A stretch of 64,000 nt of DNA, taken from positions 5,165 through 69,164 of IMG/VR virus record IMGVR_UViG_3300044798_000325; one strand, given 5' to 3'. The notes under the pieces are model-generated. The model ran no database searches and was not told where the DNA came from. It saw nothing but the letters and a program-made list of their open reading frames with translations. The DNA is from a virus. Position numbers and translations under genes: made by a program. Positions 1 through 64,000 of the stretch are shown piece by piece; within the stretch, counting starts at the first letter, position 1, and each line of letters begins with the position of its first letter.

Positions 1-1
1 C

Positions 2-94
2 GTATCCCCGCCTGGTGGGTACAAGATAACGAACATCCGGATGGGTTCGGACAAAAAAGTAATAATAACATACAATTCAACCCCAGTGCCATAA
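2..94 (+). CDS. 3' end of a virion protein gene (partial)
   Basis: Open frame VSPPGGYKITNIRMGSDKKVIITYNSTPVP*, stop adjacent to the RBS of the next gene; resembles the C-terminus of the 694..1149 protein. Confidence 0.6.
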   Translation, partial: VSPPGGYKITNIRMGSDKKVIITYNSTPVP

Positions 95-103
95 GGAGAC
101 GAC

Positions 104-655
104 ATGGAACTCTGGAACCGACTTCGATATGTGTTGAGCCCTCAATTTGACCTTTACGAGCAGGTAGCCAAGGTTGTTCGGGGCAATGTCGCCGACGTGG
201 GCTTTGGGACAGGGTTCGGGGCGCACCTATTGACCATGAACGCGCAGGCCGTGACTGGATATGAATTAGACGAGTGCGGCATAAGGTTTGCGCAAAAGGT
301 CTTCCCCATTCCGAAACTTCGCTTCAAATACGGAGATATCTCAAAGGGGATCGATGAAGGCCCTTACGATTTCATCGTTATGATTGACATCATTGAACAC
401 ATCAAACACGACAAACAGGCCCTTTTGAATGCCAAGAGGATGATGGCCAAGAACGGTTCTCTGATCCTTTCTACACCCAACCGGCTGAGCAGGTATCGGA
501 AGGCGGATACCCATGTCCGAGAGTACGCCCCAAAAGAGTTTGAGGGAATACTCAAGACCGCTTTTGTAAGTGTCAGCCTGCGAACATATACACTGGAACC
601 GCTGGTTTCAGGCTACGAAAACCCTATGGTAGCCGTCTGCCGGAATGACGAATAG
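104..655 (+). CDS. Class I SAM-dependent methyltransferase
   Basis: DVGFGTGFG motif I, YDFIVMIDIIEHI, LILSTPN...HVREY; AGGAG RBS. Confidence 0.9.
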   Translation: MELWNRLRYVLSPQFDLYEQVAKVVRGNVADVGFGTGFGAHLLTMNAQAVTGYELDECGIRFAQKVFPIPKLRFKYGDISKGIDEGPYDFIVMIDIIEHIKHDKQALLNAKRMMAKNGSLILSTPNRLSRYRKADTHVREYAPKEFEGILKTAFVSVSLRTYTLEPLVSGYENPMVAVCRNDE

Positions 656-693
656 ACCGTAGGTGCCCGACTCTAAGAGAGGAGGACAAGAAA

Positions 694-1149
694 ATGGCTG
701 GATTTCTAAGTGTGAGTTTCGATCCCGCGCAGATCAGCGATGCCCACAGCGCTGCGACGGCAGCTCTTGCAGCGGCAAGTGATGCCCATAGCGACGCGGC
801 GGCAGCGGCTCTTGCCGCGGCGAGTGCCGTTAGCGCGGTAGCGGCACATTCCTCGGCGTGGGGTGTTGGCGCGTCCAAAGCGGCAGTGGCTTCGGCTGCT
901 GCGGTCCACGCGCATTCCGTGGCCAATGCGGCGGCTTCTCAGGTCGTTATTGCTCAGTCTGCGGCAAGCGATGCTCAGAGTGCGGCAGCGGCGCTAGCTG
1001 CCGGAGCGTCGGCAGGGTTGGCGGCGAAGGGCCGTCTGTCGAGCGCGGTCTTCACAGATCCCGGTGTCAATTCGAGGGCTGTCAAGAACATCGTTTACAC
1101 GTCGGCAGGGCTCATCAAACTGCGGTACAGCTCGCTCGCTCAGGCGTAG
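694..1149 (+). CDS. Ala/Ser-rich putative virion decoration/fibre protein
   Basis: GGAGG RBS; SDA-rich low-complexity body; shares the N-terminal M-x-G-[FY]-L-S-x-S-F-D-P and AHSSAWG motifs with 2420..3205. Confidence 0.75.
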   Translation: MAGFLSVSFDPAQISDAHSAATAALAAASDAHSDAAAAALAAASAVSAVAAHSSAWGVGASKAAVASAAAVHAHSVANAAASQVVIAQSAASDAQSAAAALAAGASAGLAAKGRLSSAVFTDPGVNSRAVKNIVYTSAGLIKLRYSSLAQA

Positions 1150-1163
1150 CAGTATCATCACCC

Positions 1164-1191
1164 GGAGAGGGGGGCGAAGGCTCCCTTCTCC
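1164..1191 (+). terminator. GC-rich intergenic hairpin (possible terminator or processing site)
   Basis: GGAGAGGGGGGC-GAAG-GCTCCCTTCTCC stem with G-U pairs, just after the 694..1149 stop; no clear U-tract. Confidence 0.35.
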
Positions 1192-1211
1192 ATCCAAAAA
1201 GGGATGGCATA

Positions 1212-2246
1212 ATGTTCGTAGTTCACTGGAGCAACTGGGGTCCGCGGATCAGCGGGATGTACGAATCCTGTAAGAATCAGTGCAAATATGAGACCCGCGC
1301 CGGCATTCGATCGGAGCTTGCCATTTCCTACGAAGCCATCCCAACGGCAGAGAGGAACGACAAGGGTTTCCTCCCGATCACTTGGGAAGAGGCGAAAAAA
1401 GCCGACGTTTGGGTCCTCCATTCTGCCTTTCCCGATGATGCGGAAATGAAGAAGGAGCAGGCGAAGAAGGTCACGGTGGCAGTGCTGCACGGGCCGACTG
1501 AGCACATGGTGTTCAAAGAGTGGGAGAAGGTGAGCGACTCGTTCAACCTGCATGTGAACCTTCTCTGGAAGATGGACGCCACGGTCTGCATCAACACCCA
1601 CGAGTACGATGTCATGAAGCTGTACGACGAGAAAGTGGGGCGCTGCCGGTATATTCCGAACAGCATTGACCTGGAAGACCTGGAGGGGACGGTGGCGTGG
1701 CAATATGAGGACCATCCGGCGATTCTCTCCTGCGATACTCCGAGGGTGGAAAAGCTGCCCCTTCATATCATCTGGGCAATGCCATACGTGATGGAGAAGA
1801 TCCCGGAAGCAAGACTGAACGTATTTTCCCTGCTGCTTGAGCCGATCGGGATGTGGAGAAACGTCTTTGTCCGGAGCCACAAAAGAGCCCTGGAAACAGC
1901 CTGCGAGAACATCCAACTGGCAAACAACAACCTGAAACCGTTCCAGGCAGGGGCGGACATCGGGTTCAACAACAACTATTCCGGCATTGCCAGCAGGGTG
2001 ACGATGGAGATGATGGCCTTCGGCGTCCCTGTCGTCAGCTACAACGGGGAATATACGAAGTATCACGCAAGGCCGTTTGATCTTCATTCCATCGCAGAAC
2101 AGATCGAGAGATGCTGGAATGACCTGAAGGCCCCTGGGAGTACGCTGAGGGAAGAAACTATGCAGTACGCCAGGGAGAACTTCGATAGGGGGAAACATGT
2201 TGAAACGTATATTGAGCTTTATAATGAGCTACTTGCCAAGAAGTAG
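1212..2246 (+). CDS. GT-B fold glycosyltransferase (GT4-like)
   Basis: SGMYES N-terminus, YIPNSIDL, R-x-E-K motif, ADIGFN...VTMEMMAFGVPVVS; start moved from 858 to the ATG at 1212. Confidence 0.8.
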   Translation: MFVVHWSNWGPRISGMYESCKNQCKYETRAGIRSELAISYEAIPTAERNDKGFLPITWEEAKKADVWVLHSAFPDDAEMKKEQAKKVTVAVLHGPTEHMVFKEWEKVSDSFNLHVNLLWKMDATVCINTHEYDVMKLYDEKVGRCRYIPNSIDLEDLEGTVAWQYEDHPAILSCDTPRVEKLPLHIIWAMPYVMEKIPEARLNVFSLLLEPIGMWRNVFVRSHKRALETACENIQLANNNLKPFQAGADIGFNNNYSGIASRVTMEMMAFGVPVVSYNGEYTKYHARPFDLHSIAEQIERCWNDLKAPGSTLREETMQYARENFDRGKHVETYIELYNELLAKK

Positions 2247-2256
2247 GAGCGCGAAC

Positions 2257-2418
2257 ATGGATACGAAATCGATCACTTTTGTAGTCACCACTGCCGTGTC
2301 CTTCGGAGACGGTGGAGACTGGCGCAGGAAGGTGAGGGCAGTCAGATCCACGATCAAAGAGGCGATAAAAAAAGACCCGGACTTCAAGGTCCTGAAGGTG
2401 GAAAGCAAGGAAGAGTAA
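2257..2418 (+). CDS. Small hypothetical protein (53 aa)
   Basis: AGGAG RBS then ATG at 2257; fills the gap between neighbouring genes. Confidence 0.55.
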   Translation: MDTKSITFVVTTAVSFGDGGDWRRKVRAVRSTIKEAIKKDPDFKVLKVESKEE

Positions 2419-2419
2419 G

Positions 2420-3205
2420 ATGCCCGGCTATCTCAGCACGAGCTTTGACCCGAACGAGGCCGCGGCAGCAAGCGACCTTGCTTCAAGTGCGTCTGATGCT
2501 GCGTCAAGGGCCATCGGGTATGCTTCCGGAGCGAGTGATGCCGCATCTGCTGCATCGGTAAAGGCCGCGGCGGCTTCAAGCAAGATCGCAGCGCACTCTT
2601 CCGCATGGGGTGGGGGCACCGTCCCCGATGCTTCCGAAACAGCCAAAGGGAAAATCGAGATCGCGACGCTCAGCGAGGCTTTGCTCGGAATAGATACGGT
2701 CAGGTCACTCACTCCGGCTGGCCTGAAACACGTCCTTGATAACAGGGTTCCCACCCCGTGGCCTGCGTATCATGTCCATAGCACTTGGCAATATACCGAT
2801 AAGCTGGGCGCGTCTGTAACCTGGAAGGTCGAGCCCAATTCGGTTCTGGTCAACAATGGGGGCTGTTACTCGCTGGATACGGGGCTGTTTACGGCGCCTG
2901 TGAAGGGGCTGTATGACTTTGCAATCACCGTGCAGCTCCTCGGAATTTTGGCGACGCACGTTGGGTTCTATTTGTACCTCATGACAACCAAAAAAAATTA
3001 CATCCACGATACCGTTCTTGCCAGTTCGCAACATCGGCGCACGTATGCACTGCATGAAAACGTGCTGAGCGTGCCGATGGACGCCGGAGATACGGCGTAC
3101 TGGCTGTGCAAAGTTTCCCCCAGCACTCAAGTTGTTGATGTGTATGGAGAGGCGGTGAATATCTACACAAGGATCATGGGGCATCTTGTCTGCAAGGTGG
3201 ATTAG
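2420..3205 (+). CDS. Fibre/adhesin-like protein: Ala/Ser-rich N-terminus, tail-fibre repeat, C-terminal C1q-like domain
   Basis: ASETAKGKIEIAT...D...TPAGLK fibre repeat; NNGGCYSLDTGLFTAPVKGLYDF is a typical C1q/TNF-like motif. Confidence 0.75.
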   Translation: MPGYLSTSFDPNEAAAASDLASSASDAASRAIGYASGASDAASAASVKAAAASSKIAAHSSAWGGGTVPDASETAKGKIEIATLSEALLGIDTVRSLTPAGLKHVLDNRVPTPWPAYHVHSTWQYTDKLGASVTWKVEPNSVLVNNGGCYSLDTGLFTAPVKGLYDFAITVQLLGILATHVGFYLYLMTTKKNYIHDTVLASSQHRRTYALHENVLSVPMDAGDTAYWLCKVSPSTQVVDVYGEAVNIYTRIMGHLVCKVD

Positions 3206-3214
3206 GAGTGACGG

Positions 3215-3433
3215 ATGGAACTATCTGAAGAAGACCGAGCTGTGCTTGCCCATGTTGTTGTCAGCGTGGACGAATGGGTTGCAAACGCGATTGCGGTGGT
3301 AGGCGAGACAGCAGTGACTGAGAAAATTGATGCGTACCGTGCCGAGTACCTGCAGGCTGTTCAGTCGCCAGATTACAAGGTGCGAGCAGACCGTGACGAA
3401 GGAATAACAGAGCGGTCAGAGGACATCGAGTGA
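3215..3433 (+). CDS. Small hypothetical protein, possibly fibre-associated
   Basis: AGGAG RBS; directly follows the C1q fibre gene. Confidence 0.65.
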   Translation: MELSEEDRAVLAHVVVSVDEWVANAIAVVGETAVTEKIDAYRAEYLQAVQSPDYKVRADRDEGITERSEDIE

Positions 3434-3434
3434 A

Positions 3435-3653
3435 ATGGGCAAACCCCTCATAATCCACGAAGAAGATGACAGCGTCGTTACCGTTCGCGAGGCGGACGAT
3501 GTCACGATCATCACCAGCCCAGGCGGGGCGGGAGATGGTCGTCAGTACCGAAGCATCATCAACTACGACGGGGGACACGCGAACACGCACTACGGAGACC
3601 TGATTCACCTTGATGGCGGAGGAGCAGCCGATGGCAGTCGTTATTCAATTTAG
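3435..3653 (+). CDS. Small virion protein with DGG motifs
   Basis: Coupled to both neighbours; YDGG...LDGGGA motifs are common in phage tail accessory proteins. Confidence 0.6.
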   Translation: MGKPLIIHEEDDSVVTVREADDVTIITSPGGAGDGRQYRSIINYDGGHANTHYGDLIHLDGGGAADGSRYSI

Positions 3654-4830
3654 GCGGGACAATGCCGCTGACTGGACAGCCGAGAACCCTATCCTTGCGG
3701 AAGGCGAAATCGGGGCTGAACTCGACTCCGATCTGTTCAAGATAGGCAACGGGATAACTTCCTGGAATGCTCTGCCGTATGCCCAGCGTGGCCTGAAGGG
3801 TGATAAGGGCGATAAAGGCGACACAGGCGCGACTGGCGCTGTCTCGACCGTCCCAGGGCCGAAAGGCGACAAGGGCGACAAGGGGGACCAAGGCGATATC
3901 GGTTTCACCGGGAACACCGGGGCGCCCGGAACCGACGGGTACACACCAGTCAAGGGGATTGACTACCTTGACGGCGCTCCGGGCCTCCCCGGTGAAGATG
4001 GCGCAGACGGAAGGACCGTTCTCAATGGGGTCGGTGCCCCTGCCAGCGATCTCGGATTGACTGGCGATTTCTACTTGGACACAGCCGTTACCAGGATTTA
4101 TGGCCCCAAGAACGGCGCGGACTGGGGGGCAGGAGTATCGCTGATTGGCCTAACGGGGACTGACGGGAAAACCGTCCTGAACGGAAGCGGAGCTCCCGGA
4201 GCAGGACTTGGCGTCAATGGCGACTTCTATATCGACACCAGCAATTCCGATATCTACGGCCCGAAGACGGGAGGGGCCTGGGGATCTCCGACGAGTCTGG
4301 TCGGTCCTGCGGGCGCGGATTCGACTGTCCCTGGGCCAAAGGGCGACAAGGGCGATACCGGTCCCCCGGGGGCAGATTCGATCGTTCCTGGACCGCAGGG
4401 TGAAGTCGGTCCGACTGGGGCGGACTCGACCGTTCCCGGACCACAAGGGGACAAGGGAGACAAAGGCGATACGGGCAGCGTCGCCGGCAGTTTCGGGGTT
4501 TCGATAGACGGAGCAGGACAGTTGATTACCGTAGGGGTCAAGCAATACCTGATCATGCCTTTCGCCTGCACGATTACCGGATGGCATCTTGTCGGCAGTC
4601 CGCAAGGAACCGTCGTCCTGGACGTTTGGAAAAAGGCCGGCGCTGTTCCCACGGTAGTCGACTCCATTACTGGAACGGAAAAGCCGTCTCTTTCCGCAGC
4701 GGAGATGAATAGCGACACCACCCTGTCTACGTGGACAACGAGTGTCGCGGCTGGTGACGTTATCGCTTTCAATGTCGATTCGTGCGCGGGTTGCCAGAAA
4801 CTTACCCTGACGATAGCGGCGACAAAATAG
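3631..4830 (+). CDS. Collagen-like tail fibre with Mtd/hyaluronidase-type N-terminal anchor
   Basis: IQFRRD..A.W...NPILAEGEIG.E.D...FKIGNG..SWN.LPY; G-X-Y runs (GDKGDKGDTG); two copies of DG.TVLNG.GAP...LG..GDFY.DT....IYGPK; GGAGG RBS before ATG 3631. Confidence 0.85.
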   Translation: MAVVIQFRRDNAADWTAENPILAEGEIGAELDSDLFKIGNGITSWNALPYAQRGLKGDKGDKGDTGATGAVSTVPGPKGDKGDKGDQGDIGFTGNTGAPGTDGYTPVKGIDYLDGAPGLPGEDGADGRTVLNGVGAPASDLGLTGDFYLDTAVTRIYGPKNGADWGAGVSLIGLTGTDGKTVLNGSGAPGAGLGVNGDFYIDTSNSDIYGPKTGGAWGSPTSLVGPAGADSTVPGPKGDKGDTGPPGADSIVPGPQGEVGPTGADSTVPGPQGDKGDKGDTGSVAGSFGVSIDGAGQLITVGVKQYLIMPFACTITGWHLVGSPQGTVVLDVWKKAGAVPTVVDSITGTEKPSLSAAEMNSDTTLSTWTTSVAAGDVIAFNVDSCAGCQKLTLTIAATK

Positions 4831-4840
4831 AGGAATTATC

Positions 4841-6457
4841 ATGGCAGAGTGGAAAGCCTATCATTTCAGGTGCCCATCGTTAAACGGCAGCGTCTCGGCC
4901 CAGTTCTATAAGTATCTCAAAGCGTTTTTGCTGGCCCAGGGGTGGGAACTCCACGATTCGTGGGGCGCACAAACGGCGCAATACTCTTTGGGGGGGAGCA
5001 ACTATTGGCAAAATAACGAAACCGTCACGATAGAAGGGAAGGTGTACACATTCAAAACCACCCTTACCCCAGCAGAGGGCGAAGTCCTGATAGGCGCAAA
5101 TCTTGCTGCCTCTTACGACAATTTCAAGTTGGCAATCAACCGCACAGATCCCGGAACAAATGATGGGGTGAAATATAAGATCGCTGAAGCCAACCCAAAC
5201 TGGGAAGCTACCACAAACACTGACACAGGCCAAACGATTGTTTGGAGGGGTGGTCCTGGCAATAGCGCAGGGAATGTCGCCGTGCTGTCCAAGGTGGCGA
5301 ACTGGCAAGGCTGGTCCGCGCTCACATGGGGAGTGGACGAAATCTCTGTCTGGAAATCGAGGGGGGAATCCGGGCTGGAACCATACGGCTATGTCTGCAT
5401 AACCCCAGACGCAACTGCTTCCACCTTGAGGATAAAGGCTTATCAGTATTGGGACGCAGGCTCTCACACCGGCACAAGAAAAAACTATGAACCGGCTGAC
5501 AGTTTCTATCTGAATGCCTTCAGCTCCACTTACGATTGCATTATTGCGGGCGACAAAGATCTCATCTATTTGAACAACAGGGCTCAGGCTGGCGATGTCT
5601 GGGCGGGTTGGTTTCAAATGTTTGGACACATGCCCAGGAGATTCTGTCCTGATCTTATCACAACAACCGGTGATATCGTTGCGGGGAGCAATGTAAGTAT
5701 TCCCGTAACTGACTCATCGAAAGTTCCGGGGATAGGGGGGTATTTCCAGATCCTTGGGTTGTCCGAAGGGTGCGACAGATTACAGGTCGCCTCTATTCCC
5801 GACTCTACGCATGTTGTCGTCGTAAGCCTCCCGAGAAACTATGCTTCAGGGGCGACGATAGGACTACCGGCATCCACTTTCTTTATAAACAACTCCTTAT
5901 TGAATTCTGGCTATCAAACTCCCTTCCCTGTTTCCTATTTCTCAGATGCCGGGCTGACTGTTGGTACGGGCCGCTTCACCATGAGCGCCATCGACATGCG
6001 TTCACTCAACTTGTTTTACGGGAAATATGTCATGACGCCCTTTTACTGCTGCAGCAATACTTTGGCGGCTATCGGGTGGCTCGACAAGGGGATGTTTTAC
6101 TACGCGGGGGCCGCACTCTGGGACGTAGCCTGCGAGAACGACGACGGGTCGATTATCACAACAAATATATTGGCGACAAGCGCGACCAACCTGACCCTCG
6201 TAGACAGCACAAAGAGCTGGACCCCCGACGAGTTCATCGGGAAGTTCATTGTTTTGGTGGGCGGAACGGGTATCGGGCAGGTCAGGAAGATCACGGATAA
6301 CGACGGGACGACGCTCACTATTGGGTATGCGTGGTACATCAACCCGGATGCCACTACGACATTCCGGATATATGACACTGTTTATCGGTATCTTAACCAA
6401 TCACCGTGGACCACTACGGCGCTTTTGGTCACGGACACGGAGACGCCACCGGTATAA
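4841..6457 (+). CDS. Putative virion structural/receptor-binding protein
   Basis: 538-aa Gly/Thr/Asn-rich, beta-type ORF with RBS; C-terminal L.DS.K.W..DEF.G......GTG.GQVRKITDN module seen in phage tail proteins. Confidence 0.7.
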   Translation: MAEWKAYHFRCPSLNGSVSAQFYKYLKAFLLAQGWELHDSWGAQTAQYSLGGSNYWQNNETVTIEGKVYTFKTTLTPAEGEVLIGANLAASYDNFKLAINRTDPGTNDGVKYKIAEANPNWEATTNTDTGQTIVWRGGPGNSAGNVAVLSKVANWQGWSALTWGVDEISVWKSRGESGLEPYGYVCITPDATASTLRIKAYQYWDAGSHTGTRKNYEPADSFYLNAFSSTYDCIIAGDKDLIYLNNRAQAGDVWAGWFQMFGHMPRRFCPDLITTTGDIVAGSNVSIPVTDSSKVPGIGGYFQILGLSEGCDRLQVASIPDSTHVVVVSLPRNYASGATIGLPASTFFINNSLLNSGYQTPFPVSYFSDAGLTVGTGRFTMSAIDMRSLNLFYGKYVMTPFYCCSNTLAAIGWLDKGMFYYAGAALWDVACENDDGSIITTNILATSATNLTLVDSTKSWTPDEFIGKFIVLVGGTGIGQVRKITDNDGTTLTIGYAWYINPDATTTFRIYDTVYRYLNQSPWTTTALLVTDTETPPV

Positions 6458-6466
6458 GGGGGAGGT

Positions 6467-6667
6467 ATGGCTTTTGCTGTCACGGTGTCTATGAAATTCG
6501 ATAATGCTGTTTGGGAGGATCTCTTTGTGCCCCCCGATCATTATTTGCTGATCCGCAACTGGGCTACTGACGCAATAAATTATACCCACTCCCAGAAATT
6601 GGATCTGTTTGACAAGGGCGGGAAAGCGGGCGGCGCTCCCGGTGTCGCGGCGGCATGGGTGTCTTGA
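6467..6667 (+). CDS. Small hypothetical phage protein
   Basis: GGAGG RBS; fits the operon. Confidence 0.6.
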   Translation: MAFAVTVSMKFDNAVWEDLFVPPDHYLLIRNWATDAINYTHSQKLDLFDKGGKAGGAPGVAAAWVS

Positions 6668-6683
6668 TGTTTAAGGAAAAGGA

Positions 6684-9137
6684 ATGGGTCTCTTCAATCA
6701 CATAAATATTGGCGATATCCAAAGCTACGTTTACCTTGAGGGGACGATCAAGGCTGTCTATCTTGAAACCACCGGGGTTATCGCGGCGAATTGGGACACG
6801 GCGGACGTGGAGTATGAGAACAAGAAGATCTTCTATAACGCGCCTGTCCGGTATCACTGCCAGAAGACCGGTATCGATCGTTCCAATGGAGCAATCGTCG
6901 ATGGGGCCAAGGGGTTCGGCGTGGGCGACAAGGTGATCCTTATGGCGAAGATCGGGACGACTCCAGGCAAAGGCGAGGAGTACGAGAAGGTGTACGTCAT
7001 CGCTCACCGCGACGGCATTGTCCCGTGCGCTTACAACTACCTCTTCATCCGGATTGGGGCTGCCGCCCTGGTGCCTCTCGCTCCACCATTCGGCAGATGG
7101 CTTGAAGGGGGGCTGTACCAAATCAATGAAGTGAATGATCATCCGGGCGAATACTGCACCGTCTGGGACACGGCGAAGGGAACCGCGGCCACCGTCTATA
7201 ATCCTATATCAGGTGCGCCCTACGTCTTTCCTGTGTCCATAGAAGACTTCAAACCGGCCCTCGATTACTACAAATTTGCGGACGAAGAACTCTTCACCCT
7301 TGGCTCGCAGGGCGATGACCAGAGCCAGGAGGCGGGGTTTACGCCGGACTGGCTCTCTGATTTCCAGGGCAACAAGATCCGGGACGGGGCGCAGCCGAGC
7401 GCGTGGTGGACCTCTTATGACATCTATGCGAACCCCATCTTCAACTTGCTGGCGAAGACATCGCTGGCCCTTTTCACCGACAGCGCCGGGGCGAGCGATG
7501 GGACCTTTGCGAAGACGATGGAGCAGTTTAACGCTGGGCAGGAAAACATCCTGAAGTGGAAGGCTGCAAGCCCCCTGGCCTTCAACGACGACACCCGCAG
7601 CTTTGACGTGAAGGGATCTGATTCGACGGAGGAGATGCCTCCCGAACTTCAGGCCCGGCTGCAAGAACTCCAAACGAAGATCGGCCAGATGAATGATCTG
7701 ATCGGGACTCTTGACTCTACTAAGATTTCCAGGTGGGAAGAGCTGTCTGTGATGATCCCCCTGACAGACCCCGCCCTTCAAGCCGAATTCGTTGCGCTTT
7801 CAGCAGGCCAGGTAATCGTCAAATACCGGGCCTATAAGAGCATACGGGATACCGCGCAGGCGGAGGTAGACAGCATCCTCGGGACGAGTGCCTTTACCCC
7901 CTGGGAGATCGCTAACGACAAGAACGGGAACCCCCTGAAGGGAAGTTCCTATCACATGCAGAACGCCTACGGAGAAGACGAAATATGGGTGTGCGCAAAG
8001 AACGTCTATGGCGGGCTCGTTGTAGACGCCTGCGATGCGATGTGGAAATTCGTGCGGCTTATCAATCTCCCCCCGGTTATTCCCATTGGGAATACAGCGG
8101 CAGAACGCCTGGCCGGGACCTCCTGGTTTGGAGTAGGGGGACAAGCCTTGGTGGGGGCGCTATCCATGAGCGACATCTCCCTTATGGTTGCCTCTGACAT
8201 CACGCAAGCGGGCGACAACAATATCTTCAGTTACGGCACCTTGAAACGGATCAACGATGGTGGATTCCATCGGACAACTCACCCGGCACTGAAGATGGCT
8301 GGCATCGGTTCGTTTCGGATGACGCAAAAGCCGATCCCTTTATCTCCATTGGAGCCGACATTCATTACTGCGATGAACTCCCGCTTAGAGCACATCGACG
8401 TTTGGCACAGGTACGACAACTGGATGAACAGCTTCCAATACTCATGCGCCACGTGGGGCGTGGACAGGACATGGTGGTTCAAGAGCAACGCCGAGCAGTG
8501 GAGGATAAGGGCCACCTTCATTGACACGCCTATCGGCAGCATGTGGCACACAGCTCCGGGATGGGAAGCAGCGATTTGGTATATGAGCGGGCTCAGTTTC
8601 AGCCCAGGCAATATAACGGCAAGAAGAGACCTTCCCGTAAACACTCACTTTACCAGGCAGACAAAGCACACCCGGCGTGTAATCAGCCAGATTTACATCG
8701 TGCAGAGACAGGCTGTGACTATGTTTGAGAACCCTGCATTGACCTCTGTAAGGCAAGAAACAAACAAGGGGATCTATGATCACCTTGACCCGGCATCGAT
8801 CAAATACGTGGGCGGAGTCGATTATGACGCCATGGCGCCGGAACAGAAAAAGGCCGCGGTCTCAGACAGGGTCTATCTCCGGTCCATGTATCCCGGAGAG
8901 GTTGGGTATAATCCGCCCTCCGCCCTGCGGGCAAACCGCAACGAAGTGGAGATCATGGCGTCCTGTGATCTGTATTCGACACTGAAGACAACCTTCGGGC
9001 AGTGTAACCCGAGCAAGCAGACCCGGAATGGTCTCCTTGAATACGAGATCCAGAAGCTCATTGCTCGTCATTACAGCGCGTCCGGTCTCGGCCTGAAGGA
9101 TTTCTCAACGTTCACCTTTGAAGCGAGGATCGCGTAA
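6684..9137 (+). CDS. Large hypothetical virion protein
   Basis: 817-aa ORF with AAGGA RBS; N-terminal GTI..V...DTADV...PVRYHC...GF.VGDKV resembles an OB-like tail module. Confidence 0.75.
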   Translation: MGLFNHINIGDIQSYVYLEGTIKAVYLETTGVIAANWDTADVEYENKKIFYNAPVRYHCQKTGIDRSNGAIVDGAKGFGVGDKVILMAKIGTTPGKGEEYEKVYVIAHRDGIVPCAYNYLFIRIGAAALVPLAPPFGRWLEGGLYQINEVNDHPGEYCTVWDTAKGTAATVYNPISGAPYVFPVSIEDFKPALDYYKFADEELFTLGSQGDDQSQEAGFTPDWLSDFQGNKIRDGAQPSAWWTSYDIYANPIFNLLAKTSLALFTDSAGASDGTFAKTMEQFNAGQENILKWKAASPLAFNDDTRSFDVKGSDSTEEMPPELQARLQELQTKIGQMNDLIGTLDSTKISRWEELSVMIPLTDPALQAEFVALSAGQVIVKYRAYKSIRDTAQAEVDSILGTSAFTPWEIANDKNGNPLKGSSYHMQNAYGEDEIWVCAKNVYGGLVVDACDAMWKFVRLINLPPVIPIGNTAAERLAGTSWFGVGGQALVGALSMSDISLMVASDITQAGDNNIFSYGTLKRINDGGFHRTTHPALKMAGIGSFRMTQKPIPLSPLEPTFITAMNSRLEHIDVWHRYDNWMNSFQYSCATWGVDRTWWFKSNAEQWRIRATFIDTPIGSMWHTAPGWEAAIWYMSGLSFSPGNITARRDLPVNTHFTRQTKHTRRVISQIYIVQRQAVTMFENPALTSVRQETNKGIYDHLDPASIKYVGGVDYDAMAPEQKKAAVSDRVYLRSMYPGEVGYNPPSALRANRNEVEIMASCDLYSTLKTTFGQCNPSKQTRNGLLEYEIQKLIARHYSASGLGLKDFSTFTFEARIA

Positions 9138-11260
9138 TGCTGCTATTTGCAGACGGATTTGAAACATTCGGTCCTTACGACATCTGGCGGAAATGGGGTG
9201 GGATCATCTGGTCTTCAGAATGGAGTCAGATCCCACCACAAATCGTGCATGGGAGCGATACCACGTATTCCCCGGCTAAACTATACGCTACAAGACCGGA
9301 CGGAAGGGCGATGCAGGGAACAACGTGGTGGCTCTGGACTTATATCAAACCCTCCAGGACGGTTTTTGTCGGACTTGCGGCGAGGTCGGCGAGAGCTGGC
9401 GCAGATGCATATAACTCGACTTATGGAATCAAAATAGATTTTATGAAGGGTTGTCCGTACAACAAGACGGCTAACCCAACACCGCAGGTAGTATGGTACT
9501 ACCCAGGCGTTCCGCATACCCTGATTGCTTCCTGCCAGCTTGTCATTGCCCCATCATATATTGATGTCACGTGGACTTTCGTAGGGACCGGCACAGTAAC
9601 GAAAACGGGCCGGATCAATACGAGCGCGAACTTGACCAACGGGGACTTCAGGTATTTTCAGGTCGGAATGACGCTCATGGGGAATGTTGCCGCGCAGCCG
9701 CAGGCGTGGGCGGAGGTTCGGCTGGGGGGGCGGGGCACGGAGAATTTAGTGTTCAGCAACATCATGACGGCTGCTGAAACAGGTGGAGATGCGTCATTTC
9801 TTATCAGCGGCGTAAGGCTGGGACTCGGCTATCAGGGGTCAAGGCCACAAGTAGGCATTGACGATGTCTACATCTGCAACGACGAGGGCGAGCACAACAA
9901 CATCTTTCTTGGAAACGTGAAGGTCAGGCGTGTGTCGGTTTCCGGTGACGGGTCAGAAAACAACAGCGTCCCCTTCGGAGAAACTTACAGATTCCGTACA
10001 GTCGACGAAGACTACATCGACACCGTCAACAACCTTCCCGTACCGCTTCCCGATCCTGAAGCAGCCCCGTTGTTTATCCCGTGGGAACTATTCGCCGGTA
10101 ACTATCTCACGATAGAAGAATACGGCGACCGGCAGTTGATGCGTTTCAATTCCCTGAGCGATGAGGGTAGTTACTCTAAGATCCACGGCGCCGTCCTTCA
10201 TGCCCTGATGCAACCACTATATCTGGATACCCCTGCAACCATCAAGGCCGTAAGGAAATTAGGAATTGAGGCGTTGATCGAAAGCAACCCTATGGATGCC
10301 CCTCTTGTCCAGAGGGCGCAGTATGAGGCCCGGCAGTTTGTTTGGGAAAACGATGAGACGATAGAGCCGGGCGGACAATATGCCCGGTGGACACCTGCCA
10401 CCATTGACGGATCCGAATGGGGCTTTGAACTGGTCCCGGTAGAAATCGCACCAGAAGCATACGACCCGGCCATTGCTCGCATAAATATCGCCATTTACGA
10501 CACGGTGGCCGAGGAAATTGATTTTTCGGAAATGATGCACAGGTACTTTGAGGAGTTTGTCGATGATCGGTTTGATGCCGCAGGCGACCCCACCTTGGAA
10601 TATGTATGGGCGTTCTATGATGCCCTGGTGCTTGAGTCGTTTACCGAGGGGAACCGTGGCGGAAATCGCTTCTTGAATGAGACCCTCGAATTCTCCGAAT
10701 ATCTGCCATACGCCATCCTGTATGCGGGTGAGTTTATCGATTTTGTTGAAGATGTATTCTTCCAGTATATCGACACGATTGCCGAAACCTTGGATACCGC
10801 AGATTGGGCAGACGGGTACTGGGAGGAGTTGTTTACGGATACCCTTGAGGCAACAGATGATTCTGCCATCGCTTTCCTCGCGACCCTGGAAGAGATGTTT
10901 GGCCTCGAAGAGCCCTACCTGTGGGACAACCATGAACTGATTGAAGATGAAATCGCCATCGACGCAGACGAGCCGTGGGACAACCACGAACTGCTTGAAG
11001 AGTATTTATATCCGGATGATTTTACCCAAAACGGCGTCGGTTTGATCGCCGAAGACGTGATGGGGATCGCCGAAGACCATCACGACGGTTACTGGGTTGA
11101 GTTGAGTATGGGTAGCACCACGATCGTAGACAGTGTTCTCACCCAACATTGGCGGTACGAAACCATGTTCGGGATGGTCATAAATAGCTGGCAGGTAGCG
11201 CCGATTGAACAGACGGGGAGTGACGGAGACCATACCGGCGATAACCCCTGGGGAGCTTAA
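9137..11260 (+). CDS. Putative minor tail/virion protein with acidic repetitive C-terminus
   Basis: MLLFADGFE start and IDDVYICNDEGEHNNIFLG motif; paralogous to 11263..12474; TAATG coupling. Confidence 0.75.
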   Translation: MLLFADGFETFGPYDIWRKWGGIIWSSEWSQIPPQIVHGSDTTYSPAKLYATRPDGRAMQGTTWWLWTYIKPSRTVFVGLAARSARAGADAYNSTYGIKIDFMKGCPYNKTANPTPQVVWYYPGVPHTLIASCQLVIAPSYIDVTWTFVGTGTVTKTGRINTSANLTNGDFRYFQVGMTLMGNVAAQPQAWAEVRLGGRGTENLVFSNIMTAAETGGDASFLISGVRLGLGYQGSRPQVGIDDVYICNDEGEHNNIFLGNVKVRRVSVSGDGSENNSVPFGETYRFRTVDEDYIDTVNNLPVPLPDPEAAPLFIPWELFAGNYLTIEEYGDRQLMRFNSLSDEGSYSKIHGAVLHALMQPLYLDTPATIKAVRKLGIEALIESNPMDAPLVQRAQYEARQFVWENDETIEPGGQYARWTPATIDGSEWGFELVPVEIAPEAYDPAIARINIAIYDTVAEEIDFSEMMHRYFEEFVDDRFDAAGDPTLEYVWAFYDALVLESFTEGNRGGNRFLNETLEFSEYLPYAILYAGEFIDFVEDVFFQYIDTIAETLDTADWADGYWEELFTDTLEATDDSAIAFLATLEEMFGLEEPYLWDNHELIEDEIAIDADEPWDNHELLEEYLYPDDFTQNGVGLIAEDVMGIAEDHHDGYWVELSMGSTTIVDSVLTQHWRYETMFGMVINSWQVAPIEQTGSDGDHTGDNPWGA

Positions 11261-11262
11261 CC

Positions 11263-12474
11263 ATGCTAAAATACTTTGATTCATTTGATCATGTAACAAT
11301 AGAACCCTTGGATGCTCTCGGCTGGTGGGGACGGGACTGGTGGAACGGACGCACCCTGGCAATCAATACCGGGACGGGGCGCTGGGGAACGAACCGGTTG
11401 GAATTTAACCAGGGAGGCGGAGGTGGCGTCGCCCAGTATTTCCAGCTTACGAGGTCTGCTACCAGGCTTGTCGTCGGTCTCGCTTTCTCGGAAAGCACTT
11501 CGTACCAAAACGGTTTCTCAGTAGGATTTAACTATGGGTCTTATGAAAACTTCTTGGTTTCCGTAAATGTATCCGCCAGCGGGCTAACTTTCGGTTTCAG
11601 GACTGGCGCCAGTGGATACCCGGCGATCCCGAGTTCAGCTTACGTGTCGGTCCCGTTCATAAAGACCTCCGGTGCGTACACCTTTATCGAGATCCTGGTT
11701 GATGTCACGGATTACGTGAATGGCCGAGTGAAGTGCGCCGTAAACGGGAGAGTGGTTCATGATGTCACGGGAATCAAGACAGCGGCAGGAGATGGATTCG
11801 GAAACAATCCCTTCGATCCTCGGGCCAAACTAAACAGGGTTTACTTTGGCAACCCCGGTGGCAACAATGTCCAATCGATGTACATGGATTGCCTTTATAT
11901 TTGCGACGACGAAGGCGGCTACCACAATGATTTTCTTGGCGACATCTTTGTCAAAGCGCTCTACCCCACAAACGATGGCGACCAGTCGGCATGGGAACCC
12001 TACCTCAATGGCCTTCCCGCCCCTGAAGGCACGGAGCATGTATCGCTGATTGACGACCAGGTGTTCGACCCGGCGATTGAAGCGGACTACATCCAGTCCT
12101 CTCAGGACCTTTCCCAGGAAACCATGTGGTATGCCGATGCAGATATCCCTGTGGATTCCACACTCATTGCCGTCAATCACCGAATCGCTGCGCGGAGCAT
12201 TGCCTCTCAGGGGACACCGCCGCCAAACACGTTGATACCGCTATACAAATCATCAGGGAACGACATCATTGTAACAAACTCGCTGGCAAAGAAGTTCACC
12301 GGATGGACATACCAGTTTCTTGATGTCTATTACAATTTAGTCCCCGGCCTGGCTGTGGACTGGACCAACCTGCTGCTGGAAGGGTCCCAATTCGGCTTCA
12401 TGCTGAGGGAGCCTATCTGGACTGGTGTGGGTTTGGAAGAGGCCAGTTTTGCCGATGAGGTCGTAGACGAATAA
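11263..12474 (+). CDS. Putative minor tail/virion protein (paralogue of the upstream gene)
   Basis: MLKYFDSFD start, MDCLYICDDEGGYHNDFLGD..V.ALYPTNDG motif, and GSQFGF matching GSEWGF upstream. Confidence 0.75.
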   Translation: MLKYFDSFDHVTIEPLDALGWWGRDWWNGRTLAINTGTGRWGTNRLEFNQGGGGGVAQYFQLTRSATRLVVGLAFSESTSYQNGFSVGFNYGSYENFLVSVNVSASGLTFGFRTGASGYPAIPSSAYVSVPFIKTSGAYTFIEILVDVTDYVNGRVKCAVNGRVVHDVTGIKTAAGDGFGNNPFDPRAKLNRVYFGNPGGNNVQSMYMDCLYICDDEGGYHNDFLGDIFVKALYPTNDGDQSAWEPYLNGLPAPEGTEHVSLIDDQVFDPAIEADYIQSSQDLSQETMWYADADIPVDSTLIAVNHRIAARSIASQGTPPPNTLIPLYKSSGNDIIVTNSLAKKFTGWTYQFLDVYYNLVPGLAVDWTNLLLEGSQFGFMLREPIWTGVGLEEASFADEVVDE

Positions 12475-13712
12475 TGGCAAACGCATACTTAGAAATTGAA
12501 GAGTACCTTTGGTTTACCGAATATCAGCAGGGCAATGTGAATGTCGCTGGTTTGGTGTTCGATGACCTGATTGAGGAGTCTTTCGACCTTGGGCATGAGG
12601 CTTATGTCGTCTGGAACGACCAGATCGAGGAGACTTTCGCTATAGCCGAAGCCTTTACGCCATACCACCTGCCGGTTGTCGGCGACGCCCTGGCTTTCGC
12701 CGATTTGATCGGTGGATCTCAGGCGCGGGTAAAACAATCGGTTCTGAATATCATTTACACAAAGCCCGTCCTGCCCATCAAGATCGCGCACATGCACCTG
12801 GACGTGGTTATGAGTGGATCTGACACGTTCATGGAAGAGGTCTCCAGCGAACTCCAGATTCACTCCTCTTACGCGAACGCAGTCCCGTATTACTGGGATC
12901 AACTCTTTGAATCCTTTAACATCGCGATGGAGGAGCCGCAGCCATATCTGCCGGTTTACCTGAAACTCTTGCTCTCTGCCTCTGATCTCGTAAACATGCG
13001 GCATGACGTTGCCCAGGAATACCTCTTCAACTCCTACTGCCGTGAGGAATTTTTTGTATGGGACGGCATTCTACGTGGATGGGACCACCTGATTGCCGAC
13101 TCCTTGGCCAATACCGACACCATCGAAGAGATCATCGGGAAGATTGCCGACGACTATCTCTTTCTGGAAGACACCCCGGCGCCTCGGATCATAGTCCTGC
13201 ATATCATTGCCGACAAGATGTTCGTCTTTGATTCAGCGGGGCATGAGAGATATTTCCTGCTCACGGCAGCAGACATTTTCGACTTCAACGATGCCGTTTC
13301 GGAGTTCTTGGGGCACCTTATCCATGAGTTCTTGATACTCCAGGAGGCACAGGTGAGCGGGGTCTCCCGGTATTGTTCCTCCGAGGACTCTTTTAATGCA
13401 GGCGATATTTCAGAATCTGAGCGCTATTACATTTGTCTCGCAGACGACACGGTGGAGATGACGGACGGCCAGACAACATTCCTGTCACTCAACAATACGG
13501 CTCTGGAGACATTCAACGCCAGCGCTACGGCGGTCCCGGTGGGGACTTTCGTAGGGCTCGCCAGCGAGTCCCTGATATTCAGGGATATCGACTCGTACAT
13601 CCAAGGGATCATCATCCAGGAAGGTCTCGCACTGGGGGATGTAGAGCTGACGCGATGGGCGTTCAACGTACTGGTCGAAAGTGGCTGCGACATTGCAGAC
13701 ATCATAGCGTAG
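12474..13712 (+). CDS. Acidic virion protein with degenerate short repeats
   Basis: Recurring [DE]-x-[LF]-x-[FL]-x-[DE] units; coupled to the upstream gene. Confidence 0.7.
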   Translation: MANAYLEIEEYLWFTEYQQGNVNVAGLVFDDLIEESFDLGHEAYVVWNDQIEETFAIAEAFTPYHLPVVGDALAFADLIGGSQARVKQSVLNIIYTKPVLPIKIAHMHLDVVMSGSDTFMEEVSSELQIHSSYANAVPYYWDQLFESFNIAMEEPQPYLPVYLKLLLSASDLVNMRHDVAQEYLFNSYCREEFFVWDGILRGWDHLIADSLANTDTIEEIIGKIADDYLFLEDTPAPRIIVLHIIADKMFVFDSAGHERYFLLTAADIFDFNDAVSEFLGHLIHEFLILQEAQVSGVSRYCSSEDSFNAGDISESERYYICLADDTVEMTDGQTTFLSLNNTALETFNASATAVPVGTFVGLASESLIFRDIDSYIQGIIIQEGLALGDVELTRWAFNVLVESGCDIADIIA

Positions 13713-13719
13713 GTGACGT

Positions 13720-14265
13720 ATGGCTTTAGTAATCAACGAAACCCTGGTCTCTTTCTTGACTCCCGCAGACGAGGCGATTCTGAAGAGCCTTCTTTATTCC
13801 ATGCTCCCAGATGTCCTGGCCCTGGATGATCTGAGTGCAGTCAGCGGGGACATGTGGGAGGCGTGGGCGTTCAACGGGCAGACCTTCGAGCCGTCCGTTT
13901 ACAGCGGCTTTGCGTTCAATTCCTATGCCGTTGAGGACGGGGTGACTTATGCGGCACGGGAAGAGGGGATCTATGTCCTGGATGGGACAATGGACGCCGG
14001 GGCGGCGATTCACAGCGGCGTTATTCTTTCCCCGTCCATGTTCGGGACGAATAACCGGAAACGCTTCCGGGCGGGATTCTTCGATGTTGAGGGGGCCGCG
14101 CCGGTAGTCCGGGGCGAGGTCGGTGGAGTAGGGACCAGCATCCCTATCCTGCATTCCAAGGTGATATTTCCCCGGACATTGGTAGGGAATAAATGGACTT
14201 TCCTGGTGGCCGATTTTGACGAGTTGGGGCAGGTGGAACTCTTCCCGGTCGTATTGACGAGGTAA
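13720..14265 (+). CDS. Putative virion structural protein
   Basis: W.FN......S.Y..F.FNS......Y.A...GIY.LDG..D.G..I.......FG....KR pattern recognised from phage structural modules. Confidence 0.7.
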   Translation: MALVINETLVSFLTPADEAILKSLLYSMLPDVLALDDLSAVSGDMWEAWAFNGQTFEPSVYSGFAFNSYAVEDGVTYAAREEGIYVLDGTMDAGAAIHSGVILSPSMFGTNNRKRFRAGFFDVEGAAPVVRGEVGGVGTSIPILHSKVIFPRTLVGNKWTFLVADFDELGQVELFPVVLTR

Positions 14266-14269
14266 GAAT

Positions 14270-15919
14270 ATGGGAACCACGACGGAAAACAGCCTTTGGT
14301 ACAAGGGGAAGGGCGAGGTCTTCCGGGAATTCAAAAAGAACACTGCGGCGATCCTGTCCGCCGTCGCCTCCCGGAATTTCTCGTCACTGCCGGGTTTTGC
14401 AATCGAGGCTTTCACGGATGTCGAGATCGAGAGCAAGATCAAGCTGACGGAGTACAACCAGAAGATCATGAGTGACGCGATCGACCGCGAGCTGAAGGCC
14501 CTTGGTCTGGAAAATGACATCGCCCTGAAACAGGCTACGATGGCGTGGGAACTCGAAAAGATGCAGCTCTTCTCGGCCCTTCAGGCGGAGTTTGCGGACA
14601 AGGAGTTGATCCGGTCGCTCCGGGGAGAAGAAATCGACGGACTGATGATCGATCAGGAGTTCCGGGAAATAGCGGTGCTCGTGTCCAAGGTCGCTATCGA
14701 GGTTCAGATCGAAGACATAAAGAGGCAGAAGGAAGAGGTCGAGCTTCTTCCTCTCCCGCTGGAAGAGCAGTTGGCGACGGCAAAACTGACGGCGGCTCGT
14801 CGGAAACTTGATGTGATCCCCTACATCCTGGCAGCCCTGGCAGCGCAAAGTGCCGCACTCGACACAGAAGAAGTGATCATCATGCCCGCACGGGAAGAGA
14901 AGGCGAATTATGACAAGCAGGTCTCGGATCTGACCACTGCCGAGATCCTTCCCCTGATGGAGGCCAAGGCCACGGCCACGGCGGCCCTCACCATGGAACA
15001 GACCGAACTGCTGGACCCCACGATCGAGAAGGCAGAGAAGACCCTTGCCCTGACAGAGAAGCGGGCCGAGTTGCTGCCACCGATGGCTGACAAGGCCGCA
15101 GCGATGACCGCATTGACAACCAAACAGCGCGAACTTCTCGATCCAATGAGCCAGAAGGTCGCCGCGACGGAAACCCTGACTGCAAAGGAGTACGAACTGC
15201 TCGACCCGATGACCAGAAAGGCCAACAAGACTTCTGAACTTACGGCGAAACAGACTGAATTGCTGGAGCCCATGACCCGCAGAGCAGACAAGACCATGTT
15301 GCTGACAAACAAGCAGACCGAACTCCTGGACCCCATGACCCGCAAGTCCGCCGCGATCGAAGCCCTGACAGGGGAACTAAGCACCCTCTTCAACCCTCTG
15401 CTTCTCAAGGCGCAGGCCAATATCGAACTTGCCGCGGAGATGACGGCACAACTCGAAAATCACCGACTTCTTGCTGTCGAGAAGGTGAAACTGGCCGAAG
15501 AGAAGGTGATCAGGCTTAACGAAGAACTCGCGCTCATGGGCAAGGAATTAACCCTGGAAGGGCAGAAGATCATCATTGAGAGAGATCGAGCAGCTCTGGA
15601 GCTTAGAAGAGCAGAGGCGAGGCTGGCTGTTGTCGATGCTCTCCGTCCCCAGCTCGGAGAGATCCAGACGGCGATGACTGCCGAGTCGGCAGCGGAGATT
15701 GTCTATATCACCACCCAAGGGTCAAATGAAGTGGCTCTCAAAAAGTCACAACTTGAGGTTGTTGAGGCAGCCAGGTATGCCGCTCAGGCGAGCGAATTGG
15801 CCAGCCAGACATCCGCAGTAAGAAGGATGGCTGCTGCCGACAGGGAACATAGCATTGCGATGGCGAATGCGATGGCAAGCGCGGAAATAACCGAGAAGCT
15901 GATCCACTTGCTTGCGTAA
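14270..15919 (+). CDS. Coiled-coil virion/ejection protein with 21-aa tandem repeats
   Basis: Helical A/E/K/L-rich 549-aa ORF with ELLDPM..KA..T..LT.KQT repeats. Confidence 0.8.
   Translation: MGTTTENSLWYKGKGEVFREFKKNTAAILSAVASRNFSSLPGFAIEAFTDVEIESKIKLTEYNQKIMSDAIDRELKALGLENDIALKQATMAWELEKMQLFSALQAEFADKELIRSLRGEEIDGLMIDQEFREIAVLVSKVAIEVQIEDIKRQKEEVELLPLPLEEQLATAKLTAARRKLDVIPYILAALAAQSAALDTEEVIIMPAREEKANYDKQVSDLTTAEILPLMEAKATATAALTMEQTELLDPTIEKAEKTLALTEKRAELLPPMADKAAAMTALTTKQRELLDPMSQKVAATETLTAKEYELLDPMTRKANKTSELTAKQTELLEPMTRRADKTMLLTNKQTELLDPMTRKSAAIEALTGELSTLFNPLLLKAQANIELAAEMTAQLENHRLLAVEKVKLAEEKVIRLNEELALMGKELTLEGQKIIIERDRAALELRRAEARLAVVDALRPQLGEIQTAMTAESAAEIVYITTQGSNEVALKKSQLEVVEAARYAAQASELASQTSAVRRMAAADREHSIAMANAMASAEITEKLIHLLA
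14942..15445 (+). repeat. Eight degenerate 63-bp (21-aa) coding tandem repeats
   Basis: Units start at 14942, 15005, 15068, 15131, 15194, 15257, 15320 and 15383 (last one most diverged). Confidence 0.85.
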
Positions 15920-15931
15920 AGGAGAATCGAG

Positions 15932-17536
15932 ATGACGGTACAGGCTGTGCTGGATAGAGAGTTGATTCGGGGTCGGTCGATATGGCCTGCCTTTCAATAT
16001 CAAGTCCCTGGGTTGCTGGCCGTGCATATTTCAGACCGGGCAGTCGTCTTTGGGGTCTATTCCGGGGCATACCTTCACGGGTACAACTACCTAAAAGAGA
16101 TTACTTACGAGACCCTCGCGCAGATGGTTGTTGCCTACGATCAGGCCATGGCGGAATTGACTGCCGACGAACAGCGCTCGGTTATCGATATCACAGCGAA
16201 ACGATACATCGAAGATCAGAATCTTGCCGCGAAGGACGCGGCTTTGGCCAACCAAGAACGGAAGGTTACGCAGAAAGCATCTGAAGTCGATGCGAAGATT
16301 GAGGCCCTGGAGTCTGATCGGCAGGCACTCGCAACCAAGATCACGGAACTTGAAGTGGCCCAGAGCAAGGCCAACACCCTTATCAAGGAGCTGGAGGCAA
16401 AGATAGAGGAGCAGACGCTGGACAGTGCCCATGTCGAAGCCGAGATCACCCGGCAGCAGTTGATCACGCAGAAGGCTGAACTCGATGTCATTGAGACCGG
16501 CATCCGGGCGCTGGAGATCCAGGCGCAGATTGCAGATGCTGCCTACAGACTGGCCGCTGTTGGCGTCCGGAAAACAGAACTGGAAGCTGATATTGGCCGG
16601 ATTACCCTGGACACCGCGGAGGTAGAGGCCCGGAAGGCTACACTCCAGTCAGACATTGGACGCATTGAATTCGATACCGCAGAAGTGGACGTTCAGTTGG
16701 CGGGGTTGGATTCAGACATTGACCGCCTTGAGCTGGAAACGGCGGAAGTTGAAATCAAAAAGGCGGGTTTGAATTCGGATATCAGCCGGCTCGGTTTGGA
16801 CACTGCGGAAGTCGATGTCAAAAAGATCCTGCTTGAATCTGACATCGTTCGTACCGACTTCGATATCAGCGAGGTTGAAGTCAAGAAGACCATGCTGGAA
16901 TCCGATATTGGCCGCCTCGATTTCGACTACCAGGAGGTTGATGTCCGCAAGACGGGCCTGGAGGCAGACATCGGTAGGATTGCCCTGGATACTGCGGAGG
17001 TTCCAATAAGGGTGGCGCAGACAGAAGCGGACACCGCCAGGCTGAAGGCCCAAAAAGAAGCCGAGTCCCTTGTCGAGTCGGAGCTTGCGGTCGCCCAGGC
17101 CGAGACCACCGCCTATGCCCAGGAAACAGAACTCCTGAAAGAGAAAGGCCCCCTTATCGATCAGCGGATTGAAGCCGCCGAAGTCGAGATTACCGATACA
17201 ATCCCGAAACTCGCACAGGCCATCGAGGGTGAGAAGAACGCCGATCTCGCAAGCCAGGAGATGAGAAATCAGCACGCTGTTGCCGAGTACGAAAACCGTC
17301 ACCTGAGTTACGACGAAAAGGCTAAAACGTCGGACGCCATCACGGCCCTGGAAACGGCCAACCATATCATTGAAGCGAATATGATCGAGAAGAATGCAAC
17401 CAACAGGGCGGCCTACGACGAGGCCCGTGTGTGGGCAAATGCGGAGAAGATTGCTGGAGCGGAAAAGGCGGCAGAGATCATGAGAAAGGCGAATATCGTG
17501 AATACCCTGACGCACCAGATTGGGGAAGCCAAGTAA
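15932..17536 (+). CDS. Coiled-coil virion/ejection protein with 21-aa tandem repeats
   Basis: 534-aa helical ORF with AAGGAG RBS; [RK]K..LESDIGR...DTAEVDV repeats. Confidence 0.8.
   Translation: MTVQAVLDRELIRGRSIWPAFQYQVPGLLAVHISDRAVVFGVYSGAYLHGYNYLKEITYETLAQMVVAYDQAMAELTADEQRSVIDITAKRYIEDQNLAAKDAALANQERKVTQKASEVDAKIEALESDRQALATKITELEVAQSKANTLIKELEAKIEEQTLDSAHVEAEITRQQLITQKAELDVIETGIRALEIQAQIADAAYRLAAVGVRKTELEADIGRITLDTAEVEARKATLQSDIGRIEFDTAEVDVQLAGLDSDIDRLELETAEVEIKKAGLNSDISRLGLDTAEVDVKKILLESDIVRTDFDISEVEVKKTMLESDIGRLDFDYQEVDVRKTGLEADIGRIALDTAEVPIRVAQTEADTARLKAQKEAESLVESELAVAQAETTAYAQETELLKEKGPLIDQRIEAAEVEITDTIPKLAQAIEGEKNADLASQEMRNQHAVAEYENRHLSYDEKAKTSDAITALETANHIIEANMIEKNATNRAAYDEARVWANAEKIAGAEKAAEIMRKANIVNTLTHQIGEAK
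16568..17008 (+). repeat. Seven degenerate 63-bp (21-aa) coding tandem repeats
   Basis: Units start at 16568, 16631, 16694, 16757, 16820, 16883 and 16946. Confidence 0.85.
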
Positions 17537-18918
17537 TGGATTTAACTGAAGCCCAGGACCGAATACAGGAATTCGCAAAACGATCTATCCGTGAGCGAAC
17601 AGTTTCGGCAAACCAGGTCGGCTCCGCGGTGGGATCTCCCGGCCAAGGGATGCAGAAGCGCCTCCAGGATATGTTCGCTGCGGTCTTGCCCGACTATGAT
17701 CTCAGCCGGCTGTTGGTCATGGATGTCGGGGACCGTATCCGAACCGGCCCGGATACCGGGTATGACATAAAACTCTCCCTCCCGGTTGCGTCCGACATCT
17801 GGTATCTGACCGTCGGGGCGTCGATTCTCCCGTTCAGGGGGGAGAGCTTCCAGGAGAACGCGGAGAAGATCCTTGCCTTCCTTGAAAAGTATCTGGCCCG
17901 GCTCGACAACATCAAGCCCTTGAAGAGTCTTCAAAGCTATAAAGATTTCCACACTTATTGGAACTGGCAGGAGGGGAGAACGACCTTCGATGGAGACCAT
18001 GCTCCCCCTGTCATCCGGGAGATGCGTTTTGAGACGTGGATGCTCAACCGCAGCACGGAGTTCCCGTCGAAGGGTCCGAAAGCATCGATCGAGGAAGGCG
18101 TCAAAAGTAAATCGGAGGCAAGTCTGGGACAGCTTTATAGCGGGCTTTTGTCGTTTCCCGTGGGGCCGCTGGGTGTCATGGAGGTCCTGTCCGTCTTCTC
18201 TGAAAGCATGGACGACATGCTGACGAACGAGGTCCCTTTCACCCCGGACGGAACAGTAAGGATTGAGAACCCGGAAGGGTGGAAATGCGTTACGGACCAA
18301 CCTCTCGACGGGCTCATGTCCCCCATGACGGACGTAAAAGGAGATTGTCCGGGGGTGCATCTTGTCAATAAGGGCTATCTAATAGAGAGCCGTGACGCCG
18401 AATACCCCGCGGAGCCGTTTGCGGGGTACGACAAGATCCTCCCGTTCAATTCGTTTCGATACTACTTGCGCCGGGACGCAAAGTGGCCGCTGCCAGGCGA
18501 GTTCATCGGATTGCTGGTAAAGCCGTGGCCAGCTCATGTGTGGTGGTTCCAGAAAACATCCCCCCTCCTCTACTCGGGCAACTGGTTCGAGACCAACCAC
18601 TATACATCCGGCGTCGTCACGGAGATCCTACAACCCCCCGAAGGTTCGTTCGGACTGGCATATAGGTGCGTCGTAAGGGGGGTGGAGGTCTGCGTCTCAG
18701 CCTCTGATTTTTACGAGTACCGTGTGGGGGACCGCGTGTCGATCTTGCGGATCAACGACCTTGACCGATTCCTGGATCAGACGAAGGGGAGCTTCAAGTG
18801 GAAAGAGATGGAAGACCTTATCGCCCGCGAGAAGATGGAGAAGGAGACCCCTTCCAATTTGCCGTACATAGTCAATCCGAACATGATGATTTTACCGATG
18901 TCGTTCTACAAACCGTAA
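17536..18918 (+). CDS. Hypothetical phage protein
   Basis: ATG overlaps the upstream TAA (TAATG); long ORF; C-terminal SGVVTEI...YRVGDRVSI looks OB-like. Confidence 0.7.
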   Translation: MDLTEAQDRIQEFAKRSIRERTVSANQVGSAVGSPGQGMQKRLQDMFAAVLPDYDLSRLLVMDVGDRIRTGPDTGYDIKLSLPVASDIWYLTVGASILPFRGESFQENAEKILAFLEKYLARLDNIKPLKSLQSYKDFHTYWNWQEGRTTFDGDHAPPVIREMRFETWMLNRSTEFPSKGPKASIEEGVKSKSEASLGQLYSGLLSFPVGPLGVMEVLSVFSESMDDMLTNEVPFTPDGTVRIENPEGWKCVTDQPLDGLMSPMTDVKGDCPGVHLVNKGYLIESRDAEYPAEPFAGYDKILPFNSFRYYLRRDAKWPLPGEFIGLLVKPWPAHVWWFQKTSPLLYSGNWFETNHYTSGVVTEILQPPEGSFGLAYRCVVRGVEVCVSASDFYEYRVGDRVSILRINDLDRFLDQTKGSFKWKEMEDLIAREKMEKETPSNLPYIVNPNMMILPMSFYKP

Positions 18919-18930
18919 CCGATAGGAGGC

Positions 18931-20049
18931 GTGACCATGAACTTCGATGACATTTTAGGGAAACTGATGCCGCTGTTCGAGCAGAAGATGGCCTTCAACA
19001 TGGAGATGAGCAAACGGGCCATGTCGCTCGAAGAAAAGAAAGAGGCGAGCAAGACGGATCTTGAGTACCGGAAACTCGAAGCTCAGATCACGGGAGACAA
19101 GGACAAACTGAAATGGGAGAAGGAAAAACTGACGACCGCGATCAAGGGCGATTATGATCTTCAGACGCTCAAGAATAGCGGGATGCTTGATCAGAAGCGC
19201 CTTGAAGGGCTCGACGCGAAAGACAAACAGAAGATCATGGAAGAAGGCGCGAATGCCAGGGCGAAACTCAGCGCCGACACCGAGACGAACAAGACGAAAC
19301 TAAATGCCGAGACCGAGACGACCAAGGCATACTTGACAACCCTGGGCACGATCCTCGGGCACGCACAAGAGGTCAGCCAAACGGGCGTTGACGGGGTCAC
19401 GAAGACGAGTAAGCCGACAGCAGAGGTGGGGAACGCGGCAAGGTCACTCATGGAGCAAACCGGGCTCGCGAAGCCAGCCGCCACGCCCCAGGCCAGGAAT
19501 GTGGCTGGAGAAGCTGAGTTCGCGGCGGGCGTTCTCAGGGAACACGAAAAGGCAGGGACACCTGACAGCGCACGGAACTATTTGAATGCCCTTCCCGCCG
19601 ACACCAGACAGGCGGCACTGGCGCTCCTGAACCCAGGGGCCGCCGCTACCCTGGCGACGGGAGTAGCGCCCGTCACTCCGGCCCCCGGCGTAAGACCGCT
19701 CGTCTCGCCGGTTCAGCCCGCCGCCCAGGCTCCACCAGTAAGGCCAGAAATGGAAGTTGTGGACCGGCATAACCGTGACAACCCTCTGGGTGGACCGAAT
19801 CCATTCCCTGGTGCCCCGATCGTGGGGGCTCCGGTCGCCGAGCGAGGACCCCTGACATCAAGCCTGATGTCCCCGAGTGCGATGGGCCAAAGAGCATTGG
19901 GGGTTTTCAATACCCCAGCGCAGGTAACGCAGGCGAATGATCCGGCAAGGGCCGCCGCGATCCAGAAGCAAGCCGATGCCGACGAGGAGGCACGGAAACG
20001 TCGCGTCGCAGTCCGGCAAGCAAGGGGGCTTACTTCCATAGGGTTTTAA
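18931..20049 (+). CDS. Putative internal virion/ejection protein
   Basis: AGGAGG RBS; helical N-terminal half and Pro/Ala-rich C-terminal half; immediately upstream of the giant protein. Confidence 0.65.
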   Translation: MTMNFDDILGKLMPLFEQKMAFNMEMSKRAMSLEEKKEASKTDLEYRKLEAQITGDKDKLKWEKEKLTTAIKGDYDLQTLKNSGMLDQKRLEGLDAKDKQKIMEEGANARAKLSADTETNKTKLNAETETTKAYLTTLGTILGHAQEVSQTGVDGVTKTSKPTAEVGNAARSLMEQTGLAKPAATPQARNVAGEAEFAAGVLREHEKAGTPDSARNYLNALPADTRQAALALLNPGAAATLATGVAPVTPAPGVRPLVSPVQPAAQAPPVRPEMEVVDRHNRDNPLGGPNPFPGAPIVGAPVAERGPLTSSLMSPSAMGQRALGVFNTPAQVTQANDPARAAAIQKQADADEEARKRRVAVRQARGLTSIGF

Positions 20050-20079
20050 CGCCAATTAACATCCGCAAGAGGTCGTATA

Positions 20080-23000
20080 ATGGATCTGAATTCGTCCGCA
20101 AGAAGTCCACTATCGCTGTCCAAGTCCTTTTATGATGACATCACGAAGGACATTCCCTCTCCTGTCTCGAAGGATTTCTATGACGCTGTCTCAAAACCAG
20201 TAGAGGCAAAACAGGTCCCTGTTACCCCGGCCCGCTACGAGATGGCGTCGCCGGGAGAGATCGCCGAGACTGTCGGCGCGATCGGCGAGGCGGTGATCAG
20301 GATCCCCCTGCAGGTTGCCGGTGCAACCGCGAGTGCGATCCGGGGTGGATCACGAGAAGCCATAGCTGACAAAAACTCCTTCCTGACCAGGATCATCGAC
20401 ACCGCCAACAAAGACGCAGAGGATTTCCAGAAGAAATACGCCGACAACAAGGTGGTCATCGCACCGCTTACGAAACTCGGCCTTCCCGCCGATTTGGACA
20501 CGCAAACGATCACACGAGCCCCCCAACAGGCGGCATTCTCGGCGGTGAGCGCTGGTGCCGGTCTCGCAGCGGGCCTCGGCACGGCGGCAATCTCCGGTCC
20601 CGCGGCACCCATTGCCGGACGTGCGGCTGGTATGGCCGCATCCGGTGCGGCAGGATACCGGATTCAAAAAGATATGTCAGCCCAGCAGTTATACGCGAAA
20701 CTCAACGAAACCAGTATGAAGGCGGTGGGGAGAGAACTGACCCCGGAAGAATGGAAAACGGCCTACGATCGGAACGAGGGGCTCCTGGTCGAACAGGGTA
20801 TTTCTGAAGCCATCCCCGAAGCCATCGGGAACTTGGTCGGGTTTGAGCTGTTTTTTGGAGCGGCTAAAAACATATTCGGCAAGCAGCTCGCGAAGACGGT
20901 TATCGGGAAGACCCTCGGCAAATATGGGGCGGGAGCTGTCGGCAAGCTCCTGGCAGAACAAGCGACGGAGCAGGCCACGGAAACAGTGTCGCAGCAGTGG
21001 CAGCATAACCTTGATCTGGAAATGGGGCTTTCTCCTGGCGCGACGAAGCGTTCATGGACCAGTTTTGACGATCTGAGACAGTCCAACAAGGAGATCTTCT
21101 CTGACATCCTTCTTCTCACCGCGGGAATGGGCGGCGCCGGACTCGTGGGTGGACACATCCAAGCCAAGATGGACACGAAGGCATCGGCTCAGCTCGTGAA
21201 GAACGTTGTCGCCGAGAACAAGTTCGGGTCGATCCCCAATGAATTTCTCCCGGCCATGTACGAGCACGCGCAAGAACTATCAGATAAGCGTCCACAGGAT
21301 AAGGGCCTGACCACTGCAAGAGACGCCTTCGCGACCGAGATGGACAAGCGCGGCATAGACTTCGACATGACGAGCAAGTTCAAGGAATACCTTGCTCTGG
21401 ACGCGGAGATAAAGACGGAGGATGCCACAGGCGAGGATGTGGCAAGATGGGTCTCTCTACGGGATGAATTCAATGAAAAAAACATCAGCCCGGATCTCTA
21501 CCAGCAGTATTTGACCTACCAGTCGGACATCAACAAAGCCGTTGGACTGCAAAAACTCATCGCGACGGGCAAGGCGACGGATCCCCAGCGGAAAGAATTC
21601 AACCGGCTGGCCGGCGCGGTTGCCTCCAAGGCCACGATGTTCGGGTTCCCCGAGGAAGTTCTCGACTCTACCGGTGTTGAAAAGGGCGGCGTGGTCAGAA
21701 AGCCCCTGGGGCCAGCCAAGGGGGCGGCGAGGGATATTCTCCTGGCAGACGAACCGGCAGCCAAGCGGAAGAACCTCACGGCGAAGGACATCTTAACGGA
21801 AGGGGATGTCGACATCCAGTCCGAAGATGATCTGACCCCCGAGGCCCTGGCTGACATCGACAAGAAATTGAAGATCGCGGGCACGGGCGGCGCGAGAACG
21901 CCGCTGAATGTAGCTGGGGAAACTCCGGCAAAGGTTCTGGACATCACGAAAGAGGTCAAGACCCAGGATAAAAAGACGTTCGATCTCTGGGACACCCAGG
22001 AGACCGGGACCCCGCCTTTCGTTCGGACGAAGGTGGAGAGCCTATTCGCGGAAGGCGGCACGGCGGCGGTCCTTGATGAATACCGGGGCGAAGATACTGT
22101 CAGTGCATATGCCCGGTATCGGCTCGGGATGTTGGAGAAAACCGCCGTGGATAAGAAGACCGCCGAAGCGCCCGCAGCCCAAGGTGCCGCACAAGAAACG
22201 GGTTTAGCGAACCAGATCGCAACCGGCAATTTGGTGGAAGACTTTACGTTTCCGGAACATTATTCTCCTATGGACCTGAATGGACTTTGGGATGAACTTT
22301 ATATGGCCAGCGATGATATTGCGGCCAAGAATAAACCAACCATCGATGCCCTTGCCCAGGAACGGGACGCACTGAAATCGGACCGCGGTAAAGAAGCGGT
22401 TGCACGGAAGAAGCAGATCGATGAAGAGATCGGGAACCTTCGGGCGGAATCGCAGATTGTCACCCGCCATGCGGAAATTGCCTGGCAGTATGCCCAGGAG
22501 GACCTGGCCCGAAAGGTCGTAGCAAAGTTGAAAGCAGAAGGAATTGAGGCCGACAACGATACGGTCTATGACGCCATCGCTACCCTGGCGGACGGACGTA
22601 TGAATGAACAGGGTTGGAAGCAGCCTTTACTGCAGCAAGTGATTGATTCGGTAAAGGGAGGGGAAGCACCCACACCAAAGTCGGCCCGAGAGAAATCGGA
22701 TGAAGAGGTCAAACAATACCGGGATGCAGGACATAATATCAACGATAACGGCGTCTATAATGAACCAGAAAAGATCTCCATCCCATTCAGCAAGTCATCC
22801 GGAAGGGAGGGCAGCATCCGCATAGCGGAAGGCCCTGACGGGAAATTCCGCATTGGCGTCAATATCTCGAAAAAATATGGCGACTACGAGGGGAGCGGAA
22901 ATGCCCCAGGTATCGACGGCACGCCATACGATACGCGAGCCGAGGCGATCAAAGCCGGCATTGACATAATAAGGAGCCGTACAAAAGACGACGACTCCAA

Positions 23001-26000
23001 AGGGAAAGCCGCCTTGGTAGAATTGGCAAAGTTCGAGAAAGAGCAAGCCACTGAGACCAAGGCCGCAGGCACGGGCGGCGCGAGAGGACCCGTGGATGCC
23101 GTTGAATCCGCACCTAGGAAGATCGTGACGGTCATCAGAACGGAGCACGTCGATAGAAGCAAAGCCAGCGCAGCGGACCTGGCAGCAGACTACAAGGCCC
23201 GTGGACTCGATAGGCATCTGGCATGGGATGAGTTCATCAAGGACCGAATACTGAAACCGGAGATTGATGCTAAAGTTTTCTATGCCCTTTTCGACAAGAC
23301 ATCCCCTATCCCCCTGGTCGGAAAGAGAACGTCAGAAGAAGTATCCTTTGTTCCCACGCATCGCAGGATTTCAAGCGGTGAGCTTGTCCAGGCAGAACCC
23401 CCAAACGAGAGCGGTATTGCAAAAGTCATCACGGAATCCGGGAAGGCGGAATCCGACCACATCAGCAACTTAGCTTCGCTGGGAAAGAAGGCCCCGGAGA
23501 AGATCGGCCGGCAGACCAAAGAACCGTGGCAGATGACGAGGGGAGAGTTTAGGAATCAGCCAAATGTCTTTTCCGATGCTCAGGCGTATGCTCAACACTA
23601 TACGGAAGTTAAACAAGCCCTCTCCGAAGGCAAGCCCGTCCCCACCGAAGTCCTGAAAGACTACCCGGAACTTGAAAAAACGGAAGAACCCACGGAGATT
23701 AAGGCCGCGGGCACCGGCGGCGCGAGAGGCCCGAAGGCGGGGACCGTCAAGGCCCCTGAAGCAGCGAAGACAGAAAAACCTGTTCCTACCGCGGCAGAAT
23801 TAAAATCAAAGGAGGAAGAGGGTAAATCAAGGGGCGTCAAGAAGTATCTGCTCGAACATCTTGATGAAGCCATCGCCGCCCGGACAGCTTATGAGAACAA
23901 TAAGACCGAGGACGCCGGACCCCTCCACGTCCTCATCGACGTTCCCATGGACGGAAAGTTCCGGATATTGAACACGAAAGAGAACCTGGAGAAGTTCAAA
24001 AGGAAAGTGTCGGGGATGAAGGTGACGGCGGCGCTGAACAAGCTCCCGCAGCACTCCGACAAACCCACAGGCAAGTCCACGGATCTGATCACAAAAGAAG
24101 CGGAAGCGGAAGTCTCCGATTACTGGACGAAAAGGAGTGAGTGGAAGGCCAGATACGAAGCAATCCCGACAGAGGTTGAAGCTGCCAAGGCTCGCCTCGA
24201 CCGTTACAACGAGATCAAACGCAAGGTTGACGCCAAGGAGATCACCCTGAAGCAGCTCGGAGAGGATGCGAAGGCCGCATCGAATGAAGAAAATGCGGGT
24301 CCTGAAGCATGGAGAGATTCATGGTTCGGGAAGACCCCGACGTACAAAGACCTCACGGACCGGATCAAGGAAATAGAAAAGGAAATCAGCGATCTGGAAG
24401 CGTCAAGGCCGGAGATAGAGACCACCATCAAATCGTATTATCCCGGCCTCGCGAAAGAGATGTTTGAGGGGAAGGCAGTAGGGAAAGCGGGAGAGGAGAA
24501 GGCCCCGGCCGGGGCAACGGCGGAAGTCAAAGAACCGTGGCAGATGACGAAGGAGGAATACCGGAACGGCGATGTAAAACTCGTCGCTGCCCAGAAAGAT
24601 CTGGATGCGGCCAATGCCGGACTTGGAACGGGAAAGTGGGAACACGCCGGGGTCAGGTTAAAAAGAGTTGAAGCGGCAAAAAAGCGATGGTCCAAGGCAT
24701 GGGATGGCGCAGACAAGACTCACGGGGAGGCTGTCCGCCAAGCCCTCGCTGAAGGAAAACCCGTTCCCGAATCCGTCCTGAAGGATTACCCGGAGTTTCA
24801 GAAGGCCCCCGAAGAGATCAAGGCCGCCGGTACGGGCGGTAAAAGAGGCCCGAAGGAGGAAAAAGAGAGCGCCGCCTCTGGCAACGAACAGGCCGAAATA
24901 AGAGACCGGCTCAGGGCGCAGAATGCGCGAGAAGCCGAATTTGAATACCAGAAAAGGCGCATAGCCCTTTTGGAGGATGCGGACAAGGTTTCGCAGGCGG
25001 AGAAATTTTCGCAGGAGGATGCCAAGAGATTTCTCTCTGATCTCGATGCTTCCCCCGGCGATGATCCTGCGGCAAGGGAGGCTCTCTATGCAAAGTATCC
25101 TGAGATCGCCCCCCCGAAGGGAGAGGCACAACCGGTCGCGGCGGAAAAGAAAGAAGCCCCTTACGCGGCAGCCGTGGGGAAAATAGCGGGCAAGGCAGAC
25201 CGGGCTAAGGAGCGCGGATATGAGTTTGCTTACGGAGAGACAGCGAAAGGGTCCGAGCTTTATTGGGACATGGTTGGCATCTTCTCTGGCGCAAGCGCGG
25301 ATAAGTTGGTTGAGGCCGGGATTATCATCAGGAAAATACAGGCGGAAGCGCCCCAGGCCGACATCCTGAAGGAGATCGCCGAGATTTCAGATGAGGACCT
25401 TGATGCCCTGCTCGACGTGCCGGAAAAGAAAGAAGCCGCACCGATCATATTCCAGATCGACGACATGGTCAGACCAAAGGCCGGGAGTGGAATATCGGAA
25501 AAGAACGCTGGCCGGGTCCTTCATATCTTTACCGCGGCGGATGGCGTACAATCCATACGGACGGAAGGAAGCGGGAAGATTCACTTTTTTGCCAAGCACT
25601 TTGAACTCGCTTCCAAAGAAGCAACGCCCTCTGACGAAGCAGTCAAACGGCGTTCAGAACAGTTGACTGAATTGTCGAAGGACCTGACGCCGTTTTCCAA
25701 GACCATGCCCGCGAAGCCTACCCCGTCAGAAATGGGGGTACGGAAAGAGAGTCCGACCATGAGACAGGCGACGCTCATGGGCCGCACCGTTTGGACAAAT
25801 GGGAGCTATATTGAAAACTCAGAACTTGACCCTTACCCGAAGATGCAAGGCCGGACACTGGAAACGGGAGGGCTGGCTAACGGCAATATCATCTGGAATC
25901 AAGCGAAAGACTACGATGTCATAGTTGAAGGGCCGTTGGCGCTCCTGACGCGAGACAGAGAAACGATAGAAAAAGAGATATATCTTTTTGACCTCGGTGC

Positions 26001-29000
26001 GGATCATCCCCTTTTTGTAGCCAAAAGGCTCTATGACCATTTCTACATGAGATACGGAAATCTCATCCTGAAGTGGTCTGGCGACAGCAAAGACAAACTC
26101 CCGATGCTGTCCGTTTATGATGGCGATGAAATGGTCGGGGCGATGATGCCGATCGCGGATAACTCCATTGAATCCGTGAAGGCCATCAAGGAAGCCCTGG
26201 CATTGAAAAAGGGGAAGCATCCCCTTTTGGAAGGGCGCGGGTCGATACTCCCTTCAGCGAAACCGGCCAAGGCCCTCGACGATATCCTGGCCGATGTTGC
26301 CAAGGAGGGGGTCGAGGGTGCAGGAGAAGCCCTGAAAGGTCTCTATGAACTATTCGGCGGGGCATCCCTGAAGTCTTTCCCCGGTGGGTTTGATGAGGAC
26401 ACCTACCTGAAAGCAAAGCCCCACTTCGAGGCGGCTCTGGATCACTTCATTAAGGTGGGGAAGGGCCTCCGGGAATTCGCCGCGTCCATCGTACAGCAAT
26501 TCGGCGATGCGATCCGACCGTACCTGAAACAATTCATAAAGGATAGGAGGGATGGGGTTACAGAAGAAAATGCCGAAGAAGAGGGCGAAGTAATCAACCT
26601 TGACGAGAACACCGGGAATGGGGAGGGGGGAGCCCGGACCCGTCGGAAGTTGACCGATCAGGAGAAGGCTGAGAAAAAGGCCAAGGAAGTAGCCGCCGAA
26701 GAGAAAAAGGCTCGGAAGGCCGCGATGGGCGAATTCAAAAACGTCGGCTATGTCTATGATCCGGAGAAACTGAATCAGAAGATAAAGGATAAGCCGCCCA
26801 AGTCTGCGGCGAAGATCATTCTCGACGAAATGGTCCCTGGGAAATTATGGGCGATTGATTTCCCCGAAGGGGCGACGCCGGGTGTCGTGCGGGTAAAGGA
26901 TCAAATACAAAAGCACTTCCTGACGTTCAAGGAATATCTTACCGAAAACCGGGACCGGTTGCGCTATATGTCCGGTAAAACCATAGACGATAAGATCGAG
27001 CACTGGCTTAATTTTCGTGAGGGTTCTATCGACAAACTCAAGGAATGGGCGAACGAGTACGGAAAGACCATGCAGCCCGTCATTGATGCCTTTAATGGGC
27101 AGGCCAGTATCATAAACGTCATCGGTCGGTTACAGGATACCGTACTGGTTGGAGCCCGACAAGAAGATGGAAGGTTCCCGCCATACACAGAAGTGCAACA
27201 CAGTTTCGTCGGTCTTATGAGTACCCGTGATTACGTTCAGAGACCCCACAGCCTTTATGCTTTCCTGACCGATTCCTGGCAGCGGTTGCTTGAGGACGAG
27301 AACGATATCCTGCTGTCGGAGATCGACATCAACAAGCGCGGGCGCAACAAGATGGTGGTTCGCTCCGGCCTGCCCGATTACCGGGAGGATGTCGAACTGA
27401 AAAAGACCGAGGACTTTCAGGCTCCGTTCGGATTCAAGGGTGTCGGCTTCGGAGAAGAGGGGTGGATCAACCAGGAGGAGCGTAACCGCGTCATCCCGGC
27501 AGCGTATGATGCCTTCAAGGATCTGGCCGCGACCATCGGCGCACCCGACAACGGCATGAGCTTGGGCGGGGAACTGGCCGTACAGTTTGCCAACCTGGGA
27601 CACAAGGCGAAGGGCGCGGCGGCGGCATACTTCCCCACTGTCCAAACGATCAATTTCACCCGTGATAATGGCGACGGGACCATGGCCCACGAATGGGGTC
27701 ATGGATTGCAGGACCTGGCCGCTGATGATGCAAAAACCGAAATAGAAAAAGTTGTCAATACATTCCACCATGTCTATGACTTCGAGGCTGGAACCCGCCT
27801 GGTTGACGACCTGCTTGCGAAGGATTCCATGTTTCTCAAACGAATGGTGTCGTCAAAAAAGCAGCAGCGGATCGAGGCAGTAAAGAACGAAGTTACCAGC
27901 AGATTTGAGGATACGGTCAGGAAGGACACGGATTATTACAGCACCGCGCAGCAGATGGACCCTGACTATACCGCACGGGCGCAAGAGATGTGGGCAAGGG
28001 CGTTCGAGGCATACATCTACGATACATTGCAAGGCAAGAACAACTACCTGGTCAACGATTTCGTCGCCGCCGGCAGGGTAGGCGGCAAGGCCGGCGTCGG
28101 GACAAGGCTGGTATATCCCTCGGGGAAGGAACGCGAGACGTTCAATGCGACCATCAAGCATCTCCTGGACGGTCTTGTGTGGGATGAATCCGGGAAGCCG
28201 TCCCTCAAGGGTGATTACGTCTCCATTGAAAAAGCCAATGAATTGATGCTTCAGCTCCAGTTGAGATACCTTTTAGAACAGGTAGAGGCTCGATATACCG
28301 CGATCTGGGCGTCCGAACCATCCAAGGACGGGTATTTCTGGTATCGTTATGACGATACATCTTTCGGCCCGATGATGCAGCCGGATGGGTATGACGGATA
28401 TGACAAGGTGCATACGTCGGAAGGACAGAACGGTACGGGCGCGGTTGCCTACTTGACGCAGCTCCATCCCGATGCTATATTAGACTATAAGCTGTCAAAT
28501 ATCCAGTATGAGGGCGAAAACCCGACTTACATCTCCAAGGAAAGGGGTGGTATTGATGTTACACTTCAAGATGATGGCACAGAAGCACTGGAAGAAGTAC
28601 CTCCCAAGCCTGACGGCAGCCCTGATGAAGAAGGGGACGTTCGATCAGGAGACCGAGGAAGCGGCGACAGCGGCGTGCCGGGAACTTTCGAGCATGGTAA
28701 ACAGAGGGGCACAACTGGAAGCAGCGAAGGAGATAGTGCTGAAGGAGTACATCCTTCTCCCGCCGGAAACTACCGAATAACCGATCTCACCTTAAACGAT
28801 CCGAAATCAGTCCCCGTTCGGTTCGGTCTCAATTTATCTGCTGTCAAAGTCCTTAATCTTGTAGAATCCGAGAATCGCATTCCAACGGATGCCGAAAAGG
28901 ACATCATGGCTCAGTATAGCGGCTGGGGCGGAATGTCTGAGCTGTTTGCCTACGAACCCACTGCTGCATGGGCGGGCAAGGCCGAACTGCTAAAGGCCGA

Positions 29001-32000
29001 ACTCACTGAAAACGAAATTCGGGACGCAGCGTCGTCGTCAACATCTTCCTATTATACCCCCGTTGTCGTAGGTCAATTCATGTGGAAGCTAGCGCAGCGC
29101 CTTGGCTTTGAGAAGGGCGTCGTGTTGGACCCTGCCGTCGGTGCCAACGGCCTCTTCCTGGGTACCATTCCGGCGGACCTTTCCCAAGGAACGGCGTTGC
29201 AGGGGATCGAAATGGACACCCTGAGCGCCCGCATTGCCTCGAAACTGTATGGGCTTGCATCCATTGAGAACAAAGCATTCCAGGACGTGAAAAAGCCGAA
29301 TAACCGGTTTGATCTGACCATCACCAATGTCCCGTTCGAGAGAATCACGCCGACTGATCTGAAGCACAACAAGGGCGGGCATACGCTCCACAACTATTTC
29401 ATCAATAAGATGCTTAACCTGACCGCACCGGGAGCGTTGAGCATGATGATCACCACGTCAAACACGCTTGATACCGTCGGCGCCCACCTGACAGAATATG
29501 CGGAGAAGGCTCACTTTGTGGGTGCAATCCGGTTGCCTTCGGGCATTTATAGTGCCACGAAGGTGGCGACCGACATCCTGGTGTTCCGCAAGAAAATCGA
29601 GGGCGGAAAGTTCACGGGCATCCCCACCGAGGAATGGACGACCGCGGGAGAGGATGAATCGACTGGGCTGACCATCAATAATTATTTCCTCAAGCACCCG
29701 GAGATGGTTGCCGGGAAACTGGAAAAAATCACCGGCAGATACGGCAACGAGGGACTACGGGTAGTCGGTGATGGCGATTTGCAGGCCAACCTGGAGAGGA
29801 TCGCCGCCGCATTCCCGGACAAGATCGTCGAACGCGAGGCAGTCAGAGAAGCAAAGTCGATTGATGATATTATTTCAGCGCCCGGAACCATCAAAGAGGG
29901 TGGCCTTTATATCAATGATAAAGATGAGGTTTGTCTGAAGGAAGATGGCGAGGAGATGAAACTACCTGTCGCGACGGCCAGCGAACAGAAAAAGGCTGCG
30001 ATTGCCCGCGGGTATGTTCATATTCTGGATCAAGTTAGGACGGTCCTCCGGGCGCAAAAGACCGAGACGGACGATGCGGTCGTCAAGGCAGAACAGACCA
30101 AACTCAAAAAGTTTTACGATCAGTTTGTCAAGAAATTCGGCCCGATCAACGATCCAAAGAACCATGATGTGTATGTTGATTATACCGATTCCGCCTGGGT
30201 TATCGCGCTGGAAGAGTACGATCCGGATACCGGCAAAGTCACCAAGATCGCGGACATCTTCACCAAAAATATCACCGGCATAGCCTCTCGCCCGGACAGG
30301 GCGGACACCGACCATGACGCCCTGGCCATGGCCCTCGACGAATTCGGGTATCCTAATCTCGAATATATGGCAAGGCTGCGAAATTCAGATGTCGCGTCCG
30401 TAATGGCAGGGGTCGGCGACAAGATCATTGAGAACCCAGAAACCGGATTCCTTGAGACGATGGACGAGTACCTGTCTGGCAACGTGAAACGGAAGCTGGC
30501 CGTCGCAAGTGAAATGGCGCAGTCCAACCCCGAATATGCCCGCAATGTGTCCCTGCTTGAGGCGGCGCAACCGGCGGAGATCCCCCAGCACAGAATTACC
30601 GCCCGCATCGGCGCGTCGTGGATCAGCCCCGAGCACCTGGCGGAGTTTGTAAGAGATAAGATGGGACTGAGGCATGGCCTCCACGCGGTCTTTAATTTCA
30701 GCCCGGTTAGCAACGAGTGGTCCATGTCGTTTCATGGGGAGGAGCATTACAGGGGGCGCGGCAAGGGAGTTTCGGAAAACAAAGCCGAAGTGCAGCGGCA
30801 GATAGCCGCGGCAAAGGGAAGCGTCGAAGCAACGACCCTCTGGGGCACCCAACGCATGGACTTCTTTGAACTCATGAAGTGTGCCCTGCAAGGGAAACGC
30901 CCGCAAGTCACAGTTTACGTCGAGGGAAAACAATATCTTGACGAGGTTGCAACCCAAGCTGCCGAAGTAAAACTCCAGGACATCCAGTTGGAATTTGGTC
31001 GCTGGTTGTTTGCTGATACATTTCGGTCGGATCAGGCCGTCAAGCGCTTCAACGATCTCATCAATACATCCGTTCCGATGAATGCAGATGGGTCTCATCT
31101 TACCTTTCCCGGCAAAAGCATGTGGATGGTGACGCCGAAGGAAAAAGCAACCCTGGGCGTCGGCGACGCGCTGGTGTTTTACCCGCATCAGATGAACGCA
31201 GCATGGAAATACTTGAAAAACGGGAACCTGTACCTCGGCCATGAAGTCGGGACAGGTAAAACGGTGACGATGGGCCTGATCGCAATGGAAGCGAAAAGGC
31301 TGCGCGGCAAGAAAAAGGTTCTTTACGTCACCCTGAATGATTCAACTATGGGGCAGGCGGTCGCAGAGATCAAGAATCTCTATCCGATGGCAAACATCTT
31401 GCCGGTGCGCGTCTCGACCAATGAGCAGCGCAAGCAGCGGTCGCTTCAGAAAATCGCCCTGAACGATTTCGACATAGCGATCATGAGGCAGCAGGACTAT
31501 GACCGGATCGGCCTGTCGCCGGAATCGGAACGGGTGTTTATCGAAGAGGAGATCCTGGAGCTGCGGGAAATCCTCGAAGAGGCCAAAAGGGATGGGGCGC
31601 GGATTCTGGAGCAGGACATTCAGGTCCAGCTTCACGCATTGGAGGAAAAGCTGAAGGCCCCGAGTGTCTATGACGAAGCGAAGAAGAAGAACCTTTTCTT
31701 CGACGATCTTGGCATTGATCTCCTGATTGTGGACGAGGCCCATAAATACAAAAACGTCCCGTATGCCACCCGGCTTACCCGCATTACCGGACTCAACCCG
31801 GCGGGTAGCCCGACGGCAAAAGACTTCTTCCGCAAGACACAATATCTTAACGCGCAGTTCCCCAAAAAGGACGGGATCGTCCTGGCGTCCGGAACGGCTT
31901 TGTCGAACTCCATCGCAGAACTTTACAACATACAGAGGATGCTTCAGCCCCTGGAGGTAAAGCGGCAAGGGGTGTGGTCGTTCGACCGCTGGATTGCCAA

Positions 32001-35000
32001 CCACGGCGATATGGGATCGCAGTTAGAATGGGACGGAGCCCGCGGGCAGTACAAGGTCATCACCACAAACCGCCGGATCGTCAATGCTGGTCGGCTACTG
32101 GCTACGGCGTATCAGAATATCGATAGCGTCCGGGCAGACGATACGCCTGTCAAAAGGCCGATTATCCGGGGAGGGGAGCCGCAACGGGTAAAGGTGGCCC
32201 CCAACCAATATGTCGAGGATTACAAACGGATCATCCTGGAGCGATGCGCCGGAATAGAAGCGGACCCGAAAAATGCAGAATATGAGGGTGTCCCCGACAA
32301 CATGCTCCGAATCATCTCCAACATGAGCAAGGTGGCTATCGACCAGCGCCTTGATCACCACTATGCCAACACCGAGATGCAGCAGGATTCAAAGATCGCC
32401 ACAGCATCTAAAATCATGTATCGGCGATGGAAAGAAGAGGCGGCGCATAAGGGCGTTCAGCTTGTCTTTGCAGACCTGGGTATCCCCGGCAAATACGCAG
32501 ATAAATTCAAGTATAAGACCGAAGATGAAATTTCCAAATTAAACCCCGAAGATCTGACTCTTTACAATGAAGAAATGTTTGAACACGAAAGCGCGTCTGC
32601 CGGGTTTGATACATACGAGGGGTTAAAAAAGGAGCTGGTAAAGTTAGGGATTCCTGAAAATCAGGTTGCATTCATTCACGACGCTGACCATACCAACAAG
32701 GAAAAGAAGGCAGCAAACCTTCGCACACTATTCAAGAAAATCAACGCTGGAGATATTCGTGTCCTGATCGGATCTACCAGTAAGGCGGGTACGGGGGTCA
32801 ACATTCAGGGCCGCGTGTCGGACATCCATCACCTTGATGTGTGGTGGAATTTCTCTGCATGGGAACAGCGCAACGGGCGTGGCATCCGGGCCGGGAATCT
32901 GTATGCCAACGAGGGAATGCCGGGAACCTACATCTGGAATTATGTCACCGAAACAACGGTGGATGCTACCCGGTGGGACAAAGTCTTCGCCAAGGGGAAG
33001 GTCCTCAATGCCGTTTTGGGTGGAGACATCAACCTTGATGTGATCGAGGACATCAGCGACGAGACCATGAGCGCGAAGATGATGGCGGCTGAAGCATCCG
33101 GCGATCCGCTCATGTCTACCCAGGCGACACTTCTCCAGAAGGTGCAGGGGCTTCGGTTCGAGCAGGCCGCTCATCTCGACGTTGTCCGACGGTCGAGAAT
33201 GGATCTGGCTGCCATTCCCGGTCGGATTGAAGCTATGGAGAAAAGCATAGTCGATTACCAGCACAGCCGTGGCATTATGAGCAAGGTAACGGCGGTGCGG
33301 TTTATGGGTGACGACCGGACTCTGGTACTTGAGAAGCACGGGAAGGAGATCGCCGAGGCGCTTGAAAAGGCAGTCATGGCGGACACCGGTTCATGGACGG
33401 AGAATAAAAAGGCTACGCTGTTGGTGTTCGGCAGCCACACAGAGACAGAAGTTGTTGAAACAGTAGAGGGAAAGGACGGCGAGCAAAAGGAAAAGAAGAC
33501 GAAGAAATACGCCTTTGTCCCTCTTCCCGCGAAAGCCGATATCACGGGAAAATCAGCAGACCCCTATGGGCGGCGGCTCTTGATGTCCGGGGATATCATC
33601 AGCAGCGACCGGAATTTGGCCGACATAAAGGCTTCTTTGGGGAAAAAAGGAATCGAAGCCACCGTGGATATCAAGGCCAATGTGTCCAGGACGGTTACGG
33701 AATTCCTGTCATGGCTGAACAGCAGCGAAAAAAGCGCGAAGGAGAGGATCGAGGAACTCAAAGACAATACACCGAAATTGCGGAAGGTTATCGACACCCC
33801 TTGGGTGAAAGTAGACGAGCTTGCGACGAATGACAAAGAGCTGCGTGAAGTAGAGGCGAAAATGGCCGCAAGAGGGATTGCCGCCGGAGATCCCATCGCC
33901 GGAATTCCAATAGATAAATACAAGGGTGTTATCCCCGTTCTTGAAGATGTGGCGGACAAAGACGGGTGGTCGTTTCACGATGGGATTGTTTACCCGCACC
34001 AGAACACAACAATCGGCGTTCGCGGCAAGCAAGACCTCAGCCGTTTTCTTAAAAGCGGTAAGCTCAAGCCCCACATAGCGTCCAGTTACAGCGCTCCCGA
34101 CACCCTGAATGCTCTGGACGGAGGCAAACCCCAGTCTCCCGCAACGAAGCCGATAGCCTACACCACGATCAATAACGAAACCCGGCTCTGGGTGCCTGCC
34201 GGGGGGTCCTATGTAACCGTTGATCCGGTTGAGTGGAATCTCCTTCAAAGAATAATCGGGAAAGAGGGGACATGGCATTACGAGTCACGAAGCATGGGCG
34301 AGAGGTTCCTGGTCCACGTTTCCGAGAAGAGTGAGAGGGACGCATTTATCTTGGCGAAGCAAGCCAGTTATGTACCACAGGGGGTGAGGGATATCGACGA
34401 CAAGGCCATGAAGGGCGCAGCCCCGCCGGCAGGGAAAGTACAATACTCCGCCGCCCAGGACCAGACCCCAGCGCCGACCCTGGCCGACGTTCAGGAGATC
34501 TTCAAAGGGCAGGAGGTTTGGGAAGGTCCTGACGGAACGATATTCATAAAAACCCGTAGCGGTGCCGCTCTTTCCGTTATCGGCGTTGACAATATATCCG
34601 TAAGTGAAATCAATTTCCGAATGGGTTATAGCCGAAAAATCGGCTCTGGTGAACGTGTTGTCGGCGGTTATGGAAGGAATGAAGAGGGATGGATGGGGGT
34701 TATCAAGCTCATCAAGGATGCAGCAGGAAAGGTCACTCTCGCCCACGAATCCGCTCATTTTATGGAGGATTTTGGTATCATCAACGCCGAGGATGCGTCG
34801 ATCCTTCGCGGGCATATCAAGGACCTCGTTCGCTCGGGCAAGCGGAAGACCGCCAACGAGGACGACATTGGGGGGGCTGAGGACCGGGCAAACTTCCTGG
34901 CCGATGCCTTGACTCAGGCGAAGCCTCCGGGCGGCCTGGTCGGGTTGATCGTCGCCAGGGTTCGGAAATTCCTCGATCGGCTCATGGAGGCGTTCGGTAT

Positions 35001-38000
35001 CAGGACGGCGGGGGCCGTGACGAGGGACGTGAAGAGTGGGCGGATCTTCGAGCGGGAAGGGCAGGGCTCGTCGTTTGCTGATGAGGCTTATTCTTTGGCC
35101 CCGGCTACCATAAAGGCGTATGACGAGGCACTTTCCGTCCACGCATACATCTCTCCGCGGGTGAAGCCATCACTCAGCGCCCAAGAAAAGACCATCCGGG
35201 ACAATGCCTATGGAGTCAAAGGAATGGACCCGGTCGTGTTGGATGGTGTCGCCAAGGAAATGGCGGCACTCATCCCCAAGGAGGCGGGAAAGTCGGCGAT
35301 ACTGGTCCCGATACCCGGACATACCGGGGATACGGCAGCGAACGTCGCCCTCGCGGAACGGATTGCAGCGATCACGGGCAGCAGGGTGGCAGACGTACTC
35401 AAGCGGCAGGCTGGACAAAGTCAGCGGGATGCTCGCGTAGCCGGGCGGCGTACCATGAAACCCGTCGAGTTCGGTATGGTCAGTACGGAAACACTCGACG
35501 GAGATAACGTCTTTTTCGTTGATAATGTGATTTCTTCGGGAGCAACGATCCGGGCAGCGCGTGATGCGGTAGGCGGCGGCAAGGGGCTGGTCTACGCAAA
35601 ATCTAATCCGAAAGGTGAAAAGTACACCATTGGAACCATGGACCTGGAATTACCAAAGTGGCTCGGCGACAAGGTCAAGCAGGCGTTGAAGAAGGATGCG
35701 GTCGCCTCGATTCTCATCGATGCCGGACCTATCCAGTCCGGTCCGCTCGACGGCGGCTGCAGGGTTCTGGCCAGGGCCTTAAAGAGAATCGAGCCGAGCG
35801 GCAAGATAATCACCATCGAAGGGCAGCTCAAAGACGGGACCTGGCAGGCAGAGCACTACGGCTTTGAACTGGACGGAGGGATGATCGACGGTGATGGGTA
35901 TGCGGCATCTCGCGAGGCATGGGCGAAACGCTTCGCAAAGAACGAGAGTCTCGACAGTCCGTATCGGATTACCGAGGGGGAGGTCCAGAGTGAAGACATT
36001 CCGCAGGATGCTCCAACCGAAAAGAAGCTGGCAGCCGCCTTAGAGAAGGAGCTGGCTCCTGACGAAGCATACAGGGAACCCCGCGCGGAGCAAGGAATTG
36101 CCGTCTACGAACATCTCCCAGTTTTCGCAATTACGGAAAAGGGGTTGACAAGAAAGCCCCGTAGAGCTCTTAATAATAATCAAGAGGTATCCAATGGACA
36201 AGAAGTATCCGGAACCACGTTGGTGCGGGCTGACAATGCCCTTGCCGCCGGACAGGGGACCGATGATAAACGGAAAATACCCGCCCCTGGAGGAAGGGTG
36301 CTTCCCTATGTTCCCGAACGGGGTACCCTCCCCACCGTCAAAAGCGAACCCATCGGAACCTGGAAATCCTCCCGCAGAAAAATAACCAGCCTGGAAGACG
36401 CCGCCGTTATTGCCCGCGACAACCTGTTCCGTGATGCACAGGAAGTCTTTGTTACAATCGTTACCGACAAATCTGGAAAGATCCTTGCGGTCAACCAACA
36501 CGCCACCGGAGCCCCTAACCAGAGTCAAGTCTACGCTTATTTTGCTGCCGGACAGATATTGAATATCGAGGGCGCGTCCAAGGTATGGACTGTCCATAAT
36601 CACCCTTCCGGACAAGCAAAATTGTCCGAGGCCGACCTGAGCGTAAGCTCAAACATAGGCGATCTTATCGCGGACGCCGGGATCGAAAGTATGCCGATCA
36701 TTGCGATCACGCCGTCCAGATATTCCGATAACATGTGGTCGAGCGAACCCCTTCCACCAAAAGAACCCGCAATTTACAAACTGCCCGTACTTGGGAGAAA
36801 ATTTGACCAGTCCCCGGAAGGTCTTGAAAGCATAGGAAGCCAGAATGAATTTGAGGAGTTTGGCCGGTTATATATGAAAGAGGGCGGGATGGTTCTGGTT
36901 TCCGCTCAGCGTCAGCCCGTTGCTTTAATCGCTATCGATGACTACTCAAAACTCCGCCCCCTTCATACGGAAATCCTTCGTGAAGCGGAAAAGAGAAATG
37001 CCGTAGACTTCATGATCTATAGCCCTGAAAAGACATTAACGAAGGCTGATATTGACAATCTGCTTTCCTTCGCGAAAAACACACAGCTTGAGTTCACGAC
37101 TGTCCGAGACAGGGCTGGAGACCACTACGAAAAGATTAAGGAACTTTGGGGGGCTGTAAGAAATAGTAAGGAGAGAAAGGTTTTTTATTCCGTCCAGAAG
37201 GACGCCATCGACAACACTTCCATTTTCCCCGAAGCGAATGAGCGTCTGAATCTTCCTGCTGATGTCATTGAGCTTGCGGAAGCAAGCGGAGTCAATCCGA
37301 AGGACATTAAAATTATAAAACTTGAAGACCGAACGGAGTATTTCAGTCGTTACGGCGTCCCGAACTCGATCAACGAAGGGTACGGGTATTTCGGCGGCAG
37401 ATCCGGAAGTTTGTTCATAGACGACGATACCGGGAAACCGGTGGCATATTTGCCAGCAGCAAAGACAGGAGCAGAGGGAAAACTCCAATACTCCGTCCAG
37501 AGGGACACGATCGACAGCTCCTCGATCTTCCCCGACGTCAACGAACGCATAAAGATGGCCAAGGGTGTCAAGTACGCCTCTCTGAAGGACAGGGCGAAGG
37601 ATGCCCTCGTCACCGGTTGGGAGCATTTCACCCGGCATTTCCAGCACCTTGAACCGGAAACAAACGGCGCGGTCATCGATGTCTTCCGCAAGTTCCAGGA
37701 TGTTCCCGCGTGGGCGAAGGATGAAACCGTTCGGCAGCTCTCCGGCTTCATCGGAAGGCTCTCTCCCCAGGGCCGGGACGTGTTCATGATGAACATTCTT
37801 TTACCGGACATGATCCGGGACATCGAAGATGGCACCCTGGTCGTTGAAGATGAGGTCGGACTTCCGTTCGGTTACAAAAACAGGGATCAGGTACAGCAGG
37901 ATTACGACCACTTCCGGGCCATCGCCGAGGGGAGTACCGCGATAATGGAAGCCCTCGACAGGCGGAACACCTTCATGGCCTCGTTGACGGACCAACTCAT

Positions 38001-40521
38001 CCAGCACAAGCTCCTGAAAAAGGAGGTCGCCAACGACCCGACAGCCTACTTCCATCACCAGGTCCTCGCCTACATGAATTACAAGGAGAACCCGAATTGG
38101 GGGATGTCTTCACAGGACGTTCGTACCCACCGAAAGGGCTGGCAGGTCGGGCGGAAGGGCTCCCAACTTGATTACAACACCGAGTATGTCGAATCCGAGT
38201 TCGAGATTATTTCCCAGGCATTGACTCAGATCGAGACGGTCAAGTCTCTGAAAGAGATCGAGCGCCTGGCTGACATCAAGCCGGAACTGGAGGCCGAGGC
38301 CAAGGACCAGAATATGGCGACCTTCAGGCGAAAGGCTTTCACGAACCCCTTGGATGACCCGCTTCTGCCTTACCGGGTGAAGATTGCGATGGGATTCCAG
38401 AAACTCGCGAAACTGTTCACGACCGAGAACGACATGGGCTCCCTGCCGATGGAGTTTGACGATGTCATCGAGCACATCGTTGACCAGGAGGAGCAACGCC
38501 GGGCGGCCAAAGAGGACGAGATCGAGTTCGACCCCGTGCCTCACCCCCGGATGTTCGCCCTGCTAAACTACCTGATCAACCACGAGGGGCCGGGATCTAT
38601 GCCGGCGGCCATGATTTTCAAGGCGATCGCAGCGAGGAACGCCTTCATTAAGCAGGTCGTCGGCAAGGATTGGGTAACTTACCGCGACCTAATCCCCGAG
38701 GGGTACGTTGCCCATAAACCGGAAACCGGGAGCACGTTTTATTTCACAAACAGCATTGCAGACCAGGCGCTCGCCCAGGTATTGGCCGGGCACAAGAATC
38801 TCCCGGACGCCGTGCGGCAAGTCATGGCGCGGGGCCGGGATGAAGAGTGGGTCGTGAAGGAGGGGATCTCCAAGACCCTGAACGAATTCCGGCCGGCCAT
38901 GTCGGACTCGCTCCCGGCGAAGATGTCGAAAAGTATGCTGACGGCCTGGAAACAGTGGATTCTTATGAACCCTTTCCGGGTCATCAAATACAACATCAAC
39001 AATATGTCGGGCGACCTCGACATCGCCCTCGCCTACGACCCGAAGATCATCACGGATTATTTCACACAAGCCTTCAAGGACCTATGGGCGGCATCCAGGG
39101 GGAACGCATCCGAGACCCTGATGGACGAATTGTCCGGGCTGACTAAGCGCGGCGTTGTCGGGTCCGGCATGACGGCGATGGATATCCCCGAACTGGGAGA
39201 TGTCAAATCTGTCAAGGGCCTCGTGGACTTCTTCGACGGCAAGAGCAAGAACGCCCTGTCCCGTTGGTGGACGATGAGCAAGAAACTCTCGACCTTACGG
39301 GAAAACATCCTGCGGCTGGCGGCGAATCGGTATTTCCTGGACCGACTGGCGAAAGGAGATATCGTCTATGGAGCCTCGCGCAAGGAAGAGGTTGACGCCA
39401 TTGAAAACCGAGACGACAAGGCCGCAAAGCTGGCGCGAGAACTGATCGGCGACTACGGCAATATCAGCCATGCCGGACAGTATATCCGGGAGCGGATGAT
39501 CCCCTTCTACTCTTGGCTTGAGATAAACGCGCCCCGGTACGTCCGGTTATTCAGAAACCTGAAGGATGAAGGCGGCGGTGGTATCGGCGCCATGGGCGGC
39601 GTCCTGGCCTGGAAGACGACAAAACTTGCCGTCAAAGCCTCCGCCCTCATGGGGCTGGTCATGTTGTGGAACGCGGCGTTCTTCCCCGATGAAGAGGATG
39701 AGCTGCAAGAGGCCGGGCGAGAACAGCTTCACATGATCCTGGGGCGCCGGGCTGACGGCTCCATCATCACCCTCAGATTCCAGGGCGCCCTATCGGATGC
39801 CCTCTCGTGGTTCGGGATGGGCAACCCCGTTGAGCAGGCCAAGAAGGTTGTCAGCGGGACAAAGGGCGCCGGCGACCTGGCGAAGGAAGTAGTCAAAGCC
39901 GCGCCTCTAAAGCTCTTCCAGGGATTCAGGCCGGAGCCGAAGCTGCTATATGAGACCCTGTCCGGGCAGAGTTTCTTCCCGGATCCGATGCACCCGCGAC
40001 CGATCCGCGACACGACGGAGCATATCCTCCGGACGTTCTCCCTGGACCGGATCTACAATCAGGCGTCGGGGAAGCCAAAGCAGGGCGGCACCTGGGCGAC
40101 CCAGATGTACCGGGACATCCAAAGTCTGGCCCTCACCGAGGCAGATCCGGGCGAACAGGCATACTACACCAGCCGGAAATATATCTTTGACTGGCTGGAT
40201 AAGCAGGGGAAGGAAAAGCCCGCGGCCATGCCGACAAACAGGAGCAATTCCCTCTACTATTACAAGCAGGCGTTGAAATTCGGTGATTTTGACGCAGCGG
40301 AGAAGTATCTCAAGAAGTACCAAGACATGGGCGGGAAGTTGCACGATGTCATGGGGAGCATCAGGCGGGTTCACCCGCTGGCGTCTTTGAGGCTGGCCGA
40401 CCGGTACAAGTTCAAAGTGTCCCTGTCACCAGAGCAGCAGGAGACGCTATCCGTGGCGACCGCATGGTACAAAAAGCATTATGTCGATACTTACCAGGAA
40501 CAAAGAAAAAGGGGGATGTGA
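20080..40521 (+). CDS. Giant (6,813 aa) DarB-like polyvalent injected protein
   Basis: LPD1 (FGFKGVGFG...AYDAFKDLA...AHEWGH, ~27410-28170); DarA-C-like (~28333-28494); N6-MTase (YSGWGG, YYTP, DPAVG, NVPF at 29326); SF2 helicase (GHEVGTGKT 31237, DEAH 31732, QRNGR 32866); HESAH at 34744; PRTase-like VDNVISSGAT at 35518; JAB/RadC HNHPSG..SEAD at 36595; LPD38-like C-terminus (DY...IPFYSW). Confidence 0.9.
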   Translation: MDLNSSARSPLSLSKSFYDDITKDIPSPVSKDFYDAVSKPVEAKQVPVTPARYEMASPGEIAETVGAIGEAVIRIPLQVAGATASAIRGGSREAIADKNSFLTRIIDTANKDAEDFQKKYADNKVVIAPLTKLGLPADLDTQTITRAPQQAAFSAVSAGAGLAAGLGTAAISGPAAPIAGRAAGMAASGAAGYRIQKDMSAQQLYAKLNETSMKAVGRELTPEEWKTAYDRNEGLLVEQGISEAIPEAIGNLVGFELFFGAAKNIFGKQLAKTVIGKTLGKYGAGAVGKLLAEQATEQATETVSQQWQHNLDLEMGLSPGATKRSWTSFDDLRQSNKEIFSDILLLTAGMGGAGLVGGHIQAKMDTKASAQLVKNVVAENKFGSIPNEFLPAMYEHAQELSDKRPQDKGLTTARDAFATEMDKRGIDFDMTSKFKEYLALDAEIKTEDATGEDVARWVSLRDEFNEKNISPDLYQQYLTYQSDINKAVGLQKLIATGKATDPQRKEFNRLAGAVASKATMFGFPEEVLDSTGVEKGGVVRKPLGPAKGAARDILLADEPAAKRKNLTAKDILTEGDVDIQSEDDLTPEALADIDKKLKIAGTGGARTPLNVAGETPAKVLDITKEVKTQDKKTFDLWDTQETGTPPFVRTKVESLFAEGGTAAVLDEYRGEDTVSAYARYRLGMLEKTAVDKKTAEAPAAQGAAQETGLANQIATGNLVEDFTFPEHYSPMDLNGLWDELYMASDDIAAKNKPTIDALAQERDALKSDRGKEAVARKKQIDEEIGNLRAESQIVTRHAEIAWQYAQEDLARKVVAKLKAEGIEADNDTVYDAIATLADGRMNEQGWKQPLLQQVIDSVKGGEAPTPKSAREKSDEEVKQYRDAGHNINDNGVYNEPEKISIPFSKSSGREGSIRIAEGPDGKFRIGVNISKKYGDYEGSGNAPGIDGTPYDTRAEAIKAGIDIIRSRTKDDDSKGKAALVELAKFEKEQATETKAAGTGGARGPVDAVESAPRKIVTVIRTEHVDRSKASAADLAADYKARGLDRHLAWDEFIKDRILKPEIDAKVFYALFDKTSPIPLVGKRTSEEVSFVPTHRRISSGELVQAEPPNESGIAKVITESGKAESDHISNLASLGKKAPEKIGRQTKEPWQMTRGEFRNQPNVFSDAQAYAQHYTEVKQALSEGKPVPTEVLKDYPELEKTEEPTEIKAAGTGGARGPKAGTVKAPEAAKTEKPVPTAAELKSKEEEGKSRGVKKYLLEHLDEAIAARTAYENNKTEDAGPLHVLIDVPMDGKFRILNTKENLEKFKRKVSGMKVTAALNKLPQHSDKPTGKSTDLITKEAEAEVSDYWTKRSEWKARYEAIPTEVEAAKARLDRYNEIKRKVDAKEITLKQLGEDAKAASNEENAGPEAWRDSWFGKTPTYKDLTDRIKEIEKEISDLEASRPEIETTIKSYYPGLAKEMFEGKAVGKAGEEKAPAGATAEVKEPWQMTKEEYRNGDVKLVAAQKDLDAANAGLGTGKWEHAGVRLKRVEAAKKRWSKAWDGADKTHGEAVRQALAEGKPVPESVLKDYPEFQKAPEEIKAAGTGGKRGPKEEKESAASGNEQAEIRDRLRAQNAREAEFEYQKRRIALLEDADKVSQAEKFSQEDAKRFLSDLDASPGDDPAAREALYAKYPEIAPPKGEAQPVAAEKKEAPYAAAVGKIAGKADRAKERGYEFAYGETAKGSELYWDMVGIFSGASADKLVEAGIIIRKIQAEAPQADILKEIAEISDEDLDALLDVPEKKEAAPIIFQIDDMVRPKAGSGISEKNAGRVLHIFTAADGVQSIRTEGSGKIHFFAKHFELASKEATPSDEAVKRRSEQLTELSKDLTPFSKTMPAKPTPSEMGVRKESPTMRQATLMGRTVWTNGSYIENSELDPYPKMQGRTLETGGLANGNIIWNQAKDYDVIVEGPLALLTRDRETIEKEIYLFDLGADHPLFVAKRLYDHFYMRYGNLILKWSGDSKDKLPMLSVYDGDEMVGAMMPIADNSIESVKAIKEALALKKGKHPLLEGRGSILPSAKPAKALDDILADVAKEGVEGAGEALKGLYELFGGASLKSFPGGFDEDTYLKAKPHFEAALDHFIKVGKGLREFAASIVQQFGDAIRPYLKQFIKDRRDGVTEENAEEEGEVINLDENTGNGEGGARTRRKLTDQEKAEKKAKEVAAEEKKARKAAMGEFKNVGYVYDPEKLNQKIKDKPPKSAAKIILDEMVPGKLWAIDFPEGATPGVVRVKDQIQKHFLTFKEYLTENRDRLRYMSGKTIDDKIEHWLNFREGSIDKLKEWANEYGKTMQPVIDAFNGQASIINVIGRLQDTVLVGARQEDGRFPPYTEVQHSFVGLMSTRDYVQRPHSLYAFLTDSWQRLLEDENDILLSEIDINKRGRNKMVVRSGLPDYREDVELKKTEDFQAPFGFKGVGFGEEGWINQEERNRVIPAAYDAFKDLAATIGAPDNGMSLGGELAVQFANLGHKAKGAAAAYFPTVQTINFTRDNGDGTMAHEWGHGLQDLAADDAKTEIEKVVNTFHHVYDFEAGTRLVDDLLAKDSMFLKRMVSSKKQQRIEAVKNEVTSRFEDTVRKDTDYYSTAQQMDPDYTARAQEMWARAFEAYIYDTLQGKNNYLVNDFVAAGRVGGKAGVGTRLVYPSGKERETFNATIKHLLDGLVWDESGKPSLKGDYVSIEKANELMLQLQLRYLLEQVEARYTAIWASEPSKDGYFWYRYDDTSFGPMMQPDGYDGYDKVHTSEGQNGTGAVAYLTQLHPDAILDYKLSNIQYEGENPTYISKERGGIDVTLQDDGTEALEEVPPKPDGSPDEEGDVRSGDRGSGDSGVPGTFEHGKQRGTTGSSEGDSAEGVHPSPAGNYRITDLTLNDPKSVPVRFGLNLSAVKVLNLVESENRIPTDAEKDIMAQYSGWGGMSELFAYEPTAAWAGKAELLKAELTENEIRDAASSSTSSYYTPVVVGQFMWKLAQRLGFEKGVVLDPAVGANGLFLGTIPADLSQGTALQGIEMDTLSARIASKLYGLASIENKAFQDVKKPNNRFDLTITNVPFERITPTDLKHNKGGHTLHNYFINKMLNLTAPGALSMMITTSNTLDTVGAHLTEYAEKAHFVGAIRLPSGIYSATKVATDILVFRKKIEGGKFTGIPTEEWTTAGEDESTGLTINNYFLKHPEMVAGKLEKITGRYGNEGLRVVGDGDLQANLERIAAAFPDKIVEREAVREAKSIDDIISAPGTIKEGGLYINDKDEVCLKEDGEEMKLPVATASEQKKAAIARGYVHILDQVRTVLRAQKTETDDAVVKAEQTKLKKFYDQFVKKFGPINDPKNHDVYVDYTDSAWVIALEEYDPDTGKVTKIADIFTKNITGIASRPDRADTDHDALAMALDEFGYPNLEYMARLRNSDVASVMAGVGDKIIENPETGFLETMDEYLSGNVKRKLAVASEMAQSNPEYARNVSLLEAAQPAEIPQHRITARIGASWISPEHLAEFVRDKMGLRHGLHAVFNFSPVSNEWSMSFHGEEHYRGRGKGVSENKAEVQRQIAAAKGSVEATTLWGTQRMDFFELMKCALQGKRPQVTVYVEGKQYLDEVATQAAEVKLQDIQLEFGRWLFADTFRSDQAVKRFNDLINTSVPMNADGSHLTFPGKSMWMVTPKEKATLGVGDALVFYPHQMNAAWKYLKNGNLYLGHEVGTGKTVTMGLIAMEAKRLRGKKKVLYVTLNDSTMGQAVAEIKNLYPMANILPVRVSTNEQRKQRSLQKIALNDFDIAIMRQQDYDRIGLSPESERVFIEEEILELREILEEAKRDGARILEQDIQVQLHALEEKLKAPSVYDEAKKKNLFFDDLGIDLLIVDEAHKYKNVPYATRLTRITGLNPAGSPTAKDFFRKTQYLNAQFPKKDGIVLASGTALSNSIAELYNIQRMLQPLEVKRQGVWSFDRWIANHGDMGSQLEWDGARGQYKVITTNRRIVNAGRLLATAYQNIDSVRADDTPVKRPIIRGGEPQRVKVAPNQYVEDYKRIILERCAGIEADPKNAEYEGVPDNMLRIISNMSKVAIDQRLDHHYANTEMQQDSKIATASKIMYRRWKEEAAHKGVQLVFADLGIPGKYADKFKYKTEDEISKLNPEDLTLYNEEMFEHESASAGFDTYEGLKKELVKLGIPENQVAFIHDADHTNKEKKAANLRTLFKKINAGDIRVLIGSTSKAGTGVNIQGRVSDIHHLDVWWNFSAWEQRNGRGIRAGNLYANEGMPGTYIWNYVTETTVDATRWDKVFAKGKVLNAVLGGDINLDVIEDISDETMSAKMMAAEASGDPLMSTQATLLQKVQGLRFEQAAHLDVVRRSRMDLAAIPGRIEAMEKSIVDYQHSRGIMSKVTAVRFMGDDRTLVLEKHGKEIAEALEKAVMADTGSWTENKKATLLVFGSHTETEVVETVEGKDGEQKEKKTKKYAFVPLPAKADITGKSADPYGRRLLMSGDIISSDRNLADIKASLGKKGIEATVDIKANVSRTVTEFLSWLNSSEKSAKERIEELKDNTPKLRKVIDTPWVKVDELATNDKELREVEAKMAARGIAAGDPIAGIPIDKYKGVIPVLEDVADKDGWSFHDGIVYPHQNTTIGVRGKQDLSRFLKSGKLKPHIASSYSAPDTLNALDGGKPQSPATKPIAYTTINNETRLWVPAGGSYVTVDPVEWNLLQRIIGKEGTWHYESRSMGERFLVHVSEKSERDAFILAKQASYVPQGVRDIDDKAMKGAAPPAGKVQYSAAQDQTPAPTLADVQEIFKGQEVWEGPDGTIFIKTRSGAALSVIGVDNISVSEINFRMGYSRKIGSGERVVGGYGRNEEGWMGVIKLIKDAAGKVTLAHESAHFMEDFGIINAEDASILRGHIKDLVRSGKRKTANEDDIGGAEDRANFLADALTQAKPPGGLVGLIVARVRKFLDRLMEAFGIRTAGAVTRDVKSGRIFEREGQGSSFADEAYSLAPATIKAYDEALSVHAYISPRVKPSLSAQEKTIRDNAYGVKGMDPVVLDGVAKEMAALIPKEAGKSAILVPIPGHTGDTAANVALAERIAAITGSRVADVLKRQAGQSQRDARVAGRRTMKPVEFGMVSTETLDGDNVFFVDNVISSGATIRAARDAVGGGKGLVYAKSNPKGEKYTIGTMDLELPKWLGDKVKQALKKDAVASILIDAGPIQSGPLDGGCRVLARALKRIEPSGKIITIEGQLKDGTWQAEHYGFELDGGMIDGDGYAASREAWAKRFAKNESLDSPYRITEGEVQSEDIPQDAPTEKKLAAALEKELAPDEAYREPRAEQGIAVYEHLPVFAITEKGLTRKPRRALNNNQEVSNGQEVSGTTLVRADNALAAGQGTDDKRKIPAPGGRVLPYVPERGTLPTVKSEPIGTWKSSRRKITSLEDAAVIARDNLFRDAQEVFVTIVTDKSGKILAVNQHATGAPNQSQVYAYFAAGQILNIEGASKVWTVHNHPSGQAKLSEADLSVSSNIGDLIADAGIESMPIIAITPSRYSDNMWSSEPLPPKEPAIYKLPVLGRKFDQSPEGLESIGSQNEFEEFGRLYMKEGGMVLVSAQRQPVALIAIDDYSKLRPLHTEILREAEKRNAVDFMIYSPEKTLTKADIDNLLSFAKNTQLEFTTVRDRAGDHYEKIKELWGAVRNSKERKVFYSVQKDAIDNTSIFPEANERLNLPADVIELAEASGVNPKDIKIIKLEDRTEYFSRYGVPNSINEGYGYFGGRSGSLFIDDDTGKPVAYLPAAKTGAEGKLQYSVQRDTIDSSSIFPDVNERIKMAKGVKYASLKDRAKDALVTGWEHFTRHFQHLEPETNGAVIDVFRKFQDVPAWAKDETVRQLSGFIGRLSPQGRDVFMMNILLPDMIRDIEDGTLVVEDEVGLPFGYKNRDQVQQDYDHFRAIAEGSTAIMEALDRRNTFMASLTDQLIQHKLLKKEVANDPTAYFHHQVLAYMNYKENPNWGMSSQDVRTHRKGWQVGRKGSQLDYNTEYVESEFEIISQALTQIETVKSLKEIERLADIKPELEAEAKDQNMATFRRKAFTNPLDDPLLPYRVKIAMGFQKLAKLFTTENDMGSLPMEFDDVIEHIVDQEEQRRAAKEDEIEFDPVPHPRMFALLNYLINHEGPGSMPAAMIFKAIAARNAFIKQVVGKDWVTYRDLIPEGYVAHKPETGSTFYFTNSIADQALAQVLAGHKNLPDAVRQVMARGRDEEWVVKEGISKTLNEFRPAMSDSLPAKMSKSMLTAWKQWILMNPFRVIKYNINNMSGDLDIALAYDPKIITDYFTQAFKDLWAASRGNASETLMDELSGLTKRGVVGSGMTAMDIPELGDVKSVKGLVDFFDGKSKNALSRWWTMSKKLSTLRENILRLAANRYFLDRLAKGDIVYGASRKEEVDAIENRDDKAAKLARELIGDYGNISHAGQYIRERMIPFYSWLEINAPRYVRLFRNLKDEGGGGIGAMGGVLAWKTTKLAVKASALMGLVMLWNAAFFPDEEDELQEAGREQLHMILGRRADGSIITLRFQGALSDALSWFGMGNPVEQAKKVVSGTKGAGDLAKEVVKAAPLKLFQGFRPEPKLLYETLSGQSFFPDPMHPRPIRDTTEHILRTFSLDRIYNQASGKPKQGGTWATQMYRDIQSLALTEADPGEQAYYTSRKYIFDWLDKQGKEKPAAMPTNRSNSLYYYKQALKFGDFDAAEKYLKKYQDMGGKLHDVMGSIRRVHPLASLRLADRYKFKVSLSPEQQETLSVATAWYKKHYVDTYQEQRKRGM
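28556..28780 (+). CDS. Overprinted 74-aa gene in the +1 frame of the giant gene (TnpV-like helical protein)
   Basis: AAAGGGGTGG RBS 5 nt before the ATG; MLHFKMMAQKHWKKYLPSLTAALMKKG...AAKEIVLKEYILLPPE looks like a folded amphipathic protein, while the main frame here is a disordered G/D/E/S linker. Confidence 0.65.
   Translation: MLHFKMMAQKHWKKYLPSLTAALMKKGTFDQETEEAATAACRELSSMVNRGAQLEAAKEIVLKEYILLPPETTE
36145..36188 (+). promoter_or_regulatory. Candidate internal sigma70 promoter plus RBS inside the giant gene
   Basis: TTGACA (36145-36150), AT-rich CTTAATAATAAT 18 nt later, GAGGT 5 nt before the out-of-frame ATG at 36194. The -10 match and spacing are imperfect. Confidence 0.4.
36194..36385 (+). 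CDS. Candidate overprinted Pro-rich 63-aa peptide (+1 frame of the giant gene)
   Basis: Preceded by promoter-like and RBS signals; lies in the linker before the JAB domain; no recognisable homology. Confidence 0.35.
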   Translation: MDKKYPEPRWCGLTMPLPPDRGPMINGKYPPLEEGCFPMFPNGVPSPPSKANPSEPGNPPAEK

Positions 40522-40832
40522 TGGCGGCGATTAGAATGAGGATACTAAGCGGATTAGTTCTTTGCACCACAGTGCTTGTCTGGGCGGTCATTGCTTTAGC
40601 CGCCGTGACTCAGGCGTCATCCGATTCCGTGCCGTCATGGTATGAGCATGTCGATTTGATGCAAGCCGTCATCGCCGGACTTTTTCTACTGACCCTATGG
40701 TTACTGGTACGCACCCTGACAAAGATCGACACGAATCAAAGCCTGCTGTTCAAAAAAGTGGATGAACTCTGTAAGGATTTTTACACCTTACAGGGGGAGC
40801 ATCAAGCCTTGAATAATAAATGTCATCAATAA
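40521..40832 (+). CDS. Membrane protein of the lysis cassette (holin/antiholin-like)
   Basis: TGATG coupling to the giant gene; two hydrophobic segments and a short coiled-coil tail. Confidence 0.6.
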   Translation: MAAIRMRILSGLVLCTTVLVWAVIALAAVTQASSDSVPSWYEHVDLMQAVIAGLFLLTLWLLVRTLTKIDTNQSLLFKKVDELCKDFYTLQGEHQALNNKCHQ

Positions 40833-40841
40833 GGAGGGTGT

Positions 40842-41135
40842 ATGACGACTTTTTTTGGAAAGGTCAAGCGGATCAGGACAGAGCTGACCTTGCTTTTGGT
40901 GCTGGCAATCGCGATTGCGTTCATCCCCCCCGAGGCCCGGCTGGGGCTCTTGGGGCTCTTCATAACGAAGGGGATGTTTGTGACGATGGGCGTTCTTTAT
41001 GCTCATGCCTCCCGGAAGTTCCTGTTCCCCTATCTCGACATGGAGGACCTCATCACAGAACATCACTGGGGGGGCGTGGCGTTCTTGACTGCCTATTACG
41101 GGGTGGTGATATGGGCGTTCGCTGTTGGTGGCTGA
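40842..41135 (+). CDS. Putative holin (3 TM)
   Basis: AGGAGG RBS; 97 aa with three hydrophobic segments; directly upstream of the endolysin. Confidence 0.7.
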   Translation: MTTFFGKVKRIRTELTLLLVLAIAIAFIPPEARLGLLGLFITKGMFVTMGVLYAHASRKFLFPYLDMEDLITEHHWGGVAFLTAYYGVVIWAFAVGG

Positions 41136-41695
41136 TCCTTCTCCTTGTCGCCGTACCTGCGCACGCCCTTGATCGGTGCGAGGCGCACGTCAAGGATGTC
41201 CGGGTCGAGCACACGAAGTATTTCGGGATTCAGTTCCCTTACTGGTACGGCATCGCGCAGCTCAAGACGGAGTCGGCATGTCGGACAAACATCACCGCGT
41301 TCGATGCGGGGCAAGGGATCGCTCAGTTTATGCCGAAGACATCTCAGTACATCCAGTCCCTTATGGGAGAGGCCCTGGACCCCTATAGCCCGCGCCAGGC
41401 GATCCGGATGCAGGCGTTCTACATGAACCGGATTCACCGTCTGGAGAACTGGACGGACCGGCTCTGGATCTCGTACCAGATTTACAACGGGGGAAGGGGG
41501 ACCCTCTACAAAGAGTACCAGCGGGCCGGGCTGGCGGATTGGGAGCTGATGAAGCTGTCATGCCAACGGAAGAAGACCCAGATGAAATGGGGCGTACTTG
41601 ACCTTTGCGAAGTGAACTATGACTACAGCAAGAAGGTCGAAAAATACGGGAATCAATATCGAAGAGGTTCAGACGGAATGAGGTACTGGCAATGA
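41111..41695 (+). CDS. Lytic transglycosylase (SLT-like) endolysin with signal peptide
   Basis: AQLKTES catalytic Glu, GQGIAQFMPKT, YNGG; N-terminal WWLILLLVAVPAHA signal peptide. Start moved from 40820 to 41111. Confidence 0.85.
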   Translation: MGVRCWWLILLLVAVPAHALDRCEAHVKDVRVEHTKYFGIQFPYWYGIAQLKTESACRTNITAFDAGQGIAQFMPKTSQYIQSLMGEALDPYSPRQAIRMQAFYMNRIHRLENWTDRLWISYQIYNGGRGTLYKEYQRAGLADWELMKLSCQRKKTQMKWGVLDLCEVNYDYSKKVEKYGNQYRRGSDGMRYWQ

Positions 41696-42252
41696 AAAGT
41701 CGAATCCTTGTCATTGCGCTGGCGGTCGTTACTCTCATCGCACTTGTCTCTGCGGTCGTGGCGTGGTACCGGTTGCAGCACCAAGTGCCTGTAAGCCGGA
41801 CGGAGTTCATCAAGGTTCCTGAAGTCAAAACTGTTACGAAAATTAAGCGGGTCGAGGTTCCCGGTCCTACGAAAATCGTGACGGTGGAAAAAGAAGTGGT
41901 CGTTGAAAAATTGAAACTCCCCGATTGGGTTAAGACCGACGAGAACAAACAGGTCGTAGCGACCGCGGAGATACAGCCCTATGAAGGGAAGACTGACGCC
42001 GTGGCGATACTCGACACAAAAACAGGCGAAAGCGTGATCGTGGCAAAGCAAATCCCTCTGCCCCTATTCGGCTTCGAGAATAGCAAGGAGATCGGCCTCC
42101 GGGCCGGGGTAACCATCAAAGGGGAGGCGGAAACAGGGATTTATGGACGTTGGTCTTTTTTGCGCGTGGGGAACCTTCATGTAGGCGCATACGGTGAAGC
42201 TAATAGCCGGGGAGATGCCAAGGCGCAACTTGAGATAGGGTACAGGTTCTGA
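41692..42252 (+). CDS. Putative spanin-like protein (N-terminal TM, C-terminal amphipathic beta-strands ending YRF)
   Basis: ATGA overlap with the endolysin; one N-terminal TM; terminal Phe beta-signal-like motif. Confidence 0.55.
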   Translation: MKSRILVIALAVVTLIALVSAVVAWYRLQHQVPVSRTEFIKVPEVKTVTKIKRVEVPGPTKIVTVEKEVVVEKLKLPDWVKTDENKQVVATAEIQPYEGKTDAVAILDTKTGESVIVAKQIPLPLFGFENSKEIGLRAGVTIKGEAETGIYGRWSFLRVGNLHVGAYGEANSRGDAKAQLEIGYRF

Positions 42253-42671
42253 TATGGCCAATGTGCTCGCCGGTGGGGTAGGGGCCGTTCTGGCGGTCGT
42301 GGCGATCCTTTTGCTATGAGCCGTATCGTTGAAAAGATTGTTACGGCTGATGCTTGTGGAAGAAAATACCTGCCACGCTGAGGACCATTTTAAAGCTGCG
42401 AAAGCGAATGGTAGATGGTCACGCGCACCACGGCGGGTTTTTGGTTCATCCGGTTCTTGCGTACTTCTCTCTCGTTCACCTTATCAACGCCCTTGACTGT
42501 ACCGAGAGATTACCCATTATTTATCGTAGTCAACGACTGAGGCCGATGCGTTTTTGTACCAGCTTTCTTTCTGAAATGAGCGAGCGTGATCAAGAGGGAA
42601 ATGAAATGTGCCGGCAATTGTCATCATCGACATCCTATGCAGCGGTGGGTAAGTAGACTCATAAAATGATA

Positions 42672-42699
42672 TTTTAAGAAAATTGACTTTTTCTTAAAA
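42672..42699. repeat. Palindrome P1 (11-6-11)
   Basis: TTTTAAGAAAA-TTGACT-TTTTCTTAAAA, extending imperfectly outward. Confidence 0.75.
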
Positions 42700-42934
42700 A
42701 TATCGTTTTGAAGGTGTCGATTGTTACGTTAGCAGGAAGGCAGTTGGATTCCGCACGAACAGAAAATATATTGTCAAGCCCTCGCATGTTACAACCCGTA
42801 ATAAACAGGTGTGATCAATGAAAAAATGAAATGTGCTGGACATTGGCTTCACCTACAACTGCGCAACATCAGTCATTCCTTAAAACTGAGGATTGCGGAT
42901 AGAAACAAAGCAACGATGCATGTCTTGCGATCTG

Positions 42935-44905
42935 TCAAGCGTCACCCGGACGTGTTTCGGTGCTCTTGTCTACCGATGCACCTTGATCCATACCCGCAAA
43001 CCGAAGAAACCAATCGGCCAACTTTTCCATAGTCCTATGCTCCAATCTGTCAAGTATGGACGTCAGGGTCACGCCCCACGTGAGGTTGGCGAATGATAGA
43101 AGTAGCAAGAGCAGCAGGATACTGGAGAGTGAATACCTTCCCCAAGCTGTCATTGGCCGTGGCAGTGCCCATGGGAATGTGTAGCCGATGCTCACGATAA
43201 TTGCCATGGCACCGACGACAAGTACTGCACGTCGAACTTGTCTTGCCAAGTTGGCTGCTTTGCAACGTAGATTCACGCGACGAACAATATTATCCTCTTC
43301 ATACTTCTGGATCTTGCTTTCAGAAACACGCCGCCTCTCCTGTTCTCTAATCACGGTATCTTTGAGGTCGGCACGAAGCATTTCCGTAGCTATTTTGAGC
43401 ACTTCTTGAACAGTGCCTTCTGAGAAAGCAGTTTCGTCACCCCGCGTAAGGTCCATAAGGGCACTCTTCGCTGCTAAAGAATGCCTAAGAATGTAGTATT
43501 CATCAGCCGAAATTATGTCTTTGTCCTGCAATCGTGCTACTTCAGCGAGATACTTCTTCCATAGGTAGTCCGGCGGTTGCATGGCCGCAAATACTTGCGC
43601 AAGGAGCTGTTTGCGCGGAAGATCGGGTGCCTTTGTTGGATTCTTGAGCCACAATAGATTCCCTAAAGCATAATCAGTCATGCACAGTGCGACGACACCC
43701 GGTGACGCCTCGTGCTGAAAAAACTGCCTCGTCACTCTTGCCAAGGGAGAATTACTTGTGACAAAGAGCGCCCATGACAACTCCGGCGAGAAAGACTCCC
43801 TGCCTCTGCGCAGTCTGGCAATTGCGGAAATGGAGTCGACATCGTTTACACGGGCCTTGGGACTGATATAGTGAATCTCAGCGTCGATGGCCTTTTCAAA
43901 CCCTTTTTCATCCACCAGGAAAATGGCTTCGTATGGAGGCTTCTCATCAACAGTGATTTCCAAGGAACGTAACTTTTCGTTCAGGCGGGCGATCATCAAT
44001 TCAACATCTGATGCCGTCCGTCCGGTTTCGATGAAATACTCCATGCTCGGCCCAAACGAGTCGCGGAAGCGACCATAGCGGAGACGTTCTGCACAAGCGT
44101 CAAGAATCCCGCGGAGTTCGTTTATCGTGTGCTGAAAACAATAAAGTTCGGCTCCATGTTCTTTTAACAGACTGATGAGCTCAAGACTGGGGGCCGCACA
44201 TATGGGTCCTGCGTAGCCCGCAGCGAAGACTATGATTTTTGTATCGAGGTAAACTCGCGTGTTTTTGAAGCGTTGTTGCACCCTACCTGGATCTGGCAAG
44301 TAGAGAGCGTTTGTAAGCAAGTTACCCTGAACAAGGGCGACGATGTCCTCAAAAACCTGTCTGTCCTTCGACTGCGCTTCCGCGATGAACGAGCCTACGA
44401 TGAACCCGCGCCCTGACCGGTCATATGTACCTGAAAAACTGCTTCTCTCAGCGAACGTGAAGAGCAAGGACAATGAGTTGTCACGAAGGAAGCTATGCAA
44501 AGCAGCACCGGCGTCTTCCTCCGTCCAATCGACTGAGTGTGCACTTTTCGAATATTCCGAAAGTTTCCTCAAGATGATATCGTGAATCGCTTCGACCTTC
44601 AATTGTCTTTCGCGGAATCCAGTTTCGGAACACTTCGCGGCGATGCGATAGAAAACGCCATACTCTCTTCGTAGATAGCCACGTTTTGTGGCGCGCACAA
44701 GGATCATTTTAAGTGGGTTGAATGGAATGTCCAGGCCAAACTCTGTTTTGAGCTGCATCTGGAGAGATGGGAGAGAAACGGCATCGTCTGCGGATTTCCG
44801 AACGCACTCAATAGCGAAGGGAACAAAACTTTCGACATAGTCCTTGCCGCAAACATCCCAGTTTACTTTTAGAATCGCGAGACTCACCAGACTTGATTCA
44901 TGCAT
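42935..44905 (-). CDS. Uncharacterised protein with PIN-like core and two C-terminal TM helices (candidate defence protein)
   Basis: AGGGGAG RBS before the ATG at 44905; VYLDT, TINEL, NDVDS and FVTSN acidic pattern; two hydrophobic segments near the C-terminus. Confidence 0.7.
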   Translation of the reverse strand: MHESSLVSLAILKVNWDVCGKDYVESFVPFAIECVRKSADDAVSLPSLQMQLKTEFGLDIPFNPLKMILVRATKRGYLRREYGVFYRIAAKCSETGFRERQLKVEAIHDIILRKLSEYSKSAHSVDWTEEDAGAALHSFLRDNSLSLLFTFAERSSFSGTYDRSGRGFIVGSFIAEAQSKDRQVFEDIVALVQGNLLTNALYLPDPGRVQQRFKNTRVYLDTKIIVFAAGYAGPICAAPSLELISLLKEHGAELYCFQHTINELRGILDACAERLRYGRFRDSFGPSMEYFIETGRTASDVELMIARLNEKLRSLEITVDEKPPYEAIFLVDEKGFEKAIDAEIHYISPKARVNDVDSISAIARLRRGRESFSPELSWALFVTSNSPLARVTRQFFQHEASPGVVALCMTDYALGNLLWLKNPTKAPDLPRKQLLAQVFAAMQPPDYLWKKYLAEVARLQDKDIISADEYYILRHSLAAKSALMDLTRGDETAFSEGTVQEVLKIATEMLRADLKDTVIREQERRRVSESKIQKYEEDNIVRRVNLRCKAANLARQVRRAVLVVGAMAIIVSIGYTFPWALPRPMTAWGRYSLSSILLLLLLLSFANLTWGVTLTSILDRLEHRTMEKLADWFLRFAGMDQGASVDKSTETRPGDA

Positions 44906-45254
44906 GACGACTCCCCTGCTGTGGCACCGGATAATTTGTAATAAAAAACCCGTTCTTAAAAAACGGGGCATCTGTAAGCCAATATATATTTCCCTCCAGC
45001 ATTACTATACGGGATGGAACTAAACACAGATTTCCATATCTTAGTTCATAGATATCACGATTTTCATTTCAAATCTACTATATGATGAAAAATTATATGC
45101 CGCGGGACTTCAGGAAGTTACAAATACCCACGCTTATCCGAAAAAGCGCCATCCAAAAAATGCATGTTACGAATGGAAATACTCGGAATATCCCCACAAG
45201 TCAATTGAATATTTTTATTTTTAACGGAATGTCCCATTTTAAGGTAGTGTCTTT

Positions 45255-45686
45255 TTATAAATATTTTAGGAGTCCAAATGCACCTAATGATAAAATTGAT
45301 AGCCAAACAAATATTGAGAAAAGGGTCCAAAAAATATTCTGATGCCAGGGGGATTTTACAAAAGTTGGGAGATCGTCTATCCGTTTTCCAGTCTCAACCC
45401 ATTCTTTTATATCGGCCACGGCTTGAGAATGTCCTCTTGATTCACCAAGGAGAAGCCATAGACCTATTAGTATCGATAAAGTCATCAATGATATTGAAAT
45501 CAAAAGAAGGATGCTCAGTAACTTTTCGCAGGGTAGGGGCTTGTCTTGTAATCCAATCAGAAGGACTAAAGATGGTGTCAAAATAGTTATCGCAACACGA
45601 ACCCACTCAAGCCTTTTCTGGTAACCACCAATACGGTGATCTTGAATAAGCGGGAGAGCTTTTATTTTTTCTTCTTTGTGGTTCAT
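45255..45686 (-). CDS. IS passenger: 3-TM membrane protein
   Basis: 143 aa with three hydrophobic segments; ends just inside the TIR. Confidence 0.75.
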   Translation of the reverse strand: MNHKEEKIKALPLIQDHRIGGYQKRLEWVRVAITILTPSLVLLIGLQDKPLPCEKLLSILLLISISLMTLSILIGLWLLLGESRGHSQAVADIKEWVETGKRIDDLPTFVKSPWHQNIFWTLFSIFVWLSILSLGAFGLLKYL

Positions 45687-45730
45687 AATTTGGAGCGTTA
45701 CTTTATAAGGGAAACGTAGAAATATTCAAG

Positions 45731-45764
45731 GAAAAAGAAAGGCGGGGAAACGTCCCCGCCTTTT
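45731..45764 (-). terminator. Rho-independent terminator (potentially bidirectional)
   Basis: AAAGGCGGGGA-AACG-TCCCCGCCTTTT with T-rich tails on both strands. Confidence 0.75.
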
Positions 45765-45797
45765 GTGTGCTTAAAGGAAGGGTTAGGATAATATTAC

Positions 45798-46043
45798 TCA
45801 GGCTGGAATCCCATTATTGGGGTTAGGAATTTTATATGTACCTTTCCGTAAATTAGCCGCTTGCCTTGTTGACGAAATAGACTGAAACGCTTTTAACAAA
45901 CATAAAGCCGCCGGAAGTAACGCCCACCATGCCCATAAATAGCCAACCCCAACGGAAATAATTATCCAGAGCCAAAATCCATTCGCGTGTCTGTGTGCGG
46001 CGGCATCAAAATCTCTTGCGGTAGCGGTCCGCGCATTAAGCAT
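45798..46043 (-). CDS. IS passenger: small Trp-rich membrane protein
   Basis: AAGGGGG RBS; 81 aa with a hydrophobic hairpin. Confidence 0.7.
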   Translation of the reverse strand: MLNARTATARDFDAAAHRHANGFWLWIIISVGVGYLWAWWALLPAALCLLKAFQSISSTRQAANLRKGTYKIPNPNNGIPA

Positions 46044-46109
46044 TCTCTACCCCCTTTTGCAAAGTGTGTGCTGATTATTCGTCGTGCTCCTCCATAAATG
46101 GCATTTTTG

Positions 46110-47015
46110 TTAATCCACATCAGGATCATCAATATCAAGCGGAACCGTTTTCCCATAACGAGGCAAGGCCCTCTCGATAGCACGTTTGAATTGTCCCCAA
46201 TTGGTTGTTGCCTTCATCAATGCGATTACAGCCGCCAAATGCTCTCTCAGGCGAGGATGACCAACATCTTCGGTTAGTCTTTGAAAATAGCGGTGCCTCC
46301 GCCTCCCTTTATCGTCCTTTGGGGTTATCCGCTTAAGTTCATCAAGTACGCCTGGGGCGATCCGTTCATAAACCAAATCGTTTGTTAATGTTCCGATATA
46401 TTGCGGCCGTTTTACGGAAAATGGTTGATATTGCCAACCTTTTAATCTAAACAGGCGCTCATAAAACTCGTCCGGGAATGTCTTAGCCCATTTTCGCAGT
46501 TCTTTTGCGATAAACTTTTCAAGGATTTCTTCTAATGCTTGCCGTGAACGTATTTCCTGATAACCCGTTGCTTCATCAACGAGCGCAATGATCCCAACCC
46601 GAGCAAATCCCCTCAGCAATATTTCACACTGATCAGCAATATGCGTTTGCTGATAATTTAGCTTTCCCTTCTTTCTTGCAGTTAGCACGGCATCACAAAG
46701 GTCAGCCAAAACAGTGGCCTCATATCCATAAGCCACATTACCGCCGGCAATTTGAAACTTAATGGGGTTAGTGATCACATCTATTAACTCACCGGAAGCA
46801 AAAGGTTTAATTGATTTTGTTGATATGAATTTAGCCAAACGATCACCACCCCCTCTTCCCGCCGTTCCTTGTTTCATGTCGAGTGCTGTCATCATACCCC
46901 GTTGAACAAGCACCCTTTTTTCATCCTCCAAAACATAACAGGGTATCTCAATGTTGCCAAAGCGAAGGGGTCTATCTGGAGAACCACAGATACTTTTGGG
47001 AATGTCTTTTGTCAT
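46110..47015 (-). CDS. P63C domain protein
   Basis: IPCYVLED..RVL, GFARVGIIALVDEATGYQ, W.KTFPDEFY, TNDLVYER.APGVL; ATGA overlap with the transposase. Confidence 0.9.
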   Translation of the reverse strand: MTKDIPKSICGSPDRPLRFGNIEIPCYVLEDEKRVLVQRGMMTALDMKQGTAGRGGGDRLAKFISTKSIKPFASGELIDVITNPIKFQIAGGNVAYGYEATVLADLCDAVLTARKKGKLNYQQTHIADQCEILLRGFARVGIIALVDEATGYQEIRSRQALEEILEKFIAKELRKWAKTFPDEFYERLFRLKGWQYQPFSVKRPQYIGTLTNDLVYERIAPGVLDELKRITPKDDKGRRRHRYFQRLTEDVGHPRLREHLAAVIALMKATTNWGQFKRAIERALPRYGKTVPLDIDDPDVD

Positions 47016-47890
47016 TGAATCACCTCCACAGCTCTTCGTAAGGTTAATCCAAACAGATCGTCAGTCTTCCGGTAATTGTGGCGGTAGCAGAATTCATCGA
47101 TATACTTCGGAAGGTAACGCAAGCTGACTTTGTGATATTGGCCGACGATCCCCCGTTTCAATAACGCCCAAAACGATTCAATATTGTTGGTGTGCTTGTT
47201 TCCATCAACATACCATAAGGTATGATTGGTTACTTGGTGAGCAACGATCTTCTGTATCCCTAAATAGCCCTTGTATTCATCCGTGATAAGTGTTGCGTTT
47301 ACCGTATCGATATGGTTACGGACAAGGGCCTTAAGATTCTTGCCGTTTAGCTTTTCCTTCTTCATAACCTTTGCCCGTACCGATCCGTTACGTTCAATCA
47401 TTCCAACAACCGGAGTCTTTTTAGTTCCCCGGCCTCGTTTAAGAGGTTCGCCATTCCCACCGCCCTTGCGCGGTTTACCTCCAATATAGGTTTCGTCCAT
47501 TTCAACGATACCCGTTAATAATGCCCTTTGGTGCTGTTGTGTCATGGCTTGCCGTACCTTCATGCCCATGCGCCATGCCGTGTCTTTGTTTACTTGAAGA
47601 TCACGGCCAAGTTGACGCGCGGAAATCCCCTTCTTTGCATTCAGCACTAAAGAGATAGCGAGAAACCATTTCTGTAAAGGTAAGTGGGTATGGTGAAAGA
47701 TGGTGCCTACTGTAACGCTAAAGGTCGTGTTACAGTTATTGCAATGATAGCGCATTTCTTGCGTCATCGGTGTTTGATTATCCGATCCGCAGTAGGTACA
47801 TTTTGGAGTGCCAGACCATCTAACGCCCTCTAAATGATTGATGCAATCTTTTTCTGTGGGGAATTTCTCGTAAACTTCGATGATGTTCAT
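47012..47890 (-). CDS. IS1595-family transposase
   Basis: Zn ribbon (CTYC...CNNC), HTH, VEMDETYIGG, ITDEYKGY, HTNNIESFWALLKR, EFCYRHN; AGGAGG RBS before the ATG at 47890. Confidence 0.95.
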   Translation of the reverse strand: MNIIEVYEKFPTEKDCINHLEGVRWSGTPKCTYCGSDNQTPMTQEMRYHCNNCNTTFSVTVGTIFHHTHLPLQKWFLAISLVLNAKKGISARQLGRDLQVNKDTAWRMGMKVRQAMTQQHQRALLTGIVEMDETYIGGKPRKGGGNGEPLKRGRGTKKTPVVGMIERNGSVRAKVMKKEKLNGKNLKALVRNHIDTVNATLITDEYKGYLGIQKIVAHQVTNHTLWYVDGNKHTNNIESFWALLKRGIVGQYHKVSLRYLPKYIDEFCYRHNYRKTDDLFGLTLRRAVEVIQ

Positions 47891-47914
47891 GGTCGCTACC
47901 TCCTGTTGGGACAC

Positions 47915-47943
47915 ACGGTAGCACTATGTTTCGTGGATGTCAA
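47915..47943 (-). promoter_or_regulatory. Transposase promoter
   Basis: TTGACA-17 nt-TACCGT with an extended -10 TG, just inside the TIR. Confidence 0.55.
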
Positions 47944-48049
47944 GAGAATTCTTCTACCTTATTCTGGGACATTCCGATTTTTAATATCGGTCCACAACCC
48001 GGACAATTTATTATCTCGCGGGCCAGAACTTCCTGGTTTCCTTTTTTGT

Positions 48050-48157
48050 TTATTTTTTCTTCACCGAACGGTCGGGCTTAGTTTTCTTGGTCTTTTTCTG
48101 ATCCCTCAGCAATCGGGAAATGTCTTTCTGCCGGTTAGTGGTCCGTGCCTTGGCCAT
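48050..48157 (-). CDS. Candidate 35-aa basic peptide
   Basis: AAAGGA RBS; MAKARTTNRQKDISRLLRDQKKTKKTKPDRSVKKK*. Confidence 0.4.
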   Translation of the reverse strand: MAKARTTNRQKDISRLLRDQKKTKKTKPDRSVKKK

Positions 48158-48210
48158 GAAAATTTCCTTTCTGGAGACTGAGTTACCGAAAAATATTAAT
48201 CTGTGGAAAA

Positions 48211-48242
48211 TATATTTAAGAATACACGTATTCTTAAATATA
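48211..48242. repeat. Palindrome P2 (12-8-12)
   Basis: TATATTTAAGAA-TACACGTA-TTCTTAAATATA. Confidence 0.75.
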
Positions 48243-48388
48243 ATCGTCTTTCATGGACATTTGATTCTGTGCGTTACACCTACGAAGGCGGAGAAGCAAC
48301 TATCTGCTGAGAGTTGAAGATTGCCATAAGAAACCCCGCAGACAAGTCCGGCTTGGTGGATCCGTCTAATGGTCGTGTTCTATTACAT

Positions 48389-50095
48389 CTATATTGTCCA
48401 AGTATCGCTCATCAGCTTATTTTCCCAAGCCGATTTGTTTTCCAGATCGGGTACGGCAAGCATCAACAGTTTTCGAGGCCGGGTGATTCCAACATAGACG
48501 ATCCTCAATTCCTCGCTGTCCTGAATGCTAACCTTTTGTTTCAGCAATGTATTATAAGACGGCCCCAAACCTTTCGTTCTTAATATCACCAGAACAGCCT
48601 CGAAAGTTTCGCCTTTGACGGAGTGAATGGTACCTAATCGATATTCTGTTGTCTGCTTTTTGTCCCTCCCAAAAAGATCATGAAGAAGAAGATGACCGTG
48701 ACTGACTTTTACCTTGAATTCAATTTCGATATGCTCCCGTCCTAAGCCTTCGTTGGCAGTTTCTACCCAAACCCCGATAGAACGATCTGTCTTTGGCAAA
48801 ATACTCATAAGCTGAAATACGTATTTCCGAACTTCAATGAAGCCATGCTTCTGAACAAAGCTTTCGACATCCTCGGCCGAACAATACTGAGAGTTGTTGG
48901 TTCTCTTGATAACCGCTTTTAAGACCAAATGAAAGCCATGCTTGAAGTCACCGTTGTCAAATAGATGTTTTCCCTTTGCAAAGTCTTTGCAAAAAGGATC
49001 ACTATCATGCCACGGATATTCATTTGCCGCAATCGCCTTGATTCCAGTTATCGCATCGAAAATGCTATTGCTTCTGTAAATAATTGCAACATTCTCCGGA
49101 ACCATTTCTATCTCGTATTTAGCACAACGTGATTTAAAATCCTCGATTAGCTTAGGCATGTTGGTCGGGTCATAGATCGTCACTATAGGCGTACAATCAC
49201 AATCCCTGACGTCATCATCGATAGCAATCGACGTCTCACCTAACGAGGAAAGTCTACATGTGCAGTTGCATATATTTTGCGAGCTACGCCTGTTTTCGTT
49301 CAGAATGATAGAATTGTCTGACCATTGTTCTGTTTTTTTGATAAACAGATGCGGTCTAGCATTATTCCACTCAAAAATAGCTTGGTCCGGATCGCCAACC
49401 AACATGACCTCGTTCAAGCCATTGGCAATGAGTTGATTGATTATTCTCATCTGAATTTCTGAGGTATCTTGTGCCTCATCCACGATCAGCATAGGGAACC
49501 GGAGAGCGAGTGCTCTTGACACTTGGGGATATTTTTCAAGGATTTGCATAGCAAAATAATTCGCGTCTTCTTGATTCGCATAACCTGCTTTTATCAGCCT
49601 ATTCTTTGCATCCAAAATAGACTGATTGCTCTGCCAGTTCTTTGGCATGATATGTATCTTCATAGCGTAAGGCTCTCCACTCGCAGAAAAGCTTATGCTG
49701 TCAAAGAACTTTTCAGAGAAGTATCTGCCTGTCCATGCTCCATGTGGTTCGCCTACAAGCACTGGCCTTGATTTACATTTCATTACGAGGTGACCGAATG
49801 GAAGGAAGATGAATCGGTTTATAAAGCTATCGATAGTCCCAAGAAAATGTGGGTGAGAAATGGGTGCCTCGATATCAGAGTGCTTAACGATTTGATTCTC
49901 TATTGTTTGCCATGCAATATTTGTAAAGGAGATCGTCGCTATCCCTTGATGCTCCAATCTCCAGTTGGAAATATTGTGAGCCAATCGGGCGGCAACTGAG
50001 TATGTTTTGCCGCTACCAGGACAGGCCCGTACTACGAATTTGCCTTTCTTCTCAAAAACGATTTGTCTTTGGATTTTAGAAAGCGTTTCAAACAA
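48389..50095 (-). CDS. gajB: UvrD-like helicase, Gabija protein B
   Basis: ACPGSGKT, VDEAQD, VGDPDQAIF, NRRSS, TIHSVKG, YVGITR; directly downstream of an OLD nuclease. Confidence 0.85.
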   Translation of the reverse strand: MFETLSKIQRQIVFEKKGKFVVRACPGSGKTYSVAARLAHNISNWRLEHQGIATISFTNIAWQTIENQIVKHSDIEAPISHPHFLGTIDSFINRFIFLPFGHLVMKCKSRPVLVGEPHGAWTGRYFSEKFFDSISFSASGEPYAMKIHIMPKNWQSNQSILDAKNRLIKAGYANQEDANYFAMQILEKYPQVSRALALRFPMLIVDEAQDTSEIQMRIINQLIANGLNEVMLVGDPDQAIFEWNNARPHLFIKKTEQWSDNSIILNENRRSSQNICNCTCRLSSLGETSIAIDDDVRDCDCTPIVTIYDPTNMPKLIEDFKSRCAKYEIEMVPENVAIIYRSNSIFDAITGIKAIAANEYPWHDSDPFCKDFAKGKHLFDNGDFKHGFHLVLKAVIKRTNNSQYCSAEDVESFVQKHGFIEVRKYVFQLMSILPKTDRSIGVWVETANEGLGREHIEIEFKVKVSHGHLLLHDLFGRDKKQTTEYRLGTIHSVKGETFEAVLVILRTKGLGPSYNTLLKQKVSIQDSEELRIVYVGITRPRKLLMLAVPDLENKSAWENKLMSDTWTI

Positions 50096-50098
50096 GGA

Positions 50099-51853
50099 TC
50101 ATTCACCCTTCGACACCCACTTGATTGCCGCCTTGATATATTCTGGTACTGTAAAGCTCTTGCGCACCTCGGCATCTTCTGCCAATTTTACAGCAAGGTT
50201 ATGTGACAGTTCTGACTTTGCCTTATTTGCTGTTAGCTTTTCAAGAAAACTATCTACCTGTTCTTCAATCAAAGCATCAGAATCAATCTTTTTCGCTGCA
50301 ATTGGGTGCATCTCTTGAAATATTTTCAGAAGTGTCTTGCTGTTTGTCCCTGCTTTAAAAAGCTCATATTCGAAGGTCTTCTCCGCCAGATATACCTTAA
50401 GCAAACCCTTTTCGAGGCCCGTGGCCTTGTTTGCTCGCGAAGAAATCTCTTCATTGCCAGTGCGATCATCGTCAGTCAATATTGCGCATCTACAGGATAG
50501 GCGGTTAGAAGGGTTATCTGAATTGAACAACTTACCGAAATGTTCGAAGGCAACTCCATTGAGATTAACTATTTCAACCCCTTTCTTTTCAATATCGTAT
50601 TCGTCACCCATAATTTGCGAAAAAACAGGGAGCAGCAATGCTTCGGATATACCTTCAACTAAAATCACTCCGTTCGAAAAGAATAGCTGACTTTTTGTCA
50701 CGTCTAAAAACTTCCCCAAGTACTTCTTGTTGGGTTCGCCTAAGTCGGATTTTTTTATGGATAATGAAGTTATCTCGCCGTCTTGTTCTTGTAGAACAAC
50801 CAGAGAATCCAAAGCGGCCTTGGCTGTTATCGTTGGAGAATGTGATGTCACGAATATTTGAAAGCCTATTTTATTCAGCTTGTTGAGGTAGTTAAAGAAT
50901 ATGGTCTGGAGTTGAGGATGCAGGTGAGCTTCCGGTTCTTCTATCAACAAGGACACGTAGGCATCGCCGTCAAGTTCCTTCCTGCGTTTTAAATCTCCGA
51001 GAACTGTCGCGATATATATTAGGTTATTGTATCCGAGTCCATTCTGATAGAGCTCGAAATACTTTTGGCTTTCTTTATTGTCCAGAGTAGTGTCGCTGTA
51101 TACCGGTGTCTGGATTCTAAGGTTGTCGACAATCCTCCGAAACTCGAAGGGTAAGAAATCAATTTCGACCGTCTGCTCTTTGCCGCGTATCGTCGTTTCC
51201 TTCAAATGCTCATTAACTTTCTCCTTCCCTTTTTTAATAAGCTCGATCCAATCCTTGTCCTCCCCCAAGGTTGACCTGACCCTCTTTGCAAGGGTATCCT
51301 GCTCTTTATCATCCGTAACGATTTGGGCATACAGTTCGCCAAGCCTATTTCCCTTTACAGGTCGCAGGTGTTGCACCGCATCCCTTAGTGCGTCTAAATA
51401 GACGAAATATATCAGGTCAAGAACATCAGGTGTAATGGATTGACCTTCTTTATCTCCACCCCATACCTTGTATTTGAGTCTTCTAGTTCCTTTACGTTCC
51501 TCTATGAAATATCGAAAATGGAGTTGAAGCTCCTTCTTCCCTTTATCATCCACGACGCTCAGTAGTTCGTTATAAATTCCGGCCTCTTCTTCTCTCTGTA
51601 CTTCAAAATACAAATGAAATTCTATGTCTCCTATTTTGGCATTCGGATCATTTTTATCAATATGAAAATCGCCCAGAGAAACATAGATATCCCTCCACTG
51701 TTTCCCATAGCTCAAACTAATCCGCAGAGCATCTAATAACGCGGTTTTGCCCGAATTGTTTTCTCCAATCAGGATGTTTACGCCTTCGTTCAGATCAATA
51801 GTTGCGTCTTTTATACATCTGAAATTCTTTACCCAGAGCTTCTTGAGATACAT
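50099..51853 (-). CDS. gajA: OLD-family ATP-dependent nuclease, Gabija protein A
   Basis: GENNSGKT Walker A, GLGYNNL signature, LIEEPEAHLHPQLQ, TSHSP, TOPRIM VEGISE and TDDD. Confidence 0.9.
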   Translation of the reverse strand: MYLKKLWVKNFRCIKDATIDLNEGVNILIGENNSGKTALLDALRISLSYGKQWRDIYVSLGDFHIDKNDPNAKIGDIEFHLYFEVQREEEAGIYNELLSVVDDKGKKELQLHFRYFIEERKGTRRLKYKVWGGDKEGQSITPDVLDLIYFVYLDALRDAVQHLRPVKGNRLGELYAQIVTDDKEQDTLAKRVRSTLGEDKDWIELIKKGKEKVNEHLKETTIRGKEQTVEIDFLPFEFRRIVDNLRIQTPVYSDTTLDNKESQKYFELYQNGLGYNNLIYIATVLGDLKRRKELDGDAYVSLLIEEPEAHLHPQLQTIFFNYLNKLNKIGFQIFVTSHSPTITAKAALDSLVVLQEQDGEITSLSIKKSDLGEPNKKYLGKFLDVTKSQLFFSNGVILVEGISEALLLPVFSQIMGDEYDIEKKGVEIVNLNGVAFEHFGKLFNSDNPSNRLSCRCAILTDDDRTGNEEISSRANKATGLEKGLLKVYLAEKTFEYELFKAGTNSKTLLKIFQEMHPIAAKKIDSDALIEEQVDSFLEKLTANKAKSELSHNLAVKLAEDAEVRKSFTVPEYIKAAIKWVSKGE

Positions 51854-51958
51854 AATGGAACCCCCTTGATTTCAGTTAATTATCGATTACCACCGATACT
51901 TCTGTATTTCAAAAAATATTTTGAAATGCACATTTTAGGAAGAATTCTGTTAATCGGT

Positions 51959-51988
51959 TATTTAAGAAAATATGCATTTTCTTAAATA
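51959..51988. repeat. Palindrome P3 (12-6-12)
   Basis: TATTTAAGAAAA-TATGCA-TTTTCTTAAATA. Confidence 0.75.
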
Positions 51989-52011
51989 TATTCCAGTTAA
52001 CGTTACCGTAT

Positions 52012-53490
52012 CTAAATCTGCTGCGCAATCTCCTTGAAACTCGCTACAGCTGCTTCAAGGTTTTCGATGATATCGTTTGCCAGTTCATCCGGATTCGGTA
52101 GATTATCCAGATCAGCCAAGCTTTTATCTCTCAGCCAGAAAATATCCAGGCTAGTCTTATCGCGGTTAATGATCTCGCCATAGGTAAACGTACGCCAGCG
52201 GCCTTCAGGGTTTGTTTCGGAATGCCATGTTTCTTTTCGGGTATGGCGGTTTTCAGGCTGGTAACATTGGATAAAATCTCTTAAATCCTCAAGTTTCAAG
52301 GGATTCTTTTTCAAGGTGTGGTGGATGTTGGTTCGGTAATCGTAATACCAGATTTCCTTTGTCCAGGGCTCCTTTGCGGCGGGTTTGGCATCGAAGAACA
52401 GGACATTGGCCTTGACCCCTTGAGCATAAAAAATACCTGTCGGTAATCGCAAAATTGTATGGAGGTCCACAGTTTCCAGAAGTTTTTTCCTTACTGTTTC
52501 GCCGGCACCACCTTCAAACAGTACATTGTCCGGGACGATCACGGCGGCCTTGCCCGTTGTTTTAAGCAGAGTACAGATATGCTGGACAAAGTTAAGTTGC
52601 TTGTTGCTCGTCGTTGCCCAGAAGTCCTGCCGGTTGTAAGTGAGGTCTTCTTTCTCCTGCTCTCCTTCCTCATTGGTGAAGGTCATGCTGCTTTTCTTCC
52701 CGAAAGGCGGATTGGTGAGGACATAATCGACACGCAGGCCAGAATCGGCAACAAGGGAATCAGTCGGCGAGATCAAGGTTTCCGAGCTAATGTCTCCGAT
52801 GTTGTGGAGAAACATATTCATCAGAGCCAGCCTACGAGCGCCTGCCACGATCTCATTGCCGTAAAAGGTCTTGTATTTCAGGAATTCTTTCTCTTCTTTG
52901 TTGAGCCCGTAATGATCCACGATATAATCGTAAGAGGCTAGAAAGAATCCACCGGTGCCACAGGCCGGATCATCGATCGTTTTCAGGGGTTCGGGCCGGA
53001 GGCATTCGACCATGGCCTTGATCAGGGGCCTAAGCGTGAAGTATTGTCCGGCCCCGCTTTTTGTATCTTCAGCGTTTTTTTCCAGGAGACCTTCGTAAAT
53101 CTTTCCCTTGACGTCAGCCCCCATGGTGCTCCACTGCTCTTTGTCGATCATGTCGATGAGCCGGGACAGCTTGGCCGGGTCTTGGATCTTGTTCTGGGAT
53201 TTCGTGAAGATCTGTCCGAGGATGCCTTTCTGCTTCCCCAACTCACGAAGGAGGGTACTGTAATGCAGTTCCAGTTCTGCACCCCTTCTTGATGTTAGAC
53301 TTTCCCAGTCGTAAACCTTTGGCATCAGCAAAGGACGGTTATAGGGCGGCCGGGAAAACTCATCGGCCAGCTTCAGAAAGAGGAGATAGGTAAGCTGTTC
53401 CAGGTAGTCACCGTATCCGACACCGTCATCACGCAGTGTATTGCAGAAACTCCAGACCTTGGAAATGATACTCGATGTATTGTCGTTCAT
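52012..53490 (-). CDS. hsdM: Type I R-M methyltransferase subunit
   Basis: YLEQLTYLLFLK, GAGQYFT, DPACGTGGF, NPPF. Confidence 0.95.
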   Translation of the reverse strand: MNDNTSSIISKVWSFCNTLRDDGVGYGDYLEQLTYLLFLKLADEFSRPPYNRPLLMPKVYDWESLTSRRGAELELHYSTLLRELGKQKGILGQIFTKSQNKIQDPAKLSRLIDMIDKEQWSTMGADVKGKIYEGLLEKNAEDTKSGAGQYFTLRPLIKAMVECLRPEPLKTIDDPACGTGGFFLASYDYIVDHYGLNKEEKEFLKYKTFYGNEIVAGARRLALMNMFLHNIGDISSETLISPTDSLVADSGLRVDYVLTNPPFGKKSSMTFTNEEGEQEKEDLTYNRQDFWATTSNKQLNFVQHICTLLKTTGKAAVIVPDNVLFEGGAGETVRKKLLETVDLHTILRLPTGIFYAQGVKANVLFFDAKPAAKEPWTKEIWYYDYRTNIHHTLKKNPLKLEDLRDFIQCYQPENRHTRKETWHSETNPEGRWRTFTYGEIINRDKTSLDIFWLRDKSLADLDNLPNPDELANDIIENLEAAVASFKEIAQQI

Positions 53491-54962
53491 TGGGTTGCCT
53501 TCTTTTTACGTGTTTTCTTTACTGGTGTTTGCGCGGATCTTTCTGTCTTGATACGTTCCAGGAGCTTTGACGCCGGTTCGTCCGTTGGGTCTTGAGGGAC
53601 CAGCTTGCCTTCAAATGTTTTCTTCAGAATACTTTGCCGCAGGGCTTCAGCCTGCTGGAGGCTGAGGGTGATGGTTTCTTCGACCTTGTCGGCGACGGAC
53701 AGGCGGGATTCGATTTGTTGGATTATAATGTTCTGCTCATCAATACATAAGAATGGAAATGGCAGCGCCTTTATCATCCCCATGTTCAATATATCCATGG
53801 TTGTTCCTTGGCTTTCAGTGCTATATTTCCTTTTCAAAAAACTACTTTCAAAATAAAACTTAAAAAACTTCTCTAAATACAATTTGGTATCAAGTGTTAT
53901 TTTTATAAGACGTGGATTAATAATACCTGGTTGGGCATCTTCAGGCAGAATTAAAACTTTGCCGATTGTCCCAACTAAGCTGATGAGAATGTCTCCGGGT
54001 CTTGCTTCGTTGGAAATTAGCGTTTTATACTTTTCCTCTGAAATGAAGTAATTCCCATAATATGGATCTTCGGCGATAACCTGTTCTTGACCATAGATTT
54101 TGTAACCTTTTTCAACATAATATTCTTTCTTAAGCGAAGACCCGAAAGGTCCTGCTTTAATCGCATTCGGTTCATTTTTCGATAAGATTTCTATCTTCAC
54201 CCAACCCCACCCGTTTGGCAATACTGGTAGTTCGGCGATTTCCTCTTTAGTCAGAGGTATATAGGGCTTCAGCTTTTTGCCTGTCGCTTTTGCCTGCTTT
54301 TCCCGCTCGGCCTTGATCTTCTCCAGGAGCTGCGAAGCAGTGGGCAGGTCTTTCTGCTGCTTCCTCCATTCCTCTGTCAGCTTGCCTTCAAAGGCCCATT
54401 TGAGCACCCCCTGGCGATAAACTTTCAGTTGCTGCTGGGCGGTCTTGAGGGCTTCGACGCCTTTGTCCAAATCGCTGAAAAGTTCTTCTATCTTGGCGAC
54501 GATACGATGCTGTTCGCGGAGGGGCGGGATTGGGAAATTATAGCTCCATAGTAGCGCTGGATCAACGTGCGGAATACCAACGCCCTTGGCTCTTTTATTT
54601 ATTTCTAAATATTTTGACTGCAAAAAGTAGTACGCATAATCAAGATAAATACCCGGAAATTTTATCCTGACCAATGTGCTGCCCAATGCACCTTTTATCG
54701 CCTTGCCCACATAACCAGAACGCGATCCATCCCAGACCATTACAAAATCGCCTTCTTCACACAAAACACAACCCAAGCCATCAGTGAATTCATCAATAAT
54801 ATTTTTTTCGAATACTTTAATATTCACATAGGGCAAATGACAAATATCATTATATTTATTGGAAATATTTTTTGGTTTTTTACCCTTTTCTGTTATAACA
54901 AAATCACCAAGTCGTTCGACTTCCCAATATTTTGGATGAATATTTTTCAAATTCTCCCTCAT
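53487..54962 (-). CDS. hsdS: Type I R-M specificity subunit
   Basis: Two AT-rich TRDs separated by the conserved PPLREQHRIVAKIEEL...LKWAFEGKLT and LRQSILKKTFEGKLVPQDP. Confidence 0.95.
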   Translation of the reverse strand: MRENLKNIHPKYWEVERLGDFVITEKGKKPKNISNKYNDICHLPYVNIKVFEKNIIDEFTDGLGCVLCEEGDFVMVWDGSRSGYVGKAIKGALGSTLVRIKFPGIYLDYAYYFLQSKYLEINKRAKGVGIPHVDPALLWSYNFPIPPLREQHRIVAKIEELFSDLDKGVEALKTAQQQLKVYRQGVLKWAFEGKLTEEWRKQQKDLPTASQLLEKIKAEREKQAKATGKKLKPYIPLTKEEIAELPVLPNGWGWVKIEILSKNEPNAIKAGPFGSSLKKEYYVEKGYKIYGQEQVIAEDPYYGNYFISEEKYKTLISNEARPGDILISLVGTIGKVLILPEDAQPGIINPRLIKITLDTKLYLEKFFKFYFESSFLKRKYSTESQGTTMDILNMGMIKALPFPFLCIDEQNIIIQQIESRLSVADKVEETITLSLQQAEALRQSILKKTFEGKLVPQDPTDEPASKLLERIKTERSAQTPVKKTRKKKATQ

Positions 54963-54963
54963 C

Positions 54964-57717
54964 CTACGCCGCCAATGCCTCGTTGATCTCGTTAATCATT
55001 TCATCTGTCTTATCCCCAAAGAGCTGCCACATTCTGCCCAATCCACCGCTGGCATCAAAGGGTGCAAGGTCCAGATCGTCCTTGCCTATGTGAATTGACG
55101 CCGCAATATGCTCTTTCATCATACGTAACCACGCCATTTGCTCTGCCGTGAATTTGAGTGGTCCGGCCTGCTTCTTGAAGACCCATGCCTGAAAATTTCT
55201 GTCCACGGTCTTATCATATGGTGTCAGGGCCTCGTCAATCCCTGTGATCCTACGGATGAGTGAGACGAGGGCCACGAGTTCGTTGATAGGGCTCTCTCCA
55301 CTGACCGCCTCTATCCGTTCATAAGCCTTCCAGATGCGCAAAGGTGCCAGGGCTGGCTTATCGCCCTTCATACGTTCCAGGAGTTCCTTGATCATAGCGT
55401 AAGTCAGTTCCTTGCGCCGGTATGGCTGATTGTAGAATATCTGGAGGGCTGTGATTTCATCCTTATGGGTCTCAATATAGGACTTGAAATCCTGCACCAG
55501 TTCCGCTGCCTTGTCCTTGGCCTGCCCATCCCATCCAGCAAATTTCACGGTATCGGGATTGATGGTGTCAATGATCTGCTCGTGAACCTTGCGGACATTT
55601 TCGATGAACGTATTCAGTTCGCCCGTAAAGGTGCTCGCTGCCTTTGTGATCAGCTTATCCTGGGCGTCATCCAATTGCTTCTGGGTCGGTATATCATCGG
55701 CTGTCAGGTTGAAATGCGTCCTGGCAACCGATTCAATCCTGTCGGGATCGTAGGAATGGAGGAGATCCTTTACAACCTCGCCAATGAGCTTGCCTTTTGA
55801 TTTTTCCTTGAATTGCCCCGCTTCTTTCTTCGTCATGATCTTCGATAGACGGCCAAGACGTCCTGCAAGAGTGGTGAAGAGATCCTCATCTCTCGCGCCA
55901 ACAGCAACGGCAGCCAGCAGATCTTTGAGGGCAACGGTTGGTTTACGCTCCAGTGGTCGGCTATCCGTCTTCAAGGACTTCGTGACGCCTACAGCATCGA
56001 CGATAACGTAATGGTCTTTCGTGTATATGGCCGATGGCGTGACTTTGCGCAGATCATCAAGATCAATTGTCCTGGTTCCTCTTCCTTTCATTTGCTCGAA
56101 GTAGTTGCGGCTTTTCACATCACGCATGAATATGAGGCATTCCAGTGGTTTTACATCAGTGCCCGTGGCGATCATATCTACGGTGACAGCAACCCGCGGA
56201 TTGTAGGCATTGCGGAACTGGGAAAGCACCGACTTCGGATCTTCATCGGCCAGATATGTCACCTTTTTGCAGAATGCGTTTCCTTCCGCGAATTCCTCCC
56301 GGACGATCTGGATGATGTCATCGGCATGGCTATCGGTCTTGGCAAAGATGAGCGTTTTCGGCAATTCTTCTCGCTGCGGGAAGATCTGTGGCCACCGCTC
56401 TTTGTAAGTTTTAATGATGGCACGGATCTGATTGGGGTTCACCACATCTTCGTCAAGTGTTTTGGCGGAATAGGCGTGGTCCTCGTCCAACTGTTGCCAA
56501 CGCTTCTTCCTGGAAAGCTTCTCACGGACATCGACGTATTCACCCTTCCAGACTACGGAGCCTTTTTTCGTGATTTCCGTTTCGATCAGGTAGACGTTAT
56601 AGCCAACATTTACCCCGTCGGCCACGGCCTCTTCATGGGTATATTCGCTCACGATGTTCTGGTTGAAAAAGCCAAAAGTCCGCTGATCCGGCGTCGCAGT
56701 CAATCCGATAAGAAAGCCGTCGAAATATTCCAAGACCTGTTTCCACAGATTGTAAATGCTGCGGTGGCACTCATCGATCACGATGAAGTCGAAAAACTCG
56801 ATGGGGATTTTCTCGTTATAGACAACGGGTAGCGGGTCGCGTTTGCCCCACTGAATTTCGCCAGGGTTGGTCTCTTCGGCCTTATCGTCCAGCTCTTCGC
56901 CTTTCAGAATGGAATAGAGGCGTTGGATCGTGCTGATGCAGACCTGACTGTCGGTGGCGACATAGCTCGATTTCAGGCGCTGGACGTTGTAGAGTTCGGT
57001 GAATTTACGGTTATCGTCATTGGGCAGATAGGACATGAATTCCTGTTCTGCTTGTTCACCCAAGTTACGGGTATCCACCAGAAAAAGGACCCGTTTGGCG
57101 TCGGCAAATTTCAGCAGGCGGTAGATGAAAGTGATGGCGGCAAAAGTCTTTCCCGAACCGGTTGCCATCTGGATGAGAGCGCGGGGTCTGTTGGCTTTAA
57201 AAGAGACTTCAAGGTTATTTGTCGCGTTGATCTGGCAATCTCTTAGCCCTTGTATGGGGAGATCAGGTAGATCAAGCAACCTACCCCTTAAGGATTTTGG
57301 CTTTTTCAGCCATTCTCCAAAAGTCTCTGGCCGGTGAAATGTGAAAACCGGTCGTGATCTTGGTTTCGGATCGCCATAATCCGTGAAGCGGGTTAACGTC
57401 CCGGTGCTTTCGTAGACAAACGGCAAAGGCTCGTTGTTGAGGTGCTTCAATTTGCTCTTGGCGTATTCGGTGGACTGCTCTTCAACATTCGTTAGGCGCA
57501 CCCCTTCGTCTTCTTTCTTGGCCTCGATGACGCCAACGGGTTTTCGGTCAACAAAAAGGATATAATCAGCAGGTCCTATGTCGGTGTAGTATTCCCGGAC
57601 AGCTATGCCAATGCCCGCGCTAAGGTTGATATGCTTTTTGTTTTGGATGATCCAGCCGGATGATTCAAGAAGTTTGTCGATTTTGTCCCGGGCTATCTCT
57701 TCTGGCGTTTGATTCAT
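54964..57717 (-). CDS. hsdR: Type I R-M restriction subunit (EcoEI-like C-terminus)
   Basis: ADY...IEAK nuclease, MATGSGKT, DECHRS, GLTATP, QMKGRGTR; start placed at the ATG at 57717 (GAGG RBS). Confidence 0.95.
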   Translation of the reverse strand: MNQTPEEIARDKIDKLLESSGWIIQNKKHINLSAGIGIAVREYYTDIGPADYILFVDRKPVGVIEAKKEDEGVRLTNVEEQSTEYAKSKLKHLNNEPLPFVYESTGTLTRFTDYGDPKPRSRPVFTFHRPETFGEWLKKPKSLRGRLLDLPDLPIQGLRDCQINATNNLEVSFKANRPRALIQMATGSGKTFAAITFIYRLLKFADAKRVLFLVDTRNLGEQAEQEFMSYLPNDDNRKFTELYNVQRLKSSYVATDSQVCISTIQRLYSILKGEELDDKAEETNPGEIQWGKRDPLPVVYNEKIPIEFFDFIVIDECHRSIYNLWKQVLEYFDGFLIGLTATPDQRTFGFFNQNIVSEYTHEEAVADGVNVGYNVYLIETEITKKGSVVWKGEYVDVREKLSRKKRWQQLDEDHAYSAKTLDEDVVNPNQIRAIIKTYKERWPQIFPQREELPKTLIFAKTDSHADDIIQIVREEFAEGNAFCKKVTYLADEDPKSVLSQFRNAYNPRVAVTVDMIATGTDVKPLECLIFMRDVKSRNYFEQMKGRGTRTIDLDDLRKVTPSAIYTKDHYVIVDAVGVTKSLKTDSRPLERKPTVALKDLLAAVAVGARDEDLFTTLAGRLGRLSKIMTKKEAGQFKEKSKGKLIGEVVKDLLHSYDPDRIESVARTHFNLTADDIPTQKQLDDAQDKLITKAASTFTGELNTFIENVRKVHEQIIDTINPDTVKFAGWDGQAKDKAAELVQDFKSYIETHKDEITALQIFYNQPYRRKELTYAMIKELLERMKGDKPALAPLRIWKAYERIEAVSGESPINELVALVSLIRRITGIDEALTPYDKTVDRNFQAWVFKKQAGPLKFTAEQMAWLRMMKEHIAASIHIGKDDLDLAPFDASGGLGRMWQLFGDKTDEMINEINEALAA

Positions 57718-57956
57718 CTGAAACCTCAGGTTGTGAGACAAAATCCTTATGCGCCGGGTCTACGGTCCTCATTATGGAAGATAGTATGCACAATTTCTGA
57801 ATAGTATCAACAAATTTGTGTTGATAGTCAGCAAATTTCATTTCCTTTTTGATCATTTGCAGCTCGCCAGTCATAATCTAGTAAGCGACTTCATCGACCC
57901 AAGAGCTGTATTTCATACCGAAGTCAATGAATTCGCAGGGATGGTTACGGCGTTGA

Positions 57957-57984
57957 CTTGTATTTGAAGCCCAGATTTTCGACC
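57957..57984 (+). repeat. 28-bp direct repeat, copy 1
   Basis: CTTGTATTTGAAGCCCAGATTTTCGACC; 26/28 identical to 58600-58627. Confidence 0.75.
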
Positions 57985-58041
57985 GCTAAGGATTCAGCTA
58001 TTCTCGACAGGTCAGTTAACAGAACAAAACACGCACCAAGC

Positions 58042-58140
58042 TCAATGTTTCTTCTCTTTGTTCAACTTGCTGTAGAGGTTCTTGGCTTCAGAAACGAATC
58101 GACTATAATCGGCCAATGAAGACAGGGGGGAGGTATCCAT
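58042..58140 (-). pseudogene. Probable truncated toxin gene (DUF6516/TumE-like N-terminus)
   Basis: Starts 2 nt after the antitoxin-like gene stop; MDTSPLSSLADYSRFVSE resembles, from memory, the start of DUF6516 proteins but stops after 32 aa. Confidence 0.4.
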
Positions 58141-58142
58141 TA

Positions 58143-58412
58143 TCAATACGCTGGTTGCACACGTAGCGTGTCGGTGACATCACGCTTGCGAAGATCTTCT
58201 CTATAAGCCTGCTTGCGTCGTTGCCATGTCTCATAAATACCTTTCCAACGGCTGAAATCGTTCCTCGATTCATCGTATTCGTCGTAACGCTCTAATTTGC
58301 CAGTCGTCAGCGCCTCATAAAAGTCTTCGCTGAGGATGCCATATTTTTCCTCAAAAAGAGTCATTCGACGTTCGAGAAGTTTCATTTCAACCACAAGCTC
58401 ATGAATTTCCAT
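58143..58412 (-). CDS. Antitoxin-like small protein
   Basis: FEEKYG..SEDFY.....GKL......DF..W...Y motif typical of partners of DUF6516 toxins; GAGG RBS. Confidence 0.65.
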   Translation of the reverse strand: MEIHELVVEMKLLERRMTLFEEKYGILSEDFYEALTTGKLERYDEYDESRNDFSRWKGIYETWQRRKQAYREDLRKRDVTDTLRVQPAY

Positions 58413-58599
58413 GATAACAACCTCACTTTAAGGATATCTTGGATGCATTTATTTTGGGATGCATCTTCATTCCTATTCTTCAAAATATCACAGTCCATCG
58501 TGTTTATTCAATTGGTTTTTTCTTTTCAAATATCAAGATAAACTTCACAAGCCTTTCATCCCGTGTTCAATGACCTGGCCCGACGAGCCGTAGCGAAGC

Positions 58600-58627
58600 C
58601 TTGTATTTGAACCCCAGATTATCGACC
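58600..58627 (+). repeat. 28-bp direct repeat, copy 2
   Basis: CTTGTATTTGAACCCCAGATTATCGACC. Confidence 0.75.
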
Positions 58628-58675
58628 ACATAATTTTACATGCTTTTAAGGCCGTCTGATTGAGACGACCCTATG

Positions 58676-58855
58676 CTATTTCTTCCGATAAACGTTCAGC
58701 CCGATCTTAGCCTCCTCATGCCCGTCAATGACGACATTGCCTTCCGTTGAAGCAATGATGGTGGTCTTCCCGGATGATGACGGGCCAAATTCTTTCGATA
58801 GATCGACCTTTATGGTTAGGATGTTGCCTTCCACCTTCATCTCTACGTTCTTCAT
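58676..58855 (-). CDS. Conserved small hypothetical protein (59 aa, absent from the ORF track)
   Basis: GGAGG RBS; MKNVEMKVEGNILTIKVDLSKEFGPSSSGKTTIIASTEGNV...KIGLNVYRKK. Confidence 0.8.
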   Translation of the reverse strand: MKNVEMKVEGNILTIKVDLSKEFGPSSSGKTTIIASTEGNVVIDGHEEAKIGLNVYRKK

Positions 58856-58897
58856 GATTATCCTCCATGCAAAATTGAAGTGAATATGCTCCTTTAA

Positions 58898-59338
58898 TTA
58901 TGCCGCACCATACACACCACGTTTCACCTTCCTGATCTTTCCTACCTTGGAGGCACGATTGACGATACTCCAGATCTGACTTTCAACCAGCCCAGTTTTC
59001 TCCTTTAATTCAACCGTCGAAATACCTTCTGCACTACCATGGATAAGCCCTAAGATCATATCAATATTGGTGACCCTCTTTACCCCGGGTTTCTTTTTGG
59101 CAACCTTCTTGGCCTTTTTCTGGGGACGTTCCTTTACGGCTTTTGGTTTCTTCTTGTCCGCTTTGGCAGGAGCAGCTTTTACGGGTTTGGGTTCTTTCTT
59201 GATGGCGACTCTCTTATCTGGAGCCCCTGAGATCATCGCCTGGAGCTTACCGAAATAGGTCTTCACAAATGATTCCGATCCCTCAACCTCGATTTCCTTT
59301 GTGCCCGGATTGAACCTGATGCGGGAATTTTCTTTCAT
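58898..59338 (-). CDS. Lys-rich putative DNA-binding protein with C-terminal winged HTH
   Basis: AGGAGG RBS; K/A/P-rich linker; GISTVELKEKTGL...IW.IV.R....GKI.KVKRGVY. Confidence 0.75.
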   Translation of the reverse strand: MKENSRIRFNPGTKEIEVEGSESFVKTYFGKLQAMISGAPDKRVAIKKEPKPVKAAPAKADKKKPKAVKERPQKKAKKVAKKKPGVKRVTNIDMILGLIHGSAEGISTVELKEKTGLVESQIWSIVNRASKVGKIRKVKRGVYGAA

Positions 59339-59346
59339 ATAACCTC

Positions 59347-59652
59347 CTAAATTTGTGTGAATAATTTCCAGTTGAAGTAAGATAGTGATTGCCCCCCTTT
59401 GTTGTCAACATTTTTCTGATCCTGGTCATGATATGCCAATTGGATTAACACAAGAAAATAGTCCGGATCATCCCTTGCCGCTTCATATTGCTCCCGTGCC
59501 ATCATATCCTGATACTCCTCATAAAACCCGTCCAGCAGTTCATGATAGGCTTCTTGAGCAACCTTGACTTTCTCCGCATCAGATCCCGTCAGCACCTTTT
59601 TCAGGCATTGGATGGTGGCCAGGAGATCTTTCAGCAATTCAGGAGCGGACAT
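59347..59652 (-). CDS. Hypothetical protein
   Basis: 101-aa ORF with AGGA RBS, co-oriented with its neighbours. Confidence 0.55.
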   Translation of the reverse strand: MSAPELLKDLLATIQCLKKVLTGSDAEKVKVAQEAYHELLDGFYEEYQDMMAREQYEAARDDPDYFLVLIQLAYHDQDQKNVDNKGGQSLSYFNWKLFTQI

Positions 59653-59814
59653 GATCTTTCCTATAATTGGTCAAGAGCTGAAATAAGCAGGCTCCTGCGC
59701 TTTTGGTCCCTTTACCGCTGAAAAGGTTTGCATTCGATTCCGTATGGATATAATTTACCACAAAATATATCCGATGTCGGCATAAATTTAACAATTTCCA
59801 GGAATCCAATTCCA

Positions 59815-62004
59815 ATGTCTTCCGATAACCTCACAGATCTCCGTGGTCAAATCGAACGAGTCACCTACACCAATGAGGAGAACAGCTATACCGTTGTCAA
59901 AGTAAAGGTTTATGGCCGCAAGGATCTGGTAACGGTCATCGGCAATATCGTCAATCCCACGCCTGGGGAAATCATCTCCATGAAAGGCGAATGGGGCAAT
60001 CATCCAAAATATGGCGAGCAATTCAAGGTCGTCTTCTGTCAATGCACCACGCCGGCTACGGTTTACGGGATCGAAAAATATCTTGGGTCAGGCCTGGTCA
60101 AGGGTATCGGTCCGGTCATGGCCAAACGCATTGTTAAGAAGTTCAAGGAAGAAACCCTTAACGTCATTGAAAAGGATATTGAACAACTGGCCGGCATTGA
60201 GGGTATCGGAAAGAAACGTATCGCAATGATCAAAAAGGCTTGGGATGAACAGAAGGAAATCAGAGCCATCATGATTTTTCTGCAATCCCATGGCGTCAGC
60301 TCAGGGTATTCCGCTAAGATCTATAAGCAGTATGGCAATGAATCTATTAAAATTGTCAAAGAGAATCCTTACCGCCTGGCAATAGATATTTTTGGTATCG
60401 GGTTTCTCACCGCCGATAAAATTGCCCAGAAGCTCGGATTTGCCAAAGATTCAGAACTCCGAGCAGCAGCAGGTATCCTCCATGTCCTTCATGAAATGAC
60501 GGATGAAGGTCATGTCTATTATCCCTATGAGCCCCTGATCGAGAAATGCAAGGAGATCCTCGATATTGACCGGGAGATTATTGTCAAGGCTATCGGAACG
60601 GTTGCCGTGGACAAACAGGTTGTCATTGAAGATCTCAACCAAAATATCGATAATTTCAAAGAGAACCACAAAGCGGTTTATCTGATCGGGTATCATATTG
60701 CGGAAAAGAATCTTGCCGCTCGTCTTAAAACTCTGATTCATACCCCTCAAGCCATCCGGAAGATTGACTCTGAAAAGGCCATTCAATGGGTCCAAGAGAA
60801 ACTCTCCATTACCCTTGCCGAGAAGCAGATCGAAGCCGTCCGATGCGTTACCGGCAATAAGGTCATGATCATCACGGGCGGTCCCGGAACGGGGAAAACG
60901 ACCATCATCAATGCGATTATCAGGATATTTTCCGGCATCAAAACCAAAATCATGCTGGCTGCTCCTACGGGTAGAGCTGCCAAGAGAATGATGGAGACTA
61001 CTGGACATGAAGCAAAGACCATTCATCGCCTGCTTGAATATAGCATGAGGAAGGGAGGATTTCAGAAGAACGGGGATTCGCCATTGGATTGTGACCTTCT
61101 TATCATCGATGAAGCTTCCATGATCGACACCCTGTTGATGCATCATCTCCTGAAGGCCATTCCATCCCAGGCAACCTTTGTCCTGGTGGGCGACGTTAAC
61201 CAATTGCCCTCTGTCGGCGCCGGCAATGTTCTAAAGGACATTATTGAATCGAAAGCTGTCCCCGTTGTCGAATTGAATGAGATTTTCAGGCAGGCCAAGG
61301 AAAGCTCGATCATCGTCAATGCCCACATGATCAATGAAGGGAAAATGCCGAATTTGAGGAGCTCTCAGGATAAACTTGATGATTTCTATTTCATCGAGCA
61401 GGAAGATCCCCAAAAAGTAATGGAGCTGATCATCACCCTGGTAAAAGAGAGGATTCCCAAGCGATTTGGATTTAACGCAATTGATGACATTCAGGTCCTC
61501 ACTCCCATGCATCGGGGTATTGTCGGAGCTTCCAATCTGAACATGGAACTTCAAAAGTCAATGAATCCGGGTGATGAAGGCGTTAGTCGTTTTGGCAGGA
61601 TTTACAAGGTCAATGATAAGGTGATGCAGATTTCGAACAATTATGACAAGGAAGTCTATAATGGGGATATCGGTAGAATTATTTCCATCGATGAGGAAGC
61701 GCAAGAGATAGTGGTATCCATTGATGATCGGGAGATTACTTACGATTATTCAGAACTGGATGAACTGGTCCATGCCTATGCGGTTTCCATTCATAAATCT
61801 CAGGGGTCTGAATATCCGGCTGTGGTGATACCCATATTGACCCAGCATTACATTTTGCTTCAAAGGAATTTGCTCTATACTGGCGTGACCAGGGGAAAGA
61901 GGCTCGTCGTGATTATCGGAACCAAAAAAGCAATGGCGATTGCGGTCAGGAATAATAAAACGCAGAAGAGATATACGTTATTGAATGAAAGGCTGAAGGG
62001 ATAA
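59815..62004 (+). CDS. recD2: RecD2 (RecD/TraA family SF1B helicase)
   Basis: N-terminal OB and HhH (YLGSGLVKGIGP), GGPGTGKT, APTGRAAKR, DEASM, VGDVNQLPSVG, HKSQGSEY, YTGVTRGK. Confidence 0.95.
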   Translation: MSSDNLTDLRGQIERVTYTNEENSYTVVKVKVYGRKDLVTVIGNIVNPTPGEIISMKGEWGNHPKYGEQFKVVFCQCTTPATVYGIEKYLGSGLVKGIGPVMAKRIVKKFKEETLNVIEKDIEQLAGIEGIGKKRIAMIKKAWDEQKEIRAIMIFLQSHGVSSGYSAKIYKQYGNESIKIVKENPYRLAIDIFGIGFLTADKIAQKLGFAKDSELRAAAGILHVLHEMTDEGHVYYPYEPLIEKCKEILDIDREIIVKAIGTVAVDKQVVIEDLNQNIDNFKENHKAVYLIGYHIAEKNLAARLKTLIHTPQAIRKIDSEKAIQWVQEKLSITLAEKQIEAVRCVTGNKVMIITGGPGTGKTTIINAIIRIFSGIKTKIMLAAPTGRAAKRMMETTGHEAKTIHRLLEYSMRKGGFQKNGDSPLDCDLLIIDEASMIDTLLMHHLLKAIPSQATFVLVGDVNQLPSVGAGNVLKDIIESKAVPVVELNEIFRQAKESSIIVNAHMINEGKMPNLRSSQDKLDDFYFIEQEDPQKVMELIITLVKERIPKRFGFNAIDDIQVLTPMHRGIVGASNLNMELQKSMNPGDEGVSRFGRIYKVNDKVMQISNNYDKEVYNGDIGRIISIDEEAQEIVVSIDDREITYDYSELDELVHAYAVSIHKSQGSEYPAVVIPILTQHYILLQRNLLYTGVTRGKRLVVIIGTKKAMAIAVRNNKTQKRYTLLNERLKG

Positions 62005-62235
62005 GGTTTTTAACACAGGATCATTCGCCAAGAATATATTGGTGGTCTCGGTCTCATCATCAAAAATGAGAACTGCCAATCCGTTATCAAGCTTTTGTTT
62101 TACCTGCCTGAATTTTGTTTCCTGGGAAGCCTCAACTTCGCCATAATCGGTTCCAGCTCTGGAAATAAATTCTTCTATAACGCCTTGTAAGGCTTCAGCG
62201 CTGAGTTTATTGACGGGAATTCTATGGCCAGACAT
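61978..62235 (-). CDS. YheU (UPF0270) family protein
   Basis: IP...LS.EAL..VIEEFI.R.GTDYGE.E.S...K..QV...L..G.AVL.FD..TET.NI. Confidence 0.85.
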   Translation of the reverse strand: MSGHRIPVNKLSAEALQGVIEEFISRAGTDYGEVEASQETKFRQVKQKLDNGLAVLIFDDETETTNIFLANDPVLKTLSLQPFIQ

Positions 62236-62252
62236 TTAACTTGCTCCGCATA

Positions 62253-62600
62253 TCAGAATTTCAATTTTACGCCTTTACGCTTATAAGCTGGGACATCGAG
62301 CTCATCTTCCTCCGATAGGCCAGGTTTAACAGGATTCTCGGGCTCATCCTCAGATGGGTCTGGTTTAATCTGCAATGACATTTTTCGCTCCTCAATCGTC
62401 ATATTAAAAACTTCAAAATGTATTCTCTCGGTGTAATCATTTAATTCCTTTTGATAAATAGCATTTAATCTCCTGGCTGCAGTCAGATATCCGTTTATAA
62501 ACTGCTGCGAATCTGACGAGGCAGAACCTGTCGCCTTGATACTATTGTAGTGTTCACGCAGGAGCTGCCCCAGAAAATTTAGGTAAATATCTTTGGTCAT
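62253..62600 (-). CDS. Hypothetical protein
   Basis: GAGG RBS; 115-aa ORF. Confidence 0.7.
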   Translation of the reverse strand: MTKDIYLNFLGQLLREHYNSIKATGSASSDSQQFINGYLTAARRLNAIYQKELNDYTERIHFEVFNMTIEERKMSLQIKPDPSEDEPENPVKPGLSEEDELDVPAYKRKGVKLKF

Positions 62601-62672
62601 ACGTAATTACCTCATGATGTGCCTTTAAGGGACTGTAAAGATTCAATCATGGTCATCGATCTATCCGGGAAT

Positions 62673-63089
62673 TTATCGCAGGGAACCTGTCTTTTTCATA
62701 AATTCAGGATCTCTCTCAAGCTCCTTGGCAAGATTTTGAATCTCTCTTTGTACTTCCGGCGAAAAAGAATTAAAAGCGCCTTCCGGTCCAGACGTCTTCG
62801 CTGCATCAACATGCCTGACAGCATTTGCGCCGCTTTCCTGCATGATCATGAGGATAATATTTTCAAGTCTCTTTTGAATATTCGGCGGAAAAGCCAAGAG
62901 ACTTTGTCCTGCCTGCAATGCTCCGGCATTTTTGGAAGCATAATCCGCCCTCGCTGCTGGATCAGCAAAAAAACTTGCAAGTGCCGACATGGCGGCTTGA
63001 TGGGCATCATCCTGTGCCAGTCCATTACTTACCGATATACCTAAGAATAAAATTACAAAACCCAGCAGCCGTAAACATTTGAATCTCAT
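62673..63089 (-). CDS. Exported hypothetical protein
   Basis: N-terminal signal peptide (…SNGLA|QDD); GGAG RBS. Confidence 0.7.
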   Translation of the reverse strand: MRFKCLRLLGFVILFLGISVSNGLAQDDAHQAAMSALASFFADPAARADYASKNAGALQAGQSLLAFPPNIQKRLENIILMIMQESGANAVRHVDAAKTSGPEGAFNSFSPEVQREIQNLAKELERDPEFMKKTGSLR

Positions 63090-63097
63090 AACCGCTC

Positions 63098-63577
63098 CTA
63101 TTGGGGTAATAAGGCTTTAACCTGTTTCATCTCTTCCAAGAGTTCCATCACCGCCTGATAAATCTCCGGATCTTTACTTCCCCTCGCACCCGCTACGTTC
63201 ATGACCTTGATGCCATTCCGTCCGACCCATTCTTGGATCATCCTTGCGGCATCGGGGCAAAGGGTTGTTCCCAGGTCAATGTGAATCCACGGCTTCCGGT
63301 GCTGCTTCGCGAGTTCCCTTGTCAGTGCTGATCCCCCTGTTAGGATGCCATGAGAGACGATCAAGGTGCCGTCCGAATCAAGGACATTTTTCTCGGTTCG
63401 CTTGGAGTATTGACCGGTGGGCATCTCCTGAAGATGGTATTTCTCGGGGAGGGTGCCGTCCTCGGTCTTTCGCCCCTTTGGAACCCACCCGCCATACGGA
63501 AGGTTGTGCTTGATGGCAAAGTCCAAGGCTGCCCTGTCAGCGCCGGTCTGGCCGCCGGAGATAATTTTCTGGATCAT
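63098..63577 (-). CDS. SLOG-superfamily 'putative molybdenum carrier' protein
   Basis: KIISGGQTGADRAALD, GGWVPKGR..EDG, RTEKNV.DSDGTL, GGS.LT, NVAG.R.S. Confidence 0.9.
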   Translation of the reverse strand: MIQKIISGGQTGADRAALDFAIKHNLPYGGWVPKGRKTEDGTLPEKYHLQEMPTGQYSKRTEKNVLDSDGTLIVSHGILTGGSALTRELAKQHRKPWIHIDLGTTLCPDAARMIQEWVGRNGIKVMNVAGARGSKDPEIYQAVMELLEEMKQVKALLPQ

Positions 63578-63580
63578 CGC

Positions 63581-63781
63581 TCATCCTTTTCCCACCCGTT
63601 CGCTTTTCGGCAGGGTCGCCTGAATCTTTTTCATCTCCTCCAGGAGTTCCAGCTTTGTGACGATACCCTTACGGTCGAGCAGATTGATCAGGGCGTCCGA
63701 CTGAATTACTTCGGACCTGAGCAAATCCTCGAAGGTGACGACTTCTTTGGGATCGAGTATTTTAGCCATATATTCACTCAA
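63581..63781 (-). CDS. Small conserved hypothetical protein
   Basis: VTFEDLL.S..IQ.DALINLLDRKGI.TK.ELLEEMKK; the start may be a few codons downstream. Confidence 0.7.
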   Translation of the reverse strand: MSEYMAKILDPKEVVTFEDLLRSEVIQSDALINLLDRKGIVTKLELLEEMKKIQATLPKSERVGKG

Positions 63782-64000
63782 TCAGCTGGAGAGAAAATCC
63801 AGAACGGCTCTGTTAAATTCTTCCGGTTTCTCGAAATTCGGCATATGCCCGCACTGTTCAATGATGTGGAGTTTACTGTCGGGTATCTTCTCTTTGGCAT
63901 AATAGGCTTGCTTTAGAGGGATCATGGCATCCTGTTTCCCCCATATGATCAGGGTGGGTGATGTTATTCTGTGAAGGTTCATCATGGTTTCATTAAGAAA
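63782..64000 (-). CDS. Alpha/beta hydrolase, C-terminal part (truncated by the window edge)
   Basis: PTLIIWGKQD, CGHMPNFEKPEEFN catalytic Asp/His motifs. Confidence 0.85.
   Translation of the reverse strand, partial: FLNETMMNLHRITSPTLIIWGKQDAMIPLKQAYYAKEKIPDSKLHIIEQCGHMPNFEKPEEFNRAVLDFLSS

Follow-up and report, generated by a model that had tools for sequence, protein, structure and literature searches.

A 6,813-residue polyvalent protein of modular construction encoded by a prophage-like element linked to Syntrophaceae

We wondered what a phage might encode in a single gene that takes up 29.6% of its 69,164-bp virus record. The gene lies on an IMG/VR virus record (CheckV 82% complete), of which we analyzed a stretch of 64,000 nucleotides, here called the window. 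A preliminary description, made from the letters of this stretch, had proposed a polyvalent anti-defence/ejection protein. Polyvalent virion proteins are thought to be the phage's first strike on host immunity and hardly any of them have been dissected. The class and its delivery logic were described by Iyer, Burroughs, Anand, de Souza and Aravind (Iyer et al., 2017; PMC5512222). As the kind is already established, the single gene is no surprise to a specialist; within this known class it is unusually large and modular. Its product is likely, in our view, to be a polyvalent protein carried in the virion; the phage would be temperate and probably short-tailed, and is linked to Syntrophaceae. 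From the position of the gene and from its relatives we infer that the product would be packaged, ejected and active against restriction.

The giant ORF and its genomic neighbourhood

13720..20049, + strand: five upstream ORFs of 181, 549, 534, 495 and 372 aa, of no known family
20067..20072, + strand: Shine-Dalgarno-like AAGAGG, 7 nt 5' of the ATG of the giant ORF, as read from the sequence
20080..40521, + strand: giant ORF, uninterrupted, 6,813 aa, 752.9 kDa
40820..41695, + strand: gene for an SLT lytic transglycosylase, downstream of the giant ORF

The frame is free of stops over all 6,813 codons, as the preliminary description had it, and opens 10 codons before the ATG (6,823 codons from stop to stop). 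Could its length be an artefact, either of a chimeric assembly or of a decaying pseudogene still open by chance? The source is a short-read metagenome assembly, and no single contig among the X1 pieces listed spans the whole ORF. The Logan contigs of this run overlap and tile 20300-40299 without a joint at an even depth of ~11 in 30/30 bins; because X1 is the probable source run, the tiling is not independent support. Pieces end near 34,117-34,146, 35,231-35,294 and 39,085-39,228, and positions 35,232-35,293 lie outside every X1 piece among those listed. Three further runs (X2-X4) cover the ORF in short pieces only, which at 90-99% identity derive from relatives and were therefore left out as support for the exact assembly. 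However, the same architecture recurs on eleven other contigs, whose collinear homologues (5,106-6,695 aa) align over aa ~2060-4770 or more, and in a closed genome, where a relative of at least 4,347 aa lies within a complete 4.0-Mb Syntrophus chromosome. The catalytic motifs are intact, and a 20.4-kb frame kept open by chance is not credible. We regard the probability of an artefact as negligible.

The giant gene stands at the end of a phage morphogenesis block. Upstream of it lie a head-closure Hc3 gene (phrog_8040, E 6.7e-40), genes matching virion structural PHROGs and fibre-like genes (Mtd_N+collagen and C1q); the SLT gene follows and is the last block common to the close relatives. The Hc3, virion, fibre-like and SLT genes share one strand. 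Capsid, portal, terminase and protease genes are not seen on the incomplete record, so a short tail is proposed from the Hc3 family and by analogy. The element is prophage-like and linked to Syntrophaceae (Syntrophus-type bacteria), which extends the polyvalent class to an element linked to this strictly anaerobic group.

The five ORFs directly upstream are syntenic in 3/3 related viral contigs, had no tblastn match in the PEp14 and Stx-phage loci, and are candidates for co-packaged proteins. Four of the five have no cysteine. The giant protein itself has four in 6,813 aa (0.06%) and its homologues have one to nine each; of 25 other ORFs counted, 17 contain cysteine, at 0.4-3.9%. The P1 Dar proteins are likewise poor in cysteine.

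On the reading that we favour, a virion-borne protein, the giant protein would be synthesized late, packed in the capsid alongside the small cysteine-free proteins encoded upstream, and threaded unfolded through the tail at infection. Alternatively, it might stay unpackaged and work within the lysogen or the cell that makes the phage, where it could, for instance, methylate progeny DNA or exclude other phages; in favour of this, the element adjoins Gabija and type I R-M genes. Such a role is hard to reconcile with the position inside a late morphogenesis block, with end domains common to proteins found in virions (see below) and with an extreme cysteine depletion that extends to the neighbouring small ORFs. 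It would also leave a 750-kDa fusion unexplained for an intracellular enzyme, and we consider it very unlikely.

Enzymatic modules and their known counterparts

We scanned three long and ten short pieces of the giant protein with Pfam, and only LPD1, methylase, helicase and RadC families were found. Together with matches below the family cut-offs and with conserved motifs, the following modules can be delimited.

27361..28170, + strand: zincin-like module (CLCA_X-like, aa 2428-2694), with HEWGH at aa 2537 and Pfam LPD1 at aa 2624-2697
28558..33876, + strand: DarB-like core (aa 2827-4599), N6-adenine methylase and SF2 helicase
34462..35094, + strand: second metallopeptidase-like module (aa 4795-5005), with an HESxHxxE motif
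35107..35649, + strand: PRTase-like module (aa 5010-5190), with PRPP-loop-like VFFVDNVISSGAT at aa 5144; weak matches
35650..36087, + strand: Cys-containing module (aa 5191-5336), with one of the protein's four cysteines (aa 5227)
36382..36711, + strand: RadC-like JAB domain (aa 5435-5544), JAMM motif intact
37255..37455, + strand: small inserted module (aa 5726-5792), with duplicated junction units on either side

The methylase and the helicase proposed in the preliminary description are both present. Pfam N6_Mtase matches aa 2984-3172, with an NVPF motif at aa 3083, and the SF2 helicase extends over aa 3701-4272 (ResIII/DEAD 3701-3892, Helicase_C 4208-4272), with GTGKT at aa 3724 and DEAH at aa 3885. 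The order of methylase then SF2 helicase is that of a DarB-type dyad and is collinear with P1 DarB, which aligns in four collinear HSPs (E 3e-18 to 0.007) that take in the motifs of both enzymes. The profile phrog_10089, named 'DarB-like antirestriction', scored 1069 bits over its positions 1500-3212 of 4647 only. P1 DarB is packaged in heads and guards DNA from type I restriction (P1 record annotation; Iyer et al., 2017; PMC5512222). By analogy, the dyad found here may act in cis to shield incoming DNA against type I restriction. Unlike in P1, the DarB part is embedded mid-way in a larger polyprotein, three times the 2,255 aa of P1 DarB, which agrees with the earlier remark that the protein is much longer. 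Homologues of P1 DarA, Hdf, DdrA and DdrB were not detected by BLASTP of the giant protein (E >= 1.4), so the packaging route of P1 is not mirrored; the DarA-C-like segment of the preliminary description was not recovered either (BLASTP against P1 DarA, E >= 1.7; no DarA family matched). LPD36, reported directly N-terminal to the methylase in DarB-type dyads (Iyer et al., 2017; PMC5512222), was absent among the families at E<=5 in a Pfam scan of aa 2050-2850.

Two modules are candidate metallopeptidases, zincin-like by their sequence. The first had been described as an LPD1 domain with the motif HEWGH. Both exist (Pfam LPD1 E 1.5e-12, above cut-off), but HEWGH lies ~90 aa upstream of the LPD1 match and not inside it; both fall within a CLCA_X-like NCBIfam match that remains below cut-off (E 1e-23, 84 bits vs 260 bits). 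Part of this region, aa 2462-2562, resembles big virion proteins of Stx/933W-type phages (tblastn, 33% identity). The second HExxH proposed earlier is HESAH at aa 4889; its HESxHxxE pattern is invariant in 26/26 aligned sequences (25 homologues and the query), and the module matches no Pfam family. We considered whether it is MuF_C: a module HMM touches gp68 of the Stx phage 75/02 weakly at aa 1260-1292 (E 0.009), and not at the MuF_C region of gp68, 1750-1837, so we rejected this identity. The two zincin-like modules may process the giant protein or cut host targets.

For the PRTase-like label, a PRPP-loop-like motif is present at aa 5144, but the family matches are weak and all below cut-off (PRTase PyrR-type E 1.2e-4, 21.9 bits vs 230; Pfam Pribosyltran E 0.084, 12.6 bits vs 26.3). 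A tblastn search with aa 4701-6813 gave one match, in the PRTase region, to virus Rctr197k. The JAB domain proposed earlier is well founded: the RadC family matches above cut-off (E 5.8e-12, 46 bits vs 22.1) and the JAMM signature HNHPSGQAKLSEAD at aa 5506 has the HxHx7Sx2D metal site. The PRTase-like and RadC/JAB modules may act on nucleotides or nucleic acids. A Cys/His/Asp label given to aa ~5191-5336 was not confirmed; this module, missing from the relatives P0003 and P0009, has one cysteine and close homologues only, and any catalytic triad in it is putative. The small inserted module is flanked by duplicated junction units (aa 5692-5725 and 5793-5826), and its relative in P0005 sits in the N-terminal variable region of that protein.

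Most of the first ~2,400 aa had been called unassigned, correctly, since aa 1-2500 contain 0 Pfam families. A PDB sequence search with aa 1-2500 and aa 4401-6813 returned nothing meaningful, tblastn with aa 1-2600 matched only at aa ~2418-2600, and megablast of the giant ORF against 50,697 phage records gave no match. Klebsiella phage relatives carry the name 'PLxRFG'; NCBIfam gave no match to a family of that name in the giant protein.

DarB dyad, zincin-like, PRTase-like, RadC and LPD-type domains in one polypeptide place the protein in the polyvalent class that the preliminary description had named, as do the phrog_10089 score, the four P1 DarB HSPs and the position in the morphogenesis block. 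Like the proteins surveyed in 2017, it joins several unrelated effector domains, among them the hub domains MPTase, SNF2-type helicase and N6A-methylase, in a late phage gene context. One point of that survey has to be revised. There, RadC is reported only from conjugative elements (Iyer et al., 2017; PMC5512222), whereas here it occurs in a phage-type polyvalent protein.

We compared the giant protein with giants of the Bcep22/PEp14 type, virion proteins of podophages with lengths of 4,500-4,900 aa. Its core shares ~30% identity over ~1,500 aa with the giant proteins of PEp14, VvAW1 and POI1126; with PEp14 gp27 (4,914 aa), only aa 2851-4390 of the giant protein align by BLAST. Bcep22 gp75 is a further giant DarB-like virion protein of this group. 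Common to all is the methylase and SF2 helicase core, and in each case the gene is the last and largest of morphogenesis, beside wall-degrading or lysis genes; in PEp14, too, genes for virion proteins are followed by the giant gene and then by lysis genes. Pfam finds SLT at the N-terminus of PEp14 gp27, and LPD37 and LPD39 towards its C-terminus; none of the three is found in the giant protein by Pfam, and SLT is a separate gene here. The giant protein is 1,900-2,300 aa longer and differs in its end domains, in its motif-delimited N-terminal modules and in its PRTase-like and RadC modules. In phage JC1, the DarB-like gp69 (4,515 aa) was detected in virions by mass spectrometry, and homology to 933W was reported for portal, capsid and head-closure proteins (PMC9144972).

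The two end domains

20080..21876, + strand: N-terminal bookend (aa 1-599), with a helical, Pfam-less core at aa ~57-430
37456..40518, + strand: C-terminal bookend (aa 5793-6813), made up of helices, one of them hydrophobic (aa 6516-6536)

Two conserved ends frame exchangeable enzyme cargo that is partly delimited by a linker, so that the lineage displays how such a protein is constructed. The N-terminal core has Gly/Ala-rich hydrophobic segments by hydropathy (aa 151-171 and 338-358), and AF2 modelled aa 60-520 as long helices at pLDDT 80-95. At E<=1e-3, 373 representatives of this domain were found, located N-terminally or close to that end in proteins of 338-5,719 aa; a Pfam scan of short members found 0 families in 10/10. 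The C-terminal bookend has 50 invariant columns and forms the end of 187 shorter proteins with varied cargo, 120 of which were listed and carry many different Pfam domains. Relatives of each end domain thus number in the hundreds, and neither domain has an entry in the Pfam copy searched, which was without PF28553-PF28555, families listed for homologues. Judged by these sequence searches, the two widespread bookend domains appear to be new here.

The preliminary description had called the C-terminal end LPD38-like. This has indirect support, from fold and language model: a BFVD fold search with the AF2 model (pLDDT 68.8) gave 55 matches at E<=1e-3 and TM 0.2-0.5, some named LPD38, and the ESM Atlas language-model search placed the end at 0.98 to clusters with LPD38 in 61-96% of members. 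The Pfam LPD38 model (PF18857) does not support it and had no match in the giant protein at E<=5 (hmmscan) and none in the record at E<=10, a search in which the controls were silent too. A fold search of the PDB gave no match for this end.

The Pfam LPD38 model does match gp68 (2,793 aa) of the Stx phage 75/02. In phage phi24B, gp47 (2,811 aa) is reported to carry LPD5, LPD1, MuF-C and LPD38, to be abundant in virions and invisible by cryo-EM, and is proposed as an ejection protein (bioRxiv 10.64898/2026.04.10.717836). These large Stx-phage virion proteins resemble the giant protein in an LPD1-type zincin-like region and in a long helical C-terminal part, which in the giant protein may be of LPD38 type by predicted fold, and the head-closure family phrog_8040 is reported as common to both. 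They differ in that Pfam LPD5, MuF_C and LPD38 match gp68 and not the giant protein, and in the absence of a methylase-helicase from gp68. No significance was reached when profiles of the ends were compared: hhalign of the C-terminal end against the LPD38-bearing end of gp68 gave a probability of 10%, and HMMs of both bookends scored nothing significant against gp68 and PEp14 gp27.

For both end domains, 86-100% of the members of look-alike clusters are viral, and RadC occurs in 18 of the 120 listed proteins that bear the phage-type C-terminal domain. These results speak against an origin in a conjugative or integrative element with delivery by a type IV secretion system rather than in a virion, an idea for which one could cite the IS1595 transposase and the defence genes that the window carries in its 3' third. 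Among 30 other window ORFs scanned with Pfam, no relaxase, coupling protein or type IV secretion family was found, and immediately upstream of the giant gene, in the same orientation, come head-closure, virion and fibre genes. We hold delivery by conjugation to be extremely unlikely.

A different question is whether the protein is mainly an essential structural component, an ejection or conduit protein like T7 gp15/gp16 or a tape measure, with enzymes that are accessory or serve wall and membrane penetration. The best-conserved parts are indeed the two non-enzymatic ends: identity in the C-terminal bookend is 90-93% in P0002-P0009, but 73% in P0007 (thus 90-93% in 7/8 close relatives), compared with 78-85% in the core. 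Both ends contain hydrophobic helices, an SLT gene is adjacent where PEp14 gp27 has SLT fused N-terminally, and phi24B gp47 is proposed to form a trans-periplasmic conduit (bioRxiv 10.64898/2026.04.10.717836). Yet enzymes and variable cargo, freely swapped among relatives, account for more than 70% of the length, the methylase-helicase dyad is of the P1 anti-restriction type, and the fold searches returned no solved ejection protein. A mainly structural role therefore seems unlikely to us, and structural and counter-defence roles are compatible with each other.

For a virion-borne polyvalent protein, the helical N-terminal domain and the ~1,000-aa LPD38-like C-terminal domain may form a delivery chassis, responsible for incorporation into the virion and for crossing the envelope or forming a conduit, and the 5,000 residues between them would be cargo active in the first moments of infection. 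If the ends are such a packaging and ejection chassis, they would define the requirements for injection by a short-tailed phage and would single out cargo modules by the hundred, so far without annotation, as candidates for counter-defence effectors.

The variable cargo region and its 13-residue linker

21904..26247, + strand: variable N-terminal cargo region (aa 609-2056), whose modules vary among homologues
21865..21903, + strand: linker copy 1, KLKIAGTGGARTP (aa 596-608), bordering a stretch of pLDDT<50 at aa 603-644
23053..23091, + strand: linker copy 2, ETKAAGTGGARGP, at the start of a stretch of pLDDT<50 at aa 996-1036
23695..23733, + strand: linker copy 3, EIKAAGTGGARGP
24814..24852, + strand: linker copy 4, EIKAAGTGGKRGP

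Cargo modules may be exchanged among relatives, in part at a 13-residue linker. The variable region as a whole has no Pfam, PHROG or PDB assignment; one module, aa 704-994, has a confident AF2 fold of a coiled coil and a small beta sheet. Four copies of the lineage-specific motif EIKAAGTGG[A/K]RGP occur here in low-confidence linkers, and in the part that was folded (aa 1-1200) copies 1 and 2 border or lie in stretches of pLDDT<50 that immediately follow folded modules. In 10 proteins of the lineage the copies number 2-5 per protein, and the motif occurs nowhere else in the six frames of the 64 kb. Among 16 copies (12 distinct), A-G-T-G-G-x-R-x-P is invariant, and positions are written with 2-4 synonymous codons each. 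Since residues are invariant while synonymous codons vary, selection acts on the linker peptide.

The linker coincides with the borders at which modules are gained or lost. Among 43 homology-block borders, which are not independent of each other, 13 lie <=15 aa from a linker copy where 11.6% are expected (p about 9e-4); the remaining 30 lie away from linker copies. P0009 is the giant protein without the module that copies 2 and 3 enclose, and copies 1 and 3 are joined in register on one low-depth contig of a different sample. The word 'linker' has 0 occurrences in the main text of the 2017 survey (PMC5512222).

These borders raise the possibility, which we put forward tentatively and judge improbable, that the linker is a programmed signal, marking at once cleavage sites of a precursor and DNA-level crossover points of cassettes in an injected 'cargo rack' polyprotein. 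The 750-kDa precursor would be cut at the linkers by its own zincin or JAB modules or by a head protease, and cargo cassettes would be swapped at linker DNA between co-infecting relatives. The linker is kept in P0007 and P0012, both of which are without RadC and the Cys module, and this counts against processing. Persistence of the motif in relatives that do not have these modules weakens two candidates for a dedicated protease: the JAB domain for the GG-containing linker (P0007 and P0012 keep the motif without RadC) and the Cys-peptidase (P0003, P0007 and P0009 keep it without the Cys module). A head-protease site common to other virion proteins was set aside as well, the motif being absent from all other window frames, with the head genes off the record. 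The linker offers a testable handle on whether such giants are processed.

Polymorphic toxins have border motifs ahead of the toxin, VENN in CdiA and PxxxxDPxGL in Rhs. By analogy, in both cases a short invariant peptide would mark where a constant module meets an exchangeable one; the proteins belong to unrelated families and are delivered by unrelated routes, and in the giant-protein lineage the linker is repeated up to five times per protein and is a candidate cleavage site. If it is a programmed signal, the giant protein would be an injected polyprotein with standardised connectors, like those border motifs. The cargo region also contains an internal repeat, in which aa 1137-1209 resembles aa 1474-1582.

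The giant gene and its surroundings

The giant gene (20080-40521, + strand) is, as the preliminary description had it, a single uninterrupted frame of 6,813 codons. The frame opens just 10 codons ahead of the ATG (6,823 codons from stop to stop), AAGAGG is found 7 nt 5' of the ATG and G+C within the gene is steady at 0.52-0.58. It encodes a product of 752.9 kDa and fills 29.6% of the 69,164-bp IMG/VR virus record from which the window (bases 5165-69164) is drawn. The record is classed as linear, and CheckV puts it at 82% completeness. A putative 122-aa ORF (40464-40832, +), for which no family was found, overlaps the 3' end of the giant gene by 58 nt and the 5' end of the SLT gene.

We considered whether the frame might be an assembly artefact. 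Logan contigs of run X1 tiled 20300-40299 at a depth of about 11 in 30/30 bins and without any joint. Because X1 is the likely source sample, its tiling is not independent evidence. Moreover, no listed X1 piece spans the whole ORF, pieces meet at about 34.1, 35.25, 39.1 and 39.2 kb, and none covers the 62 nt at 35,232-35,293. By sequence comparison, independent support comes from the relatives: in a search limited to proteins of 3,747-11,923 aa, 11 of 13 matches (5,106-6,695 aa, separate contigs) were collinear with the giant protein over aa ~2060-4770 or more, and one relative, at least 4,347 aa long, sits within a closed 4.0-Mb Syntrophus sp. chromosome. With even depth, no joint and these relatives, the ORF stands as real and an artefact is less likely. 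The giant protein was the longest member found in this search. Its closest genomic relatives are Syntrophaceae/Syntrophus MAGs (91% identity to a Syntrophaceae MAG, 59% to a complete Syntrophus chromosome), and one protein match was named from a Syntrophales MAG.

All ORFs scanned from the record start to 42.3 kb lie on the + strand. Upstream of the giant gene are two 'virion structural' PHROG matches, a head-closure Hc3 gene (E 6.7e-40), a methyltransferase and two ORFs that look like candidate receptor-binding fibres:

2420-3205, +: C1q-domain ORF
3610-4830, +: ORF with Mtd_N (major tropism determinant) and collagen repeats

In BPP-1, diversity-generating retroelements target proteins of the Mtd type; no reverse transcriptase was found among the ORFs scanned in the window. 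Eight family-less ORFs follow, then the giant gene, an SLT transglycosylase (40820-41695) and a 186-aa ORF. The five family-less ORFs directly 5' of the giant gene (13720-20049, +) keep their synteny in all three related viral contigs and are candidates for internal proteins ejected together with the giant protein.

The two closest relatives stay similar at the DNA level until just past the SLT gene (~41,667), and beyond ~41,700 G+C drops from ~0.55 to 0.41-0.49. The remaining window (~41,700-64,000), with genes on mixed strands, probably represents flanking host DNA or a variable island; no integrase or tRNA marking a prophage border was seen in it.

46110-47015: P63C-domain ORF
47012-47914: IS1595 transposase
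48389-50095, -: GajB (PADLOC, E 4.9e-182)
50099-51853, -: GajA (E 4.7e-161)
52012-53490, -: hsdM, type I R-M operon
53487-54962, -: hsdS, type I R-M operon
54964-57741, -: hsdR, type I R-M operon
59728-62004: RecD2
63098-63577: cpYpsA

Within this low-G+C part, a complete Gabija pair adjoins the type I R-M operon (48389-57741, -), ~8 kb past the putative anti-restriction gene. The block could belong to the host flank or form a defence island next to the prophage.

Domain content and end domains

Comparison with the eleven collinear homologues divides the giant protein into five parts:

aa 1-~620: conserved N block
aa 620-2050: variable region
aa 2057-5008: conserved core
aa 5010-5793: variable C-side modules
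aa 5793-6813: conserved C block

Family searches and a motif scan, which also detected NVPF, GTGKT and DEAH, placed the following features:

aa 2428-2694: CLCA_X-like (NCBIfam, E 1e-23, below cut-off)
aa 2624-2697: LPD1 (Pfam)
aa 2827-4599: 'DarB-like antirestriction' (PHROGs, 1069 bits)
aa 2984-3172: N6_Mtase (Pfam)
aa 3701-3892: ResIII/DEAD (Pfam)
aa 4208-4272: Helicase_C (Pfam)
aa 4889: HESAH (motif scan)
aa 5067-5174: PyrR/APRT-type (NCBIfam, weak matches)
aa 5144: PRPP-loop-like VFFVDNVISSGAT (motif scan)
aa 5435-5544: RadC (Pfam)
aa 5506: complete JAMM site (motif scan)

The N6-MTase, the SF2 helicase and the JAB motif read earlier from the sequence were thereby recovered as families, the last as RadC with its JAMM site. 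The second HExxH was also present; it lies in a ~200-aa module that matched no Pfam family and in which HESxHxxE is invariant in 26/26 aligned sequences. Equating this module with the MuF_C of the Stx-phage protein was rejected by comparison with gp68 of 75/02 Stx. Two assignments held in part. LPD1 and HEWGH are both there, but HEWGH (2537) falls inside the CLCA_X-like match, upstream of LPD1 and not within it; the PRPP-loop-like motif stands, but the family matches of the PRTase-like module are weak. P1 DarB (2,255 aa) aligned in four collinear HSPs (E 3e-18 to 0.007). The proposed DarA-C-like segment is unsupported because P1 DarA gave no match (E >= 1.4), nor did Hdf, DdrA or DdrB. The putative 'Cys/His/Asp' module (aa 5191-5336) has close homologues only. 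The first ~2,400 aa proved as unassigned as supposed: aa 1-2400 had no Pfam, NCBIfam or significant PDB sequence match, and the only PHROG matches, two weak ones of coiled-coil type (E 7.6e-5 and 0.003), are regarded as compositional.

The C block is the best-conserved part (90-93% identity in 7/8 close relatives). A search with it returned 187 shorter proteins at E <= 1e-3, and the best 120 of these carry it either joined to a wide variety of precomputed Pfam domains, with RadC present in 18, or nearly alone. Aligning 27 members gave 50 invariant columns. Its AF2 model is all-helical (pLDDT 68.8) and had 55 BFVD matches at E <= 1e-3, mostly final segments of proteins labelled 'large polyvalent protein associated domain'. 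A few carry the name LPD38, which may point towards the LPD38-like end proposed before. No PDB entry matched the model. For the N block (core aa ~57-430), 373 representatives were found at E <= 1e-3 in proteins 338-5,719 aa long; it lies at their N-terminus or close to it. Ten short members scanned contained no Pfam family; AF2 gave long helices (pLDDT 80-95), for which no PDB counterpart was found. Apart from one marginal peak (aa 1732-1750), hydropathy peaks occur in the end domains only (aa 151-171, 338-358 and 6516-6536). A mainly structural conduit protein might be read from such ends; beside them stands the methylase-helicase core, and we consider this reading less likely.

The connector motif and module exchange

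The 13-residue connector motif EIKAAGTGG[A/K]RGP occurs four times in the giant protein (window span 21865-24852):

aa 596-608: copy 1
aa 992-1004: copy 2
aa 1206-1218: copy 3
aa 1579-1591: copy 4

It was absent from the rest of the window in six frames. Ten of the 134 proteins compared carry 2-5 copies each, all ten belonging to this lineage; among the 149 listed N-domain representatives, only 4 have the motif. Both copies inside the AF2-folded part border or lie in stretches of pLDDT<50, directly after folded modules. Over 16 copies (12 distinct; window and four related loci) A-G-T-G-G-x-R-x-P is unchanged while its invariant positions use 2-4 synonymous codons each; conservation therefore acts on the peptide, not on DNA alone. 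The motif Arg is AGA/AGG in 16/16 copies and never CGN (window, L032-L034 and L005), against 31% AGR gene-wide, which fits descent of the copies from a common ancestor.

Of 43 homology-block borders in aa 560-2040, 13 lie <=15 aa from a motif copy, where 11.6% would be expected (binomial p about 9e-4; borders in related proteins are not independent); the other 30 lie away from it. The homologue P0009 is the giant protein without the module that copies 2 and 3 enclose, while P0002 diverges within copy 2. In sequencing runs from relatives, one low-depth contig (X4) fuses copy 1 to copy 3 in register and another contig (X3) departs directly after copy 4; since both joints fall in repeats, this evidence is weak. 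Further along (window 37153-37557), two copies of a 34-aa junction unit (K-[VL]-x-YSVQ-x-D-x-ID-x-x-SIFP-x-x-NER) flank a 67-aa insert (aa 5726-5792). Homologues have a single unit and no insert; in P0005 a relative of the insert is located in the N-terminal variable region. Judged from sequence, the unit behaves like the connector motif, as a second kind of junction.

Iyer et al. 2017 (PMC5512222) propose autoprocessing of polyvalent proteins by embedded metallopeptidases, and the giant protein could be a polyprotein cut at the motif. Relatives keep the motif without RadC or the Cys module, which weakens a dependence on either, and we regard cleavage there as less likely. The word 'linker' does not occur in the main text of that survey.

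Proposed packaging and ejection, and phage relatives

Searching with the core by tblastn matched 129 phage records (10 of Burkholderia phages) at ~30% identity over ~1,500 aa, led by giant 'DarB-like antirestriction' genes of VvAW1, POI1126, Itty13, PEp14, Pavtok, Atu_ph08, SopranoGao and Ralstonia phages. In PEp14, the 4,914-aa gene comes after 'internal virion' and 'virion structural' genes, with a lysis cassette and integrase behind it, and so holds the same position as the giant gene. Its product gp27 aligns with aa 2851-4390 and nothing else, and has SLT, LPD37 and LPD39, all absent from the giant protein. The sections of PMC9144972 on Bcep22-like phages describe a 'massive DarB-like protein' in every one; JC1 gp69 (4,515 aa, 22.1% of the genome) was detected by MS in CsCl-purified virions. 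The same sections liken Bcep22-like portal, capsid and head-closure proteins to those of E. coli phage 933W, which fits the Hc3 match and the large Stx-phage proteins matched by aa 2462-2562 in tblastn (189 records, mostly Stx-converting, Escherichia or Shigella phages). One of these phages, 75/02 Stx, has gp68 (2,793 aa) with LPD5, LPD1, MuF_C and LPD38; its homologue phi24B gp47 (2,811 aa) is described in a 2026 preprint (bioRxiv 10.64898/2026.04.10.717836) as virion-abundant, invisible to cryo-EM and a proposed ejection protein.

On this positional and comparative evidence, the giant protein is best read as a polyvalent protein that is packaged in the capsid and ejected. Its end domains would serve virion incorporation and envelope passage, and the middle part would deliver a DarB-type DNA-protecting methylase-helicase and further enzymes. 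Cargo modules are swapped between relatives. An intracellular, non-packaged enzyme could have the same core; set beside the virion genes upstream and gp69 in JC1 virions, it is less likely. The same neighbourhood bears on a conjugative-element protein, also less likely, even with RadC aboard. Because capsid, portal and protease genes are absent from the record, we can only infer a short-tailed morphology.

Proteins of this kind are already well known from P1 DarB, Bcep22/PEp14-type giants, Stx-phage gp47 and the 2017 survey, which defines the polyvalent class with the methylase-helicase dyad as its hub (PMC5512222). Distinctive here are the size, the largest of the family found; the LPD1-zincin and LPD38-like frame fused with a DarB core; two large end domains, widespread yet unnamed; the conserved connector motif; and the presence of RadC in a protein of phage type, at odds with the tally of Iyer et al. 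2017 (PMC5512222).

Of the giant protein's 6,813 residues, 4 are Cys (0.06%; homologues have 1-9), and four of the five ORFs just upstream (181, 549, 534 and 372 aa) are Cys-free. Among the other tallied ORFs, 17/25 contain cysteine, at 0.4-3.9%. P1 Dar proteins are likewise Cys-poor. Such depletion would be compatible with proteins travelling unfolded via tail and periplasm. Cys-rich products are the 462-aa ORF at 858-2246 (+; 18 Cys, 3.9%; no family found) and the 291-aa SLT protein at 40820-41695 (+; 10 Cys, 3.4%).
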